39,567 bases of DNA, from NCBI GenBank assembly GCA_027483285.1, contig JAIXUZ010000080.1:1-39567 (forward strand). Direction: 5' to 3'. How positions within the stretch are numbered: position 1 is the first letter of the stretch; the number at the start of each line of letters is the position of its first letter. Source of the stretch: Bacteroidota bacterium. GTDB lineage: Bacteria; Bacteroidota; Bacteroidia; CAMBQF01. This document shows positions 1 through 39,567 of this stretch, one piece after another. The translations under genes and the position numbers were made by a program. The notes below the pieces were generated by a model. That model did not search any database. It saw only the letters and a list, made by a program, of their open reading frames with translations, and was not told the DNA's origin.

Positions 1-1010
1 GATTTAAAGCCTATCTCATCAATGGGTGTAAGCCCATTAGCTTTGAGCACATCTACCAGCAGTTGCTCGTCGGGGTTTAGCTCTACAAACAAGCTGCGTT
101 GTATGTTTTTGGCGTGCTTAGCATCGGTTTGCCAACCCAACATGGTAACAAGGTCTTCGGCACCGGTAACCAGAGCGGCTTTGTTTTCGCGTATCAACTT
201 GTTGCACCCGGCTGAGAATTCCTGCCCTATGTTGCCCGGTACGGCAAATACATCGCGGTTGTAGCCATGGGCAAGGTCGGCGGTAATAAGGGTGCCGCTT
301 TTTTCGGCAGCTTCAATAACCAGCGTAGCATCGGCCAGGCCTGCAATAATGCGGTTGCGGCGGGGGAAGTTCATACGGTCGGGTATGGTGCCGCTTATAA
401 AATCGGTACACCAGCCGCCATTGGCCTTCATCTTCTCCAGCATATTGCGGTTTTGTGCAGGGTACACCATATCCAACCCATGTGCTACTACACCAAGTGT
501 TGGCAGGTTGTTTTTCAGCGCTTCGCGATGCGATATAGTGTCTATACCATAGGCCAGGCCACTAACAATAAGGCAGCCCAATGGAGCCAGCTGCTCTACC
601 ACCTGCTCGGTAATTTTTTTGCCGTAGTCGGTGTTTTTGCGGGTGCCAATAATACTAAGCACGCGTTGGTTATCAAAGTTAATATCGCCCTGGGTATATA
701 GCATAACGGGCCCATCTTCGCAATCTTTAAGGCGCTTAGGGTAGTTGCTGTCTAAATAAAATATGGGGGTAATACCGTTCTTTGAAATAAAATTGACCTC
801 CTCTTCGGCACGTTTAAGTACGTTTTGCTCTTTAATGGCTTTGGCCAGCACAGGGCCCACATCGGGTATTGTTAGCAGTTGCGCTTTTTTTTGGGTAAAT
901 ATAGCAGCAACACCGCCACAGTAGGCAATTAGCTTTTTAGCGGTAATATCGCCCACCCCGGGAATAAGGGTAAGGGCAATGCGGTAGTATAATTCGTCTT
1001 CGGCTATCAT
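1..1010 (-). CDS. dprA: DNA-processing protein DprA/Smf. The 3' end runs off the window start, and it is absent from the ORF track because it is edge-truncated.
   Basis: Manual reverse-strand translation from the ATG (cat at 1008-1010) gives MIAEDELYYRIALTLIPGVGDITAKKLIAYCGG...VLSIIGTRKNTDYGKKITEQVV...LIVSGLAYGIDTISHREAL...TLGVVAHGLDMVYPAQNR...FPRRNRIIAGLADATLVIEAAEKSGTLITADLA... The frame stays open to position 1. These are typical DprA core motifs. Confidence 0.9.
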   Translation of the reverse strand, partial: MIAEDELYYRIALTLIPGVGDITAKKLIAYCGGVAAIFTQKKAQLLTIPDVGPVLAKAIKEQNVLKRAEEEVNFISKNGITPIFYLDSNYPKRLKDCEDGPVMLYTQGDINFDNQRVLSIIGTRKNTDYGKKITEQVVEQLAPLGCLIVSGLAYGIDTISHREALKNNLPTLGVVAHGLDMVYPAQNRNMLEKMKANGGWCTDFISGTIPDRMNFPRRNRIIAGLADATLVIEAAEKSGTLITADLAHGYNRDVFAVPGNIGQEFSAGCNKLIRENKAALVTGAEDLVTMLGWQTDAKHAKNIQRSLFVELNPDEQLLVDVLKANGLTPIDEIGFK

Positions 1011-1129
1011 TATTTCTGCCTGCGAAAATAAAATAAGCCTGCTTGAAAATAAAATTTTGCTGCTTGTATTTTATTAAGGCACGCTTATTGTATTTTTAAC
1101 CACAGAAACCATAAAAATTTATAAAAGGC

Positions 1130-1600
1130 ATGATTAAGAAATTGGCATTGGCATTTTTTGCCATTATTATTGCAGGCGCACAGCTTAATGCGCAAAACGA
1201 GGCTGACGCCATTTTAGGTGTTTGGCAAAACGGCGAAGGTACAGGCCATATTAAAATTGAAAAAATTGGCACTAAGTACTTTGGTAAAATTGTTTGGCTG
1301 AAAGAGCCTATAGATAAGGAAACCGGCAAACCTAAAGTTGACAAGAAAAACCCTAACGCTGCTATGCACAACACCCCGATTTTGGGCTACCGCGTAATAC
1401 GCGACTTTGTTTTTCAAGGAGATAAAAAATGGGAAGAGGGTTCTATCTATGACCCTAAAAAAGGTGAAGACTACAAATGTAAAATTACTATGACCAGTCC
1501 TAACGTTTTAGATGTACGCGGGTTTGTTGGCATTAGCCTTATTGGCCGCACCGACACATGGAAAAGAGTTGATAAGCCAGGTGGAAAGGTTATTAAGTAG
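1130..1600 (+). CDS. DUF2147 domain-containing secreted protein
   Basis: Signal peptide MIKKLALAFFAIIIAGAQLNAQ. Contains GVWQNGEGTGHIKIEK...YFGKIVWLKEP...DKKNPN...ILGYRVIRDF...W.EGSIYDPKKGEDYKCKITM..LDVRGFVG, which is the DUF2147 pattern as I remember it. Confidence 0.8.
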   Translation: MIKKLALAFFAIIIAGAQLNAQNEADAILGVWQNGEGTGHIKIEKIGTKYFGKIVWLKEPIDKETGKPKVDKKNPNAAMHNTPILGYRVIRDFVFQGDKKWEEGSIYDPKKGEDYKCKITMTSPNVLDVRGFVGISLIGRTDTWKRVDKPGGKVIK

Positions 1601-1620
1601 GTAACCTGATATACTATAAT

Positions 1621-1653
1621 GCAAAAAGCCGCCCAACATTAGCGGCTTTTTGC
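1621..1653. terminator. Bidirectional rho-independent terminator between convergent genes
   Basis: Perfect 12-bp stem: gcaaaaagccgc (1621-1632) pairs with gcggctttttgc (1642-1653), with a 9-nt loop. A/T runs lie on both sides. Confidence 0.75.
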
Positions 1654-1683
1654 GTTTATAAAAATAGAAATTAATAAACGATA

Positions 1684-2088
1684 TTATTTTTCATCTTCTC
1701 TGTATGAGAGGGCTGGTATAGGCTGATTTGCTGTTGCATCTATAATAATGTTACCGTTATTTTGCCCACGCAAAACAGCTACCTGCATATAGGTTGTATC
1801 GATTTGGGCATTGCCATAGGCAATAAGCCCAACACGGTAAAATCCCATATCGCTAAACTCCCAGCTAAGGTCGTTGGTGTTATCTAACACTACTCCATCG
1901 CCAGTTATCCAGCAATACTTTGTTGCTCCTTCCGATACGTTTTTGAAATGAAATTGTGCGTTGTCGGTAGTAGTTATGCCCTTATCGGGAATAAACCGCG
2001 CATTTGGGGTTTGCGCGTTTACGCTACCGGCCACAAACACCAGTACTACTACAATAGTAGCAGACTTTAACAGTTGGGCCGCTTTCAT
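1684..2088 (-). CDS. Hypothetical secreted protein, small beta-sandwich (PKD-like)
   Basis: Signal peptide ...VLVFVAGSVNAQ. The segment FHFKNVSEGATKYCWITGDGVVLDNTNDLSWEFSDMGFYRVGLIAYG loosely resembles a PKD fold motif. No sorting domain seen. Confidence 0.55.
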   Translation of the reverse strand: MKAAQLLKSATIVVVLVFVAGSVNAQTPNARFIPDKGITTTDNAQFHFKNVSEGATKYCWITGDGVVLDNTNDLSWEFSDMGFYRVGLIAYGNAQIDTTYMQVAVLRGQNNGNIIIDATANQPIPALSYREDEK

Positions 2089-2141
2089 ACTTTGTAAGAT
2101 TAAGATTCAACAATACTAATTTTTCAATGTAAAGAACTTAT

Positions 2142-2172
2142 AAAAGCTGCCGGAGGGTTGCCGGCAGCTTTT
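2142..2172 (-). terminator. Rho-independent terminator downstream of the 2190-2567 gene
   Basis: Perfect 12-bp stem: aaaagctgccgg (2142-2153) pairs with ccggcagctttt (2161-2172), with a 7-nt loop. Confidence 0.7.
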
Positions 2173-2189
2173 ATTGAAAACCGGTAAAA

Positions 2190-2567
2190 TTATTTTTTTA
2201 AGAATTTTACAGACTTAACCATCTCTTTATATTCAAGAACTACAAAGTATATACCAGGGGCATAACCAGAGACATCATATGTTCTGGCTGATTTGCCAGC
2301 ACAGTCGCTGCACATTTCCGAATTAAGTTCCTGGCCTGATGAATTTACAATTTTAATTTTTGCCTGGCCTGTCATTGGCGACGGAATGTTGGTAACAACG
2401 TTAATTATATCTGTTGCTGGGTTTGGATACTCAAAAACAGAAAGAACTGAAGGTTTGTTAGCAACGCCAGAAGAAGATAGTGCACTAGATTGTGCTTTAG
2501 ATTCTGTAGCTGAAAAGCCTAATGCTAATACAACTGCTGCGGCAATAGTGAAGAATTTTGTTTTCAT
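2190..2567 (-). CDS. Small secreted protein consisting mostly of a T9SS type A C-terminal sorting domain
   Basis: Signal peptide MKTKFFTIAAAVVLALGFSATESKAQ. The C-terminal region VFEYPNPATDIINV...GIYFVVLEYKEMVKSVKFLKK fits the Por-secretion CTD pattern (yPNPa.d...GiY.v.v). Confidence 0.75.
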   Translation of the reverse strand: MKTKFFTIAAAVVLALGFSATESKAQSSALSSSGVANKPSVLSVFEYPNPATDIINVVTNIPSPMTGQAKIKIVNSSGQELNSEMCSDCAGKSARTYDVSGYAPGIYFVVLEYKEMVKSVKFLKK

Positions 2568-2895
2568 AATAATTGGGTTAAGGATTAATTAATGTTAAAT
2601 TGATTGACATTCCAAAAGTATAGCAGGCAACATTCTTAGGTAAACCAACAATATGGGCTATACTACCTACGTAAGATTTTTATTTTTTATTGGGAAGTGA
2701 TTTTACACACACTGCATGTATACAAGGCATTTATAAGAATAAAAAAAACTAAAACACCTGTTTTTAATAAGTAAGAAAATTTTAAAATTCTGTTTTGTCC
2801 TGTAAAAATTTAACCTGTATTACATAGTATAGTGTAAGTATAGGCTTGCACTAATGCCCATTAAACAAAAATTAGCACCAATTGCCTTAATAAAA

Positions 2896-2903
2896 TACCT
2901 TTG
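2896..2903 (+). promoter_or_regulatory. Candidate Bacteroidota -7 promoter box (TAnnTTTG) for the aminopeptidase gene
   Basis: tacctttg lies 19 nt upstream of the ATG at 2922, in an AT-rich divergent intergenic region. Confidence 0.4.
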
Positions 2904-2921
2904 TATTAAGCACTTTTTGAT

Positions 2922-4217
2922 ATGAATATTAGATATGAAACTATTGAAGCGGGTTTATTTATAGAAAACCGCAAACGCTTTGCCGCATTGCTAAAGCCAA
3001 AGGCTGTAGCCATTATTAACAGCAATGATGAGATGCCGCGCAGTGCCGACCAAAACTTTGTTTTCCGCCAGAACTCTGATTTATTTTACCTAACAGGTAT
3101 AGACCAGGAAGATACTGCCTTGTTTCTTTTTCCGGATGCGCCAACACCAGAACAGCGCGAGATTCTTTTTGTACGCCGCACTAATGAGCATATTGCTGTT
3201 TGGGAAGGCCATAAGTATACCAAAGAAGAAGCCCGTGCTCAATCTGGCATACAAACCATTTTTTGGTATGATGAGTTTTATACAGCCATAACCCGCCTTA
3301 TGCTTGCTGCCGATACTATATATTATAATAGTAATGAGAATCCACGGTATGTATCGGACGTGCAATACCGCGACCTGCGCCTGCTGGCCGAAATGCGCAA
3401 CCGCTACCCTTTGCATAAATATGAAAGGGCAGCCCCATTGCTTACCCAGTTGCGCGAGGTTAAAAGCCCCACAGAAATTGCATTGATGCAAAAGGCTATT
3501 GATATAACAGATAAAGCTTTTAGGCGCCTGCTAAGTTTTGTTAAGCCGGGTGTGGCTGAATATGAAATTGAAGCCGAGATAACGCATGAGTTTATACGTA
3601 ACCGATCAAATGGCCATGCCTATACGCCTATTATAGCATCGGGTAAAAATGCCTGCGTACTTCACTATATAGCAAATAATGGTATGTGTAGCGATGGGGA
3701 GCTTATACTTATGGACTTTGGTTCTGATTATGCTAATTACATATCAGACTTAACACGTTGCATACCTGTAAATGGCAAATTTAGCCCCCGCCAAAAAGAC
3801 GTATACAACGCAGTACTTAGGGTTATGAGGCAAGCTACCGCTATGCTTACTGTTGGCAATACCTTTGCAGCGTATAATAAGGCAGTGGGTGCTATTATGG
3901 AGCAAGAGCTAATTAGCTTAGGATTGCTTAAAGCTGAAGATGTTGCCAAGCAAGACCCTGCTGCTCCATTGTATAAAAGGTATTTTATGCATGGCACATC
4001 GCACTTTTTGGGTATTGATGTGCACGATGTAGGTGACTATAATACACCTTTCCGTGCAGGCAATTGTTTCTCTTGCGAACCCGGCATTTATATTCCTGAA
4101 GAAGGCCTTGGTATACGCATTGAAAATAACATACTAATAACCGATAATGGCCCTGTAGACCTTATGGCTAATATACCTATAGAGATTGAAGAGATTGAAG
4201 CCCTGATGGCACGCTAA
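2922..4217 (+). CDS. pepP: Xaa-Pro aminopeptidase, M24B family
   Basis: 431 aa. Has an N-terminal creatinase/AMP_N-like region and a C-terminal pita-bread fold with metal-ligand contexts LMDFGSDY, ISDLTRC, HGTSHFLGIDVHD and CEPGIY...GIRIENN. Confidence 0.9.
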   Translation: MNIRYETIEAGLFIENRKRFAALLKPKAVAIINSNDEMPRSADQNFVFRQNSDLFYLTGIDQEDTALFLFPDAPTPEQREILFVRRTNEHIAVWEGHKYTKEEARAQSGIQTIFWYDEFYTAITRLMLAADTIYYNSNENPRYVSDVQYRDLRLLAEMRNRYPLHKYERAAPLLTQLREVKSPTEIALMQKAIDITDKAFRRLLSFVKPGVAEYEIEAEITHEFIRNRSNGHAYTPIIASGKNACVLHYIANNGMCSDGELILMDFGSDYANYISDLTRCIPVNGKFSPRQKDVYNAVLRVMRQATAMLTVGNTFAAYNKAVGAIMEQELISLGLLKAEDVAKQDPAAPLYKRYFMHGTSHFLGIDVHDVGDYNTPFRAGNCFSCEPGIYIPEEGLGIRIENNILITDNGPVDLMANIPIEIEEIEALMAR

Positions 4218-4235
4218 ACCATTTTAGCGCTAAAT

Positions 4236-4272
4236 AAAAAGGCGGCCTCGTGTAAAACGGAGCCGCCTTTTT
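4236..4272. terminator. Bidirectional rho-independent terminator between convergent pepP and the giant gene
   Basis: aaaaaggcggc (4236-4246) pairs with gccgccttttt (4262-4272). The flanking A-run and T-run allow function on either strand. Confidence 0.75.
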
Positions 4273-4290
4273 GTATGCTTTAATTAATAA

Positions 4291-7200
4291 CTATCGTGTA
4301 ATAACAACCTTTTGCGTTGGCAAAACTTTGTTCTCCATAGAGAAGCTTACAAAGTACTGGCCTTGGGCAAGATTACCTAAGTCGAAGTCATAAATGTTAG
4401 CGCCTGCTTTAGGCTCAACAAACATAGACTCTACCAATTGTCCATAGTGGTTGTATATCATTATACGGCCACGGTCGCTGGTTGATAGGTTCATTGATAC
4501 ATTCAACCTGTCTTGCGCAGGGTTAGGGAACACACTGATAACATCGCTACCTTTAATAACACAAGATACTGTTACAGGGCTAAACACCTCATACTCGCCA
4601 TTATAGTCGGTTTGCATTAAGCGGTAGTAAGCTGTTCCTGCTAAAGGATACAGGTCTTTAGCGCTGTAGTTGCGGTAAGTGTTGCTATTGCCTGCGCCTT
4701 GTACCAAAGCAACGTTGTCGTAAGTTGCTAAATCTGCACTGCGTTGAACAGTAAAGAAGTCATTATTAATCTCTGTTGCAGTAGTCCAGTTAATGGTTAC
4801 AACATCATTCGTACAGCTAGCTTTAAAGTCCACCAGTTCAATTGGCAGCGGGCTGTTGCCCGAGCTTTCGCCATCATGAAGTACCCATGGCGAGTAGCGA
4901 GACACACCTGATGCTGTAACGGTGTTATCAGCAGCATTAGCTGTACTAACAATACCATACTCAGTTGGCAAATCCCATCCGCCAAGGCTATCTGGGCCTC
5001 CAGTTGCATTCCAACGTTGAGCTTTAAGGTTATCCTCTAATATTGATGAGTTACCTGAAAGGTCAGAGCTTGCGTATTTAAACGTCATATTTGATGTTGG
5101 ACGCGTAGTATAGTTATTGGCATCAATAATCCACCAACGGTCAAGTGTAGCATCGGTTCCAGTACCCGGGCCCTGGTCAAAGTTCATGTGCTGAACGCCA
5201 GATACCCATGGGGTATTGTCGTCACCAGTAGGGTAAGTACTCAACGTAACATTGCCTGCACCACTTTGAACGCCAGCGCCAGTTACGCTAAACGTAAATG
5301 GAATAAAATCGCCCGCTGCAGTACCAAATGGATATACGTAAGTACCTGTATTATTACCAATGTTCCATGCCAGTTTAGATGTACCGCCCGATGTTTCGCT
5401 AATTACATAACCACCAGCTACAATACCAGTAGTTGCTCCGTTTTTAACGTTAAAGGTGTATCCGTTAAGATCTAACACACCATCAACAGTTAAAACACCT
5501 GTACTACGTGTTGCTGCATTAGCAAGCAACTGTACTCTTGGGTTGTTGCTGCTGCTATTATTAACATTAAAGTTGTTAAAGTCTACAGCGCTATTATTTA
5601 CTTTAAACACCTGGCTAGCCGGCGTGCTGGCATTACCAAACTGGAATGTACCGCCAGTAATGGTTTTAGTACCTCCTGCCGCAATTACAAGGTCGTTACC
5701 TGTGCCGCCGTTAGCACGCTGGAAGAATATAGTACCACTGCTAATATTTAAATTGCTGGTAGCATCAAGGTCTAGTATAGCATTAGCATTATAGCTTGCT
5801 CCGGTAGTATTCAAAGTCATAGCACCACCCGTTTGGTTAATGCTGCTACCTGTGCTAACATAATTGCCGCCAACACTAACTATAGCACCGCCTAATGAAA
5901 GTGTAGACGATGAACTGTTGGTGTATTTACCGCCAATAGATACTGTTGCACTATTTGCATTTACTGTTGATCCGCTAGAGCTATAATCGCCAACTATTGC
6001 AATGGTAGCACCACTGTAGGTTACGGTAGATGATGAAGCATTGCTCCAGTTTCCTCCTACATTAAGAACGCCACCTGCAGCTGTAACGGTTGCCCCAGTG
6101 TTGGCTACGTTGCCAGTTAAAACGCTGGTACCACCTGCATGAGTGTAGGTAGCCGTGCTACTGTTTGTTAAATTATTAAGGCTATCCGTTCCGCTTATTA
6201 CACTATATAAACCATTGTTGGTTACGTTTAAACCATCAGCCCTAAAGTTACCCTGTAAAATATCGGTGGTAACCTCAACACCAGCTGTAGAAGCAATGGT
6301 TGGTCCATTGTACAATTCAAGGTCTGCTTTAACTTGGGCTAAACCATTTATTGGTTGCAGATTACCATATACTACAGTATTAGTTTCTATACTTAATAAC
6401 GGTGTAATATCGGTTCCTTTATCTACTCTCAGGTTATAAAATTCTTGTGGGTCTGTAAAGCCGGTTAAAATAACGTTACCTGTTCCTTTAAAGGTAACGG
6501 TACTAACGTTGTAGTTAAATGTACCGCTATTGTTCCATGTACCCCAAACATCTAAGTTTCTGGTGTTGTTAATAGTCATAATAGAACCAGAATTCAGGTT
6601 AATGCTGCGGCAAACAGCACCATTAGATGCAATAACCGGGTCAAAATCTGTAATAGAACCTGTTGGTATAGTAATATCTGTTGATGAAGTTGGTATACCG
6701 CCACCTAAGCACCAGTTACCTCCATCAAACCAGTTATCGCTTAAAGAACCTTTCCAGCTTCCGGTAGTAACAACGTAAACGTTTACGTCAGCACCAAAAT
6801 TCATATCAAGCGCTGTACAAGGGTTACGGCTGCCTATAATTTTATAGGTTTTATCATTAGCTAATGCACCTGTGCTAAAGCTTAATGTAGATCCGTTACC
6901 TGTTTGCGTTGCGCCTACGTTAACGTTATCGGTAGTATTGTATAGTTGATATACAGTACCTGGTTCAGAATTTACAAGCTGCACAGTACCACTTGTTCCG
7001 CTACATATAGTAGTAGTAGAAGTAACTATTTTGTTAATAGGTCCGGTTACAACTGTAACTGCCAGGCTATTACTTACAGTACTGCCACATATGTTGGTAG
7101 CAGTTGCTACATAATTACCTGCCGAAGCAACTGAAGTAATAAACGAAACAGGGTCCTGAACAGAATTGCTGTAGCTATTAGGTCCGGTCCAGCTCCATGA

Positions 7201-10200
7201 TGTTGCTCCAGTACCACCAGTGGCTTCTAAATCCAATGGTTGAGTTTCACATAAGTTTGCTGATGTTGCTGATGCTGTAACAGCAGAAGGAACTGCTGCA
7301 GTAACTGCAAGTGCTAAAGTGTTACTTGTAGCATTACCGCACACGTTTGTGGCTGTAGCTATATAGTTTCCACCCGAAGCTGCAACGGTATTAAAAGATG
7401 CAGGGTCTTGGCTGGTACTTCCATAGCCGTTAGGGCCACTCCAGCTCCACGATGTAGCACCTGTACCACCAGTTGCATTTAAATCAAATGGCGAACCAGC
7501 ACACATAGCTAAAGAGTTAGCTGATGCTGTAACTGCTGATGGAACTGATGCTGTAAGAGCTAATGTAATGGCGCTGCTTGAAGTGCTGCCGCAAACGTTG
7601 GTTGCGGTAGCAGTATAGTTACCTGCCGATGTTGCAGATGTGCTAAACGCGGCCGGGTTTTGGTTAGTATTAGTATAAGAGTCTGGACCACTCCAGCTCC
7701 ACGATGTTGCACCTGTGCCACCCGAAGCATTTAAATCGAACGATGCGCCGGTACATAATGATAATGAGTTAGCAGATGCTGTAACAGCGCTAGGGGTAGA
7801 TAATGCCAGGGCTAGTGCTAACGCGCTGCTTGAAGTACTTCCGCAGGCATTGGTTGCTGTAGCTGTGTAGTTACCTGCCGATGCTGCAACTGTGCCGAAC
7901 GATGCAGGGTCTTGATTTGAGTCTGTGTAAGAGTTAGGGCCACTCCAGCTCCACGATGTTGCGCCTGCGCCACCGCTGGCATTCAAATCGAACGCGCTGC
8001 CAACACATAATAACAATGAGTTTGCCGATGCTGTAACCGCACCTGGGGCCGCCGCCGACAATCCTAATGTTAATGTATTACTCGTTGTGCTGCCACAAAC
8101 GTTTGTTGCAGTAGCAACGTAATTACCTGCCGATGCTGACACTGTTGTAAATGCTGCAGGGTCCTGGTTAGTATTAGTGTAGCTATTAGGGCCAGTCCAG
8201 CTCCAAGAAGCTGCTCCAGCTCCACCGCTGGCATTCAAGTTAAATGAGTTGCCAACGCACAATGCCAATGAGTTTGCCGATGCTGTAACAGCAGATGGTA
8301 CCGATGTTACAACGGTAACAGTAACAGCCACATCGTTATTCATATTCACATCAGCACATGGGCTAACAGAGGCAACAATTTTAAACGTTTTAGTTGCAGT
8401 TAATGCACCGGTAGTGAACGTTAAGTTAGAGCCAGTGCCTGCTTGGGTTGCGCTAAAGGTATTATCAGTAACGTTCCAAAGTTGATAGGTAACGCCATTA
8501 TCAGAGCCTGTTAGCACTATATCTGAAGAACTACCTGTACAAATAGTTGGGGTTGATGCTGTAACAGTTCTTTGTGTTGGCACCGGTATTACGTTCCATA
8601 CAGTTTCAACCCAACCTGTTGGGTTAGGATCGCAAGATAGGTTAGCATTAGCCGTACGTTGGCTACGAATACGAACTATGCCTGCGCCTGATAAACTTGT
8701 TGTAGAAACAGAATTACCTGGTGTATAGGCACTATATGTGTTACCGCCATTTGTTGATACTTCAAAAACATCTGCACCACCAACACCGCCAGAACCAATG
8801 GTATTAACTGTTGCAGAAACACTAGTACCTGCACAAATATCGCCAGCTGTTGGAGTAACAGCCATTATCGGACCTACAGGGTCTGTTACAATTGTGATGG
8901 TAGCAAAACTTGCAACACTCCAACCACAACAATTGTGGCGTTCACGGTAACGTACTTTATAGGTACCTGCTGTAGTAAAAGGGCCGAAAGTGCCTGTTGT
9001 AGAACTTACGGGGGTAAAAGTTGGGGCACCAATATTAGTACCTTGATAAACTATCCATTCACGTTCTAAAATATTGCCAGTATCATAAGAACCAGAGCTT
9101 ATTGAAAAATCAATACTTGCACCTGCACACGCCGAAACAGAAGTTGCTGCAGTAGCACCAGAACCTTGCACAATTAACCCTACAACCGGAGCTGTGCGGT
9201 TATCGGCAGCTGTTCTTATATAGTTATTATAACCGGTATTTGTGCCAACCATTGGTATAGAATAGTTGGAAGAGGTTGTAGTAGCAAAAACTTTTACTGG
9301 TTGTTGGGCATTTGTATAGTTTGGTGTACCATCAGTAATATCATCTACAAAACGTAAATCTGAAGCACCGGGAGAACCGGGAAGGTTAAACGCAACTGCC
9401 GCGCCACGGTTAATATCAAGCTCTGAGTTAATACAGAATTTACCATTAATACCACCACGATTATACGTAATTACCATAGGCGATGCTGAGTTTGGTACCG
9501 AACCTACGTTAGGTGCATCGTTAAAAGAAACAGCAGACAACGTGCCACCTAAAGTTGGGCCAGATGTAGTAGTTGCACCTGCCGATGTTAAGTTGGCAAT
9601 TGCATACTCAATACCTGCTTTACCAGTACCACCGGCACCACCGGCACCACCGTTACCTCCTTTTCCAGAACCACCACCTTCGCCTGAATCTCCACTTCCA
9701 CAGTTACCCGTACCAGTGCCTAAACCAGCTGGGCCTGTTCCGCCACTGCCACCAGCGCCACCGGCACCGCCAGAACCAACATTTAATGCATTTAAATAAC
9801 TATCTGTTACAAGGCCGGTAGCACCATTGGCCCAAATAAATATGGCAAAAGTACCACCGCCGCCGCCGCCGCCGTAGCCGCCGCCACCGCCGCCGCCGCC
9901 GCTGCTTCCGCCGCCGCCGCCTTGGCCGCCATCCCTATCACATGTACCACTATCTGTAGAGCCGCTGCCGCCTTCGCCGCCGCCGCCGCCTTTGCCACCG
10001 CCGCCGCCGCCGCCATTAGTACCTTCTGTTGGTAAAAAATATCCGCCTGAAAAACTTACTGTACCAGGGGTGCCACCAGGATTACCGTTTGTGCCATTTA
10101 CACCTGCAGCACCAGCACCACCATTGTTACCATTAGAACAACCGCTAGAAACACCAGCATTACCAAAACCGCCACCGCCGCCGGTTGTTCCACCGCCACC

Positions 10201-11907
10201 GCCGGTACCACCAGGCGATGCACTGCCACCTGCGGAGCCGTTTGAACCACCCGTGCCATCGCCACCACTACCGGTATTTGTACCTGAACAACGACCTTGT
10301 GAGCCGGCACCGCCAGCACCACCATTACCACCTGCACCGCCTGCACCATTGGTGCCAAAAGCAGCGCCGCCGCCGTTAGGCCCAGTAGTTGCACCCGCGC
10401 CAGGAGAACTGCTTCCAGCTCCGCCACCGCCACCGCCGCAACCACTGCATCCCCAATAGCAATCGCAACCACCATTGCTACCTGCCGAACCTGTATTACC
10501 GTTGCCGCCCGGTCTACCCGCGGCACCAGTACCTCCATTAGCAGCATTACCCGATGTTATAGAGCAGCGGGAAATAACATAATTATCACACGTATTAGTA
10601 GCTCCATTTATGTATACACCATAATTAGAATAGCCATGGCCACTGCTTGTTATTGCTGTTGTATTGCCGGTAGTAATTGTTAAATCCAGCAATCGCCAGT
10701 TATCATCATTGTTTTCAGCAACAAAGCCAACAGCAGCACCATATAAAGTGCCTGATGTAATAACGCTAGCACTGCTAAAGTTAATGGTAGTGGTAACATC
10801 GCTTCGTTTGCTCCAGGTTTTTATACCTGATGTGGTAGATACATTAAAACCACCTTCTACAATAACGTTAGAAGCTAAATAAGCAGGGGTTGTTTCTGTA
10901 TATATACCACTAGCCATGCGTATATGTGTACGGCCACCAAAAGATGCTAAATTATTAAGTACATAAGTCAGGTCTCTAGCAGGGTTGTTTGGGCCTGCGG
11001 TTGTATTGTTAGGGCCTGTGCCATCAACATAAATAAAATCGCAGTTGGCTGCGCTGCAAAGAGGGTCTGTTGCCGCCAGGTAAGTAACCGTTATAGCACC
11101 TGCGGTACCTGTTACGTTAGGTGAAACTGTTGTTAAAGAAGAAAAATCTGCTGTTTCATTAGATGTAATCCTAACACGGTAATATTCTGTACCTACCGTT
11201 TGGGGTACAGTAAATGATGAGCCTGTTGCCCCTGAAATATCTACATAAGCTGAGCCATTCCAACGTTGCCATTGAAAAAAGCGGCCCAATGTCCAACTGT
11301 CAATACTATTGGCTGCAACTGTAAGTGTGTAAGCAGTACCAACGCACAAACTGCTACCCGGAGCAACCGGTGCTGTTGTTACTGTTGGTGCTACTGTAAA
11401 ACCCCATTTATAACTCCAATCATATCGCCAATCGCCAGTAGTACCGTCAGACGAACAACTTCTGGTTGTAGTATAAAAATGCCAGGTATAAGGGCCATTT
11501 GTTGTAATAGGGACAGTATTTCCGCCTCCACAGGTGCCGTAGCCTCCACAAGAGGCATCGTCAGCCGCTACATCATCTTCAAAACCATCAAAAAGGGTAC
11601 AAATACCACCGGTATTGTTTAATGTTAAACTTGGAGCGGCTGGTGTTAGTGCATAATTGAAATCGCCAGACCACCCACAAGTATAATTGTCCCTGCTAAC
11701 GTTCCAATCGTAATTATTACCATTAATTACAAACCTTGCCCGCCAGCGTGGGTCGGGGTTTCCTGCAAAAACCTCATCGCCACAGCCACTCTCGTTGTAG
11801 TAAAGGTCTTCGCCATCTGCCTCGACCCAAATATTATTTTGTGCAGTACTAGCAAGGCTAATGAATAGCATAAAGCACAGCAAAATGTTTGTAAATTTTA
11901 TTTTCAT
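4291..11907 (-). CDS. Giant (2538 aa) secreted mosaic surface protein. Order: N-terminal Cys/Trp-rich region, Ig-like domain, beta-helix + polyglycine module, Ig-like arrays, S/T/N/G-rich solenoid-like region, T9SS type A sorting domain.
   Basis: Single uninterrupted ORF. Signal peptide MKIKFTNILLCFMLFISLASTAQ. The C-terminus VFPNPAQDRLNVSMNL...GQYFVSFSMENKVLPTQKVVITR matches the T9SS type A CTD pattern. A preceding LPIELVDFKASC...INWTTATEINNDFFTVQRS...YYRLMQTDYNGEYEVFSPV domain is common in Bacteroidota surface proteins. Confidence 0.9.
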   Translation of the reverse strand: MKIKFTNILLCFMLFISLASTAQNNIWVEADGEDLYYNESGCGDEVFAGNPDPRWRARFVINGNNYDWNVSRDNYTCGWSGDFNYALTPAAPSLTLNNTGGICTLFDGFEDDVAADDASCGGYGTCGGGNTVPITTNGPYTWHFYTTTRSCSSDGTTGDWRYDWSYKWGFTVAPTVTTAPVAPGSSLCVGTAYTLTVAANSIDSWTLGRFFQWQRWNGSAYVDISGATGSSFTVPQTVGTEYYRVRITSNETADFSSLTTVSPNVTGTAGAITVTYLAATDPLCSAANCDFIYVDGTGPNNTTAGPNNPARDLTYVLNNLASFGGRTHIRMASGIYTETTPAYLASNVIVEGGFNVSTTSGIKTWSKRSDVTTTINFSSASVITSGTLYGAAVGFVAENNDDNWRLLDLTITTGNTTAITSSGHGYSNYGVYINGATNTCDNYVISRCSITSGNAANGGTGAAGRPGGNGNTGSAGSNGGCDCYWGCSGCGGGGGGAGSSSPGAGATTGPNGGGAAFGTNGAGGAGGNGGAGGAGSQGRCSGTNTGSGGDGTGGSNGSAGGSASPGGTGGGGGTTGGGGGFGNAGVSSGCSNGNNGGAGAAGVNGTNGNPGGTPGTVSFSGGYFLPTEGTNGGGGGGGKGGGGGEGGSGSTDSGTCDRDGGQGGGGGSSGGGGGGGGYGGGGGGGTFAIFIWANGATGLVTDSYLNALNVGSGGAGGAGGSGGTGPAGLGTGTGNCGSGDSGEGGGSGKGGNGGAGGAGGTGKAGIEYAIANLTSAGATTTSGPTLGGTLSAVSFNDAPNVGSVPNSASPMVITYNRGGINGKFCINSELDINRGAAVAFNLPGSPGASDLRFVDDITDGTPNYTNAQQPVKVFATTTSSNYSIPMVGTNTGYNNYIRTAADNRTAPVVGLIVQGSGATAATSVSACAGASIDFSISSGSYDTGNILEREWIVYQGTNIGAPTFTPVSSTTGTFGPFTTAGTYKVRYRERHNCCGWSVASFATITIVTDPVGPIMAVTPTAGDICAGTSVSATVNTIGSGGVGGADVFEVSTNGGNTYSAYTPGNSVSTTSLSGAGIVRIRSQRTANANLSCDPNPTGWVETVWNVIPVPTQRTVTASTPTICTGSSSDIVLTGSDNGVTYQLWNVTDNTFSATQAGTGSNLTFTTGALTATKTFKIVASVSPCADVNMNNDVAVTVTVVTSVPSAVTASANSLALCVGNSFNLNASGGAGAASWSWTGPNSYTNTNQDPAAFTTVSASAGNYVATATNVCGSTTSNTLTLGLSAAAPGAVTASANSLLLCVGSAFDLNASGGAGATSWSWSGPNSYTDSNQDPASFGTVAASAGNYTATATNACGSTSSSALALALALSTPSAVTASANSLSLCTGASFDLNASGGTGATSWSWSGPDSYTNTNQNPAAFSTSATSAGNYTATATNVCGSTSSSAITLALTASVPSAVTASANSLAMCAGSPFDLNATGGTGATSWSWSGPNGYGSTSQDPASFNTVAASGGNYIATATNVCGNATSNTLALAVTAAVPSAVTASATSANLCETQPLDLEATGGTGATSWSWTGPNSYSNSVQDPVSFITSVASAGNYVATATNICGSTVSNSLAVTVVTGPINKIVTSTTTICSGTSGTVQLVNSEPGTVYQLYNTTDNVNVGATQTGNGSTLSFSTGALANDKTYKIIGSRNPCTALDMNFGADVNVYVVTTGSWKGSLSDNWFDGGNWCLGGGIPTSSTDITIPTGSITDFDPVIASNGAVCRSINLNSGSIMTINNTRNLDVWGTWNNSGTFNYNVSTVTFKGTGNVILTGFTDPQEFYNLRVDKGTDITPLLSIETNTVVYGNLQPINGLAQVKADLELYNGPTIASTAGVEVTTDILQGNFRADGLNVTNNGLYSVISGTDSLNNLTNSSTATYTHAGGTSVLTGNVANTGATVTAAGGVLNVGGNWSNASSSTVTYSGATIAIVGDYSSSGSTVNANSATVSIGGKYTNSSSSTLSLGGAIVSVGGNYVSTGSSINQTGGAMTLNTTGASYNANAILDLDATSNLNISSGTIFFQRANGGTGNDLVIAAGGTKTITGGTFQFGNASTPASQVFKVNNSAVDFNNFNVNNSSSNNPRVQLLANAATRSTGVLTVDGVLDLNGYTFNVKNGATTGIVAGGYVISETSGGTSKLAWNIGNNTGTYVYPFGTAAGDFIPFTFSVTGAGVQSGAGNVTLSTYPTGDDNTPWVSGVQHMNFDQGPGTGTDATLDRWWIIDANNYTTRPTSNMTFKYASSDLSGNSSILEDNLKAQRWNATGGPDSLGGWDLPTEYGIVSTANAADNTVTASGVSRYSPWVLHDGESSGNSPLPIELVDFKASCTNDVVTINWTTATEINNDFFTVQRSADLATYDNVALVQGAGNSNTYRNYSAKDLYPLAGTAYYRLMQTDYNGEYEVFSPVTVSCVIKGSDVISVFPNPAQDRLNVSMNLSTSDRGRIMIYNHYGQLVESMFVEPKAGANIYDFDLGNLAQGQYFVSFSMENKVLPTQKVVITR
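5800..6160 (-). repeat. Roughly 20-aa periodic S/T/N/G-rich segment inside the giant CDS (solenoid-like)
   Basis: Successive units: VLNVGGNWSNASSSTVTYSGAT / IAIVGDYSSSGSTVNANSAT / VSIGGKYTNSSSSTLSLGGAI / VSVGGNYVSTGSSINQTGGAM. An aliphatic-x-aliphatic-G-G/D-N/K/D-Y/W motif recurs about every 20-21 residues. Confidence 0.65.
7033..8292 (-). repeat. Five tandem 252-nt (84-aa) Ig-like repeats inside the giant CDS
   Basis: Each unit starts AVTASA(N/T)S..(L/M)C and contains GG(A/T)GA(A/T)SWSW(T/S)GP...AGNY.ATATN.CG. I counted five units, each exactly 84 aa. The nucleotide motif ccagctcca(c/t)gatgt recurs at about 7191, 7441, 7692 and 7944, with a diverged copy near 8196. Confidence 0.9.
9610..10555 (-). 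other. Polyglycine-rich segment of the shared module (paralog 1)
   Basis: Runs from ...SITSGNAANGGTGAAGRPGG to GGAGGAGGTGKAGIEYAIANL. Includes runs such as GGGGGGGKGGGGGEGG and GGGGGGGGYGGGGGGGTFAIFIWANG. Confidence 0.85.
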
Positions 11908-12347
11908 AATTAACTATTTTAACTTTTTACACCAAGTTGCTAAATTAACAATTTAAAATTATAAAAAACGCAAAAAGCATCAATTTTCTTACATTTCGAA
12001 AAAATATAACACAATCTTAAACTAACATAAAGCGATACAATTCACAAAATGAATGATTTTATGAATTGTAATGTATCAGTATGTTTTTAAGTTAGTTATA
12101 CCCCTCACAAATAAAAATACAGAATACAAATTCTGAAAAATGAATAATTAACAACAACAAAGCCAATAAGGTTTACACCCTATTTTCTAAATCATCGAAA
12201 TTTAATACCTATTTAAATTTCAGTTAGAAGATTTAAAGAGGCTTAGTAAATATTTTGAGTTTTAATTGTTTCAAGCCAAGTTATGAATTATATGACTTAA
12301 ATGAATTTTATTGAAAAAACAGCCAGCTGCTAAATATTAATGATTTT

Positions 12348-13433
12348 CTAATGTTTTTTCAACACCAATGTTTGCCAACTGAAATTTTTGTTGGAAAACG
12401 GATTTGACCATTCAGGGTTTCTGAGAATATTATCATCTTTAAAAAATTTGAAAAATTCTTCAATGTGACTCTTGTCATAATCCTTAACAAACATATTATT
12501 TAATGGCTGCTTTAGCCTTGAATTTTGAAACAAATGCAGGTCTGCAATATGATCATCATAATGCTCAAAAACCTCTGGTAGTGTTTTGAACCTGCCATCG
12601 TGCATGTAGGGGGCTGTATTGCTAATATTCAAAAGGCTTGGTACTTTAAAAAGTGTAGCATTAGAATCAATTAAATTAGTAGCTAAAATCTCATGATCGT
12701 TATATACCTCTGAGATATGGCATGCCCCGCACATATTTGCAAATCTAAAGTACAGGCCCCTAAGAGTTGTGTCTTTTACATTCTTGTAATAATAATCCGT
12801 TTCACTCATGTTTTCAGGTGGGTTATTTAATACCTCAGGGGGCAAGTGTATCCCCGATGAAACAATGGTTCTTAAGAATTGGGCAATGGCTTTTTCAACA
12901 TTGGTTCGCGTAATTTTTGGCGAACCAAAAGCTTTGCTAAATAGTGTAGGGTAATAAGGGTGGGTATTTAGTTTTTTTAATAGGCGGTCTTCTGTCTCGC
13001 CCATTTCTTTAGGCTCTAATATTGGCTCAAAAACAAGACTTTCAAGGCTTTTTTGGCGGCCGTCCCAAAAATAATATTTATTCCAAGCTAAATTTACTAA
13101 AGCCATCGCGTTACGTTCTAATGTATCGCCACGAGCCCCTATAGACAGTTTTCTACCATCAGTAAAACCTAAACTTTGTTTATGGCAAGAGCCGCAAGAC
13201 TGTGTATTATTTACAGATAGAATAGAATCATAAAACAATAACCTCCCTAACTCAACACCTTCAATAGTCAAAGGATTATCGGCAGGAATGAATGGCTTTT
13301 CCATGGCCGTTGAGTCGTACTCTAATATATACGGCCTAGTAGTGTAACTATTAGGATTGAATTTAGTTAATGCAACAAAAAACAACCAAAAAACAACTAT
13401 GGCTGCACCAACTACCTTCTTTTTCATATGCAA
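12348..13433 (-). CDS. Di-heme cytochrome c peroxidase / MauG-family protein, N-terminally membrane-anchored
   Basis: Two CxxCH heme motifs (CGSCHKQ and CGACHISE) about 145 aa apart. Also FWDGR, PSLLNISNTAPYMHDGRF.TL..V..HY, which is typical of the bacterial CCP family. N-terminal hydrophobic helix VVGAAIVVFWLFFVALT. Confidence 0.85.
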   Translation of the reverse strand: MHMKKKVVGAAIVVFWLFFVALTKFNPNSYTTRPYILEYDSTAMEKPFIPADNPLTIEGVELGRLLFYDSILSVNNTQSCGSCHKQSLGFTDGRKLSIGARGDTLERNAMALVNLAWNKYYFWDGRQKSLESLVFEPILEPKEMGETEDRLLKKLNTHPYYPTLFSKAFGSPKITRTNVEKAIAQFLRTIVSSGIHLPPEVLNNPPENMSETDYYYKNVKDTTLRGLYFRFANMCGACHISEVYNDHEILATNLIDSNATLFKVPSLLNISNTAPYMHDGRFKTLPEVFEHYDDHIADLHLFQNSRLKQPLNNMFVKDYDKSHIEEFFKFFKDDNILRNPEWSNPFSNKNFSWQTLVLKKH

Positions 13434-13434
13434 A

Positions 13435-13848
13435 CTATTCTACAATAGCAAATGCATTGGGGTTCTCATCAACCTGTCCCTTTAAATAAGGGCTAAGAGT
13501 AGCGTATTCGGCTTTGGTGATTTTTATTTTACCGTTAACCGATGCCTTTGCCCAAAGGAATAATTGGTAATAGGTTGGGTTGGCTATAGCCCAATCTTTT
13601 CTTTTTGATACCAGTTCTGCCTTGTTAGGGTAATGCATTAAATCAGGAAAGCTTTCCTCTTTTAATTTTAATATGACACTTTCTATAAAAGGGTTTACAT
13701 CGGTAAACTCATAAGCCAATGTGGGCTCGCTGTTTCGCGTTGTATTTATAACCGGGCCATCTACTGCTGTAGTTGTTGTACCAACAGTATTTTGGGCTTG
13801 GGTAGCTAAAGAAGCTACGAAGCATGCTAAAACAATTATACCTTTCAT
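13435..13848 (-). CDS. Hypothetical secreted protein (137 aa), tightly coupled to the peroxidase gene
   Basis: Signal peptide MKGIIVLACFVASLATQAQ. Its stop codon lies 1 nt before the peroxidase start. I recognise no family motif. Confidence 0.6.
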   Translation of the reverse strand: MKGIIVLACFVASLATQAQNTVGTTTTAVDGPVINTTRNSEPTLAYEFTDVNPFIESVILKLKEESFPDLMHYPNKAELVSKRKDWAIANPTYYQLFLWAKASVNGKIKITKAEYATLSPYLKGQVDENPNAFAIVE

Positions 13849-14013
13849 GTTAAATATATTATTATTTTAATTAGTGTTTATTTTCCAGATTCAAATATAT
13901 GTTAAAATATTTCATTTACAAAAAACATGCGTACCATATCCATTTTATCAGCCTACAATATACTTAAAGCGTTTTCCTTAAAACATCAACAACAAAACCT
14001 TGCTGTATTTTTA

Positions 14014-14021
14014 TACATTTG
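14014..14021 (+). promoter_or_regulatory. Candidate -7 promoter box (TAnnTTTG)
   Basis: tacatttg lies 14 nt upstream of the ATG at 14035. Confidence 0.4.
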
Positions 14022-14034
14022 AGTTATCATTTTT

Positions 14035-15960
14035 ATGAAAAGCACGGCAAAGCAGATTTTTGACAATAAGTACTACAGTATTGGGCTTATTTTACTTTTA
14101 ACCTTTGGGGTTTACTTTAACAGCCTATTTAACAAATATGCGTTAGACGATTTTTACGTAACGGCACAAAACCCTGAAATAAGGGAAGGCATTAAAGGAA
14201 TTCCCCATATTTTTCAATCTCCGTATGGCACAGATGGCAATGGAAAGGGTTTTGAATACAGGCCAATAGTAAAATTGACCTTTGCTATAGAATATGAGCT
14301 TTTTGGAGAAAACGTAACCATTAACCACCTGGTAAACCTGTTGCTATACTTACTAAATGTTTTATTAGTTTATCTGTTTCTTTTAAAATTTATTAGCAAT
14401 AAAAATAATATACTACTATTTATAAGTACATTATTTTTTGCATTATTACCAATTCATACTGAGGTAGTTGACAACCTAAAATCGCGGGATGATTTACTAA
14501 GTTTAATATTTTCATTAATATGTATTATTACCGCCATAGGCAATAAAAATATTTATACAAAACTGGTTTTATGCTCCTTACTATTTGTGCTGGCCCTTTT
14601 ATCAAAACTAACCAGTATAAGCCTTATAGTAATTTTGCCATTGATATTATTTTTTAAACAAAACACCAATGACTATAAAATACCTGCGTTGCTGTTTGGT
14701 ATATTATTATTAATTGGCGGGGCATACTCATATACGGTAATTAGCATTTTTAATTTAAGCAGAGAGGTTAATTTTTCTGAGAACCCCATTTTTTATAGCA
14801 CTTTAAGTGAGCGTTTAGGAACCACCATGCTTGTACTTCTATACTATATAAAATTACTGCTATTGCCTGGCGAGCACAGCTTTTATTTTGGATACAATAT
14901 GGTACCCGTTATTAAGCTAACCGATTCATTATCAATATTATCTATACTTATACATTCGGGTATGCTTATTTGGGCGCTATATAATATAAAGAAACGCCAT
15001 GTACTTGCTTTTGCCATTCTTTTCTATCTGATAGCCATATTCCCATTCTCAAATTTTGCTTTTCCAGTGGTAGGTATATTAGCCGAACGTTTTACCTATC
15101 TGGCCTCAATTGGTTTTTGTATTGCCCTGGCATGGTTATTTGTTTTTATAACTGATAAGCTAAGCAGCAAAAAAACTTTAATGGCATATTTAGTTGCCCC
15201 CGCCTTATTATGTGCTTATTATGCCTATGATATTGTTGACCGAAATAAAGACTGGAAAGACCTTCTAACTTTATATGTTGCCGACATTGGGCACCTACAG
15301 AAATCAACGCATGCAAACTATTTATACGCCAGCAGCTTACAAAGCCTGGCCGACTTAGCCAATACCCCAGAAGAACGTAACAGGCTATACAACAAAGCCC
15401 TTAAATATTACAAAAACGTAAACGCCAAGTATTGGGAAGCACAAAAAAATATAGCCAACATATACTATGCCCTTGGTAACAATACCCTGGCGCTGCAATA
15501 CATTCGCAATGCTTATAATTTGAGCCCCGAAGTTTACCGAAAAGATGTGCTAATGAAAAGACTTGTTATTGAAGAAGCCAATGGGAACTTTGATGAAAAC
15601 ATTAAGCTATTAAATGAGGGGTTAAAAAAAGAACCCGAAAATGTTGACTATAACTATTACCTTATGCGAAACCATTTGTTTTTAAATAACGATACTGCGG
15701 CTGCAAGCCGCTATGCCCGAGAGGTTATTAAGATTGATAAAAACGGATACCTTGCCAACAGGGCTTATGGGTTATTATTTATTATAAAAGGCGATATCGC
15801 TAATAATATCAAATATTCTGAACTGGCATTTGAGCAAAACCCTGAAGATAACGAGCTGGGGAATTACTTATATAATTACTATAAAAGCCAAAACAACTCA
15901 TTAAAAGAAAAATATTACGATGAGGCTATAAAAAAGCAAAAAAGTAAATCAACTTTTTAA
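14035..15960 (+). CDS. TMTC-like GT-C fold glycosyltransferase (PMT/DUF1736-type membrane domain) fused to C-terminal TPR repeats
   Basis: About 10 or more predicted TM helices. The first-loop acidic motif is FNKYALDDFYVTAQNPEI, followed by FEYRPIVKLTFAIEYELFG..V..NHLVNLLLY, which resembles the TMTC/PMT signature (F.fDD....N...; YRPL; .H..N). The C-terminal ~230 aa carry TPR-like A/Y/N periodicity (ANIYYALGNNTLALQYIRNAYNLSPE...). Confidence 0.75.
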   Translation: MKSTAKQIFDNKYYSIGLILLLTFGVYFNSLFNKYALDDFYVTAQNPEIREGIKGIPHIFQSPYGTDGNGKGFEYRPIVKLTFAIEYELFGENVTINHLVNLLLYLLNVLLVYLFLLKFISNKNNILLFISTLFFALLPIHTEVVDNLKSRDDLLSLIFSLICIITAIGNKNIYTKLVLCSLLFVLALLSKLTSISLIVILPLILFFKQNTNDYKIPALLFGILLLIGGAYSYTVISIFNLSREVNFSENPIFYSTLSERLGTTMLVLLYYIKLLLLPGEHSFYFGYNMVPVIKLTDSLSILSILIHSGMLIWALYNIKKRHVLAFAILFYLIAIFPFSNFAFPVVGILAERFTYLASIGFCIALAWLFVFITDKLSSKKTLMAYLVAPALLCAYYAYDIVDRNKDWKDLLTLYVADIGHLQKSTHANYLYASSLQSLADLANTPEERNRLYNKALKYYKNVNAKYWEAQKNIANIYYALGNNTLALQYIRNAYNLSPEVYRKDVLMKRLVIEEANGNFDENIKLLNEGLKKEPENVDYNYYLMRNHLFLNNDTAAASRYAREVIKIDKNGYLANRAYGLLFIIKGDIANNIKYSELAFEQNPEDNELGNYLYNYYKSQNNSLKEKYYDEAIKKQKSKSTF

Positions 15961-16229
15961 GCCATCCCTGTGCTATAAATACCTAAGCTTACCCTAGCGC
16001 TTTAAATTGTGTTTGGTTTTTTTTCTAAGATATACCTAAAAGAAGATTTTAGGTGATACTAAACTATGGTTAGCCTTTTTAATTATTCTTTGGTCGGTAT
16101 TCTTCGCTTTTAAATAATGGAGCTAAAATAATAGGGCCAGACTATAACCTTTTGCAGATGAGGGCAGTATAATATAAAAAGCATTAGCGTAGAGACATAC
16201 CCTTACCCAACCTAAAAATCCTGATAGCT

Positions 16230-17381
16230 ATGTCACTACGCATTCTCTGCGGGCTGCTTTTATGCGCCCTGTTAATGATTTCGTGTAACAACGATGATGT
16301 TGACACCTCTGCCACCGCCGGTCCTTATATTGCTAGCGCCGCGCCGGTTCTCCAAAACCCCGATACCCACAAAATTGTAATCAAAACCGACTCGCTGGCA
16401 AAGAAAGTGCGCCATTCTGTTAAGCCTAAAGATGTTACCGTAAAAGATGCGTTGAAAGACATGCGCTTTAACCCCGAAGCTGTTAAGCTATTTGTATCGT
16501 TAGGCAACAAAACCGGCGGGCAAACCTATTTTGCCAAAAACAGCAAGCTGGTAGCCCAAACCATTGTATCTATATTAGACAAACACACTACCGAAATGAC
16601 AGACGTAGTATTGCTGATTGACAAAACCGGCAGTATGGACGATGATATTGAGAATGTAAAGAAGAGCGCTACGCGTATTATAACAGCCCTTAAAAAATTT
16701 AAAAATATTCAACTGGGATGGGGTGCCTATGGCGACAAAAACGATGACCCTGCAAACTGGTTTCAGCTAAACAAACTTTCGGCCGACCTGGACGGTAGCC
16801 TTGATAAAATTAATGGTTTGTATACAGGTGGTGGTGGCGATTTGCCCGAATCGGTAAATGATGCTATTTATAAAACCATTGATGAAATGAACTGGAGGGC
16901 TGATGCCCGTAAAATGATTTTGGTAATTGGCGATGCCCATTCGCTTGAACCACCACTTGCCGACAGAAGCCTTAATGATGTGATTAAAAAATGTATCTCA
17001 TTGGCTATACATGTAAACCTATACCCTGTTGTTATAAGTACTGAAGATATTATGGGCGATTTGCATGATGACACCCCGAAATTTACTGAGCCTGAAGAAG
17101 AACCTACCGAAGATGCAAGGGCTACCATGCCTAAAACGGGCAATATTATCATTCGCACTTACCCCAACCCCAGCACAGACAATGTGTATATTGATTTAAC
17201 AGGGACAGGGCCTTATATAATAGACGTAAAATCATTACTTGGCAAAACCGTGACCTATGCCGAGGTAACCACCAACCGCTACACCTGCAACCTGCTTGAT
17301 ACGCCTGCCGGAATATATTTAGTTACCGTAACCGAAAAAAATACCGGAAAAACCGAGGTAAGGCAGGTGGTAAAAAAATAA
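16230..17381 (+). CDS. von Willebrand factor A domain lipoprotein with T9SS type A sorting domain
   Basis: Lipobox LLMISC. MIDAS-like motif VVLLIDKTGSMDDDI. vWA core ...ILVIGDAHS. C-terminus IRTYPNPSTDNVYIDL...GIYLVTVTEKNTGKTEVRQVVKK. Confidence 0.85.
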   Translation: MSLRILCGLLLCALLMISCNNDDVDTSATAGPYIASAAPVLQNPDTHKIVIKTDSLAKKVRHSVKPKDVTVKDALKDMRFNPEAVKLFVSLGNKTGGQTYFAKNSKLVAQTIVSILDKHTTEMTDVVLLIDKTGSMDDDIENVKKSATRIITALKKFKNIQLGWGAYGDKNDDPANWFQLNKLSADLDGSLDKINGLYTGGGGDLPESVNDAIYKTIDEMNWRADARKMILVIGDAHSLEPPLADRSLNDVIKKCISLAIHVNLYPVVISTEDIMGDLHDDTPKFTEPEEEPTEDARATMPKTGNIIIRTYPNPSTDNVYIDLTGTGPYIIDVKSLLGKTVTYAEVTTNRYTCNLLDTPAGIYLVTVTEKNTGKTEVRQVVKK

Positions 17382-17412
17382 GTTCAACAAACACTAATGG
17401 CTAACTAAACAC

Positions 17413-17442
17413 AAAATGCCGCCTAAAAAAGGGCGGCATTTT
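17413..17442. terminator. Rho-independent terminator after the vWA gene
   Basis: aaaatgccgcc (17413-17423) pairs with ggcggcatttt (17432-17442), with an 8-nt loop. Confidence 0.7.
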
Positions 17443-17558
17443 ATGCTATAAAAACCTAAACTACTTGAACTGCTCATTTACTTATTCTGCTTGGTAACAG
17501 AATCAACTTGCGTTCTCATATTATTAGTCGGGTAAGGGAGTTAAACCTTACAAAATAT

Positions 17559-17846
17559 TTACATATTACTCATTTTATCCTGAACTGATTTTGCTATACG
17601 TGCTTTAGCATCGTCAGCCAACTTCATTTTAGAAAAATCAGTAATGTCAGAAAGAGAAGATTTTTTAAGCAGCTGGTTTAAAAACTCGCTCTGTTTATTA
17701 TAGCGGCGGCAACCATCGCAAATAACAAGGTGAAAGCGCAATGCCAGCTTTTCGTAGATATCAAGCTTACGCTCTTCCCGCTTTTCCATTAGCAGCGTAG
17801 CCTCGCGGCATGCCATTGCAAATATGTTGTAAATTTTTTTAAGCAC
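17559..17846 (-). CDS. Small zf-HC2-type anti-sigma factor with no transmembrane segment
   Basis: The ACREATLLMEKREERKL......HLVICDGCRRY pattern (C...H...C..C) is typical of anti-sigma zinc-binding domains, and the gene sits directly downstream of the ECF sigma gene. The track start is GTG at 17846; an alternative ATG is at 17816. Confidence 0.7.
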   Translation of the reverse strand: MLKKIYNIFAMACREATLLMEKREERKLDIYEKLALRFHLVICDGCRRYNKQSEFLNQLLKKSSLSDITDFSKMKLADDAKARIAKSVQDKMSNM

Positions 17847-17851
17847 TTTAG

Positions 17852-18439
17852 TTATAATTTAAACCAGGTTTTTTCTAAACAAGCACGCAACATTAGTTTT
17901 GCGCGGTGCATTATAACCCAATAGTTAGACGGTGATACGTTTAATTCCTTACAAATATCATCGCTTTCCTTCTCCTCTAAAAATTTAAGGGTAATGGCGG
18001 TATGCCAGTTTGCAGGCAGTTTGCCTATACAGCTTTGCATAGCCAGCTGAAAATCCTTATCATCCAATATATTACCTTCTTCTAAACTCCATTGTTTGGG
18101 CTTAGCCTGCTTGCTCCAATGTCCGCCATCTTCAAAAAATAAATCAAGAAAAGAGCGGCTTTCATCGCCCTGCATAAGGCTGTTGCCAAAAACCTCGTAG
18201 CGTGTAGATGCCTTGCGGTAATGGTCGGCAATTTTGTTTTTAAGAATAGAGAACAACCATGTACGTTCTGATGAGTTGCCCTTGAAATTTTTAATACCGT
18301 TTAAGGCAGACAGAAAAGTTTCCTGCACAAAGTCTTCGGCAAGCTCGGCACTGCTGCTTTTAGAAAGGGCATAGCCATATAAATCATCTGCGTACTTATC
18401 CGTCCAATTCTCCGGATTTAAAGCCTGTTTTACTCCCAT
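17852..18439 (-). CDS. ECF-type RNA polymerase sigma-70 family factor
   Basis: Region 2: LYGYALSKSSSAELAEDFVQETFLSALNGIKNFKG.SSERTWLFSILKNKIADHYRK. Region 4: AITLKFLEEKESDDICKELNVSPSNYWVIMHRAKLMLRACL. The start is taken as the ATG at 18439; the track uses the TTG at 18445. Confidence 0.9.
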   Translation of the reverse strand: MGVKQALNPENWTDKYADDLYGYALSKSSSAELAEDFVQETFLSALNGIKNFKGNSSERTWLFSILKNKIADHYRKASTRYEVFGNSLMQGDESRSFLDLFFEDGGHWSKQAKPKQWSLEEGNILDDKDFQLAMQSCIGKLPANWHTAITLKFLEEKESDDICKELNVSPSNYWVIMHRAKLMLRACLEKTWFKL

Positions 18440-18540
18440 ACTCAATATGCTAAAGTAGGTAAATATGGCTTACACCAATTACTTTATTAAGGTTAGGTTA
18501 TTTAGTTCTGAAAAAATGATGAAATAACACTAACAATTAC

Positions 18541-18548
18541 TAACTTTG
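18541..18548 (+). promoter_or_regulatory. Candidate -7 promoter box (TAnnTTTG) upstream of paralog 2
   Basis: taactttg lies 27 nt upstream of the ATG at 18576, in the 130-nt divergent region shared with the ECF sigma gene. Confidence 0.4.
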
Positions 18549-18575
18549 TTACTTTAGGCCTAATGCCTATTGATT

Positions 18576-21500
18576 ATGTTATTGCCGAAACGTTTACTAT
18601 ATAGGTTTTATTTACCGTTAATTACTTTTTTGCTTTTTGGCTTTTTGGCCAGCGGGCAACAGTGTAATATTATATACATTACCCCAAATGGAAATGGGGC
18701 GGGAACCAAAGCAAGCCCTGCCGGTTTAGCGGGCGGCATTGCTCTGGCAGCGCCTGGCAGCCAGCTATGGTTAGCAATAGGTAATTACACTATTAATGCA
18801 CCGATAAATTTACTGGACAATGTTACGCTTGAAGGAGGTTTCGACCCTGCCAACAACTGGACAAAAGTAAACACTGCGCAAACTATAATTAACCGTACCA
18901 ATGCCAACCCGCAAACTAACCCCGAGCGCTTAGTGGCGGTATCATGCATAAACATAACGGGCTTTACTATACAAGATGTAACTATAAAAACAGCCAATGC
19001 GCTAGGTAATGGGGTAACCACTTACGGGGTTTACTTAAATGGCTGTTCTAATTTTAACATTAGCCGCTGCAATGTTACCGGCGGCAATGGCTCTACCGGC
19101 TTACCCGGCACCCCTGGAATTAACGGTGTTAATGGCGCCAACGGCACAGCAGGGCAAAACGGCAGCGAAGATGGTGGCGGCAATACCGGCGGTGGTGTTG
19201 GTGCATCCGGCTCATACCCGGGCAGTAGTTTTGGCGGTAATGGCGGCAATGGCGGCGCACGTGGCACCTACTCATTTCCGGCAGGAGGCAATGCTCCAAA
19301 CGGAGCAGCCGGCCAAAACGGCGGCGGCACTGGTAATGGTATTGGTGGCGTTGCGGGTGTAGGTAATTGCAATTTTATATCTATTGGTTGCGATATGGGC
19401 CCGGCAAACGTTGGCCAGCCCGGAACAGATGGCCTTGATGGCGCTAATGGCGCTAATGGCGCATCAGGAACCCCATCATTTGCAGGTGGCTTTTTTGTTA
19501 ACGGTACAGGGCAAAATGGCACTGCCGGAGCAAATGGCGGTGGCGGTGGCGGTGGTGGCGGTGGCGGTGCACAAGGTTGCATACCCAATGGCTTCTTCAT
19601 TCCTAACAGTAATGGTGCAGGAGCTGGCGGCGGCGGTGGCGGAGAGGGTGCCCAAGGGGGAGCTGGAGCTTTAGGTGGTACTGGCGGAGGTGGCTCTTTT
19701 GGCATTTTTGCCTGGGCAAACGGTGCCAGCGGACGTGTTAAAGATACTTATACATTCTCAGGCATACCCGGCCAGGGCGGTCTTGGTGGCGCACCAGGCG
19801 GCTTAGGCGGTAACGGTGGTAACGGCGGTAACGGTGGTGGCCCGGGTTGCGATATTGGTAGCGGAGGCAGGGGCGGCAATGGCGGCGATGGTGGCGATGG
19901 TGGTAACGGTGGTAATGGAAGTTTAGGCCTTAGCTTACCTATTTTTGAAGACCCTAATGCTACTGCCTTAGAACAATCTGATATGCGCACACCCGTAGAG
20001 CCGGTTATTAATGTGCTAAATACAGGCTGTACATTTTCTGATATTGATTTTTCTACTACTGCAACAGGTATAGTACAATGGTTTTTTGATGGGGGAACAA
20101 TTCCATTACAGGCTGTTGGCAACAACGTAACTGTGCAGTATACCACACAAGGGCGACATACGGTAACTATGGTACTTAATGGTGTACCTTACATATATAC
20201 AGACTTTGTAGGCATCTTCTCAAACGGTATACCTTACCTACCTACTATTAACCCATCTAACGATACAGTATGTTTAGGCGGCACATTAGACTTTACCAGC
20301 TCTTTTGTAGGTACTAATTACGAGTGGTGGTTAGAGGGCACTACACCTGCAACATTTAACGGGCCACAATACCAAACCCTAAATGGTGTGCAGTTTAATA
20401 CCCTGGGCGATTACCGGATTTTGCTACAAACAACGTCGCCGTGCTGCGGACGTTCTACCATAGATACTATTTTGATACACGTTGTGCCTTATGTAAATGC
20501 CGATGTTTTTGTATTTGCATCATCAACCAGCATTTGTGCAGGCACACAAGTAAACTTTGGCGCATCGCCGGTAAATGGTGGCAATAACCCTGTATACACA
20601 TGGACAGTTAACGGTGCAACCGTTGGCACCAATAGCAATACCTATAGTTCATCAACCCTAAATAATGGCGATGTTGTGGCCGTTAGCATGAGCAGTAACC
20701 TGCTTTGCGTAAACAACAACCCGGCAGCATCTGTGCCTATTGTAATGACGGTTAACCAGCCGCCTGTGCTAAACTGTAGCTCTATTGGGCAGTTTTTAGG
20801 TGCCCCTACCCAGTTTTCGGTTAACCCGGTTGGCTCTCAACCATTTACCTATGCCTGGGATTTTGGCGATGGTGGTATATCAAACCTGCAAAACCCGCCA
20901 CATACTTATGGTTCTACAGGCAACTATACCGCAACAGTAACAGTTACCGATGCCAATGGCTGCGAGGCTACCTGCAATGTACAGGTTACTATTAGCATAG
21001 CCCCGCAGGTTACAGCTTTATTTACAGGAAATATTACTGCTATTGGCTGCGGCACAGGTTCTGTTAGCTTTACCGACCAAAGCACAGGTGGCGTTATACA
21101 ATGGACATGGGACTTTGGCGATGGTGTTACCGATGCCAACCCAAACCCTACCCACAACTATACCGCACCCGGTTATTATGATGTTACATTAATAGCTTCT
21201 AACGGCGTATTAGCAGACACTTTGGTGCTACCTAACTTTATCTACATACCACCTCCACCGGTTGCAGAGTTTACCGCTTTAGACAGCATTGAATGTGAGC
21301 CCTATATTTTTAGGTTCTTAGACCAATCGTTAGGTGGTGTTACTGATTGGTTGTGGGATTTTGGCGATGGTAACACATCGATACTGCAAAACCCATCGCA
21401 TGAATATGCAGCACCGGGTAGTTACAACGTTACACTTACCGTAACAACGGCAGATAACTGCACGGCAACGCTTACCACACCCAATTTTATACAATACCTT

Positions 21501-22274
21501 GAACAACCTGAAGCAGGTTTCTTTACCCTTGACACTTTAATGTGCACAGGCGAGGCTATATCTATAACTGACACCTCTGTTGCAGCTAATAAATGGCTGT
21601 ATTACTTTGGCGATGGCACACCTGTAGATGTAAACCAAAACCCGATACATGTATACACAGAGCCGGGCATTTATACTGTTACCCAAATAGTAGAAAACTC
21701 ATCGGGCTGCAGAGATACTATGATTGCTACGCAGTACATAGAGATTGTACCTTACCCTGAGGCTAACTTTAATGCCGATACCTTTAAACTACAATTGCCT
21801 GACACCACGGTGCAGTTTTTTAACCTAAGCCAGTACTACGATTCGCTGGTATGGGTACTGGGCAATGGCAACACTACATGGGTTGATAACCCCGTAGGTG
21901 TTTACCAGGATTCTGGCATTTATGTTATTACCCTTATTGTAAGCAACAGCATTGGATGTGTAGATACTTTGCAAATACCACTGCAGGTTATAGAGCAAGA
22001 ATCATTCTTTGTTCCAAACTCATTTACCCCTGACGATGACTTTATAAATGACAACTTTAGTGTGTTTGGCAGGGGAATTGTTAGTGGAGAGATGTATATA
22101 TACGACAGATGGGGCCAGCCCGTGTTTACTACCCCCGACCTATTTACAGGTTGGGATGGTACAACCAAAGACGGGAAGGATGCCATGATTGGCGTATATG
22201 TATATGACATTAAGATAACGTGGTTTACAGGCCGGACGTTTGAAAAGCGTGGCACCGTAACACTTATCAGGTAA
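18576..22274 (+). CDS. Large secreted protein (paralog 2). Order: beta-helix + polyglycine module, CCG Ig-like domain, Ig-like domain, five PKD domains, T9SS type B (gliding-motility CHU_C-type) sorting domain.
   Basis: Signal peptide LLPKRLLYRFYLPLITFLLFGFLASGQQ. PKD cores: YAWDFGDGG..NPPHTY...GNYTATVTVTD, WTWDFGDG, WLWDFGDGN, YYFGDG, WVLGNGN. C-terminus: FFVPNSFTPDDDFINDNFSVFG....MYIYDRWGQPVF......GWDGT.KDGKDAMIGVYVYDIKI......EKRGTVTLIR. The track start is TTG at 18570; the ATG at 18576 is preferred. Confidence 0.9.
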   Translation: MLLPKRLLYRFYLPLITFLLFGFLASGQQCNIIYITPNGNGAGTKASPAGLAGGIALAAPGSQLWLAIGNYTINAPINLLDNVTLEGGFDPANNWTKVNTAQTIINRTNANPQTNPERLVAVSCINITGFTIQDVTIKTANALGNGVTTYGVYLNGCSNFNISRCNVTGGNGSTGLPGTPGINGVNGANGTAGQNGSEDGGGNTGGGVGASGSYPGSSFGGNGGNGGARGTYSFPAGGNAPNGAAGQNGGGTGNGIGGVAGVGNCNFISIGCDMGPANVGQPGTDGLDGANGANGASGTPSFAGGFFVNGTGQNGTAGANGGGGGGGGGGGAQGCIPNGFFIPNSNGAGAGGGGGGEGAQGGAGALGGTGGGGSFGIFAWANGASGRVKDTYTFSGIPGQGGLGGAPGGLGGNGGNGGNGGGPGCDIGSGGRGGNGGDGGDGGNGGNGSLGLSLPIFEDPNATALEQSDMRTPVEPVINVLNTGCTFSDIDFSTTATGIVQWFFDGGTIPLQAVGNNVTVQYTTQGRHTVTMVLNGVPYIYTDFVGIFSNGIPYLPTINPSNDTVCLGGTLDFTSSFVGTNYEWWLEGTTPATFNGPQYQTLNGVQFNTLGDYRILLQTTSPCCGRSTIDTILIHVVPYVNADVFVFASSTSICAGTQVNFGASPVNGGNNPVYTWTVNGATVGTNSNTYSSSTLNNGDVVAVSMSSNLLCVNNNPAASVPIVMTVNQPPVLNCSSIGQFLGAPTQFSVNPVGSQPFTYAWDFGDGGISNLQNPPHTYGSTGNYTATVTVTDANGCEATCNVQVTISIAPQVTALFTGNITAIGCGTGSVSFTDQSTGGVIQWTWDFGDGVTDANPNPTHNYTAPGYYDVTLIASNGVLADTLVLPNFIYIPPPPVAEFTALDSIECEPYIFRFLDQSLGGVTDWLWDFGDGNTSILQNPSHEYAAPGSYNVTLTVTTADNCTATLTTPNFIQYLEQPEAGFFTLDTLMCTGEAISITDTSVAANKWLYYFGDGTPVDVNQNPIHVYTEPGIYTVTQIVENSSGCRDTMIATQYIEIVPYPEANFNADTFKLQLPDTTVQFFNLSQYYDSLVWVLGNGNTTWVDNPVGVYQDSGIYVITLIVSNSIGCVDTLQIPLQVIEQESFFVPNSFTPDDDFINDNFSVFGRGIVSGEMYIYDRWGQPVFTTPDLFTGWDGTTKDGKDAMIGVYVYDIKITWFTGRTFEKRGTVTLIR
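19080..19925 (+). other. Polyglycine-rich segment of the shared module (paralog 2)
   Basis: Runs from VTGGNGSTGLPGTPGINGVNGANG to GGNGGDGGDGGNGGNGSLGL. About 43% Gly in the first 60 residues, counted by hand. Conserved islands: TPSFAGGFFVN and GGGGSFGIFAWANGASGRVKDTY. Confidence 0.85.
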
Positions 22275-22285
22275 AACAAAAAAAT

Positions 22286-22750
22286 ATGAGAGCATATTTA
22301 ATTGCCATAGCAGCCATTGGCTTAGTAGCTGTATCGTGTAAAAGTAAAAAAGAAATGACCGGCAACACAGCTAAAGCAGACAGTCTTCAGGTAGCAGACA
22401 GCATTGCTAAAGTTTTTGCTGACATAGCTATTGCCGATGCGCAAAACACACCACCAACACCCAACGATAGCATCCGCCTAAACGTATCTTTTTACAGCCC
22501 GGGTAGCGGTATTAACTACCGCGCTGCCCAATCGCTTAATAGTTTTTTAACTAAATACGAGGCAGCTAACCCGGGTGTAGTAACGGTTTATAAAACCGCA
22601 TGGGGCCGCGAGGGCGAAGTGGATTATTGCTTTAAAATGAACGACAAAACAAAAGGCGACGACTTTGTAAAACAGGTAAAAGACCTTTTAGCGGGGCAAG
22701 ACCGTATTAACTACAAAGAAAATACAACCTGCCGTAAGCCAAGAAACTAA
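22286..22750 (+). CDS. Hypothetical lipoprotein (154 aa)
   Basis: Lipobox GLVAVSC. Starts 12 nt after the paralog 2 stop codon. No family recognised. Confidence 0.6.
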   Translation: MRAYLIAIAAIGLVAVSCKSKKEMTGNTAKADSLQVADSIAKVFADIAIADAQNTPPTPNDSIRLNVSFYSPGSGINYRAAQSLNSFLTKYEAANPGVVTVYKTAWGREGEVDYCFKMNDKTKGDDFVKQVKDLLAGQDRINYKENTTCRKPRN

Positions 22751-22771
22751 GGCTGCTTTTAATTTCAATTA

Positions 22772-22787
22772 AGCATATTAATATGCT
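22772..22787. promoter_or_regulatory. Perfect 16-bp palindrome agcatattaatatgct (operator-like or loopless terminator hairpin)
   Basis: Self-complementary when read directly. Lies between the lipoprotein stop (22750) and the TAnnTTTG box (22799-22806) of the GNAT gene. Confidence 0.4.
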
Positions 22788-22810
22788 GTCATAGGGCTTA
22801 ACTTTGCCTT

Positions 22811-23278
22811 ATGCAAATTACCATACGCCCTGCTATACAAACAGATGTGCCAGCCATGCTTGGCTTAGTGCAAGAGCTTGCCTTGTATGAAAAAGCCCCA
22901 CAGGAAGTAACTGTTACCCTAGAAGAAATGACAGCCGCTGGCTTTGGCCCCGGTGCTGTTTGGAAAGCCTTTGTAGGTATTGTTGATGGTAAGCTGGTAG
23001 GCATGTCGTTATTCTTTACCAAATACTCTACCTGGAAAGGTAAGTGCATGTATATTGATGATATTGTAGTTACAGAAAGTATGCGCGGTGCCGGTATTGG
23101 CAAATTACTTTTTGAAGAAACCGTTGCCGAGGCCAAACGCACCCATATGCGCCGCTTAGAGTGGCAGGTGCTTGAATGGAACACCCCTGCCATTAATTTT
23201 TACAATAAGTTTAGTGCCGTGTTAGACCCTGAATGGGTTAACGGAAAACTAACATATGAGCAGTTACAAGCCATGTAA
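22811..23278 (+). CDS. GNAT family N-acetyltransferase
   Basis: 155 aa. The acetyl-CoA binding motif context is IDDIVVTESMRGAGIGKLLFEE...A. Overall GNAT length and pattern. Confidence 0.85.
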   Translation: MQITIRPAIQTDVPAMLGLVQELALYEKAPQEVTVTLEEMTAAGFGPGAVWKAFVGIVDGKLVGMSLFFTKYSTWKGKCMYIDDIVVTESMRGAGIGKLLFEETVAEAKRTHMRRLEWQVLEWNTPAINFYNKFSAVLDPEWVNGKLTYEQLQAM

Positions 23279-23359
23279 AGAATAGGATAAAAAACTACCA
23301 AGGTAATTCTTGCCCAAACCTACTACCCTATTTCTTTCTACCGTATTTTTGTCTCGCTA

Positions 23360-24628
23360 ATGAAAGTATTCAAATTTGGAGGCGCATCTGTTAAAGATGC
23401 CAATGCAGTTAAAAATGTAGCTGAAATTATTAAACGCTACCCTAGTGATAAGCTGGTGGTAGTAATATCAGCAATGGGTAAAACAACTAACGCTCTTGAG
23501 GCAGTTGCCAAAGCCTTTTTTTATAAAAATGCCGATGCAAAAGAAAACCTGCAGTTGGTGGTAGACTATCATAATACTATTGTAAACGAACTTTTTGACG
23601 ATAAAAGCCACCCGGTTTTTGAAGATATAAACGGCCTGATAAGCGCATTGGACTGGGCACTGGAAGATGAGCCCATTAAAGACTATGACTTTGAATACGA
23701 CCAAATAGTCTCTATTGGCGAATTGCTATCAACCAAAATAGTAAGCCACTACCTAAGCAGTATTGGCATACCCTGCAAATGGATTGATGCCCGCGATATA
23801 ATACAAACCGATAACACCTACCGCGATGCACGTGTTGACTGGCCTTTGACTGAGCAAACGGTAAACGAAATAATTCACCCTGCACTAAATAGTAATAGTG
23901 TAGTGCTCACACAGGGGTTTATTGGCTGCACATCAGAAAACTACACAACCACTTTAGGGCGAGAAGGATCGGACTATACAGCAGCTATTTTGGCCTATTG
24001 CCTTAATGCGGAAAGTGTAACTATTTGGAAAGATGTTCCTGGTGTTTTAAATGCCGACCCAAAGTATTTTCCTGATGCTCAAAAATTTGATAAACTATCA
24101 TATTACGACAGTATTGAGCTAACCTATTATGGCGCTACAGTTATCCACCCAAAAACCATAAAACCGCTGGAGAACAAGAAAATACCATTGTATGTAAAAT
24201 CGTTTATTGATGCGGAAAAGGAGGGCACAAGCATAAGCGATGAACCCATGCAACCGCAACTTTCATCATACATATTTAAAATAAACCAGGTGCTGGTTTC
24301 TATCTTACCCAAAGACTTCTCTTTTATAGCGGAAGAAAGCCTGAGCGAGATATTCAGGATATTTACTACCTTTAACATAAAGATCAACCTGATGCAAAAC
24401 TCTGCCATTAGTTTTTCAGTTTGTATAGACGATACTGCGCGGCTGGATGAGCTTATGGCCGAATTGAAAAAAAGCTATAAAGTACTACATAACAAAGGGC
24501 TTGAGCTTATAACAATACGTAACTACACAAAAGAGGGTTTTGATAAGGTATTAACAAGAAAAAAAATATTGCTGGAGCAGCGCACGCGTAACACCGCGCA
24601 ACTTGTTGTACAGCCAGAAAATGCGTAA
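23360..24628 (+). CDS. lysC: Aspartate kinase
   Basis: MKVFKFGGASVKDA...VVVISAMGKTTN...TTLGREGSDYTAAILA, plus a C-terminal ACT-like region. Confidence 0.92.
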   Translation: MKVFKFGGASVKDANAVKNVAEIIKRYPSDKLVVVISAMGKTTNALEAVAKAFFYKNADAKENLQLVVDYHNTIVNELFDDKSHPVFEDINGLISALDWALEDEPIKDYDFEYDQIVSIGELLSTKIVSHYLSSIGIPCKWIDARDIIQTDNTYRDARVDWPLTEQTVNEIIHPALNSNSVVLTQGFIGCTSENYTTTLGREGSDYTAAILAYCLNAESVTIWKDVPGVLNADPKYFPDAQKFDKLSYYDSIELTYYGATVIHPKTIKPLENKKIPLYVKSFIDAEKEGTSISDEPMQPQLSSYIFKINQVLVSILPKDFSFIAEESLSEIFRIFTTFNIKINLMQNSAISFSVCIDDTARLDELMAELKKSYKVLHNKGLELITIRNYTKEGFDKVLTRKKILLEQRTRNTAQLVVQPENA

Positions 24629-24631
24629 ATA

Positions 24632-24937
24632 ATGAGCGACCTGCCAAGCTATAATACCCCCCATGATGTACCAGGTAAGTTTACTATTGTAGAGTCTGAT
24701 GCAAAGGATGAAAAAGGACGTACCAAAATAAAAATACGCATAAAAGAACGGGTAAAAACACGCACTCGTACTCGAAAAAAAAAATCAAAAAGCTTAAAAA
24801 GGCGTTCGCTCAAAATATTACAAGTAGTTTTATTAATTTTAGCTGTTGCGGCTTTGTTTATAGCAGGATACCAAATTTTGGTTTCGGATATGAACAGGCC
24901 AATTATATACAAGAAAAAAGCTGCACCCGCCAATTAA
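24632..24937 (+). CDS. Hypothetical small, highly basic, single-pass membrane protein
   Basis: KIKIRIKERVKTRTRTRKKKSKSLKRRSLK is followed by the TM helix ILQVVLLILAVAALFIAGYQILV. Starts 3 nt after the lysC stop and ends 24 nt before paralog 3. Confidence 0.5.
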   Translation: MSDLPSYNTPHDVPGKFTIVESDAKDEKGRTKIKIRIKERVKTRTRTRKKKSKSLKRRSLKILQVVLLILAVAALFIAGYQILVSDMNRPIIYKKKAAPAN

Positions 24938-24961
24938 CCCTTAAGTAAAAAAGATAGTCAT

Positions 24962-27900
24962 ATGCCATTTCGTATTTTTATTACACTTTCATTTCTGTTT
25001 TTAAGCGGCATACTTTTCGCCCAGGAGTGTAATATTATTTATGTAACCCCTAATGGCGCTACCAGTGGTGTAGCCGGTACAAAAACTACACCTGCAAGCC
25101 TTGCATACGCTTTAACCTTAGCCAATGCCCCAACCAATAAAATACATATGGCGGCGGGTACTTATATCATATCGCAACCCCTTAGCCTTGTAAGCAACAC
25201 CACTATTGAAGGGGGCTTTAACAGCAGCTGGGATAAAACCAATAACTCTGCCACAACTATTCTACGCGACAATCAAAATGTGCAGCCAAACCCCTTACGT
25301 TTAATTGGCTTAACGGGTAATAACATTAACAACTTCCGTTTACAGGATTTAACCATAAGGGTACTTACAACTTTTGATAATTCAGTATCAACCTACACCG
25401 TTTACCTAAACGGCTGCTCTGATTACCAATTGGTACGGTGCAAGCTTATAGGCGGCAATGCGGGTAACGGAACCAACGGTACTAATGGTGTTAATGGCAT
25501 AGGTGGTACTGGTGGCGCAGCAGGCTTAAACGGCGATGAAAATGGGACATGCTGCACCAATGGCGGCGCCGGAGGCTCAGGAAGCTTTCCGGGTAGCAAT
25601 GCCGGAGGAACAGGTGGTAATGGCGGACAACGCGGAACCTATGTTTTCCCTACGGGAGGGCAAGCCTACAATGGCAGCCAGGGTACTCCGGGGCAGGGGC
25701 TTAATGCTGGTGGCAACGGTTTTGGCGGTATAGGTATTTTTACTGTTATCCTGTCGCTTAACTGCGACCGGACAGTTTCATCAGACGGAACTGATGGTAT
25801 TGGCGGTATAGATGGATTACCCGGAATAGCGGGTGGTAACGGAACATCATCATTCAGCGGTGGTTTTTTTGTTCCCGGTGACGGATTGCCAGGTAACACA
25901 GGCCTTAATGGTGGCGGTGGCGGTGGTGCCGGCGGTGGTGGGTCGCAAGGTGGCCTTGCACACGATATTTTATTTGGCTTACCTCCTAACACTAACGGAT
26001 CTGGAGCTGGCGGCGGAGGCGGGGGCGAAGGTGGCCAGGGCGGCACAGGAGCATCTGGCGGAACAGGCGGTGGTGGCGCATTTTGCCTTTACCTATACAA
26101 CAACGGTGCTAACGGACTTATAAAAGATTGCCAGTATACTGTAGGTTTTCCTGGCTTTGGTGGCCAAGGCGGCCAGGGCGGCATTGGTGGCACAGGCGGA
26201 ATAGGTGGTGCCGGCGGTGGGCAGTTTAACTGCGATGTTGGTGCCGGTGGCGATGGCGGAGCAGGTGGAAAAGGTGGTAACGGCGGAGCAGGTGGTGCCG
26301 GGGCTGATGGGGTAAGCTATGCTGTTTATGAAGATGGCGGAACACCCATACAACAATATAATATTAACGGCCTGCAGCAACCTATTGTACAGGTTAATTA
26401 CTCAGGCTGCACAGGTGTACCTGTTGAATTTTTTACCACTGCAACAGGCAGTGTAACCTGGTATTTTGGTGCAGGCGCCAGCCCTGCAACAGGCGTTGGC
26501 ACCACTGGCTTATGCCAGTTTAACACCACTGGCCGCAAAACATTTACAATGGTAAACAACGGCGTAGCTTACACCTTTACCGATTATATTGATATTTTTA
26601 ACAACCAGGCTAACCCAATACCATCTATTACCGTGGCCGATGACAGCCTTTGCGAAGGCGAAACAACAACACTGGCCAGCAGCATTGCATCAGACTCATA
26701 CAACTGGTTTGTAACAGGGCCTAACGGATATTTTGATATTGTTACGGGTGCCACTAACCAAACATTACCGGGCTACGTATTCCCCACACCGGGAAACTAC
26801 CGTTTTGTTTTGCAAACAATTAGCAACTGCTGCGGCCCATCATTTGCTGATACAGCTTTTGTGAATGTGGAAGACATATTGCAGCCTGTGGTAAGCATAG
26901 CATCGAGCATAGATACTATTTGCCAAAACGAAATTGTGGTGTTTACTGCCGAAGCTGATAGTGTAGGCGCTAACCCAGGCTACCAATGGTTTGTAAACAG
27001 CACCCCTGTAGGAGCAGATGCTCCGGCATACTCAAGTTCTAATATTGCCAATGGCGATGTAATTACCTGCCAGGTAACATCAAGCCTGGGATGCGGCACA
27101 GGCTTGCAGGCAACATCTAACAATGTATCAGTATATGTTATAGCACCGCCACAGCTTACATGCAATGCCGACTCTTTTATAACCGGGCGTCCTACTTATT
27201 TTGACACAGAGGTTACATCTGGCGGATTAGCCCCGTTTGATTATATATGGGACTTTGGCGATAACGCCAGCGGACAGGGGCCTAACTTATCGCATATTTA
27301 TGCCGAGCCAGGGCCTTACAGTATTACCGTTACGGTTACCGATGCCAACGGCTGCAGCAATACCTGCACGTTTGTTATTTCAGTATCGAGTATTCTGGCT
27401 GCCAACTACGACTTATCTGCTACTGGAGGTTGTCCGCCATTAACGGTTGACTTTACCAATAACAGTACCAATGCGGTAACCTATTTGTGGGATTTTGGCG
27501 ATGGTTCAACCTCTCCGCAGGAAAACCCAACACATACCTACAACTCGCCGGGCACCTACGATGTAACGCTATATGCCTTTGGCGTTAGTGGTAACGTGAG
27601 CACCAGCACGCCTAACCAAATAGCCATATACCCAACTCCAACGGCAAACTTTTTGGCGTTTCCTATTAACGTAGAAAACGGTAGCGACTCTATCCAGTTT
27701 ACCGATAACTCTTTTGATGCTACCACCTGGTTGTGGGATTTTGGCGACCCTGCATCGGGAGCAAACAATACCTCTACCCTACCCGCCCCAATACACTGGT
27801 ACGCAGGCAATGGTACCTACAACGTTACGCTGATTGTAACCAACACTTTTGGCTGTACCGATACAGTTAGCAAAAACAACCTGTTTGGTGTAAACGTGGG

Positions 27901-28186
27901 GCTTAATGAGCAAAACCAGCCGGTAAGCGGCCTACAAGTATACCCTAACCCTACCACAGGTAACCTAAACCTTAGTTTTACGCTAAACGAAAAAGGGCCT
28001 TTGAAAATTGATTTGTATAGCATTGATGGCCGCTTAGCCGCCCCATTATTTAATACTATGCAAAGCAACGCCGGTGAGTATAAACTTAATTACGCATTGC
28101 CCGCCGACCTGCAAACAGGCCTGTATTTGTTACGTATAGTACAAAATGGTAAGTTGGGTATTGCAAAAGTTAGTGTAGTGCGATAA
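24962..28186 (+). CDS. Large secreted protein (paralog 3). Order: beta-helix + polyglycine module, CCG Ig-like domain, Ig-like domain, three PKD domains, T9SS type A sorting domain.
   Basis: Signal peptide MPFRIFITLSFLFLSGILFAQE. PKD cores: YIWDFGDN, YLWDFGDGSTSPQENPTHTY, WLWDFGDP. C-terminus: LQVYPNPTTGNLNLSFTL...GLYLLRIVQNGKLGIAKVSVVR. Confidence 0.9.
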   Translation: MPFRIFITLSFLFLSGILFAQECNIIYVTPNGATSGVAGTKTTPASLAYALTLANAPTNKIHMAAGTYIISQPLSLVSNTTIEGGFNSSWDKTNNSATTILRDNQNVQPNPLRLIGLTGNNINNFRLQDLTIRVLTTFDNSVSTYTVYLNGCSDYQLVRCKLIGGNAGNGTNGTNGVNGIGGTGGAAGLNGDENGTCCTNGGAGGSGSFPGSNAGGTGGNGGQRGTYVFPTGGQAYNGSQGTPGQGLNAGGNGFGGIGIFTVILSLNCDRTVSSDGTDGIGGIDGLPGIAGGNGTSSFSGGFFVPGDGLPGNTGLNGGGGGGAGGGGSQGGLAHDILFGLPPNTNGSGAGGGGGGEGGQGGTGASGGTGGGGAFCLYLYNNGANGLIKDCQYTVGFPGFGGQGGQGGIGGTGGIGGAGGGQFNCDVGAGGDGGAGGKGGNGGAGGAGADGVSYAVYEDGGTPIQQYNINGLQQPIVQVNYSGCTGVPVEFFTTATGSVTWYFGAGASPATGVGTTGLCQFNTTGRKTFTMVNNGVAYTFTDYIDIFNNQANPIPSITVADDSLCEGETTTLASSIASDSYNWFVTGPNGYFDIVTGATNQTLPGYVFPTPGNYRFVLQTISNCCGPSFADTAFVNVEDILQPVVSIASSIDTICQNEIVVFTAEADSVGANPGYQWFVNSTPVGADAPAYSSSNIANGDVITCQVTSSLGCGTGLQATSNNVSVYVIAPPQLTCNADSFITGRPTYFDTEVTSGGLAPFDYIWDFGDNASGQGPNLSHIYAEPGPYSITVTVTDANGCSNTCTFVISVSSILAANYDLSATGGCPPLTVDFTNNSTNAVTYLWDFGDGSTSPQENPTHTYNSPGTYDVTLYAFGVSGNVSTSTPNQIAIYPTPTANFLAFPINVENGSDSIQFTDNSFDATTWLWDFGDPASGANNTSTLPAPIHWYAGNGTYNVTLIVTNTFGCTDTVSKNNLFGVNVGLNEQNQPVSGLQVYPNPTTGNLNLSFTLNEKGPLKIDLYSIDGRLAAPLFNTMQSNAGEYKLNYALPADLQTGLYLLRIVQNGKLGIAKVSVVR
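25450..26310 (+). other. Polyglycine-rich segment of the shared module (paralog 3)
   Basis: Runs from LIGGNAGNGTNGTNGVNGIGG to GGKGGNGGAGGAGADGVSYAVY. Conserved islands: TSSFSGGFFVP and GGGGAFCLYLYNNGANGLIKDCQY. Confidence 0.85.
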
Positions 28187-28234
28187 ACATTATTTAAGGG
28201 CAGGACTTTCTATTTCATACCTTTGGCGGGCTAT

Positions 28235-29074
28235 ATGGCACAAGAAGACGAAGAAAACACAGGTGGACAGGGGGCAGAAATGTCGTTTCTGCAGCATTTA
28301 GAAGTATTACGCTGGCATTTAATACGTGCGGCCGCTGCTGTAGTAATTTTTGCAGTAGCCGCTTTTATATATATGGGCGATATTTTTAAGTACATATTGC
28401 TTGCGCCCAAAAGCTCTGACTTTATTACGTTCAGGCTGATGTGTAAACTATCGCAAAAATACATGGGCAATGACAACCTATGTATGGCCACTACCGACAT
28501 CAACCTAATTAACACCGATATATCGGGCCAGTTTTCTTCGCACCTCTACACATCGCTGGTAGTAGGTATTGTTATTGCTTTCCCTTACATTTTGTTTGAG
28601 TTGTGGCGCTTTATAAGCCCGGCATTGAAGGAGAACGAAGCCAAATCGGCACGCGGCATAATATTCTGGTGTTCTATGCTGTTTTTTAGCGGGATATTAT
28701 TCGGCTACTTTATTGTATCGCCATTGGCAGTTAATTTTTTAGGCAATTACCAGATTACCGACGAGATTAAAAACATGATTGATTTTAACTCGTACATATC
28801 TATTGTAACGGTAACCACCCTGCTAACCGGGTTGGTTTTTGAGTTGCCTATTATATCATACGTTTTATCTAAACTTGGGATACTTACTCCCGGCTTTATG
28901 CGCAAATACCGCCGCCATGCCGTAGTAGTTATACTTATAGCGGCAGCTGTTATTACACCGTCACCCGATGTAGTATCGCAAATGCTCGTAGCTGTTCCGC
29001 TGTATGTGTTGTACGAAATCAGTATCATTGTATCGGCAAGGATAGAAAAACAGCGCGCTAAACAAGCAATTTAA
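28235..29074 (+). CDS. tatC: Twin-arginine translocase subunit TatC
   Basis: MSFLQHLEVLRWHLIR...six TM helices...FISPALKENE...PDVVSQ, which is the TatC pattern. The ATG at 28235 is preferred over the track's TTG at 28223. Confidence 0.9.
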   Translation: MAQEDEENTGGQGAEMSFLQHLEVLRWHLIRAAAAVVIFAVAAFIYMGDIFKYILLAPKSSDFITFRLMCKLSQKYMGNDNLCMATTDINLINTDISGQFSSHLYTSLVVGIVIAFPYILFELWRFISPALKENEAKSARGIIFWCSMLFFSGILFGYFIVSPLAVNFLGNYQITDEIKNMIDFNSYISIVTVTTLLTGLVFELPIISYVLSKLGILTPGFMRKYRRHAVVVILIAAAVITPSPDVVSQMLVAVPLYVLYEISIIVSARIEKQRAKQAI

Positions 29075-29075
29075 T

Positions 29076-29714
29076 ATGCAGGAAGTATGGGAGTTTATTC
29101 AAACCCTGTTAAGCCCCAAATCAATTATTGAATATGGGGGGCTGGTATTGCTTTGCATTGTTGTTTTTGTTGAGAATGGCGTTTTCTTTGGTTTCTTTCT
29201 ACCCGGCGACTCGTTAATACTTACTGCTGGGGTCTTAACATCAACAGGGTTTATAGACCAACCTATTTACATTGTAGAGTTGTGCCTTATTGCATCAGCT
29301 ATACTGGGCTACCTAACAGGCTATTGGTTTGGTTATAGCACCGGGCCTGCATTGTATAAGCGCAAAGACAGTTTATTCTTCAGGAAAAGCTATATAAGAT
29401 CGGCAGAAGATCACTACAAAAAATACGGCGGCAGCACCTTAATAATAGGCCGCTTTTTGCCTGTTATCCGTACGTTTGCGCCAATACTGGCAGGCATTAT
29501 AAAAATGAAACCTGCAACGTTTATGCTTTATAACCTTGTAGGATCGGCGTTGTGGATAGGCTCTTTTTGCACTATAGGCTACATTTTTGGCGATATATTA
29601 TCTGACTATATGGGCTATATAGTTGCCGGGCTTGTTTTTGTTACCGCTATACCCATTGTGCGCACGCTAATAAAGAACAGGGCATCGCAAAAGGCAGAGC
29701 AAGACAAGAAATAA
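29076..29714 (+). CDS. DedA family (SNARE-associated) membrane protein
   Basis: VENGVFFGFFLPGDSLILTAGVL...KYGGSTLIIGRFLPVIRTFAPILAGI, the DedA signature. Confidence 0.88.
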   Translation: MQEVWEFIQTLLSPKSIIEYGGLVLLCIVVFVENGVFFGFFLPGDSLILTAGVLTSTGFIDQPIYIVELCLIASAILGYLTGYWFGYSTGPALYKRKDSLFFRKSYIRSAEDHYKKYGGSTLIIGRFLPVIRTFAPILAGIIKMKPATFMLYNLVGSALWIGSFCTIGYIFGDILSDYMGYIVAGLVFVTAIPIVRTLIKNRASQKAEQDKK

Positions 29715-29738
29715 AAAAGGCCCCTTTCGGAGCCTTTT
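29715..29738. terminator. Bidirectional terminator hairpin between convergent DedA and dehydrogenase genes
   Basis: aaaaggc (29715-29721) pairs with gcctttt (29732-29738). An inner cc/gg extension has one mismatch and a tttc loop. Confidence 0.55.
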
Positions 29739-29761
29739 CATATCTATCAAAAACACGTTTC

Positions 29762-31669
29762 TTAATTCTTTATCCAACGCGCAGCATAGCTTTGTTTGCC
29801 ATTGCTTAGCAATACTGAGTATATGCCACTTGGCAGGGCATTAACATCAATCTGTATAAGGCTTTTGCCATTAACAGGCTGGCTCATTACCAATGCACCT
29901 GTGCTGTTAAACACCTGCGCTGTGGTAACCTTGTTGTTAAGCTTATTGAGGTCGATAAACAAGCTACTATTTGCCGGGTTGGGGTACATGTTAATTTTTG
30001 ATGCTGCAAACTCGCTTACCGAACCTCCAATATCAATAGTAAATGATTCTGTTGTTTGGCAGGTGTTTGTAACAGCGCCATTGCTAACAACAACGCTGTA
30101 GGTTCCAGCTGGCAGATTATTAATGCTATCGTTAGACGATAAGGACTGGTTATTTGCATCAAGCCAGACAATAGATGTTACATTGGCATAATTACTTAAC
30201 CATGCGCTACCGTTTGGCCCACCGCTGGCATTAACAGTATTTAGCGTGTAGGTTGGTTGTGGGTATACGGTAAGGTAGCTGGCGGCCTGTGCCGATGCGG
30301 TGATACAACCATTGCTGGTAACCAATGATAAATCGTGCGGGCCGGTTTCAGTTGGGGTAATATAAGTTGTAGCGGTGGTTGAAGTAATAGTTTCTGTGCT
30401 ATTAGGGCCTGAAAGGGTAAACTCATAGGTAAGGTTAGAAGGGTCTTCATTAGCCATAACCATAAAAGAGTCGCCAAGGCAAACCTCATTAGGCACAATA
30501 CCAATAATAATATTAGCTGATGGGTTGCCCGGAGGATTAGATGGCCCAATTTTATATAACCTGCCATTGGGGGCATAACCGCCGTTTAGGGCATACAAGT
30601 AACCATCGGCACCCTGGTGAAGGGTTGTTAAACCCAACAAATCAAAAGCCTGCAGGCGGCTAACAACTGTTGTAAGGCTATTATCTAATGTACAATTGTA
30701 TATGTAACCATTATCATTATCGCTTACCAATAAATGGTTTTGAAACTCAGGCATAAGGCACGATGTGTAATGTACTATACCAGTAATAGCAGGCAGGGGA
30801 GTTCCCCACGTTTCAATAGGTGCAGTAAAGTTAACATTAGTGCAGGGGTTGGTCGTGCTTCCGTTTAAAAAATCGCCTTCGCAAGAATTCCAACCATAAT
30901 TTTTACCACGGGTAACAATATTCATTTCGTCCCATGTATTTTGGCCATTTTCTGTAGAGTATAACGAATCGTTTATAGTGCTAAAGCAGAAATCGAATGC
31001 GTTGCGGTGGCCATAACTCCAAATACGGTCGTCGTTGCCGGTGGCTGGGTTACCATCATCATAAAAAGGATTATCAGTAGGTATGGTGCCATCTGTATTT
31101 ATACGTAAAAACTTGCCATAGGGGTTGGTAAGCAACTGTGCATTAGCAGGTACAGCAAGCTCGCCAATGGTAACATACAACTTATCTGGCTCTGACGGGC
31201 GGAAACGCAGATTGCCGCCCACGTGGTTGCCAGCTATAGAATAGCCCGGGGTAAGACTCAAAATTATTGTTGGGTTTGTGCCAACATTGTTAACCTCGGT
31301 AAACCTAACCACACGCAATTTTTGTTGTGCGTTTCCACCTGAGTTATTAGGGAAGCGGTGGTTATAGTATGCGTATACATAGTGGTTGGTGGCAAAGTCG
31401 GGGTCTACCTCTATACCCAGCAGGCCACGTTCAAAATCGTTGAAAGTACTATCGGTAAGGCTGTAAAAATTGCCAATAGTAGAGCCATCAGCATTAAATA
31501 TTCTAATAGTACCTGCTTTTAGGGTAACCAATATGCGCCCATCGGGCGTAAAGGCAAAAGCTACAGGGTTTGATAAACCAGAGATGTGGTTTGTAGTAGT
31601 GTACTGGGCCTTTAGATTGGCTGCAAAAGCAACTAAAGAAAAGGCTGCAATAAGTAAAAACTTCTTCAT
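29762..31669 (-). CDS. PQQ-dependent sugar (glucose/sorbosone) dehydrogenase-like beta-propeller fused to Ig-like domains and a T9SS type A sorting domain
   Basis: Signal peptide. GLLGIEVDPDFATNHYVYAYY, GGNLRF, IWSYGHRNAFDF, GKNYGWN are typical of the soluble PQQ dehydrogenase family. C-terminus: INMYPNPANSSLFIDL...GIYSVLLSNGKQSYAARWIKN. Confidence 0.8.
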   Translation of the reverse strand: MKKFLLIAAFSLVAFAANLKAQYTTTNHISGLSNPVAFAFTPDGRILVTLKAGTIRIFNADGSTIGNFYSLTDSTFNDFERGLLGIEVDPDFATNHYVYAYYNHRFPNNSGGNAQQKLRVVRFTEVNNVGTNPTIILSLTPGYSIAGNHVGGNLRFRPSEPDKLYVTIGELAVPANAQLLTNPYGKFLRINTDGTIPTDNPFYDDGNPATGNDDRIWSYGHRNAFDFCFSTINDSLYSTENGQNTWDEMNIVTRGKNYGWNSCEGDFLNGSTTNPCTNVNFTAPIETWGTPLPAITGIVHYTSCLMPEFQNHLLVSDNDNGYIYNCTLDNSLTTVVSRLQAFDLLGLTTLHQGADGYLYALNGGYAPNGRLYKIGPSNPPGNPSANIIIGIVPNEVCLGDSFMVMANEDPSNLTYEFTLSGPNSTETITSTTATTYITPTETGPHDLSLVTSNGCITASAQAASYLTVYPQPTYTLNTVNASGGPNGSAWLSNYANVTSIVWLDANNQSLSSNDSINNLPAGTYSVVVSNGAVTNTCQTTESFTIDIGGSVSEFAASKINMYPNPANSSLFIDLNKLNNKVTTAQVFNSTGALVMSQPVNGKSLIQIDVNALPSGIYSVLLSNGKQSYAARWIKN

Positions 31670-31700
31670 TTTATGTGTATTTGTAATGTAAATATAGTAA

Positions 31701-32147
31701 CTAAAAGGTTGCGTGTGTTCCTGAATAATCTATTTGCATAGCCCCTACCTGTTTAAGCTGGGCTTTAACGTCTTTTACCATTTTCATGCGGGCATCTTTA
31801 TGTATTTTTAGCGATACAATAAACTTGTCCTGTTTGGCCTGTGTAAGCTTGCTTTTTACAGCTGTAACTGCCACACCCACTTTATTCAGCTCAACAAAAT
31901 CTTCATTAACCTGCACCAACATGCCCGCTGCACCGCTGCGCGACTGGCCAATATAAACAAAGCAAACCCCTTCAGCATCGGTACGTTTTTCTACCGTTTG
32001 GGCAGTGGGCAACTTTACGTTGAGCTTAGCGGTATGGCGGCGTATGGTAGATGTCATCATAAAGAAAAACAGGAGCATGAAAATAATATCGGGCAGCGCG
32101 GCTGTCGATACGGTGGGCATTTCACGGGCTCTTTTCTTTCTAAACAT
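31701..32147 (-). CDS. exbD: ExbD/TolR family biopolymer transport protein
   Basis: N-terminal basic stretch then the TM helix LPDIIFMLLFFFMMTST, followed by a periplasmic domain. Sits in an exbB-exbD-exbD arrangement. Confidence 0.85.
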   Translation of the reverse strand: MFRKKRAREMPTVSTAALPDIIFMLLFFFMMTSTIRRHTAKLNVKLPTAQTVEKRTDAEGVCFVYIGQSRSGAAGMLVQVNEDFVELNKVGVAVTAVKSKLTQAKQDKFIVSLKIHKDARMKMVKDVKAQLKQVGAMQIDYSGTHATF

Positions 32148-32149
32148 AA

Positions 32150-32695
32150 TTATTCGTTTATGTTTACAGGTACACTCTCATCAATAGCTTTGCGGCGGTA
32201 TTCATCAAGCTTGCCATAACTAAGGCCAAACACCTTTTGCGCTTTTTGGTCTTTAAGCTCTAAAAATGTTTTGTTAATCATATCATTCAACCTGTAGTAG
32301 GCTGAATAAGAAGTATTATCATCCGTTTTAATGCTTACTACGCCAGCCGATATGGGAACTTCTCCCAACAGCTTAACTGTTTTAATTACCTTTTCAGAAA
32401 GTGCTTTGTCGTTAGCCGGGTTTAGGATAAACTCTTTTATGCGGGTATTGACTTTATCAAACGTAGCGGGCTTGCCGTTTATGCTTAGCTCATCAACATT
32501 GTTAAGGGAAAGCGTTAGTACATTGCGCTCGGCTACGGCGCTGTTATCAGTACTAATGGCGGGCAAATCACGGCGCATGGAGTAGTTACGGTCCATGGTA
32601 GAGGTAAGCAGGAAAAATATGAGCAATAGGAAAGCAATGTCGGCAATGGAGCCTGCATTAATTTCGTGCCTAATAGACCTGCGTGCGCGTAGCAT
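32150..32695 (-). CDS. exbD: ExbD/TolR family biopolymer transport protein (longer paralog)
   Basis: HEINAGSIADIAFLLLIFFLLTSTM is the typical ExbD N-terminus. A 2-nt gap separates it from the next exbD. Confidence 0.85.
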   Translation of the reverse strand: MLRARRSIRHEINAGSIADIAFLLLIFFLLTSTMDRNYSMRRDLPAISTDNSAVAERNVLTLSLNNVDELSINGKPATFDKVNTRIKEFILNPANDKALSEKVIKTVKLLGEVPISAGVVSIKTDDNTSYSAYYRLNDMINKTFLELKDQKAQKVFGLSYGKLDEYRRKAIDESVPVNINE

Positions 32696-32697
32696 AC

Positions 32698-33051
32698 TTA
32701 CTTTTTAAAAGCGCGTTTAACCTCGAAAAAAGCGATGGAAACAAAGGCTGTAGCCATAAGGATATAAACAGTAATCAGTCCGCCGCCTATTAAGCCTGAA
32801 TCGCGAGAGCCGATGCCCTTGTCAATATCTGACATTTTAAAATCGCGGGGAGCAATAAGCCATGCCAATAGGAAAATGCCTAAGAGTATACCCGCACCCA
32901 TTAGCGACTTTAGGTTTGCCTTGCGGTTTACCATTACCTGCATAACAGAAAAGAAGACTACCAGGCCTATAGCCAAGCCTAGCAAGGCCATAACCAGCCC
33001 TACACCGTAATTGGCAACAAACAATTCCCAGCCTCCGCCATCTTCAGCCAT
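32698..33051 (-). CDS. Hypothetical small membrane protein (about 3 TM) between exbB and exbD
   Basis: Hydrophobic segments: VGLVMALLGLAIGLVVFFSVM, GAGILLGIFLLAWLIA, LITVYILMATAFVSIAFF. 2-nt gaps to both neighbours. Confidence 0.6.
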   Translation of the reverse strand: MAEDGGGWELFVANYGVGLVMALLGLAIGLVVFFSVMQVMVNRKANLKSLMGAGILLGIFLLAWLIAPRDFKMSDIDKGIGSRDSGLIGGGLITVYILMATAFVSIAFFEVKRAFKK

Positions 33052-33053
33052 TG

Positions 33054-33812
33054 TTATATTTTTTTGTCGTTATAGTAGCCGCTTTTCAGCATCATATCTA
33101 CAAAATCAATAGCGCCCTCTTCCATATCGTACACTATATTATCAATTTTAGATACGATATAGTTGTAGAATATTTGCAGGATGATTGCCACAATAAGGCC
33201 ACCAATGGTGGTAATAAGTTTCACCTTCATACCGCCTGCAACCACAGAAACAGCAATATCGCCTGCTACCTCAATTTCTTCAAACACCATAAAAATACCT
33301 ACTACAGTGCCAAAAAAGCCAAATATGGGGGCCAGGGAAATAAATAGCGATACCCATGTTAAGCCACGTTCCAACAAACTCATTTGTGCGTTGCCGGCAG
33401 AGAGGATTGATTTCTCCATAACATCGAGCCCGTAAGGAGCACGGTTAAGCCCCTGTAGCAGCATAGTAGCCACGGGGCCACGGGTGTTGCGGCAGGTTTC
33501 CATAGCTGCATCAATATTACCGGCAACAATATCAGGTTCTATCTGGCGCAATAGTTTTTGGCTGTTAATATGGGCACGGTTCAGATAGATAATACGCTCT
33601 ATACTAATAGTAAGGCCCAGTATAAGCGTTATTAAAATAGGCAGCATATAGGGTACTCGGCCATCAATAAAACGCTGCTTTAGTTTTTGGTGCATACCGG
33701 GGTTGTCAACCTCCTGTTCGGTATCAACATCTTTAGCCACGGGGGCAGGCGCTGTTTGTGCGTATATGCCTATTGAAATTAATAAGCCGAAGATAATCAG
33801 TATAGTCCTCAT
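33054..33812 (-). CDS. exbB: MotA/TolQ/ExbB proton-channel family protein
   Basis: LERGLTWVSLFISLAPIFGFFGTVVGIFMVFEEI...GGMKVKLITTIGGLIVAI, the ExbB/TolQ core. Confidence 0.88.
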   Translation of the reverse strand: MRTILIIFGLLISIGIYAQTAPAPVAKDVDTEQEVDNPGMHQKLKQRFIDGRVPYMLPILITLILGLTISIERIIYLNRAHINSQKLLRQIEPDIVAGNIDAAMETCRNTRGPVATMLLQGLNRAPYGLDVMEKSILSAGNAQMSLLERGLTWVSLFISLAPIFGFFGTVVGIFMVFEEIEVAGDIAVSVVAGGMKVKLITTIGGLIVAIILQIFYNYIVSKIDNIVYDMEEGAIDFVDMMLKSGYYNDKKI

Positions 33813-34882
33813 TAACGTTTTTTAGTAGTTGGTTGTGGCGTTGCCTGTGCCAGCTGTGTTTTACCCATAAGCATATTTCGTGCCTCTTTACCAATACCTA
33901 CAAACGATTGAAAGTTTAGCGGGAACTCTAACAACACATGTAAAAAGCTTAGGAAGTATAAAAATTGCAGGCCTGTGGTATAATCGTATAAGTAAATACC
34001 AACGGCAGTTAACCAAATAGCTACTGTACCAATAAGGTATTTTTTAGGCACCTGGTGCCACTTGATAACGTTGGTTTTTGAGAACCAGTTTAGGTAGTGG
34101 TAGGTGTAGGCAAAAGCCACAAAGCGCGCTATGGCAAAGCCATAGCCGGTGTTAAATACCAGGTTATAATATTCGGGAGAACCTAATGCAATGCCCCTTG
34201 CCTGGCTGGGGTTAAATATTTTTATAAGGGCGAAGTTCAGTTGGTCAAAACCCCCAGACCAGCTCTCTAAGCTGTATTTTGAAACCTGGTAAGCAGGTTG
34301 GTTGGGTATGATAAAAAAGAATAGCGATGCCAGGATAAACAGCATGGCAACAGAAACCATACCGGGTATGCTACGCACCTTCATAGCACCAAAAAGCATA
34401 AACGCGCCGGTAAACAAAAACACGTGGATGATGGTGGGCAGGAATATGCCAAAGAAGCTGTAGAAGAAATTACCTGTGCTGCTTAAAAACAGGAATGATA
34501 CCCATGTTAAAATAACCAGGGCAATTTTTAAGGTGGTTTCTTTTATAAATGCGAATATTAGGCCCGATACAAAGGCCAGGTAAATAAATTTGATGCTATA
34601 ATCTATAACGGCACCGTTGGATAGTTTTACCCTGAACCACTCTACAAAACCAAGATTAGATAGGGTGATGAAAACACCGAAAACGATAAAGAGCACAAAA
34701 TCGTACTTGCCTTTGGCAAAGTACTGGCGTTGGTGTAGCCAGCCAATCTCGGTTAAGTAATGTAAGGGCCCCAACACTGCATAAGAAAACAAAAACAGCT
34801 CGAAAGGGATGAAAAATGCTATGATGAACGACAATATCATTAAGCCGATATTGGCATAGTCTAGGGTGTATGATTTGTTCAT
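33812..34882 (-). CDS. Hypothetical polytopic membrane protein (about 9-10 TM)
   Basis: Long, very hydrophobic ORF. Its stop overlaps the exbB start by 1 nt (TAATG). The ATG at 34882 is preferred; the track uses the TTG at 34900. No family recognised. Confidence 0.6.
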   Translation of the reverse strand: MNKSYTLDYANIGLMILSFIIAFFIPFELFLFSYAVLGPLHYLTEIGWLHQRQYFAKGKYDFVLFIVFGVFITLSNLGFVEWFRVKLSNGAVIDYSIKFIYLAFVSGLIFAFIKETTLKIALVILTWVSFLFLSSTGNFFYSFFGIFLPTIIHVFLFTGAFMLFGAMKVRSIPGMVSVAMLFILASLFFFIIPNQPAYQVSKYSLESWSGGFDQLNFALIKIFNPSQARGIALGSPEYYNLVFNTGYGFAIARFVAFAYTYHYLNWFSKTNVIKWHQVPKKYLIGTVAIWLTAVGIYLYDYTTGLQFLYFLSFLHVLLEFPLNFQSFVGIGKEARNMLMGKTQLAQATPQPTTKKR

Positions 34883-34911
34883 ATTCGCAAATCTATGCAA
34901 AAAGTTTGTTG

Positions 34912-35826
34912 TTAGGGCTTGGCCAGCAATTTTACCACCTTATCAGGATAGTCGGAAATGATGCCATCTACCCCCATTTCGGCCACACGGCGAATGTCGC
35001 GGTCTTCATTTACTGTCCAGGGAATTATCTTTATACCCTTAGCATGCACTTTATCTACCACATCTTTATTCAAATACTCAAAGTTAGGACTAAAGACATC
35101 AGGGGTAAAACCCAAATGTTTAACAGCATCTCCAATATCAGTAATGCCTGGTTTAAGCATTCCATCAATCATTATCAAATCATTCTCAACTAATAATACT
35201 AGTTTAACAGGGGCTTTATTATCATTTAGCCAACGCAGGGTTCGCATGTCAAAGCTCTGTATAAATGTGCGTTGTTCTATACCCTTGTTCTTCACCATAT
35301 CCAACAGACGTTTAGCAAATGCACCCGGGGGTGGGTTATACTCACCGTCAAACTGCGCTTCACTTTTTGTTTCTACATTATAGTTTATGGGTTTCAACCC
35401 ATTTGCTTTGATGTAGGCCTCGACCGTATCAATAACATCAGATAGCAAGGGCTTAAAGGCTTTCATCTTTTTCTGTTTTGGAAAGCGGGGGTGGGGTTTG
35501 CTACCACAGTCGAATTTCTTAACGCTATCGTAAGGCATTTTGAAGATGTTGATTGTCTCCTTTACTGTTCCACAATCGCAAAACTCAGGGTTTATGTAAG
35601 GGTCGTGCGAAACTACCAGTTGGCTATCGCCGCTAACCACAACATCCATTTCAAGGGTGGTAACGCCCATATCTATGGCACGCAAAAAACCTTCGATGGT
35701 GTTTTCAGGATACAAGCCCCGCGCGCCTCGGTGGCCCTGAATGTCGATGGTTGGCTTTGGCTCTGGCTGTGTGTTGCAGGCCAGGAGTGTGGTAATGAAA
35801 AGGAATAAAAGGATATGGGTTTTCAT
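34912..35826 (-). CDS. Glycerophosphodiester phosphodiesterase (GDPD family) lipoprotein
   Basis: Lipobox TTLLAC. IQGHRGARGLYPENTIEGF...LEMDVV.S.D..LVVSHD...VNEDRD. These are GDPD catalytic motifs. Confidence 0.88.
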   Translation of the reverse strand: MKTHILLFLFITTLLACNTQPEPKPTIDIQGHRGARGLYPENTIEGFLRAIDMGVTTLEMDVVVSGDSQLVVSHDPYINPEFCDCGTVKETINIFKMPYDSVKKFDCGSKPHPRFPKQKKMKAFKPLLSDVIDTVEAYIKANGLKPINYNVETKSEAQFDGEYNPPPGAFAKRLLDMVKNKGIEQRTFIQSFDMRTLRWLNDNKAPVKLVLLVENDLIMIDGMLKPGITDIGDAVKHLGFTPDVFSPNFEYLNKDVVDKVHAKGIKIIPWTVNEDRDIRRVAEMGVDGIISDYPDKVVKLLAKP

Positions 35827-35836
35827 GGGGTTAAAT

Positions 35837-36373
35837 TTATTCTTTTAGAAAGTCTAAGTCCAAATAATGGTTGCTATAGTCATCCTTATCAAGATGCAGT
35901 TTAGTTTGCTTTTGGGCAAACAGTTTAAACATCAACGTTTCCCTGTCTTTATTTATAATCGGGCTAACAAAGGTTAAGGTATCACCATTGTACATAACAG
36001 TATATTCAAATCGGCATTGATTGATTTCTTTGTATTGTTTAGGGTTGCGGCCTTCTACTATAAAATCCATTAACGGGGTTTTGCTGTAATGGTATTTCTC
36101 GTTCTCAATAAAGTATCTATTATCCAACACTTCAATTTTACTCAAATCAATATCAAATTCTATATAATTGGTTTTGTGCTTTACGACTTCTGCAAACTCG
36201 CTATTATCAATCATTTTTAGTCCAAAAGCCCCTAATGCTATTATTACAAAACTACCCCAAAAATACAGGTAGGAATAGCTTATAGCCGTGCCCTTGTATT
36301 TCCAAAAAAAGATTGCTCCAATAACTCCGACAACTATAATTACGGAACACAGGGCAAATAATAGATTCTTCAT
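35837..36373 (-). CDS. Hypothetical membrane protein (2 N-terminal TM helices plus a soluble domain)
   Basis: LLFALCSVIIVVGVIGAIFFW and FWGSFVIIALGAFGL. Stop lies 10 nt upstream of the GDPD start. No family recognised. Confidence 0.5.
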   Translation of the reverse strand: MKNLLFALCSVIIVVGVIGAIFFWKYKGTAISYSYLYFWGSFVIIALGAFGLKMIDNSEFAEVVKHKTNYIEFDIDLSKIEVLDNRYFIENEKYHYSKTPLMDFIVEGRNPKQYKEINQCRFEYTVMYNGDTLTFVSPIINKDRETLMFKLFAQKQTKLHLDKDDYSNHYLDLDFLKE

Positions 36374-36521
36374 GGGCTAAAGTTATTTCTTTCTTTTTAT
36401 TTAGCAGTAAGTTGGGAGTAATCCAGGGTAGCGTTTAGAGGCTTTAACCGCTATTTTTACCCCTTACATTTCCTCATATCAATATTTTTCGTACCTTAAC
36501 TGTCCCAAATTTGAGTATACC

Positions 36522-36866
36522 ATGGCAAAGGAAAAAAAATACAAAAGCTTTAGCACGTTTTACCCTTATTACCTTACAGAACACGCTAACCCCACCTGCC
36601 GGATGCTACATTTTGTGGGTACATCACTAGCTGTAACCTTAGCCGTATCGGCTTTTGTTTTTAATAACTACCTGCTACTTGCATTTGTGCTGCCCTGTGG
36701 CTATGCATTTGCATGGGTTGGCCACTTTTTTATCGAAAAAAACAGGCCGGCAACCTTTACCTACCCCTTGTGGAGTTTTGCATCGGACTTTGTAATGGCC
36801 TGGCATATACTAACGGGGCAAATAGACAAACGCCTTGCCGAAGCACATAAAACCATAAACGCCTAA
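36522..36866 (+). CDS. DUF962 (Mpo1-like) membrane protein
   Basis: FSTFYPYYLTEHANPTCRMLHFVGT...GYAFAWVGHFFIEKNRPATF.YPLWS, the DUF962 signature as I remember it. Confidence 0.8.
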   Translation: MAKEKKYKSFSTFYPYYLTEHANPTCRMLHFVGTSLAVTLAVSAFVFNNYLLLAFVLPCGYAFAWVGHFFIEKNRPATFTYPLWSFASDFVMAWHILTGQIDKRLAEAHKTINA

Positions 36867-36919
36867 GCACTGTTCAATTTTTGATTACATTTGCCACCCT
36901 TAAAAATTAATATTAGAAA

Positions 36920-37888
36920 TTGAGCTTTCATAAAACATACCCCCAGTTAGGCTTTAGGCAGCGTTTGGTTAAATTTTTATTCCGCTTTTTAAAGTGGGTT
37001 CTATACCGCAAAAACGACCCTATCCACCGTTTTAGAAAAGGGATGGAGTTTTTAACTGGCTTTTTAGGTAAACCTAAAGATGTGCAGGCAAAGCTATTTA
37101 ACATTGATGGCATAGAGGCCGAATGGCTAATACCAGCAGGCTGTGAAAACAGCCAAACTATTATGTACTTTTTGCACGGAGGCGGCTACGGTATGGGGTC
37201 AATAAAATCTCACCGCCCCATTATAGCCCGCATTGCAAAGCGTTGTAAAGTAAGGGCTATACATATTAACTACCGTTTAGCGCCAGAGCATGTATTCCCG
37301 GCTGCTTTAGAGGATAGTGTGATTTGCTACCAATGGCTGCTTAAGCAAGGCATCAACTCAAAAAATATTGTTATTGCCGGCGACTCTGCTGGTGGTGGCT
37401 TAACCATGGCTACACTGCTAAAACTGCGCGACGAGGGTATTGCCCTGCCTGCAGCGGGTATAGGCCTGTCGCCCTGGTTAGATTTGGGTACTACAGGTGC
37501 ATCGTACAACGAGCGTGCCATGCTTGACCCCTATATTGACAAAGACGCTGTTGTTGAATGGGCCATGCGCTATTTAGGCGAAACCCACTATACCAACCCA
37601 TTGGCATCGCCAATGTATTCTAGCCCTGCGGGCCTTCCACCATTGCTTTTACAGGTTGGAACCCACGAGCTTTTGCACGACGACGCCATTGTATTTGCCG
37701 AAAAAGCAGCTACAGCAGGAGTTGATGTAGAGCTGGAAATTTGGGAAGACATGTTCCATGTATGGCATGCTTTAGCCGGTTTTATGCCCGAAGCCGACAT
37801 GGCTTTAGACAATATTGCCACGTTTATAAGTAAGTTGCCGGCACCGCAAAAAAGCGCACAAGAGTTTACTGCCACCGCTACTGCGTAA
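36920..37888 (+). CDS. Alpha/beta hydrolase, hormone-sensitive-lipase-like esterase (Abhydrolase_3)
   Basis: Oxyanion motif HGGGYGMGS and nucleophile elbow GDSAGG. Later ...D... and H residues in FHVWH. The TTG start is from the track and is uncertain. Confidence 0.82.
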   Translation: MSFHKTYPQLGFRQRLVKFLFRFLKWVLYRKNDPIHRFRKGMEFLTGFLGKPKDVQAKLFNIDGIEAEWLIPAGCENSQTIMYFLHGGGYGMGSIKSHRPIIARIAKRCKVRAIHINYRLAPEHVFPAALEDSVICYQWLLKQGINSKNIVIAGDSAGGGLTMATLLKLRDEGIALPAAGIGLSPWLDLGTTGASYNERAMLDPYIDKDAVVEWAMRYLGETHYTNPLASPMYSSPAGLPPLLLQVGTHELLHDDAIVFAEKAATAGVDVELEIWEDMFHVWHALAGFMPEADMALDNIATFISKLPAPQKSAQEFTATATA

Positions 37889-37954
37889 TTTTTTACATAT
37901 ATCTGTATAGGGCACGCCTAAAATCATAAATTAGCAGGCTGTAATATCCTGCAA

Positions 37955-39567
37955 ATGAAATATATTAAACCCCTGGTTTTAGCCATACTTACCGTAGCGT
38001 TTGTATGGGCGTTGAACACCAAAATTGGCGCGGCGCCGCCGTTTGGCAAATTTTTAGACCCTTTTCATGGTTTTTGGCAAAATGCCGAAAAAGTTGGCAA
38101 GTTTAACCAGGCCGACGTAGACCTGCCAGGCCTTAAAGGCAAGGTAGACGTGTATTACGACGACCGTTTGGTGCCCCATATTTTTGCCGAAAATGATGAA
38201 GACCTGTACTATATGCAGGGCTATGTTACCGCGCAACACAGGCTTTGGCAAATGGAGTTTCAAACCTATGCAGCATCAGGACGGATATCTGAAATACTGG
38301 GAAAGAACGACAAGGTACAGGCCTTTGACCGCGAAAAACGCCGCACTGGTATGGTGTTTGGTGCTAAAAACTCGTTGATACGCATTAACGAAGAGCCCGA
38401 AACCAAGAAGATACTTACGGCCTACACCGCGGGCATCAATAGCTATATAAACTCGCTTAGCTACAAAGACCTGCCGATAGAATACAAGCTGCTTGACTAT
38501 AAGCCTGAGCAATGGGACATGCTGAAAACAGCATTACTGCTTAAGTATATGGCAGAGATGCTTACCAACATGGAGAATGATTTTGAGCTGACCAACAGCT
38601 ACCAGCTTTTTGGTAAGGAAATGACAGATATGCTTTTCCCTGATTATATAGACACGTTGGAAAGCCCTATTATACCTGTTGGCACCGCATGGGATTTTGA
38701 ACCTGAAAAACAAGACTCTGTACCAAAAATAGCAGCCGAAGGCCTGATACCCGCCAGCTATGCTACGCTAGACCCCAAAGACCCCGGCACCGGAAGTAAC
38801 AACTGGGCAGTAGCCGGTAGCAAAACCGCCAGCGGCAAACCCATTTTATGTAACGACCCCCACCTTGGCCTAAACCTTCCATCAATATGGTATGAGATGC
38901 AGTTGCATGCTCCGGGCGTAAACGTTTACGGGGTAACATTACCAGGGTCGCCCGCTATTGTAATTGGCTTTAACGACTCTATAGCCTGGGGTGTAACCAA
39001 CGCCGGGCGCGATGTGAAAGACTGGTACTCTGTAAAATTTAAAGACAGCAGCCGCAAAGAATACTGGTATGACGGTAAATGGGCCGCAACTAAAATTGTA
39101 ATAGACACCATTAAAATACGCGGTAGTGAGCCGCTGTACGACACTATAGTATATACCCACCACGGCCCTGTAGTGTACGATAAGAACTTTACAGGTGAGT
39201 TTAAAGAGCGTGTAGGGTATGCCCTGAGCTGGACAGCACACATGCAGAGCAACGAGATGATTACCCTACATAAACTTAACCGCGCAAAAAACTTTGCCGA
39301 CTACCGCGATGCTATTAAAACCTTTGCCTGCCCCGGCCAAAACTTTGTGTTTGCATCAAACGCCGGCGATGTAGCCATTACCCAACAAGGCAAGTTTATA
39401 AACCGTTGGCCCGAAATGGGTCGCTACGTAATGGATGGTAGCCTGCCAGTAACTACATGGAGCAAGTTTATACCTGCCGAGCAAAATGCCTACGTTAAAA
39501 ACCCGCCAAGGGGTTTTGTAAGTTCGGCAAACCAGCACCCGACTGATAAAAGCTACCCTTACTACTA
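37955..39567 (+). CDS. Penicillin acylase family (Ntn hydrolase) protein. The 3' end runs off the window, and it is absent from the ORF track.
   Basis: Manual translation from the ATG at 37955 gives MKYIKPLVLAILTVAFVWA...VDVYYDDRLVPHIFAENDEDLYYMQGYVTAQHRLWQMEF...DRE.RR...GSNNWAVAGSKTASGKPILCNDPHL...YGVTLPGSPAIVIGFNDSIAWGVTN... The frame is open to the window end. Confidence 0.88.
   Translation, partial: MKYIKPLVLAILTVAFVWALNTKIGAAPPFGKFLDPFHGFWQNAEKVGKFNQADVDLPGLKGKVDVYYDDRLVPHIFAENDEDLYYMQGYVTAQHRLWQMEFQTYAASGRISEILGKNDKVQAFDREKRRTGMVFGAKNSLIRINEEPETKKILTAYTAGINSYINSLSYKDLPIEYKLLDYKPEQWDMLKTALLLKYMAEMLTNMENDFELTNSYQLFGKEMTDMLFPDYIDTLESPIIPVGTAWDFEPEKQDSVPKIAAEGLIPASYATLDPKDPGTGSNNWAVAGSKTASGKPILCNDPHLGLNLPSIWYEMQLHAPGVNVYGVTLPGSPAIVIGFNDSIAWGVTNAGRDVKDWYSVKFKDSSRKEYWYDGKWAATKIVIDTIKIRGSEPLYDTIVYTHHGPVVYDKNFTGEFKERVGYALSWTAHMQSNEMITLHKLNRAKNFADYRDAIKTFACPGQNFVFASNAGDVAITQQGKFINRWPEMGRYVMDGSLPVTTWSKFIPAEQNAYVKNPPRGFVSSANQHPTDKSYPYY

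Follow-up and report, generated by a model that had tools for sequence, protein, structure and literature searches.

Polyproline-II (PPII) helices have a backbone with phi of about -75 and psi of about +150 and are packed helix to helix in bundles. Bundles of the glycine-rich kind are a rare and recently recognised architecture, with fewer than ten natural examples in reviews, and are of interest for protein design and for antifreeze function. The known examples, which include the snow flea antifreeze protein, the Obg N-terminal domain, acetophenone carboxylase, the ALK/LTK glycine-rich domain, and gp33/gp29 of mycobacteriophage Bxb1, have a published sequence signature, the GXX/GGX/GGG code (10.1101/2023.11.25.568672; PMC13243192). 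Among Bacteroidota, type IX secretion system (T9SS) surface proteins of the CHU type carry a signal peptide, PKD and Ig_7-like domains as a stalk, and a type A or type B sorting domain.

Here we analysed a stretch of 39,567 nucleotides (the window), which encodes three large secreted surface proteins of one freshwater Bacteroidota bacterium, P1, P2, and P3, with a common head domain of about 430 residues. In the explanation that we prefer as a whole, at a probability of roughly 55%, these proteins are paralogous T9SS cargo with one head copy each, and the head is a β-helix-capped bundle of polyglycine-II (PPII) helices that would act as a loop-presenting binding scaffold.

Results

Three putative T9SS cargo proteins with divergent stalks

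All three genes reported in the earlier note were recovered as open reading frames at the positions given there.

4291..11907, minus strand: P1 gene, predicted T9SS cargo of 2538 aa
4300-4533: P1 type A sorting domain
18576..22274 (alternative start 18570), plus strand: P2 gene, predicted T9SS cargo of 1232 aa
22011-22262: P2 type B sorting domain (CHU_C)
24962..28186, plus strand: P3 gene, predicted T9SS cargo of 1074 aa
27938-28168: P3 type A sorting domain

Hydrophobic N-termini are evident in the three translations. At the C-termini, P1 matched PF18962 (Por_Secre_tail, type A; E=5e-11), P3 matched PF18962 (E=3e-9) and TIGR04183, also type A, and P2 matched PF13585 (E=5e-12) and TIGR04131 (CHU_C, type B) in the Pfam and NCBIfam searches; the difference in sorting-domain type that had been proposed is thus real. 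The three proteins therefore show, as judged from their sequences, the combination that defines T9SS cargo, a Sec signal peptide at the N-terminus and a type A or B sorting domain at the C-terminus. In P1, the signal peptide is followed by a 264-aa N-terminal region, the head as an internal module, Ig-like repeats, a long stretch without a Pfam hit, and the sorting domain. In P2 and P3, the head directly follows the signal peptide and precedes a PKD-like domain and an Ig_7-like CCG domain; a PKD array leads to the sorting domain in P2 and three PKD domains do so in P3. This arrangement supports the earlier proposal of one conserved collinear head module on divergent stalks.

The head module is collinear in the three proteins

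The head was delimited as follows.

9589-11049, minus strand: P1 head, conserved core
10555..11049, minus strand: P1 predicted β-helix part, aa 287-451, beginning at the ANCDFIYVDGTG island (profile match E=2.7e-38, segment map)
9589..10554, minus strand: P1 glycine-periodic part, aa 452-773, segments of 28/19/19/25/25/22 aa; loop A enlarged to 116 aa
18657-19952, plus strand: P2 head, conserved core, aa 28-459
18657..19079, plus strand: P2 predicted β-helix part, aa 28-168 (AF2 strands and Foldseek)
19080..19952, plus strand: P2 glycine-periodic part, aa 169-459
25022-26335, plus strand: P3 head, conserved core
25022..25450, plus strand: P3 predicted β-helix part, aa 21-163 (BLASTP against P2, profile match, segment map)
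25451..26335, plus strand: P3 glycine-periodic part, aa 164-458, segments of 28/19/19/25/24/22 aa

BLASTP aligned P2 and P3 collinearly with 45% identity over 710 aa (E=2e-96). Between P1 and P2, composition correction left only an alignment of the N-terminal 156 aa (36% identity, E=1e-15). When the P2 module was used to seed an iterated profile, P1 was matched twice in collinear order: aa 287-517 aligned with profile positions 2-200 (E=2.7e-38), and aa 568-773 with positions 224-430 (E=2.9e-21). A profile from alignment A1 repeated this result (E=1.4e-40 and 1.6e-25). The collinearity held in this way by BLASTP for P2 and P3 and by profile for P1, and each of the seven motif islands described before was found in the three translations. 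The similarity also extends beyond glycine composition: the six periodic segments are equal in length in the three proteins, except for the fifth segment of P3 (24 versus 25 aa), and the period-3 glycine power exceeds that of shuffled residues from these regions by 5.2-8.5 SD.

The collinear module of the earlier note was thus retained, although its extent was not, since the spans given for it ran through the CCG domain and the conserved core is shorter. The domains next to the core are the following.

8878..9195, minus strand: P1 Ig-like CCG domain, approximately aa 905-1010, RHNCCGWSV at aa 990
19953-20234, plus strand: P2 PKD-like domain (sub-threshold PKD, E=9e-4)
20235-20495, plus strand: P2 Ig_7-like CCG domain (PF19081, E=2e-4, 22.0 bits)
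26336..26881, plus strand: P3 PKD-like and Ig_7-like CCG domains (PF19081, E=2.3e-5, 25.0 bits)

Both PF19081 (Ig_7, Ig-like domain CHU_C associated) scores lie below the Pfam gathering threshold of 27.3 bits. The P1 CCG domain had no Pfam match at E<=1, and it matched P3 in BLASTP (E=2e-5). PF19081 is carried by many head homologs, and no CCG domain was seen in the short family members that were read. The CCG domain, once counted as part of the module, is accordingly placed outside its core.

The head defines a large family under purifying selection

A word-index search gave 384 matches at E<=1e-5. With the profile, 11,176 cluster representatives were collected at E<=1e-3, 6,055 at E<=1e-10, and 2,566 at E<=1e-30, with matches that span profile positions 1-430 from end to end. 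The source annotation of the homologs reads 'hypothetical', 'PKD domain-containing', or 'T9SS sorting domain-containing'. Pfam gave no family for the head in P1-P3, NCBIfam gave nothing on the heads of the full-length proteins, and Pfam on 36 aligned heads at E<=1 returned only PF12708, weakly, and PF02286, in one member each. Sequence and profile searches of the PDB with the head yielded only linker and collagen-type compositional matches and no relative of solved structure. These searches bear out the earlier statement that the module could not be placed in a characterised family. The islands are conserved in orthologs, as anticipated, and also across 230 family members.

Compared with three orthologs, dN/dS was 0.04-0.08 over both parts of the head, which is clearly under purifying selection; diversifying selection was rejected at the level of regions. 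Head genes occur as tandem triplets in three distant genomes, and a scan of genome contigs with a single head protein found close relatives only. Isolate names suggest that the closest genomes originate from lakes that freeze seasonally.

The neighbours of the head genes are mostly housekeeping genes. Outside the window, the ECF sigma, TPR, VWA, and other neighbouring genes were seen again in just three genomes, which are near-identical (88-92% identity; L001-L003). At six more distant loci, which represent four distinct genome regions, none of them was found within up to 6-8 kb on either side of the head-module genes. Even the closest relative lacks the TPR gene, and an ORF of 197 aa that lies upstream of the L004 cluster has no relationship to the sigma factor of the window. 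As the ECF sigma and TPR neighbours are not conserved beyond near-identical genomes, the proposed dedicated surface system with regulatory genes finds no support.

A predicted β-helix forms the first third of the head

In the AF2 model of the full P2 module (mean pLDDT 91.2, pTM 0.79; range of the five models, 88-91), residues 1-141 are occupied by strands with pLDDT of 86-98. Foldseek matched this part to PL9 rhamnogalacturonan lyase (5OLQ), Pel9A (1RU4), and pectin methylesterase (1QJV) with probabilities of 0.98-1.00. The first ~140 aa are thus predicted to be a pectate-lyase-like right-handed parallel β-helix of about five rungs, as had been guessed before. The 'IYVxPxG...G...P' start of the head is presumably the one seen in DUF1565-type β-helix proteins.

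The head could be an enzyme in which the β-helix acts on polysaccharides as a lyase or hydrolase, with the glycine region as an appendix that stabilises it or binds the substrate. The best structural matches (PL9 rhamnogalacturonan lyase, Pel9A, pectin methylesterase, GH87, and PL6) are in line with this, as is the weak match of one of the 36 aligned members to Pfam Pect-lyase_RHGA_epim (PF12708). However, the Foldseek matches have a TM of 0.2, 8-13% identity, and E>=1e-3 over only ~170-190 columns, and the β-helix is short, at about five rungs. In the 36-sequence alignment, 26 columns are invariant and hold Gly or Tyr throughout, and the near-invariant columns are restricted to Gly, Pro, Trp, or Tyr. 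No acidic or basic residue and no catalytic residue is conserved, and several members carry another residue in place of the E of EGGF (IVGGF, VFGGY, SVYGGY). We therefore consider an enzymatic head quite unlikely.

The glycine-periodic part follows a strict three-residue code

The remaining ~290 aa consist of six segments of nearly fixed length (28, 19, 19, 25, 25, and 22 residues) written in GXX, GGX, or poly-G, which are separated by β islands and three length-variable loops. In P2 (plus strand) they are arranged as follows, with the PPII assignment of the segments being predicted.

19080-19163: PPII-1
19164-19412: loop A
19413-19469: PPII-2
19470-19508: island 4
19509-19565: PPII-3
19566-19619: loop B
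19620-19694: PPII-4
19695-19760: island 5
19761-19835: PPII-5
19836-19862: loop C
19863-19928: PPII-6
19929-19949: closing strand

Across 230 complete modules, PPII-1 and PPII-2 are (GXX)n with clean runs of 7-10 triplets, PPII-6 is (GGX)7, and PPII-3 and PPII-4 contain poly-G. Column by column, glycine makes up mostly 90-100% of the residues at periodic positions, and the residues at X are chiefly A, N, S, T, and D. The segments hardly vary in length (SD 0.1-2 residues), in contrast to the loops (A, 48-133 aa; B, 6-33; C, 6-30). The polyglycine of the earlier note is thus not low complexity and is better described as a strictly phased GXX/GGX/GGG code. Runs with in-phase conserved glycines, which the head has, are the sequence hallmark of the PPII or polyglycine-II bundle class.

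In the AF2 model of the full module, residues 142-425 contain almost no helix or strand at pLDDT mostly above 90, and the glycine part modelled alone gave the same picture (pLDDT 87.8, pTM 0.80). These values are to be read with caution, as AlphaFold confidence has little experimental calibration for repeats of glycine. In Foldseek, the glycine-only model had a single PDB match, to Obg 1LNZ, which was not significant (E=8.7, 36 columns, rmsd 2.6 A). The N-terminal domain of Obg is a PPII bundle (10.1101/2023.11.25.568672; PMC13243192). Since no solved PPII bundle was matched significantly in the PDB or BFVD (BFVD E>=5e-3, TM<=0.24), we do not claim homology to the known bundles. The support for a PPII geometry and for the hairpin topology consists of the lack of helix and strand, the high confidence, and the sequence code. 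Cysteine co-occurrence gave no clean disulfide pattern placing loops B and C together. The 36 members matched none of the Pfam models for the ALK/LTK and phage tail-fibre glycine-rich domains, which we take to be Gly_rich and Gly_rich_2, at E<=1. The RTX calcium-binding β-roll (GGXGXDXUX nonapeptides) was rejected, because the glycine period is 3 and not 9 and HemolysinCabind was not matched.

A flexible or disordered low-complexity spacer, with the islands as the sole folded elements, would also be rich in glycine (40-43% here), would show almost no secondary structure in DSSP, and would lose most similarity under BLAST composition correction, as P1 does. Such a spacer is hard to reconcile with a glycine phase conserved at mostly 90-100% per column in 230 proteins, with segment lengths fixed within 0.1-2 residues, with dN/dS of 0.05-0.08, and with pLDDT mostly above 90, and we regard it as very improbable. 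The GXX runs might instead form intermolecular collagen-like triple helices, the head trimerising like bacterial collagen-like proteins. PDB collagen chains match the family profile with E down to 6.5e-18, collagen-repeat proteins are among the top BFVD matches, and the clean (GXX)7-10 runs of PPII-1 and PPII-2 would suit such helices. The PDB matches are, however, of high bias and compositional, and Collagen (PF01391) had no Pfam match at E<=1 in P1-P3 or the 36 members. Moreover, each run has just 7-10 triplets, the GGX and poly-G segments that lie between the runs are foreign to collagen, and the monomer is modelled as a single compact unit (pTM 0.8). A collagen-like head is thus very unlikely, and we continue with the β-helix-capped PPII bundle.

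Discussion

A proposed model of the head as a displayed scaffold

In the model that we propose, the head begins with a short right-handed parallel β-helix, followed by the glycine-coded region, in which GXX, GGX, and GGG would give polyglycine-II/polyproline-II helices with one, two, and three glycine faces. The six segments may run out and back as three antiparallel hairpins that pack as a rigid glycine-cored rod, whose length would be roughly 60-85 A for straight segments of 19-28 residues. After each hairpin, a β island (SFxGGFF, SFGIYxxNG...D, or the closing strand) would lead back to the end of the β-helix, leaving the length-variable, cysteine-bearing loops A, B, and C at the far end of the rod. 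The sorting domain would anchor the protein at the cell surface and the PKD/Ig domains would serve as a stalk, and the head may therefore be held away from the cell. By analogy with the glycine sandwich of phage gp38 adhesins, the head is probably a rigid binding tip, a stiff scaffold that presents variable loops, and tandem duplication may supply a repertoire of heads. The loops could also be tolerated insertions without a role in binding.

The same fold might have another function, such as binding to ice or mineral surfaces, in the manner of springtail antifreeze proteins, or self-association into a surface coat. The arthropod antifreeze proteins are the only natural PPII bundles with a known flat surface-binding function (10.1101/2023.11.25.568672), the exposed X residues of the head are small (A, N, S, T), and the frozen-lake origin of the closest genomes would fit. 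Against this, no antifreeze protein is present in the PDB profile matches and family members come from many other settings too; we consider this alternative unlikely. The antifreeze-like protein of Flavobacterium described in a 2026 paper is an unrelated IBP-type β-helix.

If the head does form such a rod of PPII helices, the family would be by far the largest of natural PPII bundles, with thousands of members, and the first in secreted proteins of Bacteroidota, and it would represent a novel kind of head for surface recognition or surface binding. A family of this size would greatly enlarge the PPII class and provide many natural variants for studies of bundle folding. For the biology of Bacteroidota, it is an abundant unannotated head domain on T9SS surface proteins, which merits a curated profile and a ligand search. 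We tentatively suggest, at somewhat less than even odds, that the head belongs to a fold class not described before, in which a β-helix nucleates six antiparallel polyglycine-II helices that form a long rod.

Comparison with known systems

P1-P3 are built like the CHU-type T9SS surface proteins, and they differ from these in a head domain that has no curated model or named relative. The predicted fold of the first ~140 residues is like that of the pectate-lyase-like β-helix proteins (5OLQ, 1RU4, 1QJV), whereas the head has about five rungs, 8-13% identity, no conserved catalytic residues, and a TM of only ~0.2, because two thirds of the module have no counterpart.

The head resembles the known PPII bundles in its glycine code of three residues (GXX, GGX, poly-G), in which the X residues are small and polar, in an AlphaFold model that is confident and shows neither helix nor strand, and in the fusion to unrelated flanking domains, which is typical of the class (10.1101/2023.11.25.568672; PMC13243192). 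It differs from them in having no detected sequence homology and no significant structural match, in its periodic segments of 19-28 residues compared with helices of 4-11 residues in sfAFP, S16 gp38, and ALK (PMC13243192), and in a bundle that would be joined to a β-helix and interleaved with β islands.

PE_PGRS proteins of mycobacteria are secreted via ESX-5, whereas the head proteins would use T9SS. Both are surface-exposed or predicted to be so and form expanded paralog families, and PE_PGRS proteins also have long GGX-rich domains that AlphaFold predicts as PPII bundles (PMC13243192, PMC10216338). The head proteins, however, have no PE domain and no detected homology, and they have six fixed segments rather than open-ended repeats.

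The tail-fibre tip adhesin gp38 of phage S16 and T-even phages is a PGII sandwich (6F45), in which conserved glycine motifs alternate with variable segments, as in the head. It was absent from the PDB profile matches and the Foldseek PDB matches of the head. It is a phage protein of ~260 aa with ten short helices, whereas the head belongs to putative cellular T9SS cargo and has six long segments and a β-helix cap. Receptor binding is shown for gp38 and would apply to the head by analogy; gp38 likewise occupies the free end of a fibre-like protein, which suggests that the head, too, is a loop-presenting scaffold.

Collinearity of the head module in three T9SS cargo proteins

The three open reading frames (ORFs) described in the earlier note are present in the window, and all seven conserved motifs quoted there (islands 1-7) were found in the translations:

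4291-11907, minus strand, P1, 2538 aa
18570/18576-22274, plus strand, P2, 1232 aa counted from ATG
24962-28186, plus strand, P3, 1074 aa

Each of these paralogous T9SS cargo proteins carries one head module of ~430 aa. P2 and P3 aligned end to end through the signal peptide, the head, and the first Ig domains with 45% identity over 710 aa (BLASTP, E=2e-96). P1 is much more distant from P2 and P3 than these are from each other; composition-corrected BLASTP retained just 156 N-terminal residues of P1 against P2 (36% identity, E=1e-15) and just the Ig-like CCG domain (island 7) against P3 (E=2e-5). When P1 was compared with a profile iterated from the P2 module, aa 287-517 matched profile positions 2-200 (E=2.7e-38) and aa 568-773 matched positions 224-430 collinearly with the first piece (E=2.9e-21). 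The same two pieces were recovered at 1.4e-40 and 1.6e-25 by an independent profile built from A1, an alignment of head sequences. The collinear module proposed for the three proteins is confirmed by these alignments, which extend beyond glycine composition.

The module is placed right after the signal peptide in P2 and P3 and several hundred residues into P1. The mature N-termini of P1, P2, and P3 would all start with Gln (STA-QNN at 11830-11845, ASG-QQC at 18645-18665, and LFA-QEC at 25013-25030), in keeping with the 'Q-rule' that describes signal peptidase I substrates of Bacteroidetes. Since the internal module of P1 lacks this Gln, the residue is part of the signal-peptidase cleavage site and not of the module. 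Upstream of its head, P1 has a Cys- and Trp-rich N-terminal region (aa 23-286; 11050-11841, minus strand), of which the sole match was a weak one to the GEVED domain (E=7e-3); in many giant family members, too, about 550 residues come before the head. A 252-bp (84-aa) tandem repeat in P1 (7432-8293, minus strand; about 5 copies, 74-76% identical) codes for Ig_2-like units with the motif SWSW(T/S)GPN...GNY.ATATN.CGS. A stretch of ~750 residues in which N, T, S, and G abound (~aa 1700-2450; 4534-6800, minus strand) separates the Ig repeats from the sorting domain; it gave no Pfam match at E<=1 and could be a second solenoid-like domain.

Stalk, sorting domains, and the CCG domain

Pfam and NCBIfam recognized only the stalk and tail of P1-P3 (PKD domains, Ig_2, sorting domains). 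The sorting domains differ as had been described: P1 and P3 end in type A (Por_Secre_tail), P2 in type B (CHU_C/TIGR04131). A PorP/SprF-type partner serves sorting domains of type B, and no gene for such a partner was seen near P2. A 154-aa ORF directly 3' of P2 (22286-22750, plus strand), which is kept in the near-identical loci L001-L003 and has no Pfam match, was rejected as this partner because it is too short.

The domain directly after the head in P2 and P3 is PKD-like at a sub-threshold level. The CCG domain, which had been counted as part of the module, scored 22 bits (P2) and 25 bits (P3) against Pfam Ig_7 ("Ig-like domain CHU_C associated"; threshold 27.3), and many homologs match Ig_7 outright. 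Family members of ~650 aa consist of the head, one small domain, and the tail, and no CCG domain was seen in those inspected. Its assignment to the module was therefore not borne out; judged from these sequence matches, the CCG domain probably belongs to the stalk repertoire, outside the core module.

The glycine region follows a phased code

The 36-sequence alignment of heads contains 26 invariant columns, 25 of glycine and one of tyrosine, and the invariant glycines are spaced three residues apart in runs. Alignment of 230 complete modules to the family profile revealed that the ~290-aa glycine region is composed of six periodic segments of almost fixed length (SD 0.1-2.0 residues), separated by conserved non-glycine islands and by loops of variable length.

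Elements of the head module in order (medians for segments and ranges for loops, 230 modules)
Beta-helix part: ~140 aa
PPII-1: 28 residues, (GXX)n
Loop A: 48-133 aa
PPII-2: 19 residues, (GXX)n
Island 4: SFxGGFF, conserved
PPII-3: 19 residues, runs with glycine in all three phases
Loop B: 6-33 aa
PPII-4: 25 residues, runs with glycine in all three phases
Island 5: SFGIYxxNG...D, conserved
PPII-5: 24 residues, GGX with one register shift
Loop C: 6-30 aa
PPII-6: 22 residues, (GGX)7
Closing strand

The segment lengths of P1, P2, and P3 are the same save for one residue in PPII-5 of P3 (24 vs 25). Glycine mostly occupies 90-100% of the periodic columns, and the X positions are chiefly A, N, S, T, and D. 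Relative to shuffles of the residues in each region, the period-3 glycine power was higher by 8.5 SD (P2), 6.7 SD (P3), and 5.2 SD (P1). The glycine region of the head is a phased code and not low complexity.

Predicted structure of the head

An AlphaFold2 model of the P2 head, with the 36-sequence alignment as input, gave a mean pLDDT of 91.2 and a pTM of 0.79, and all five models fell within 88-91. Residues 1-141 are filled by beta strands. From residue 142 to 425 the DSSP assignment is nearly empty except for short island strands (204-212, 274-281, and 347-367), and pLDDT is >90 in most 10-residue blocks; a closing strand follows at 426-431. When the glycine part was modeled alone (pLDDT 87.8, pTM 0.80), helix and strand were again lacking.

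Foldseek matched the full model through the N-terminal part alone, to right-handed parallel beta-helices. Among the matches were the PL9 rhamnogalacturonan lyase (E=1.1e-3, probability 1.00), Pel9A, pectin methylesterase, and phage tailspikes; TM values were ~0.2 because two thirds of the query have no counterpart. That the head is an enzyme is a weak alternative, since catalytic residues are not conserved. The glycine-only model gave one PDB match, the Obg GTPase, which is not significant (E=8.7, 36 columns, rmsd 2.6 A) and is only a hint from the model. The Obg N-terminal domain is one of the few glycine-rich PPII bundles known (10.1101/2023.11.25.568672; PMC13243192). Among predicted viral structures, the glycine-only model matched collagen-repeat proteins, "glycine-rich domain" tail-fibre proteins, and mycobacteriophage minor tail proteins, all weakly (E>=5e-3, TM<=0.24, very large rmsd). 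A collagen-like trimer is a weak explanation of the glycine region, given its short, mixed runs and the compact monomer model.

Precisely this code is known in the literature from one architecture, the bundle of polyproline-II (PPII) or polyglycine-II helices, in which helices with one, two, and three buried faces correspond to GXX, GGX, and GGG, respectively (10.1101/2023.11.25.568672; PMC13243192). Since this code is accompanied by fixed segment lengths and a confident model free of helix and strand, the glycine region is read as a PPII helix bundle. We infer its backbone angles, packing, and topology, and the description of the head as a beta-helix joined to a PPII helix bundle, which draws on sequence and model together, is in our judgment rather probable. 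From the order of the elements, the bundle would form three out-and-back hairpins, with the root at the beta-helix end and the variable loops at the far end.

Selection and rearrangement

Orthologs of P1, P2, and P3 with 88-92% protein identity occur in three freshwater metagenome-assembled genomes (MAGs), labeled as a Chitinophaga pinensis MAG, a Flavobacteriales bacterium, and a complete "Sphingobacteriales bacterium" chromosome. An exact look-up of the window's own proteins in the searched collection gave no record. The dN/dS values against these orthologs were 0.04-0.08 in the beta-helix part and the glycine part alike, and about the same in the stalk; no sign of region-wide diversifying selection on the head was seen. 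Such values exclude the glycine part as a freely drifting spacer, and a disordered spacer is rejected on conservation together with dN/dS.

Synonymous divergence between P2 (18576-22274) and its counterpart in L001, the closest relative (7908-11615), is a mosaic: dS is about 1.0-1.25 in the head, 0.63 in the PKD-like/CCG part, and 0.245 in the stalk and sorting domain. This pattern points to recombination at a breakpoint somewhere in the interval of about aa 460-640, by which heads may have been swapped or stalks exchanged.

In three more distant genomes (52-56% identity), head-module genes stand in direct tandem, three apiece, which indicates that local paralog clusters recur in the family. 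The triplets, each on one strand of a distant Bacteroidota MAG, are as follows:

L004, 814-11654
L005, 912-11645
L006, 2-11651

The genes are directly adjacent in L004 and L005. In L006, a 572-aa ORF with no head-profile match lies between the second and third genes, and the first gene runs past the locus end. Unlike these, the three head genes of the window's lineage are scattered and one is inverted.

Genomic neighborhood

The other genes of the window are mostly housekeeping, and among the neighbors are genes for an M24 peptidase, a di-haem cytochrome c peroxidase, a GNAT acetyltransferase, aspartate kinase, TatC, a DedA/VTT protein, ExbB/ExbD proteins, and a GDPD phosphodiesterase. With the two additional cargo genes listed next, the 39.5 kb code for five T9SS substrates:

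16230-17381, plus strand, VWA protein with Por_Secre_tail
29762-31669, minus strand, glucose/sorbosone dehydrogenase with Por_Secre_tail

The earlier note had suggested a dedicated surface system. Genes for the ECF sigma factor, the TPR protein, and the VWA protein were met again in just the three near-identical genomes, of which L001 already lacks the TPR gene. None of the window's neighbors was found near the head-module genes of six other loci, representing four genome regions (up to 6-8 kb per side), and the suggestion is not supported. A 197-aa ORF upstream of the L004 head cluster was rejected as a sigma-factor counterpart because it is unrelated to the sigma factor of the window. At the position occupied in the window by one peroxidase, a 137-aa ORF, and the 641-aa TPR protein (12348-15960), L001 has two tandem di-haem peroxidase genes and lacks the TPR gene (3234-5464). 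L003 (CP096135.1), a MAG recorded as a 'complete genome', has its genes for the peroxidase, TPR, and VWA proteins broken into several overlapping ORFs (750-6700), which look like assembly indel errors and not real pseudogenes.

A large family without a curated model

The heads of P1-P3 have no Pfam or NCBIfam match, and scanning 36 diverse heads at E<=1 gave one weak pectate-lyase-like match and nothing else. PDB sequence and profile searches with the head returned only GS linkers and collagen chains of very high composition bias. These searches bear out the placement of the module outside characterized families. Searched by word index, the P2 head had 384 matches at E<=1e-5 from sources including Flavobacteriales, Fluviicola, Crocinitomix, and unclassified Bacteroidota, nearly all unnamed or named "hypothetical", "PKD domain-containing", or "T9SS sorting domain-containing". 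When the profile of 36 heads was run against 1.84 billion cluster representatives, 11,176 were matched at E<=1e-3, 6,055 at E<=1e-10, and 2,566 at E<=1e-30, and among the matches listed the profile was covered end to end (positions 1-430).

Internally placed modules occur in proteins of up to 5,362 aa. One subgroup of homologs (P0102, P0105, P0106, P0109-P0120, and the gene at L007 6001-8091) has no T9SS tail and carries the module at the C-terminus, ending in GGHGGGGAGGPSYAVYR, often with metal-binding-motif repeats (PF11617) upstream. ABC sugar transporters and RCC1-repeat proteins neighbor the L007 gene.

Proposed function and comparison with known bundles

T9SS cargo loses its C-terminal sorting domain by cleavage and is anchored to the outer surface close to the C-terminus. 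The head, being N-terminal, would thus sit distally, carried on the PKD/Ig stalk, and would be a rigid scaffold under strong constraint that presents three variable, cysteine-bearing loops. A similar logic is seen in gp38 adhesins, whose variable segments for receptor binding are set between conserved glycine motifs, and on this resemblance we propose a binding or recognition head, tentatively and with the odds somewhat against this role taken by itself. With the same fold, the role could instead be surface binding such as ice binding. For the explanation as a whole, structure and binding head together, we estimate a probability of roughly 0.55.

The head family is of real interest to specialists in protein structure and well suited to a curated profile, its key structural claim being based on prediction. 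Its ingredients, the beta-helix and the PPII bundle, and its setting, T9SS cargo on PKD stalks, are of already known kinds; their combination, the architecture of six fixed segments, and the family as such were not found in Pfam, NCBIfam, PDB, or the searched literature. Natural PPII bundles include springtail antifreeze proteins, Obg, acetophenone carboxylase, the phage S16 gp38 tip, the ALK/LTK glycine-rich domain, and mycobacteriophage Bxb1 gp33/gp29, and PE_PGRS domains are predicted to form them; neither source mentions a Bacteroidota family (10.1101/2023.11.25.568672; PMC13243192). At 3.1 A per residue, the 19-28-residue segments of the head would span roughly 60-85 A if straight, and in that case the helices in PPII bundles of solved structure are shorter than those of the head.

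Follow-up and report, generated by a model that had tools for sequence, protein, structure and literature searches.

A conserved module predicted to join a short beta-helix to a glycine-rich polyproline-II bundle in three T9SS cargo proteins of a Bacteroidota bacterium

Natural domains built as glycine-rich polyproline-II (PPII) bundles are rare. Reviews name only antifreeze proteins, Obg, acetophenone and acetone carboxylases, phage gp38, ALK/LTK and, as a prediction, PE_PGRS (bioRxiv 10.1101/2023.11.25.568672; PMC13243192). The antifreeze protein from snow fleas (sfAFP; PDB 2PNE/3BOG) and Collembola GrAFP (7JJV) are two-layer Gly-rich PPII helix bundles, sfAFP being a stand-alone eukaryotic protein of 81 aa with six helices. 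The mycobacterial PE_PGRS proteins are modelled by AlphaFold with high confidence as Gly-rich PPII 'sail' bundles, which are stable in MD simulations (PMC13243192). In ALK/LTK the glycine-rich domain (PF12810; PDB 7LS0, 7N00, 7NX0) interlaces with a TNF-like sandwich and precedes an EGF-like domain, and the tip of phage S16 gp38 (PDB 6F45) is a domain of ~120 aa with ten helices. Three glycine-rich segments encoded on a Bacteroidota contig were compared with these systems.

The window is a stretch of 39,567 nucleotides. A preliminary description had reported three Gly-rich stretches in it, and all three are present as coding parts of three large T9SS cargo ORFs, here P1, P2 and P3 (282-316 aa, 42-47% Gly). 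All had been located correctly, the in-frame end of the first being 10557 and not 10555. Sorting-domain matches, together with hydrophobic N-termini read from the translations, identify the three products as predicted secreted T9SS cargo proteins. P1 carries its module internally, together with Ig_2-like repeats (Pfam Ig_2 E 1.5e-11), and has a C-terminal sorting domain of type A. In P2 a signal peptide is followed by the module, six PKD domains (PKD_4 E 4.8e-68) and a type B (CHU_C) sorting domain, and the predicted mature N-terminus, Q-Q-C, is the start of the beta-helix half. P3 has a signal peptide, the module, three PKD domains (PKD_4 E 1.2e-44) and a type A sorting domain. Both tRNA and Rfam searches were carried out, and none of these elements is involved. 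The source annotation names the module proteins by their PKD or sorting domains only, or else as hypothetical.

Table 1. Features of the three module-bearing ORFs (positions in the window).
Feature	Coordinates	Strand	Basis
P1, T9SS cargo ORF, 2538 aa	4291..11907	-	ORF list and translation
P1 T9SS type A C-terminal sorting domain, aa 2459-2536	4300..4533	-	Pfam PF18962 (Por_Secre_tail) E 5.2e-11
P1 module, N-terminal half, aa 285-450	10558..11055	-	Colinear alignment with P2 and P3
P1 glycine-scaffold half, aa 451-766	9610..10557	-	46.8% Gly; period-3 z 6.3; Gly-only AF2 model
P2, T9SS cargo ORF, 1234 aa	18570..22274	+	ORF list and translation
P2 module, predicted beta-helix half, aa 30-170	18657..19079	+	AF2 strand rungs; Foldseek
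P2 glycine-scaffold half, aa 171-452	19080..19925	+	42.9% Gly; period-3 z 8.5
P2 T9SS type B (CHU_C) sorting domain, aa 1148-1231	22011..22262	+	Pfam PF13585 E 5.3e-12; NCBIfam TIGR04131 E 1.1e-7
P3, T9SS cargo ORF, 1074 aa	24962..28186	+	ORF list and translation
P3 module, predicted beta-helix half, aa 22-162	25025..25447	+	50% identical to P2, colinear
P3 glycine-scaffold half, aa 163-450	25448..26311	+	41.7% Gly; period-3 z 7.8
P3 T9SS type A sorting domain, aa 993-1069	27938..28168	+	Pfam PF18962 E 3.1e-9; TIGR04183

Each Gly segment makes up the C-terminal half of a conserved module of ~430 aa, a larger unit that the preliminary description had overlooked. The motifs C..IY, EGGF, W.K, D, Y.VY.NG and R.C are common to the N-terminal half of the module in P1, P2 and P3, and E88, K99, D136 and R166 of that half are invariant. 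With phmmer, query aa ~29-460 aligned as a single block in 120 relatives, where the block is placed N-terminally or internally. A profile search returned 2734 clusters (50% identity) at E <= 1e-30; of the 150 best matches, the majority span the whole module. The genome loci found with the three-module alignment were all in uncultured Bacteroidota MAGs. Among cultured bacteria, Crocinitomix catalasitica carries the module (protein P0059). A further homolog search that started from P1 gave no closer relatives for a better P1 alignment, and exact matching of P3 to public assemblies returned no record. The segments and modules had no match in Pfam (E <= 10), NCBIfam or PHROGs (E <= 1), and, in sequence searches of the PDB, the three-module profile and the P2 segment retrieved engineered GGS linkers only, or nothing. 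The module family is large and unannotated, with members in thousands of protein clusters.

The bulk of the glycine sits in GXX/GGX triplet runs and not in poly-Gly runs, a feature also missed earlier. Glycine recurs at every third residue (z 6.3-8.5 against composition-preserving shuffles), and the in-register runs comprise 4-10 triplets. High glycine in GXX/GGX triplets or poly-Gly runs, of a length sufficient for at least two PPII turns, is the sequence pattern of PPII bundles and is present in all three segments. They are mutually colinear, with 41-50% identity in the paralog alignment, values that composition inflates in Gly-rich alignments. Poly-Gly runs of 5-9 residues had been described for the segments in general; this holds for P1 only (6, 5, 5, 7, 5, 5, 8, 7), the runs being 11, 6 and 4 in P2 and 6, 4, 6 and 4 in P3. 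The hydrophobic motifs quoted in that description were all recovered (SFGIFAWANG, P2 aa 376-385; TYSFPAGG, P2 aa 233-240; SFAGGFFV, P2 aa 303-310; TYVFPTGG, P3), as were the conserved cysteines: C274 and C427 of P2 are invariant across the three paralogs. Cys columns across the family lie at aa 32, 159, 167, 337 and 340. In the DNA, imperfect CCG/GCC trinucleotide arrays encode some of the P1 poly-Gly and are the longest repeats present, and 9-nt repeats correspond to one GGX triplet. DNA-level tandem expansion was considered as the origin of the segments and rejected, the arrays being short only.

The glycine scaffold is conserved in position and in length. Among 64 relatives, 92 of the 282 columns hold at least 80% Gly, and the entropy of the non-Gly columns is 2.42 bits. 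Glycine is near-invariant at each third position in four stretches, and indels are almost absent; core glycines that are conserved and indel-intolerant characterize the PPII-bundle class. Among 247 relatives, the distance R166 to G198 is 32 aa in 83% and S376 to N384 is 8 aa in 94%, while G282 to S376 spans 86-96 aa and N384 to G453 spans 67-75 aa. Length is near-invariant in three of the four sub-regions, and the remaining one is free (57-142 aa). Quantised length steps of ~18 aa, as from insertion of whole helix-hairpin units, were suggested in 64 sequences, were gone in 247 and were dropped. Orthologs at 85-95% identity differ by 0-1 indels in the Gly segment (zero for P3), and those at ~47% overall identity retain 102-109 of ~120 Gly. 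In the latter comparisons identity is 54-62% in the Gly segment and 42-54% in the flanks. Among orthologs, 34-71% of the identical codons carry synonymous differences. Drift in length and sequence typical of linkers was seen neither in three of the four sub-regions nor in close orthologs. The preliminary description had proposed order in place of disordered linkers; the family-wide conservation, the near-fixed sub-region lengths, the retention of Gly despite synonymous divergence and two confident AlphaFold2 (AF2) models bear this out.

The AF2 model of the P2 module had a pLDDT of 89.8 and a pTM of 0.79, and that of the P1 Gly half by itself a pLDDT of 75 and a pTM of 0.75, with strands at homologous motifs; both are confident models and not low-confidence coil, although AF2 confidence may be over-optimistic for low-complexity sequence. 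In the Gly half of P2, pLDDT was mostly 90-98 and DSSP assigned neither H nor E outside short hairpins at TYS, SFA/FFV, SFGIFAW and RVK/YTF. About 200 of its residues exceeded pLDDT 90 without strand assignment, a combination that fits PPII helices without proving them. In the P1 model the high-scoring parts were aa 446-475, 596-645, 666-685, 706-725 and 746-765; the insertions peculiar to P1 (aa 506-595) scored low. Here, and at P2 aa 198-247 and 268-277, pLDDT was only 47-83. These low values coincide with the sub-region of free length, so part of each segment may be loosely structured. The models support the prediction that the module folds and that the segments are ordered. The best reading of the predicted Gly half is a packed PPII/polyglycine-II (PGII) bundle, the PPII packing being suggested by high pLDDT, non-H/E assignment and Gly at each third residue. 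Foldseek with the Gly-only model gave no PDB match at E <= 10, a search that may be insensitive to PPII bundles. Against BFVD the matches were non-significant only (best E 0.05, TM 0.12), to Gly-rich or collagen-like proteins.

In the N-terminal half of P2, AF2 placed strand rungs at pLDDT 95-98. Foldseek with the full P2 module retrieved Pel9A (1ru4, E 4.7e-4, prob 1.00), 5olr (1.2e-3) and 2ntb (4.6e-3), and the top 50 were beta-helix enzymes only. The matches included Pel9A, RG lyase, pectin methylesterase and RbmB, the last (9ozl_A) with an rmsd of 3.4 A over 126 columns. No Pfam beta-helix family matched the P1, P2 or P3 modules themselves at E <= 10; a homolog, P0004, matched PF12708 (E 2e-6). 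The models thus show the N-terminal ~140 aa as a predicted short right-handed parallel beta-helix, assigned in P1 by homology to the P2 model. This is the fold of the polysaccharide lyases and esterases Pel9A (1RU4), RbmB (9OZL) and PemA (1QJV). Unlike them, the module has only about three rungs (TM ~0.2 over the whole module) and a glycine scaffold to which they have no counterpart, and catalytic residues were not identified in it.

Among PPII bundles the closest pattern is that of sfAFP, whose sequence was verified as 100% identical to 2PNE. Its period-3 Gly signal has a z of 13.5. Both proteins hold ~45% Gly in a continuous GXX/GGX register, with small or polar X residues and Cys present, and share the local strings GVNG, GTAG and GGNGGNG. 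hhalign gave a probability of 73% over 32 columns. At the level of sequence, the likeness is one of composition and periodicity, and no evidence of common descent. In contrast to sfAFP, the scaffold of the module is ~290 aa long, joined to a beta-helix and broken up by four hydrophobic hairpins and a poly-Gly core, and it is bacterial and T9SS-secreted. PE_PGRS resembles the module by description: both have long, bacterial, surface-associated GGX-rich domains (GGAGGxGGNGG-like) with high-confidence AlphaFold models and loops bearing hydrophobic residues, a comparison between predictions and not solved structures (PMC13243192). The two differ in phylum, in secretion (ESX/type VII versus T9SS) and in the N-terminal partner, an alpha-helical PE domain versus a beta-helix. 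An RTX-type calcium-binding beta-roll was rejected as a further candidate; Pfam gave no HemolysinCabind match, and the period is three residues and not a nonapeptide.

We favour, with a probability of about 0.65, a conserved two-part module in which the beta-helix is joined to a glycine scaffold folded as a PPII/PGII bundle, together forming a rigid surface head for binding. The GXX/GGX runs and central poly-Gly core of the ~290-aa scaffold would form many short left-handed PPII/PGII helices, tightly packed. The invariant glycines would form the core of the bundle, since Gly alone lets backbones pack so closely against one another. Four short beta elements made by the hydrophobic motifs (TYSFP, SFxGGFF, SFGIFxW...V.D.Y and the terminal L.LPIF) would pin the bundle, probably helped by the conserved cysteines in putative disulfides. 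The X positions (mainly A, N, S, T and D) and the variable-length sub-region, free to vary, would make up the exposed surface. The module would sit atop a PKD/Ig stalk that ends in a T9SS sorting domain, and this arrangement makes a rigid, compact binding head its most likely role. Such a role is plausible, as read from domain architecture only, and the domain order fits the ligand-binding head on a T9SS adhesin that had been suggested earlier.

A bolder version is speculative and rather doubtful. It holds that the beta-helix and one of the largest natural PGII lattices (~290 aa and, by a rough estimate from run lengths, perhaps 15-25 helices) form an undescribed fold, whose flat Asn/Ala/Ser/Thr surface would bind a regular lattice (ice, crystalline polysaccharide, mineral) and not a discrete ligand, as a distal T9SS head widespread in freshwater, groundwater and bog Bacteroidota. 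[quoted passage not shown]

The alternative that best survives is a Gly half that is ordered and not PPII, either an irregular glycine-rich solenoid that prolongs the beta-helix by way of very short bridges or a compact coil fold of some other kind. The module does begin as a right-handed beta-helix, DSSP assigns single bridge residues at scattered sites of the Gly part, and Foldseek returned no PPII-bundle structure. A solenoid is nevertheless hard to reconcile with a Gly period of 3 and not 2, with the absence of any rung-length period and of 18-residue or other quantised steps in the 247 relatives, and with the long confident stretches lacking strand assignment. The GXX/GGX pattern also agrees with known PPII bundles (PMC13243192), and we regard this alternative as unlikely.

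Disordered low-complexity spacers with artefactual AlphaFold confidence are far less credible. The extreme composition, the P1 CCG/GCC arrays that could slip, and the one sub-region of free length and lower pLDDT would suit them. Against such spacers stand the fixed lengths of the other three sub-regions, the near-absence of indels in close orthologs despite abundant synonymous change, the conservation of the Gly half above that of the flanking folded domains and of the hydrophobic motifs and Cys, the pTM values of both models, and DNA repeats that are short only.

A collagen-like nature of the GXX runs, with trimerisation of the protein by a triple helix, is just as improbable. The first stretch does hold 8-10 unbroken G-X-Y triplets, e.g. 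GNGSTGLPGTPGINGVNGANGTAGQNG, and the top, non-significant BFVD matches were collagen-repeat proteins. However, Pfam Collagen did not match at E <= 10, the runs reach at most 10 triplets and are broken by hairpins and poly-Gly, Pro occupies 4.3% of the X positions, and the monomer model is compact and confident.

The preliminary description had likened the segments to the ALK/LTK glycine-rich domain and to gp38 tips. The likeness to ALK is superficial, poly-Gly runs of 5-8 being followed by aromatic strands in both (GTYSF/GTYVF versus GGGGGGGATYVF in ALK); both are extracellular, both would be ordered and not linker-like, and each may act as a head that binds a ligand. What the module has in common with gp38 is conceptual: at its distal tip a fibre-like protein bears a conserved glycine scaffold that carries variable segments. 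In the module this alternation is found in a generic sense only. Profile comparison of the three segments and modules with Pfam Gly_rich and PDB gave no significant similarity. PF12810 (ALK_LTK_GRD) was silent at E <= 10, yet it matched human ALK aa ~816-1025, a control fragment 100% identical to 7MZW, with E 1e-5 and 26.1 bits. With an 83-sequence family alignment as query, hhalign gave a probability of 0.4% for ALK; for S16 gp38 (sequence from HQ331142) it was 0.9%. PHROGs, tblastn against 50,697 phage records and PDB sequence searches gave no match to either, and neither did Foldseek with the Gly-only model against PDB, a search that may miss PPII bundles such as the solved ALK/LTK ectodomains. 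Period-3 Gly order is absent from ALK (27% Gly, z 0.5) and from gp38 (35% Gly, z 0.8), unlike the module, whose flanks are a beta-helix and PKD/Ig and not TNF-like/EGF or gp37-binding domains. True divergent homology to either is thus the least credible reading of all.

If the two-part module with a PPII bundle is borne out, T9SS surface proteins of Bacteroidota would be a new and abundant source of glycine-rich PPII bundle domains. Annotation would cease to dismiss such Gly regions as low-complexity linkers, and protein designers and T9SS researchers would have an expressible module of ~440 aa to solve and to test.

The three glycine-rich stretches of the window are coding portions of P1, P2 and P3, large cargo ORFs of the type IX secretion system (T9SS), at the sites reported in the preliminary description, and every hydrophobic motif quoted there was found in the translated ORFs. 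The Gly runs of 5-9 residues described there hold for P1 only (5-8 typical), whereas the runs are 11, 6 and 4 in P2 and 6, 4, 6 and 4 in P3. Local G+C rises to 0.50-0.57 at the three segments, with strong strand-specific GC skew. The poly-Gly coding of P1 includes two imperfect CCG/GCC trinucleotide arrays, which could be prone to slippage. An antisense ORF within the P1 segment is almost certainly a mechanical by-product of the long GGN codon runs on the opposite strand. P1 also carries a Cys-rich insertion, GGCDCYWGCSGCGGGGGG, with four Cys in 10 residues; it is missing from P2, P3 and most relatives and is modelled at moderate confidence (pLDDT 68-76).

Positions of the ORFs, glycine-rich segments and other features
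Feature	Nucleotides	Strand	Residues and remarks
P1 ORF	4291-11907	-	2538 aa
P2 ORF	18570-22274	+	1234 aa
P3 ORF	24962-28186	+	1074 aa
Other T9SS cargo genes	16230-17381; 29762-31669		VWA-domain protein; glucose/sorbosone dehydrogenase
P1 Gly segment	9610-10557 (in frame)	-	aa 451-766; 46.8% Gly
P2 Gly segment	19080-19925	+	aa 171-452; 42.9% Gly
P3 Gly segment	25448-26311	+	aa 163-450; 41.7% Gly
Gly-register stretches, GXX			P2 aa ~172-198; 279-300
Gly-register stretches, GGX			P2 aa 398-422; 430-453
Predicted signal-peptide cleavage, P1	11840-11907	-	TA/QNN
Predicted signal-peptide cleavage, P2	18570-18660	+	ASG/QQC
Predicted signal-peptide cleavage, P3	24962-25030	+	FA/QEC
P1 CCG/GCC arrays	9857-9930; 9961-10014	-	~22 copies; ~18 copies
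Antisense ORF	9992-10459	+	155 aa
P1 Cys-rich insertion	~10420-10473	-	aa 479-496
P1 region ahead of module	11055-11907	-	aa 1-284
P1 252-nt repeats	7432-8293	-	aa ~1205-1492
ECF-type sigma-70 gene	17852-18445	-	Sigma70_r2, r4_2
ORF directly downstream of P2	22286-22750	+	154 aa
Further ORFs	33812-34900; 35837-36373	-	

The N-terminal regions of P1, P2 and P3 align colinearly over ~480 aa at 41-50% identity. The three-way alignment takes in the non-Gly part before each Gly segment, with C..IY, EGGF, W.K, D, Y.VY.NG.C and R.C in common. The Gly segments are halves of one conserved module of ~430 aa, in which a beta-helix half (~140 aa) precedes the Gly half (~290 aa). With the P2 module as query, 261 database proteins scored E <= 1e-5. 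With phmmer, query aa ~29-460 were recovered as one block in all 120 proteins listed, placed either N-terminally in T9SS proteins of 650-850 aa or internally behind other domains. The module profile matched 2734 clusters at E <= 1e-30 among 1.84 billion cluster representatives; most of the best 150 covered the whole module, N-terminal or near residue 550, in proteins of up to 6000 aa. In a one-genome-per-species scan, all 52 module loci were in uncultured Bacteroidota MAGs (lakes, groundwater, bogs), and Crocinitomix catalasitica is one named cultured carrier. P2-like and P3-like genes adjoin on one contig in six other Bacteroidota MAGs (locus pairs L001/L013, L003/L020, L006/L027, L012/L014, L008/L021 and L004/L019), at identities down to ~45-50%, so the two paralogs are an old pair and have kept their linkage. 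No model of Pfam, NCBIfam or PHROG spans the module in P1, P2 or P3, and source annotations of module proteins name PKD or sorting domains only, or call the proteins hypothetical.

Across 64 relatives, four stretches show near-invariant Gly on each third residue and almost no indels. At least 80% Gly was found in 92 of 282 columns; the non-Gly columns are highly variable (2.42 bits). Period-3 Gly exceeds composition-preserving shuffles in P1 (z = 6.3), P2 (8.5) and P3 (7.8). Sub-region lengths were measured in 247 family members (P2 numbering). R166 and G198 are exactly 32 aa apart in 83%, and S376 and N384 8 aa apart in 94%; G282 to S376 spans 86-96 aa and N384 to G453 67-75 aa. Only G198 to G282 varies freely (57-142 aa). 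Orthologs at 85-95% identity differ by 0-1 Gly-segment indels. Those at ~47% overall identity retain 102-109 of ~120 Gly, with 54-62% identity in the Gly segment, a value inflated by composition, vs 42-54% in the flanks. Synonymous differences occur at 34-71% of identical codons in the ortholog comparison, and DNA repeats in the Gly segments are short ones only. The free drift in length and sequence that the preliminary description named as typical of linkers is therefore not seen, the sub-region G198 to G282 excepted.

AlphaFold2 was run on P2 aa 28-480 with a 64-sequence alignment (mean pLDDT 89.8, pTM 0.79). The model has regular strand rungs across its first ~145 residues. In Foldseek searches of the PDB, the top 50 matches of the full model were all right-handed beta-helix enzymes, among them Pel9A (1ru4, E 4.7e-4), a rhamnogalacturonan lyase, a pectin methylesterase and, at rmsd 3.4 A over 126 columns, RbmB. 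Pfam PF12708 matches the module homolog P0004. The family shows almost no variation at Q30, C32, E88, W97, K99, D136, Y152 and R166. The Gly half is mostly at pLDDT 90-98 and is assigned neither helix nor strand by DSSP, except for short strands at TYS, SFA/FFV, SFGIFAW, RVK/YTF and SLPIFE. Confidence is lower at aa 198-247 and 268-277, both inside the variable-length sub-region, and at aa 338-347, a P2-specific insertion missing from most relatives. A second, independent run covered P1 aa 436-790 and left out the beta-helix half (pLDDT 75, pTM 0.75). Its strands lie at the homologous SFS/YFL, TFAIFI, LVT/YLN and EYAIAN motifs, and its low scores are confined to P1-specific insertions (aa 506-595). 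PE_PGRS bundles have been predicted by AlphaFold and supported by MD (PMC13243192). From this precedent, the confident non-alpha, non-beta structure and the period of exactly three residues, the Gly half is inferred to form a polyproline-II/polyglycine-II (PPII/PGII) bundle. The proposal that the segments are ordered and of PGII type rather than linkers is well supported, if indirectly, by register, fixed lengths, orthologs and models.

The likeness to the ALK/LTK glycine-rich domain or to phage gp38 proposed with it did not survive. A human ALK fragment (100% identical to 7MZW) matches Pfam ALK_LTK_GRD at E 1e-5, and the model is therefore able to detect Gly-rich members; the window modules match neither it nor other Pfam models at E <= 10. 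The family alignment scored 0.4% against the ALK fragment and 0.9% against phage S16 gp38 (from HQ331142) in hhalign. Phage tblastn and PHROGs searches with the module were empty, PDB sequence searches gave nothing or junk matches, and Foldseek with the Gly-only P1 model found no PDB structure at E <= 10. Against BFVD this model gave only non-significant matches, to Gly-rich, collagen-like, mycobacteriophage tail and 'PE-PGRS'-named proteins. Unlike the segments of P1, P2 and P3, ALK (27% Gly, period-3 z 0.5) and gp38 (35% Gly, z 0.8) lack the triplet order. The segments therefore lie outside both families. Snow-flea antifreeze protein (checked against 2PNE) shares the order (z 13.5); its hhalign match to the family (probability 73% over 32 columns) is read as a common pattern, not homology. 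By their sequence pattern the segments are hybrids, mainly GXX/GGX triplet runs with a central poly-Gly core. In the literature searched, no paper connects T9SS proteins with glycine-rich PPII-bundle domains. The module fits best into the glycine-rich PPII-bundle class, as a new and abundant variant that is unannotated and has a short beta-helix fused to it.

Five T9SS cargo genes, each with a C-terminal sorting domain, lie within 39.6 kb among housekeeping genes (such as TatC, ExbB/ExbD, an amino-acid kinase and an M24 peptidase). The ECF-type sigma-70 gene lies ~125 bp ahead of P2 in divergent orientation and may be linked to it in regulation. The ORF directly downstream of P2 and the two further ORFs of the table have no Pfam match, nor has the P1 region ahead of the module. 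The neighbouring genes give no pointer to module function.

Sorting domains are present in all three proteins, of type B (CHU_C) in P2 and of type A in the other two, with PKD or Ig-like arrays between module and sorting domain. P1 has a separate repeat array, in which tandem 252-nt (84-aa) DNA repeats that match at 74-76% code for part of its five Ig_2-like repeats ('PSAVTASANSL.LC.G..F.LNA.GG.GA.SWSW.GPN.Y...'). Predicted signal-peptide cleavage leaves an N-terminal Gln in all three proteins. The module of P2 and P3 begins right at this predicted mature N-terminus, Q-x-C, where Gln and Cys are nearly invariant. This Gln fits the Bacteroidota N-terminal Gln rule and is consistent with pyroglutamate formation on secreted proteins of the phylum. 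Within the chain, the module thus lies at the greatest distance from the C-terminal sorting domain. At 60% of X positions the residue is A, N, S, T or D. The conserved Gly, the variable X residues and the insertion site of variable length are in keeping with a rigid scaffold that displays a variable surface, and a binding or adhesin head would be the most economical function.
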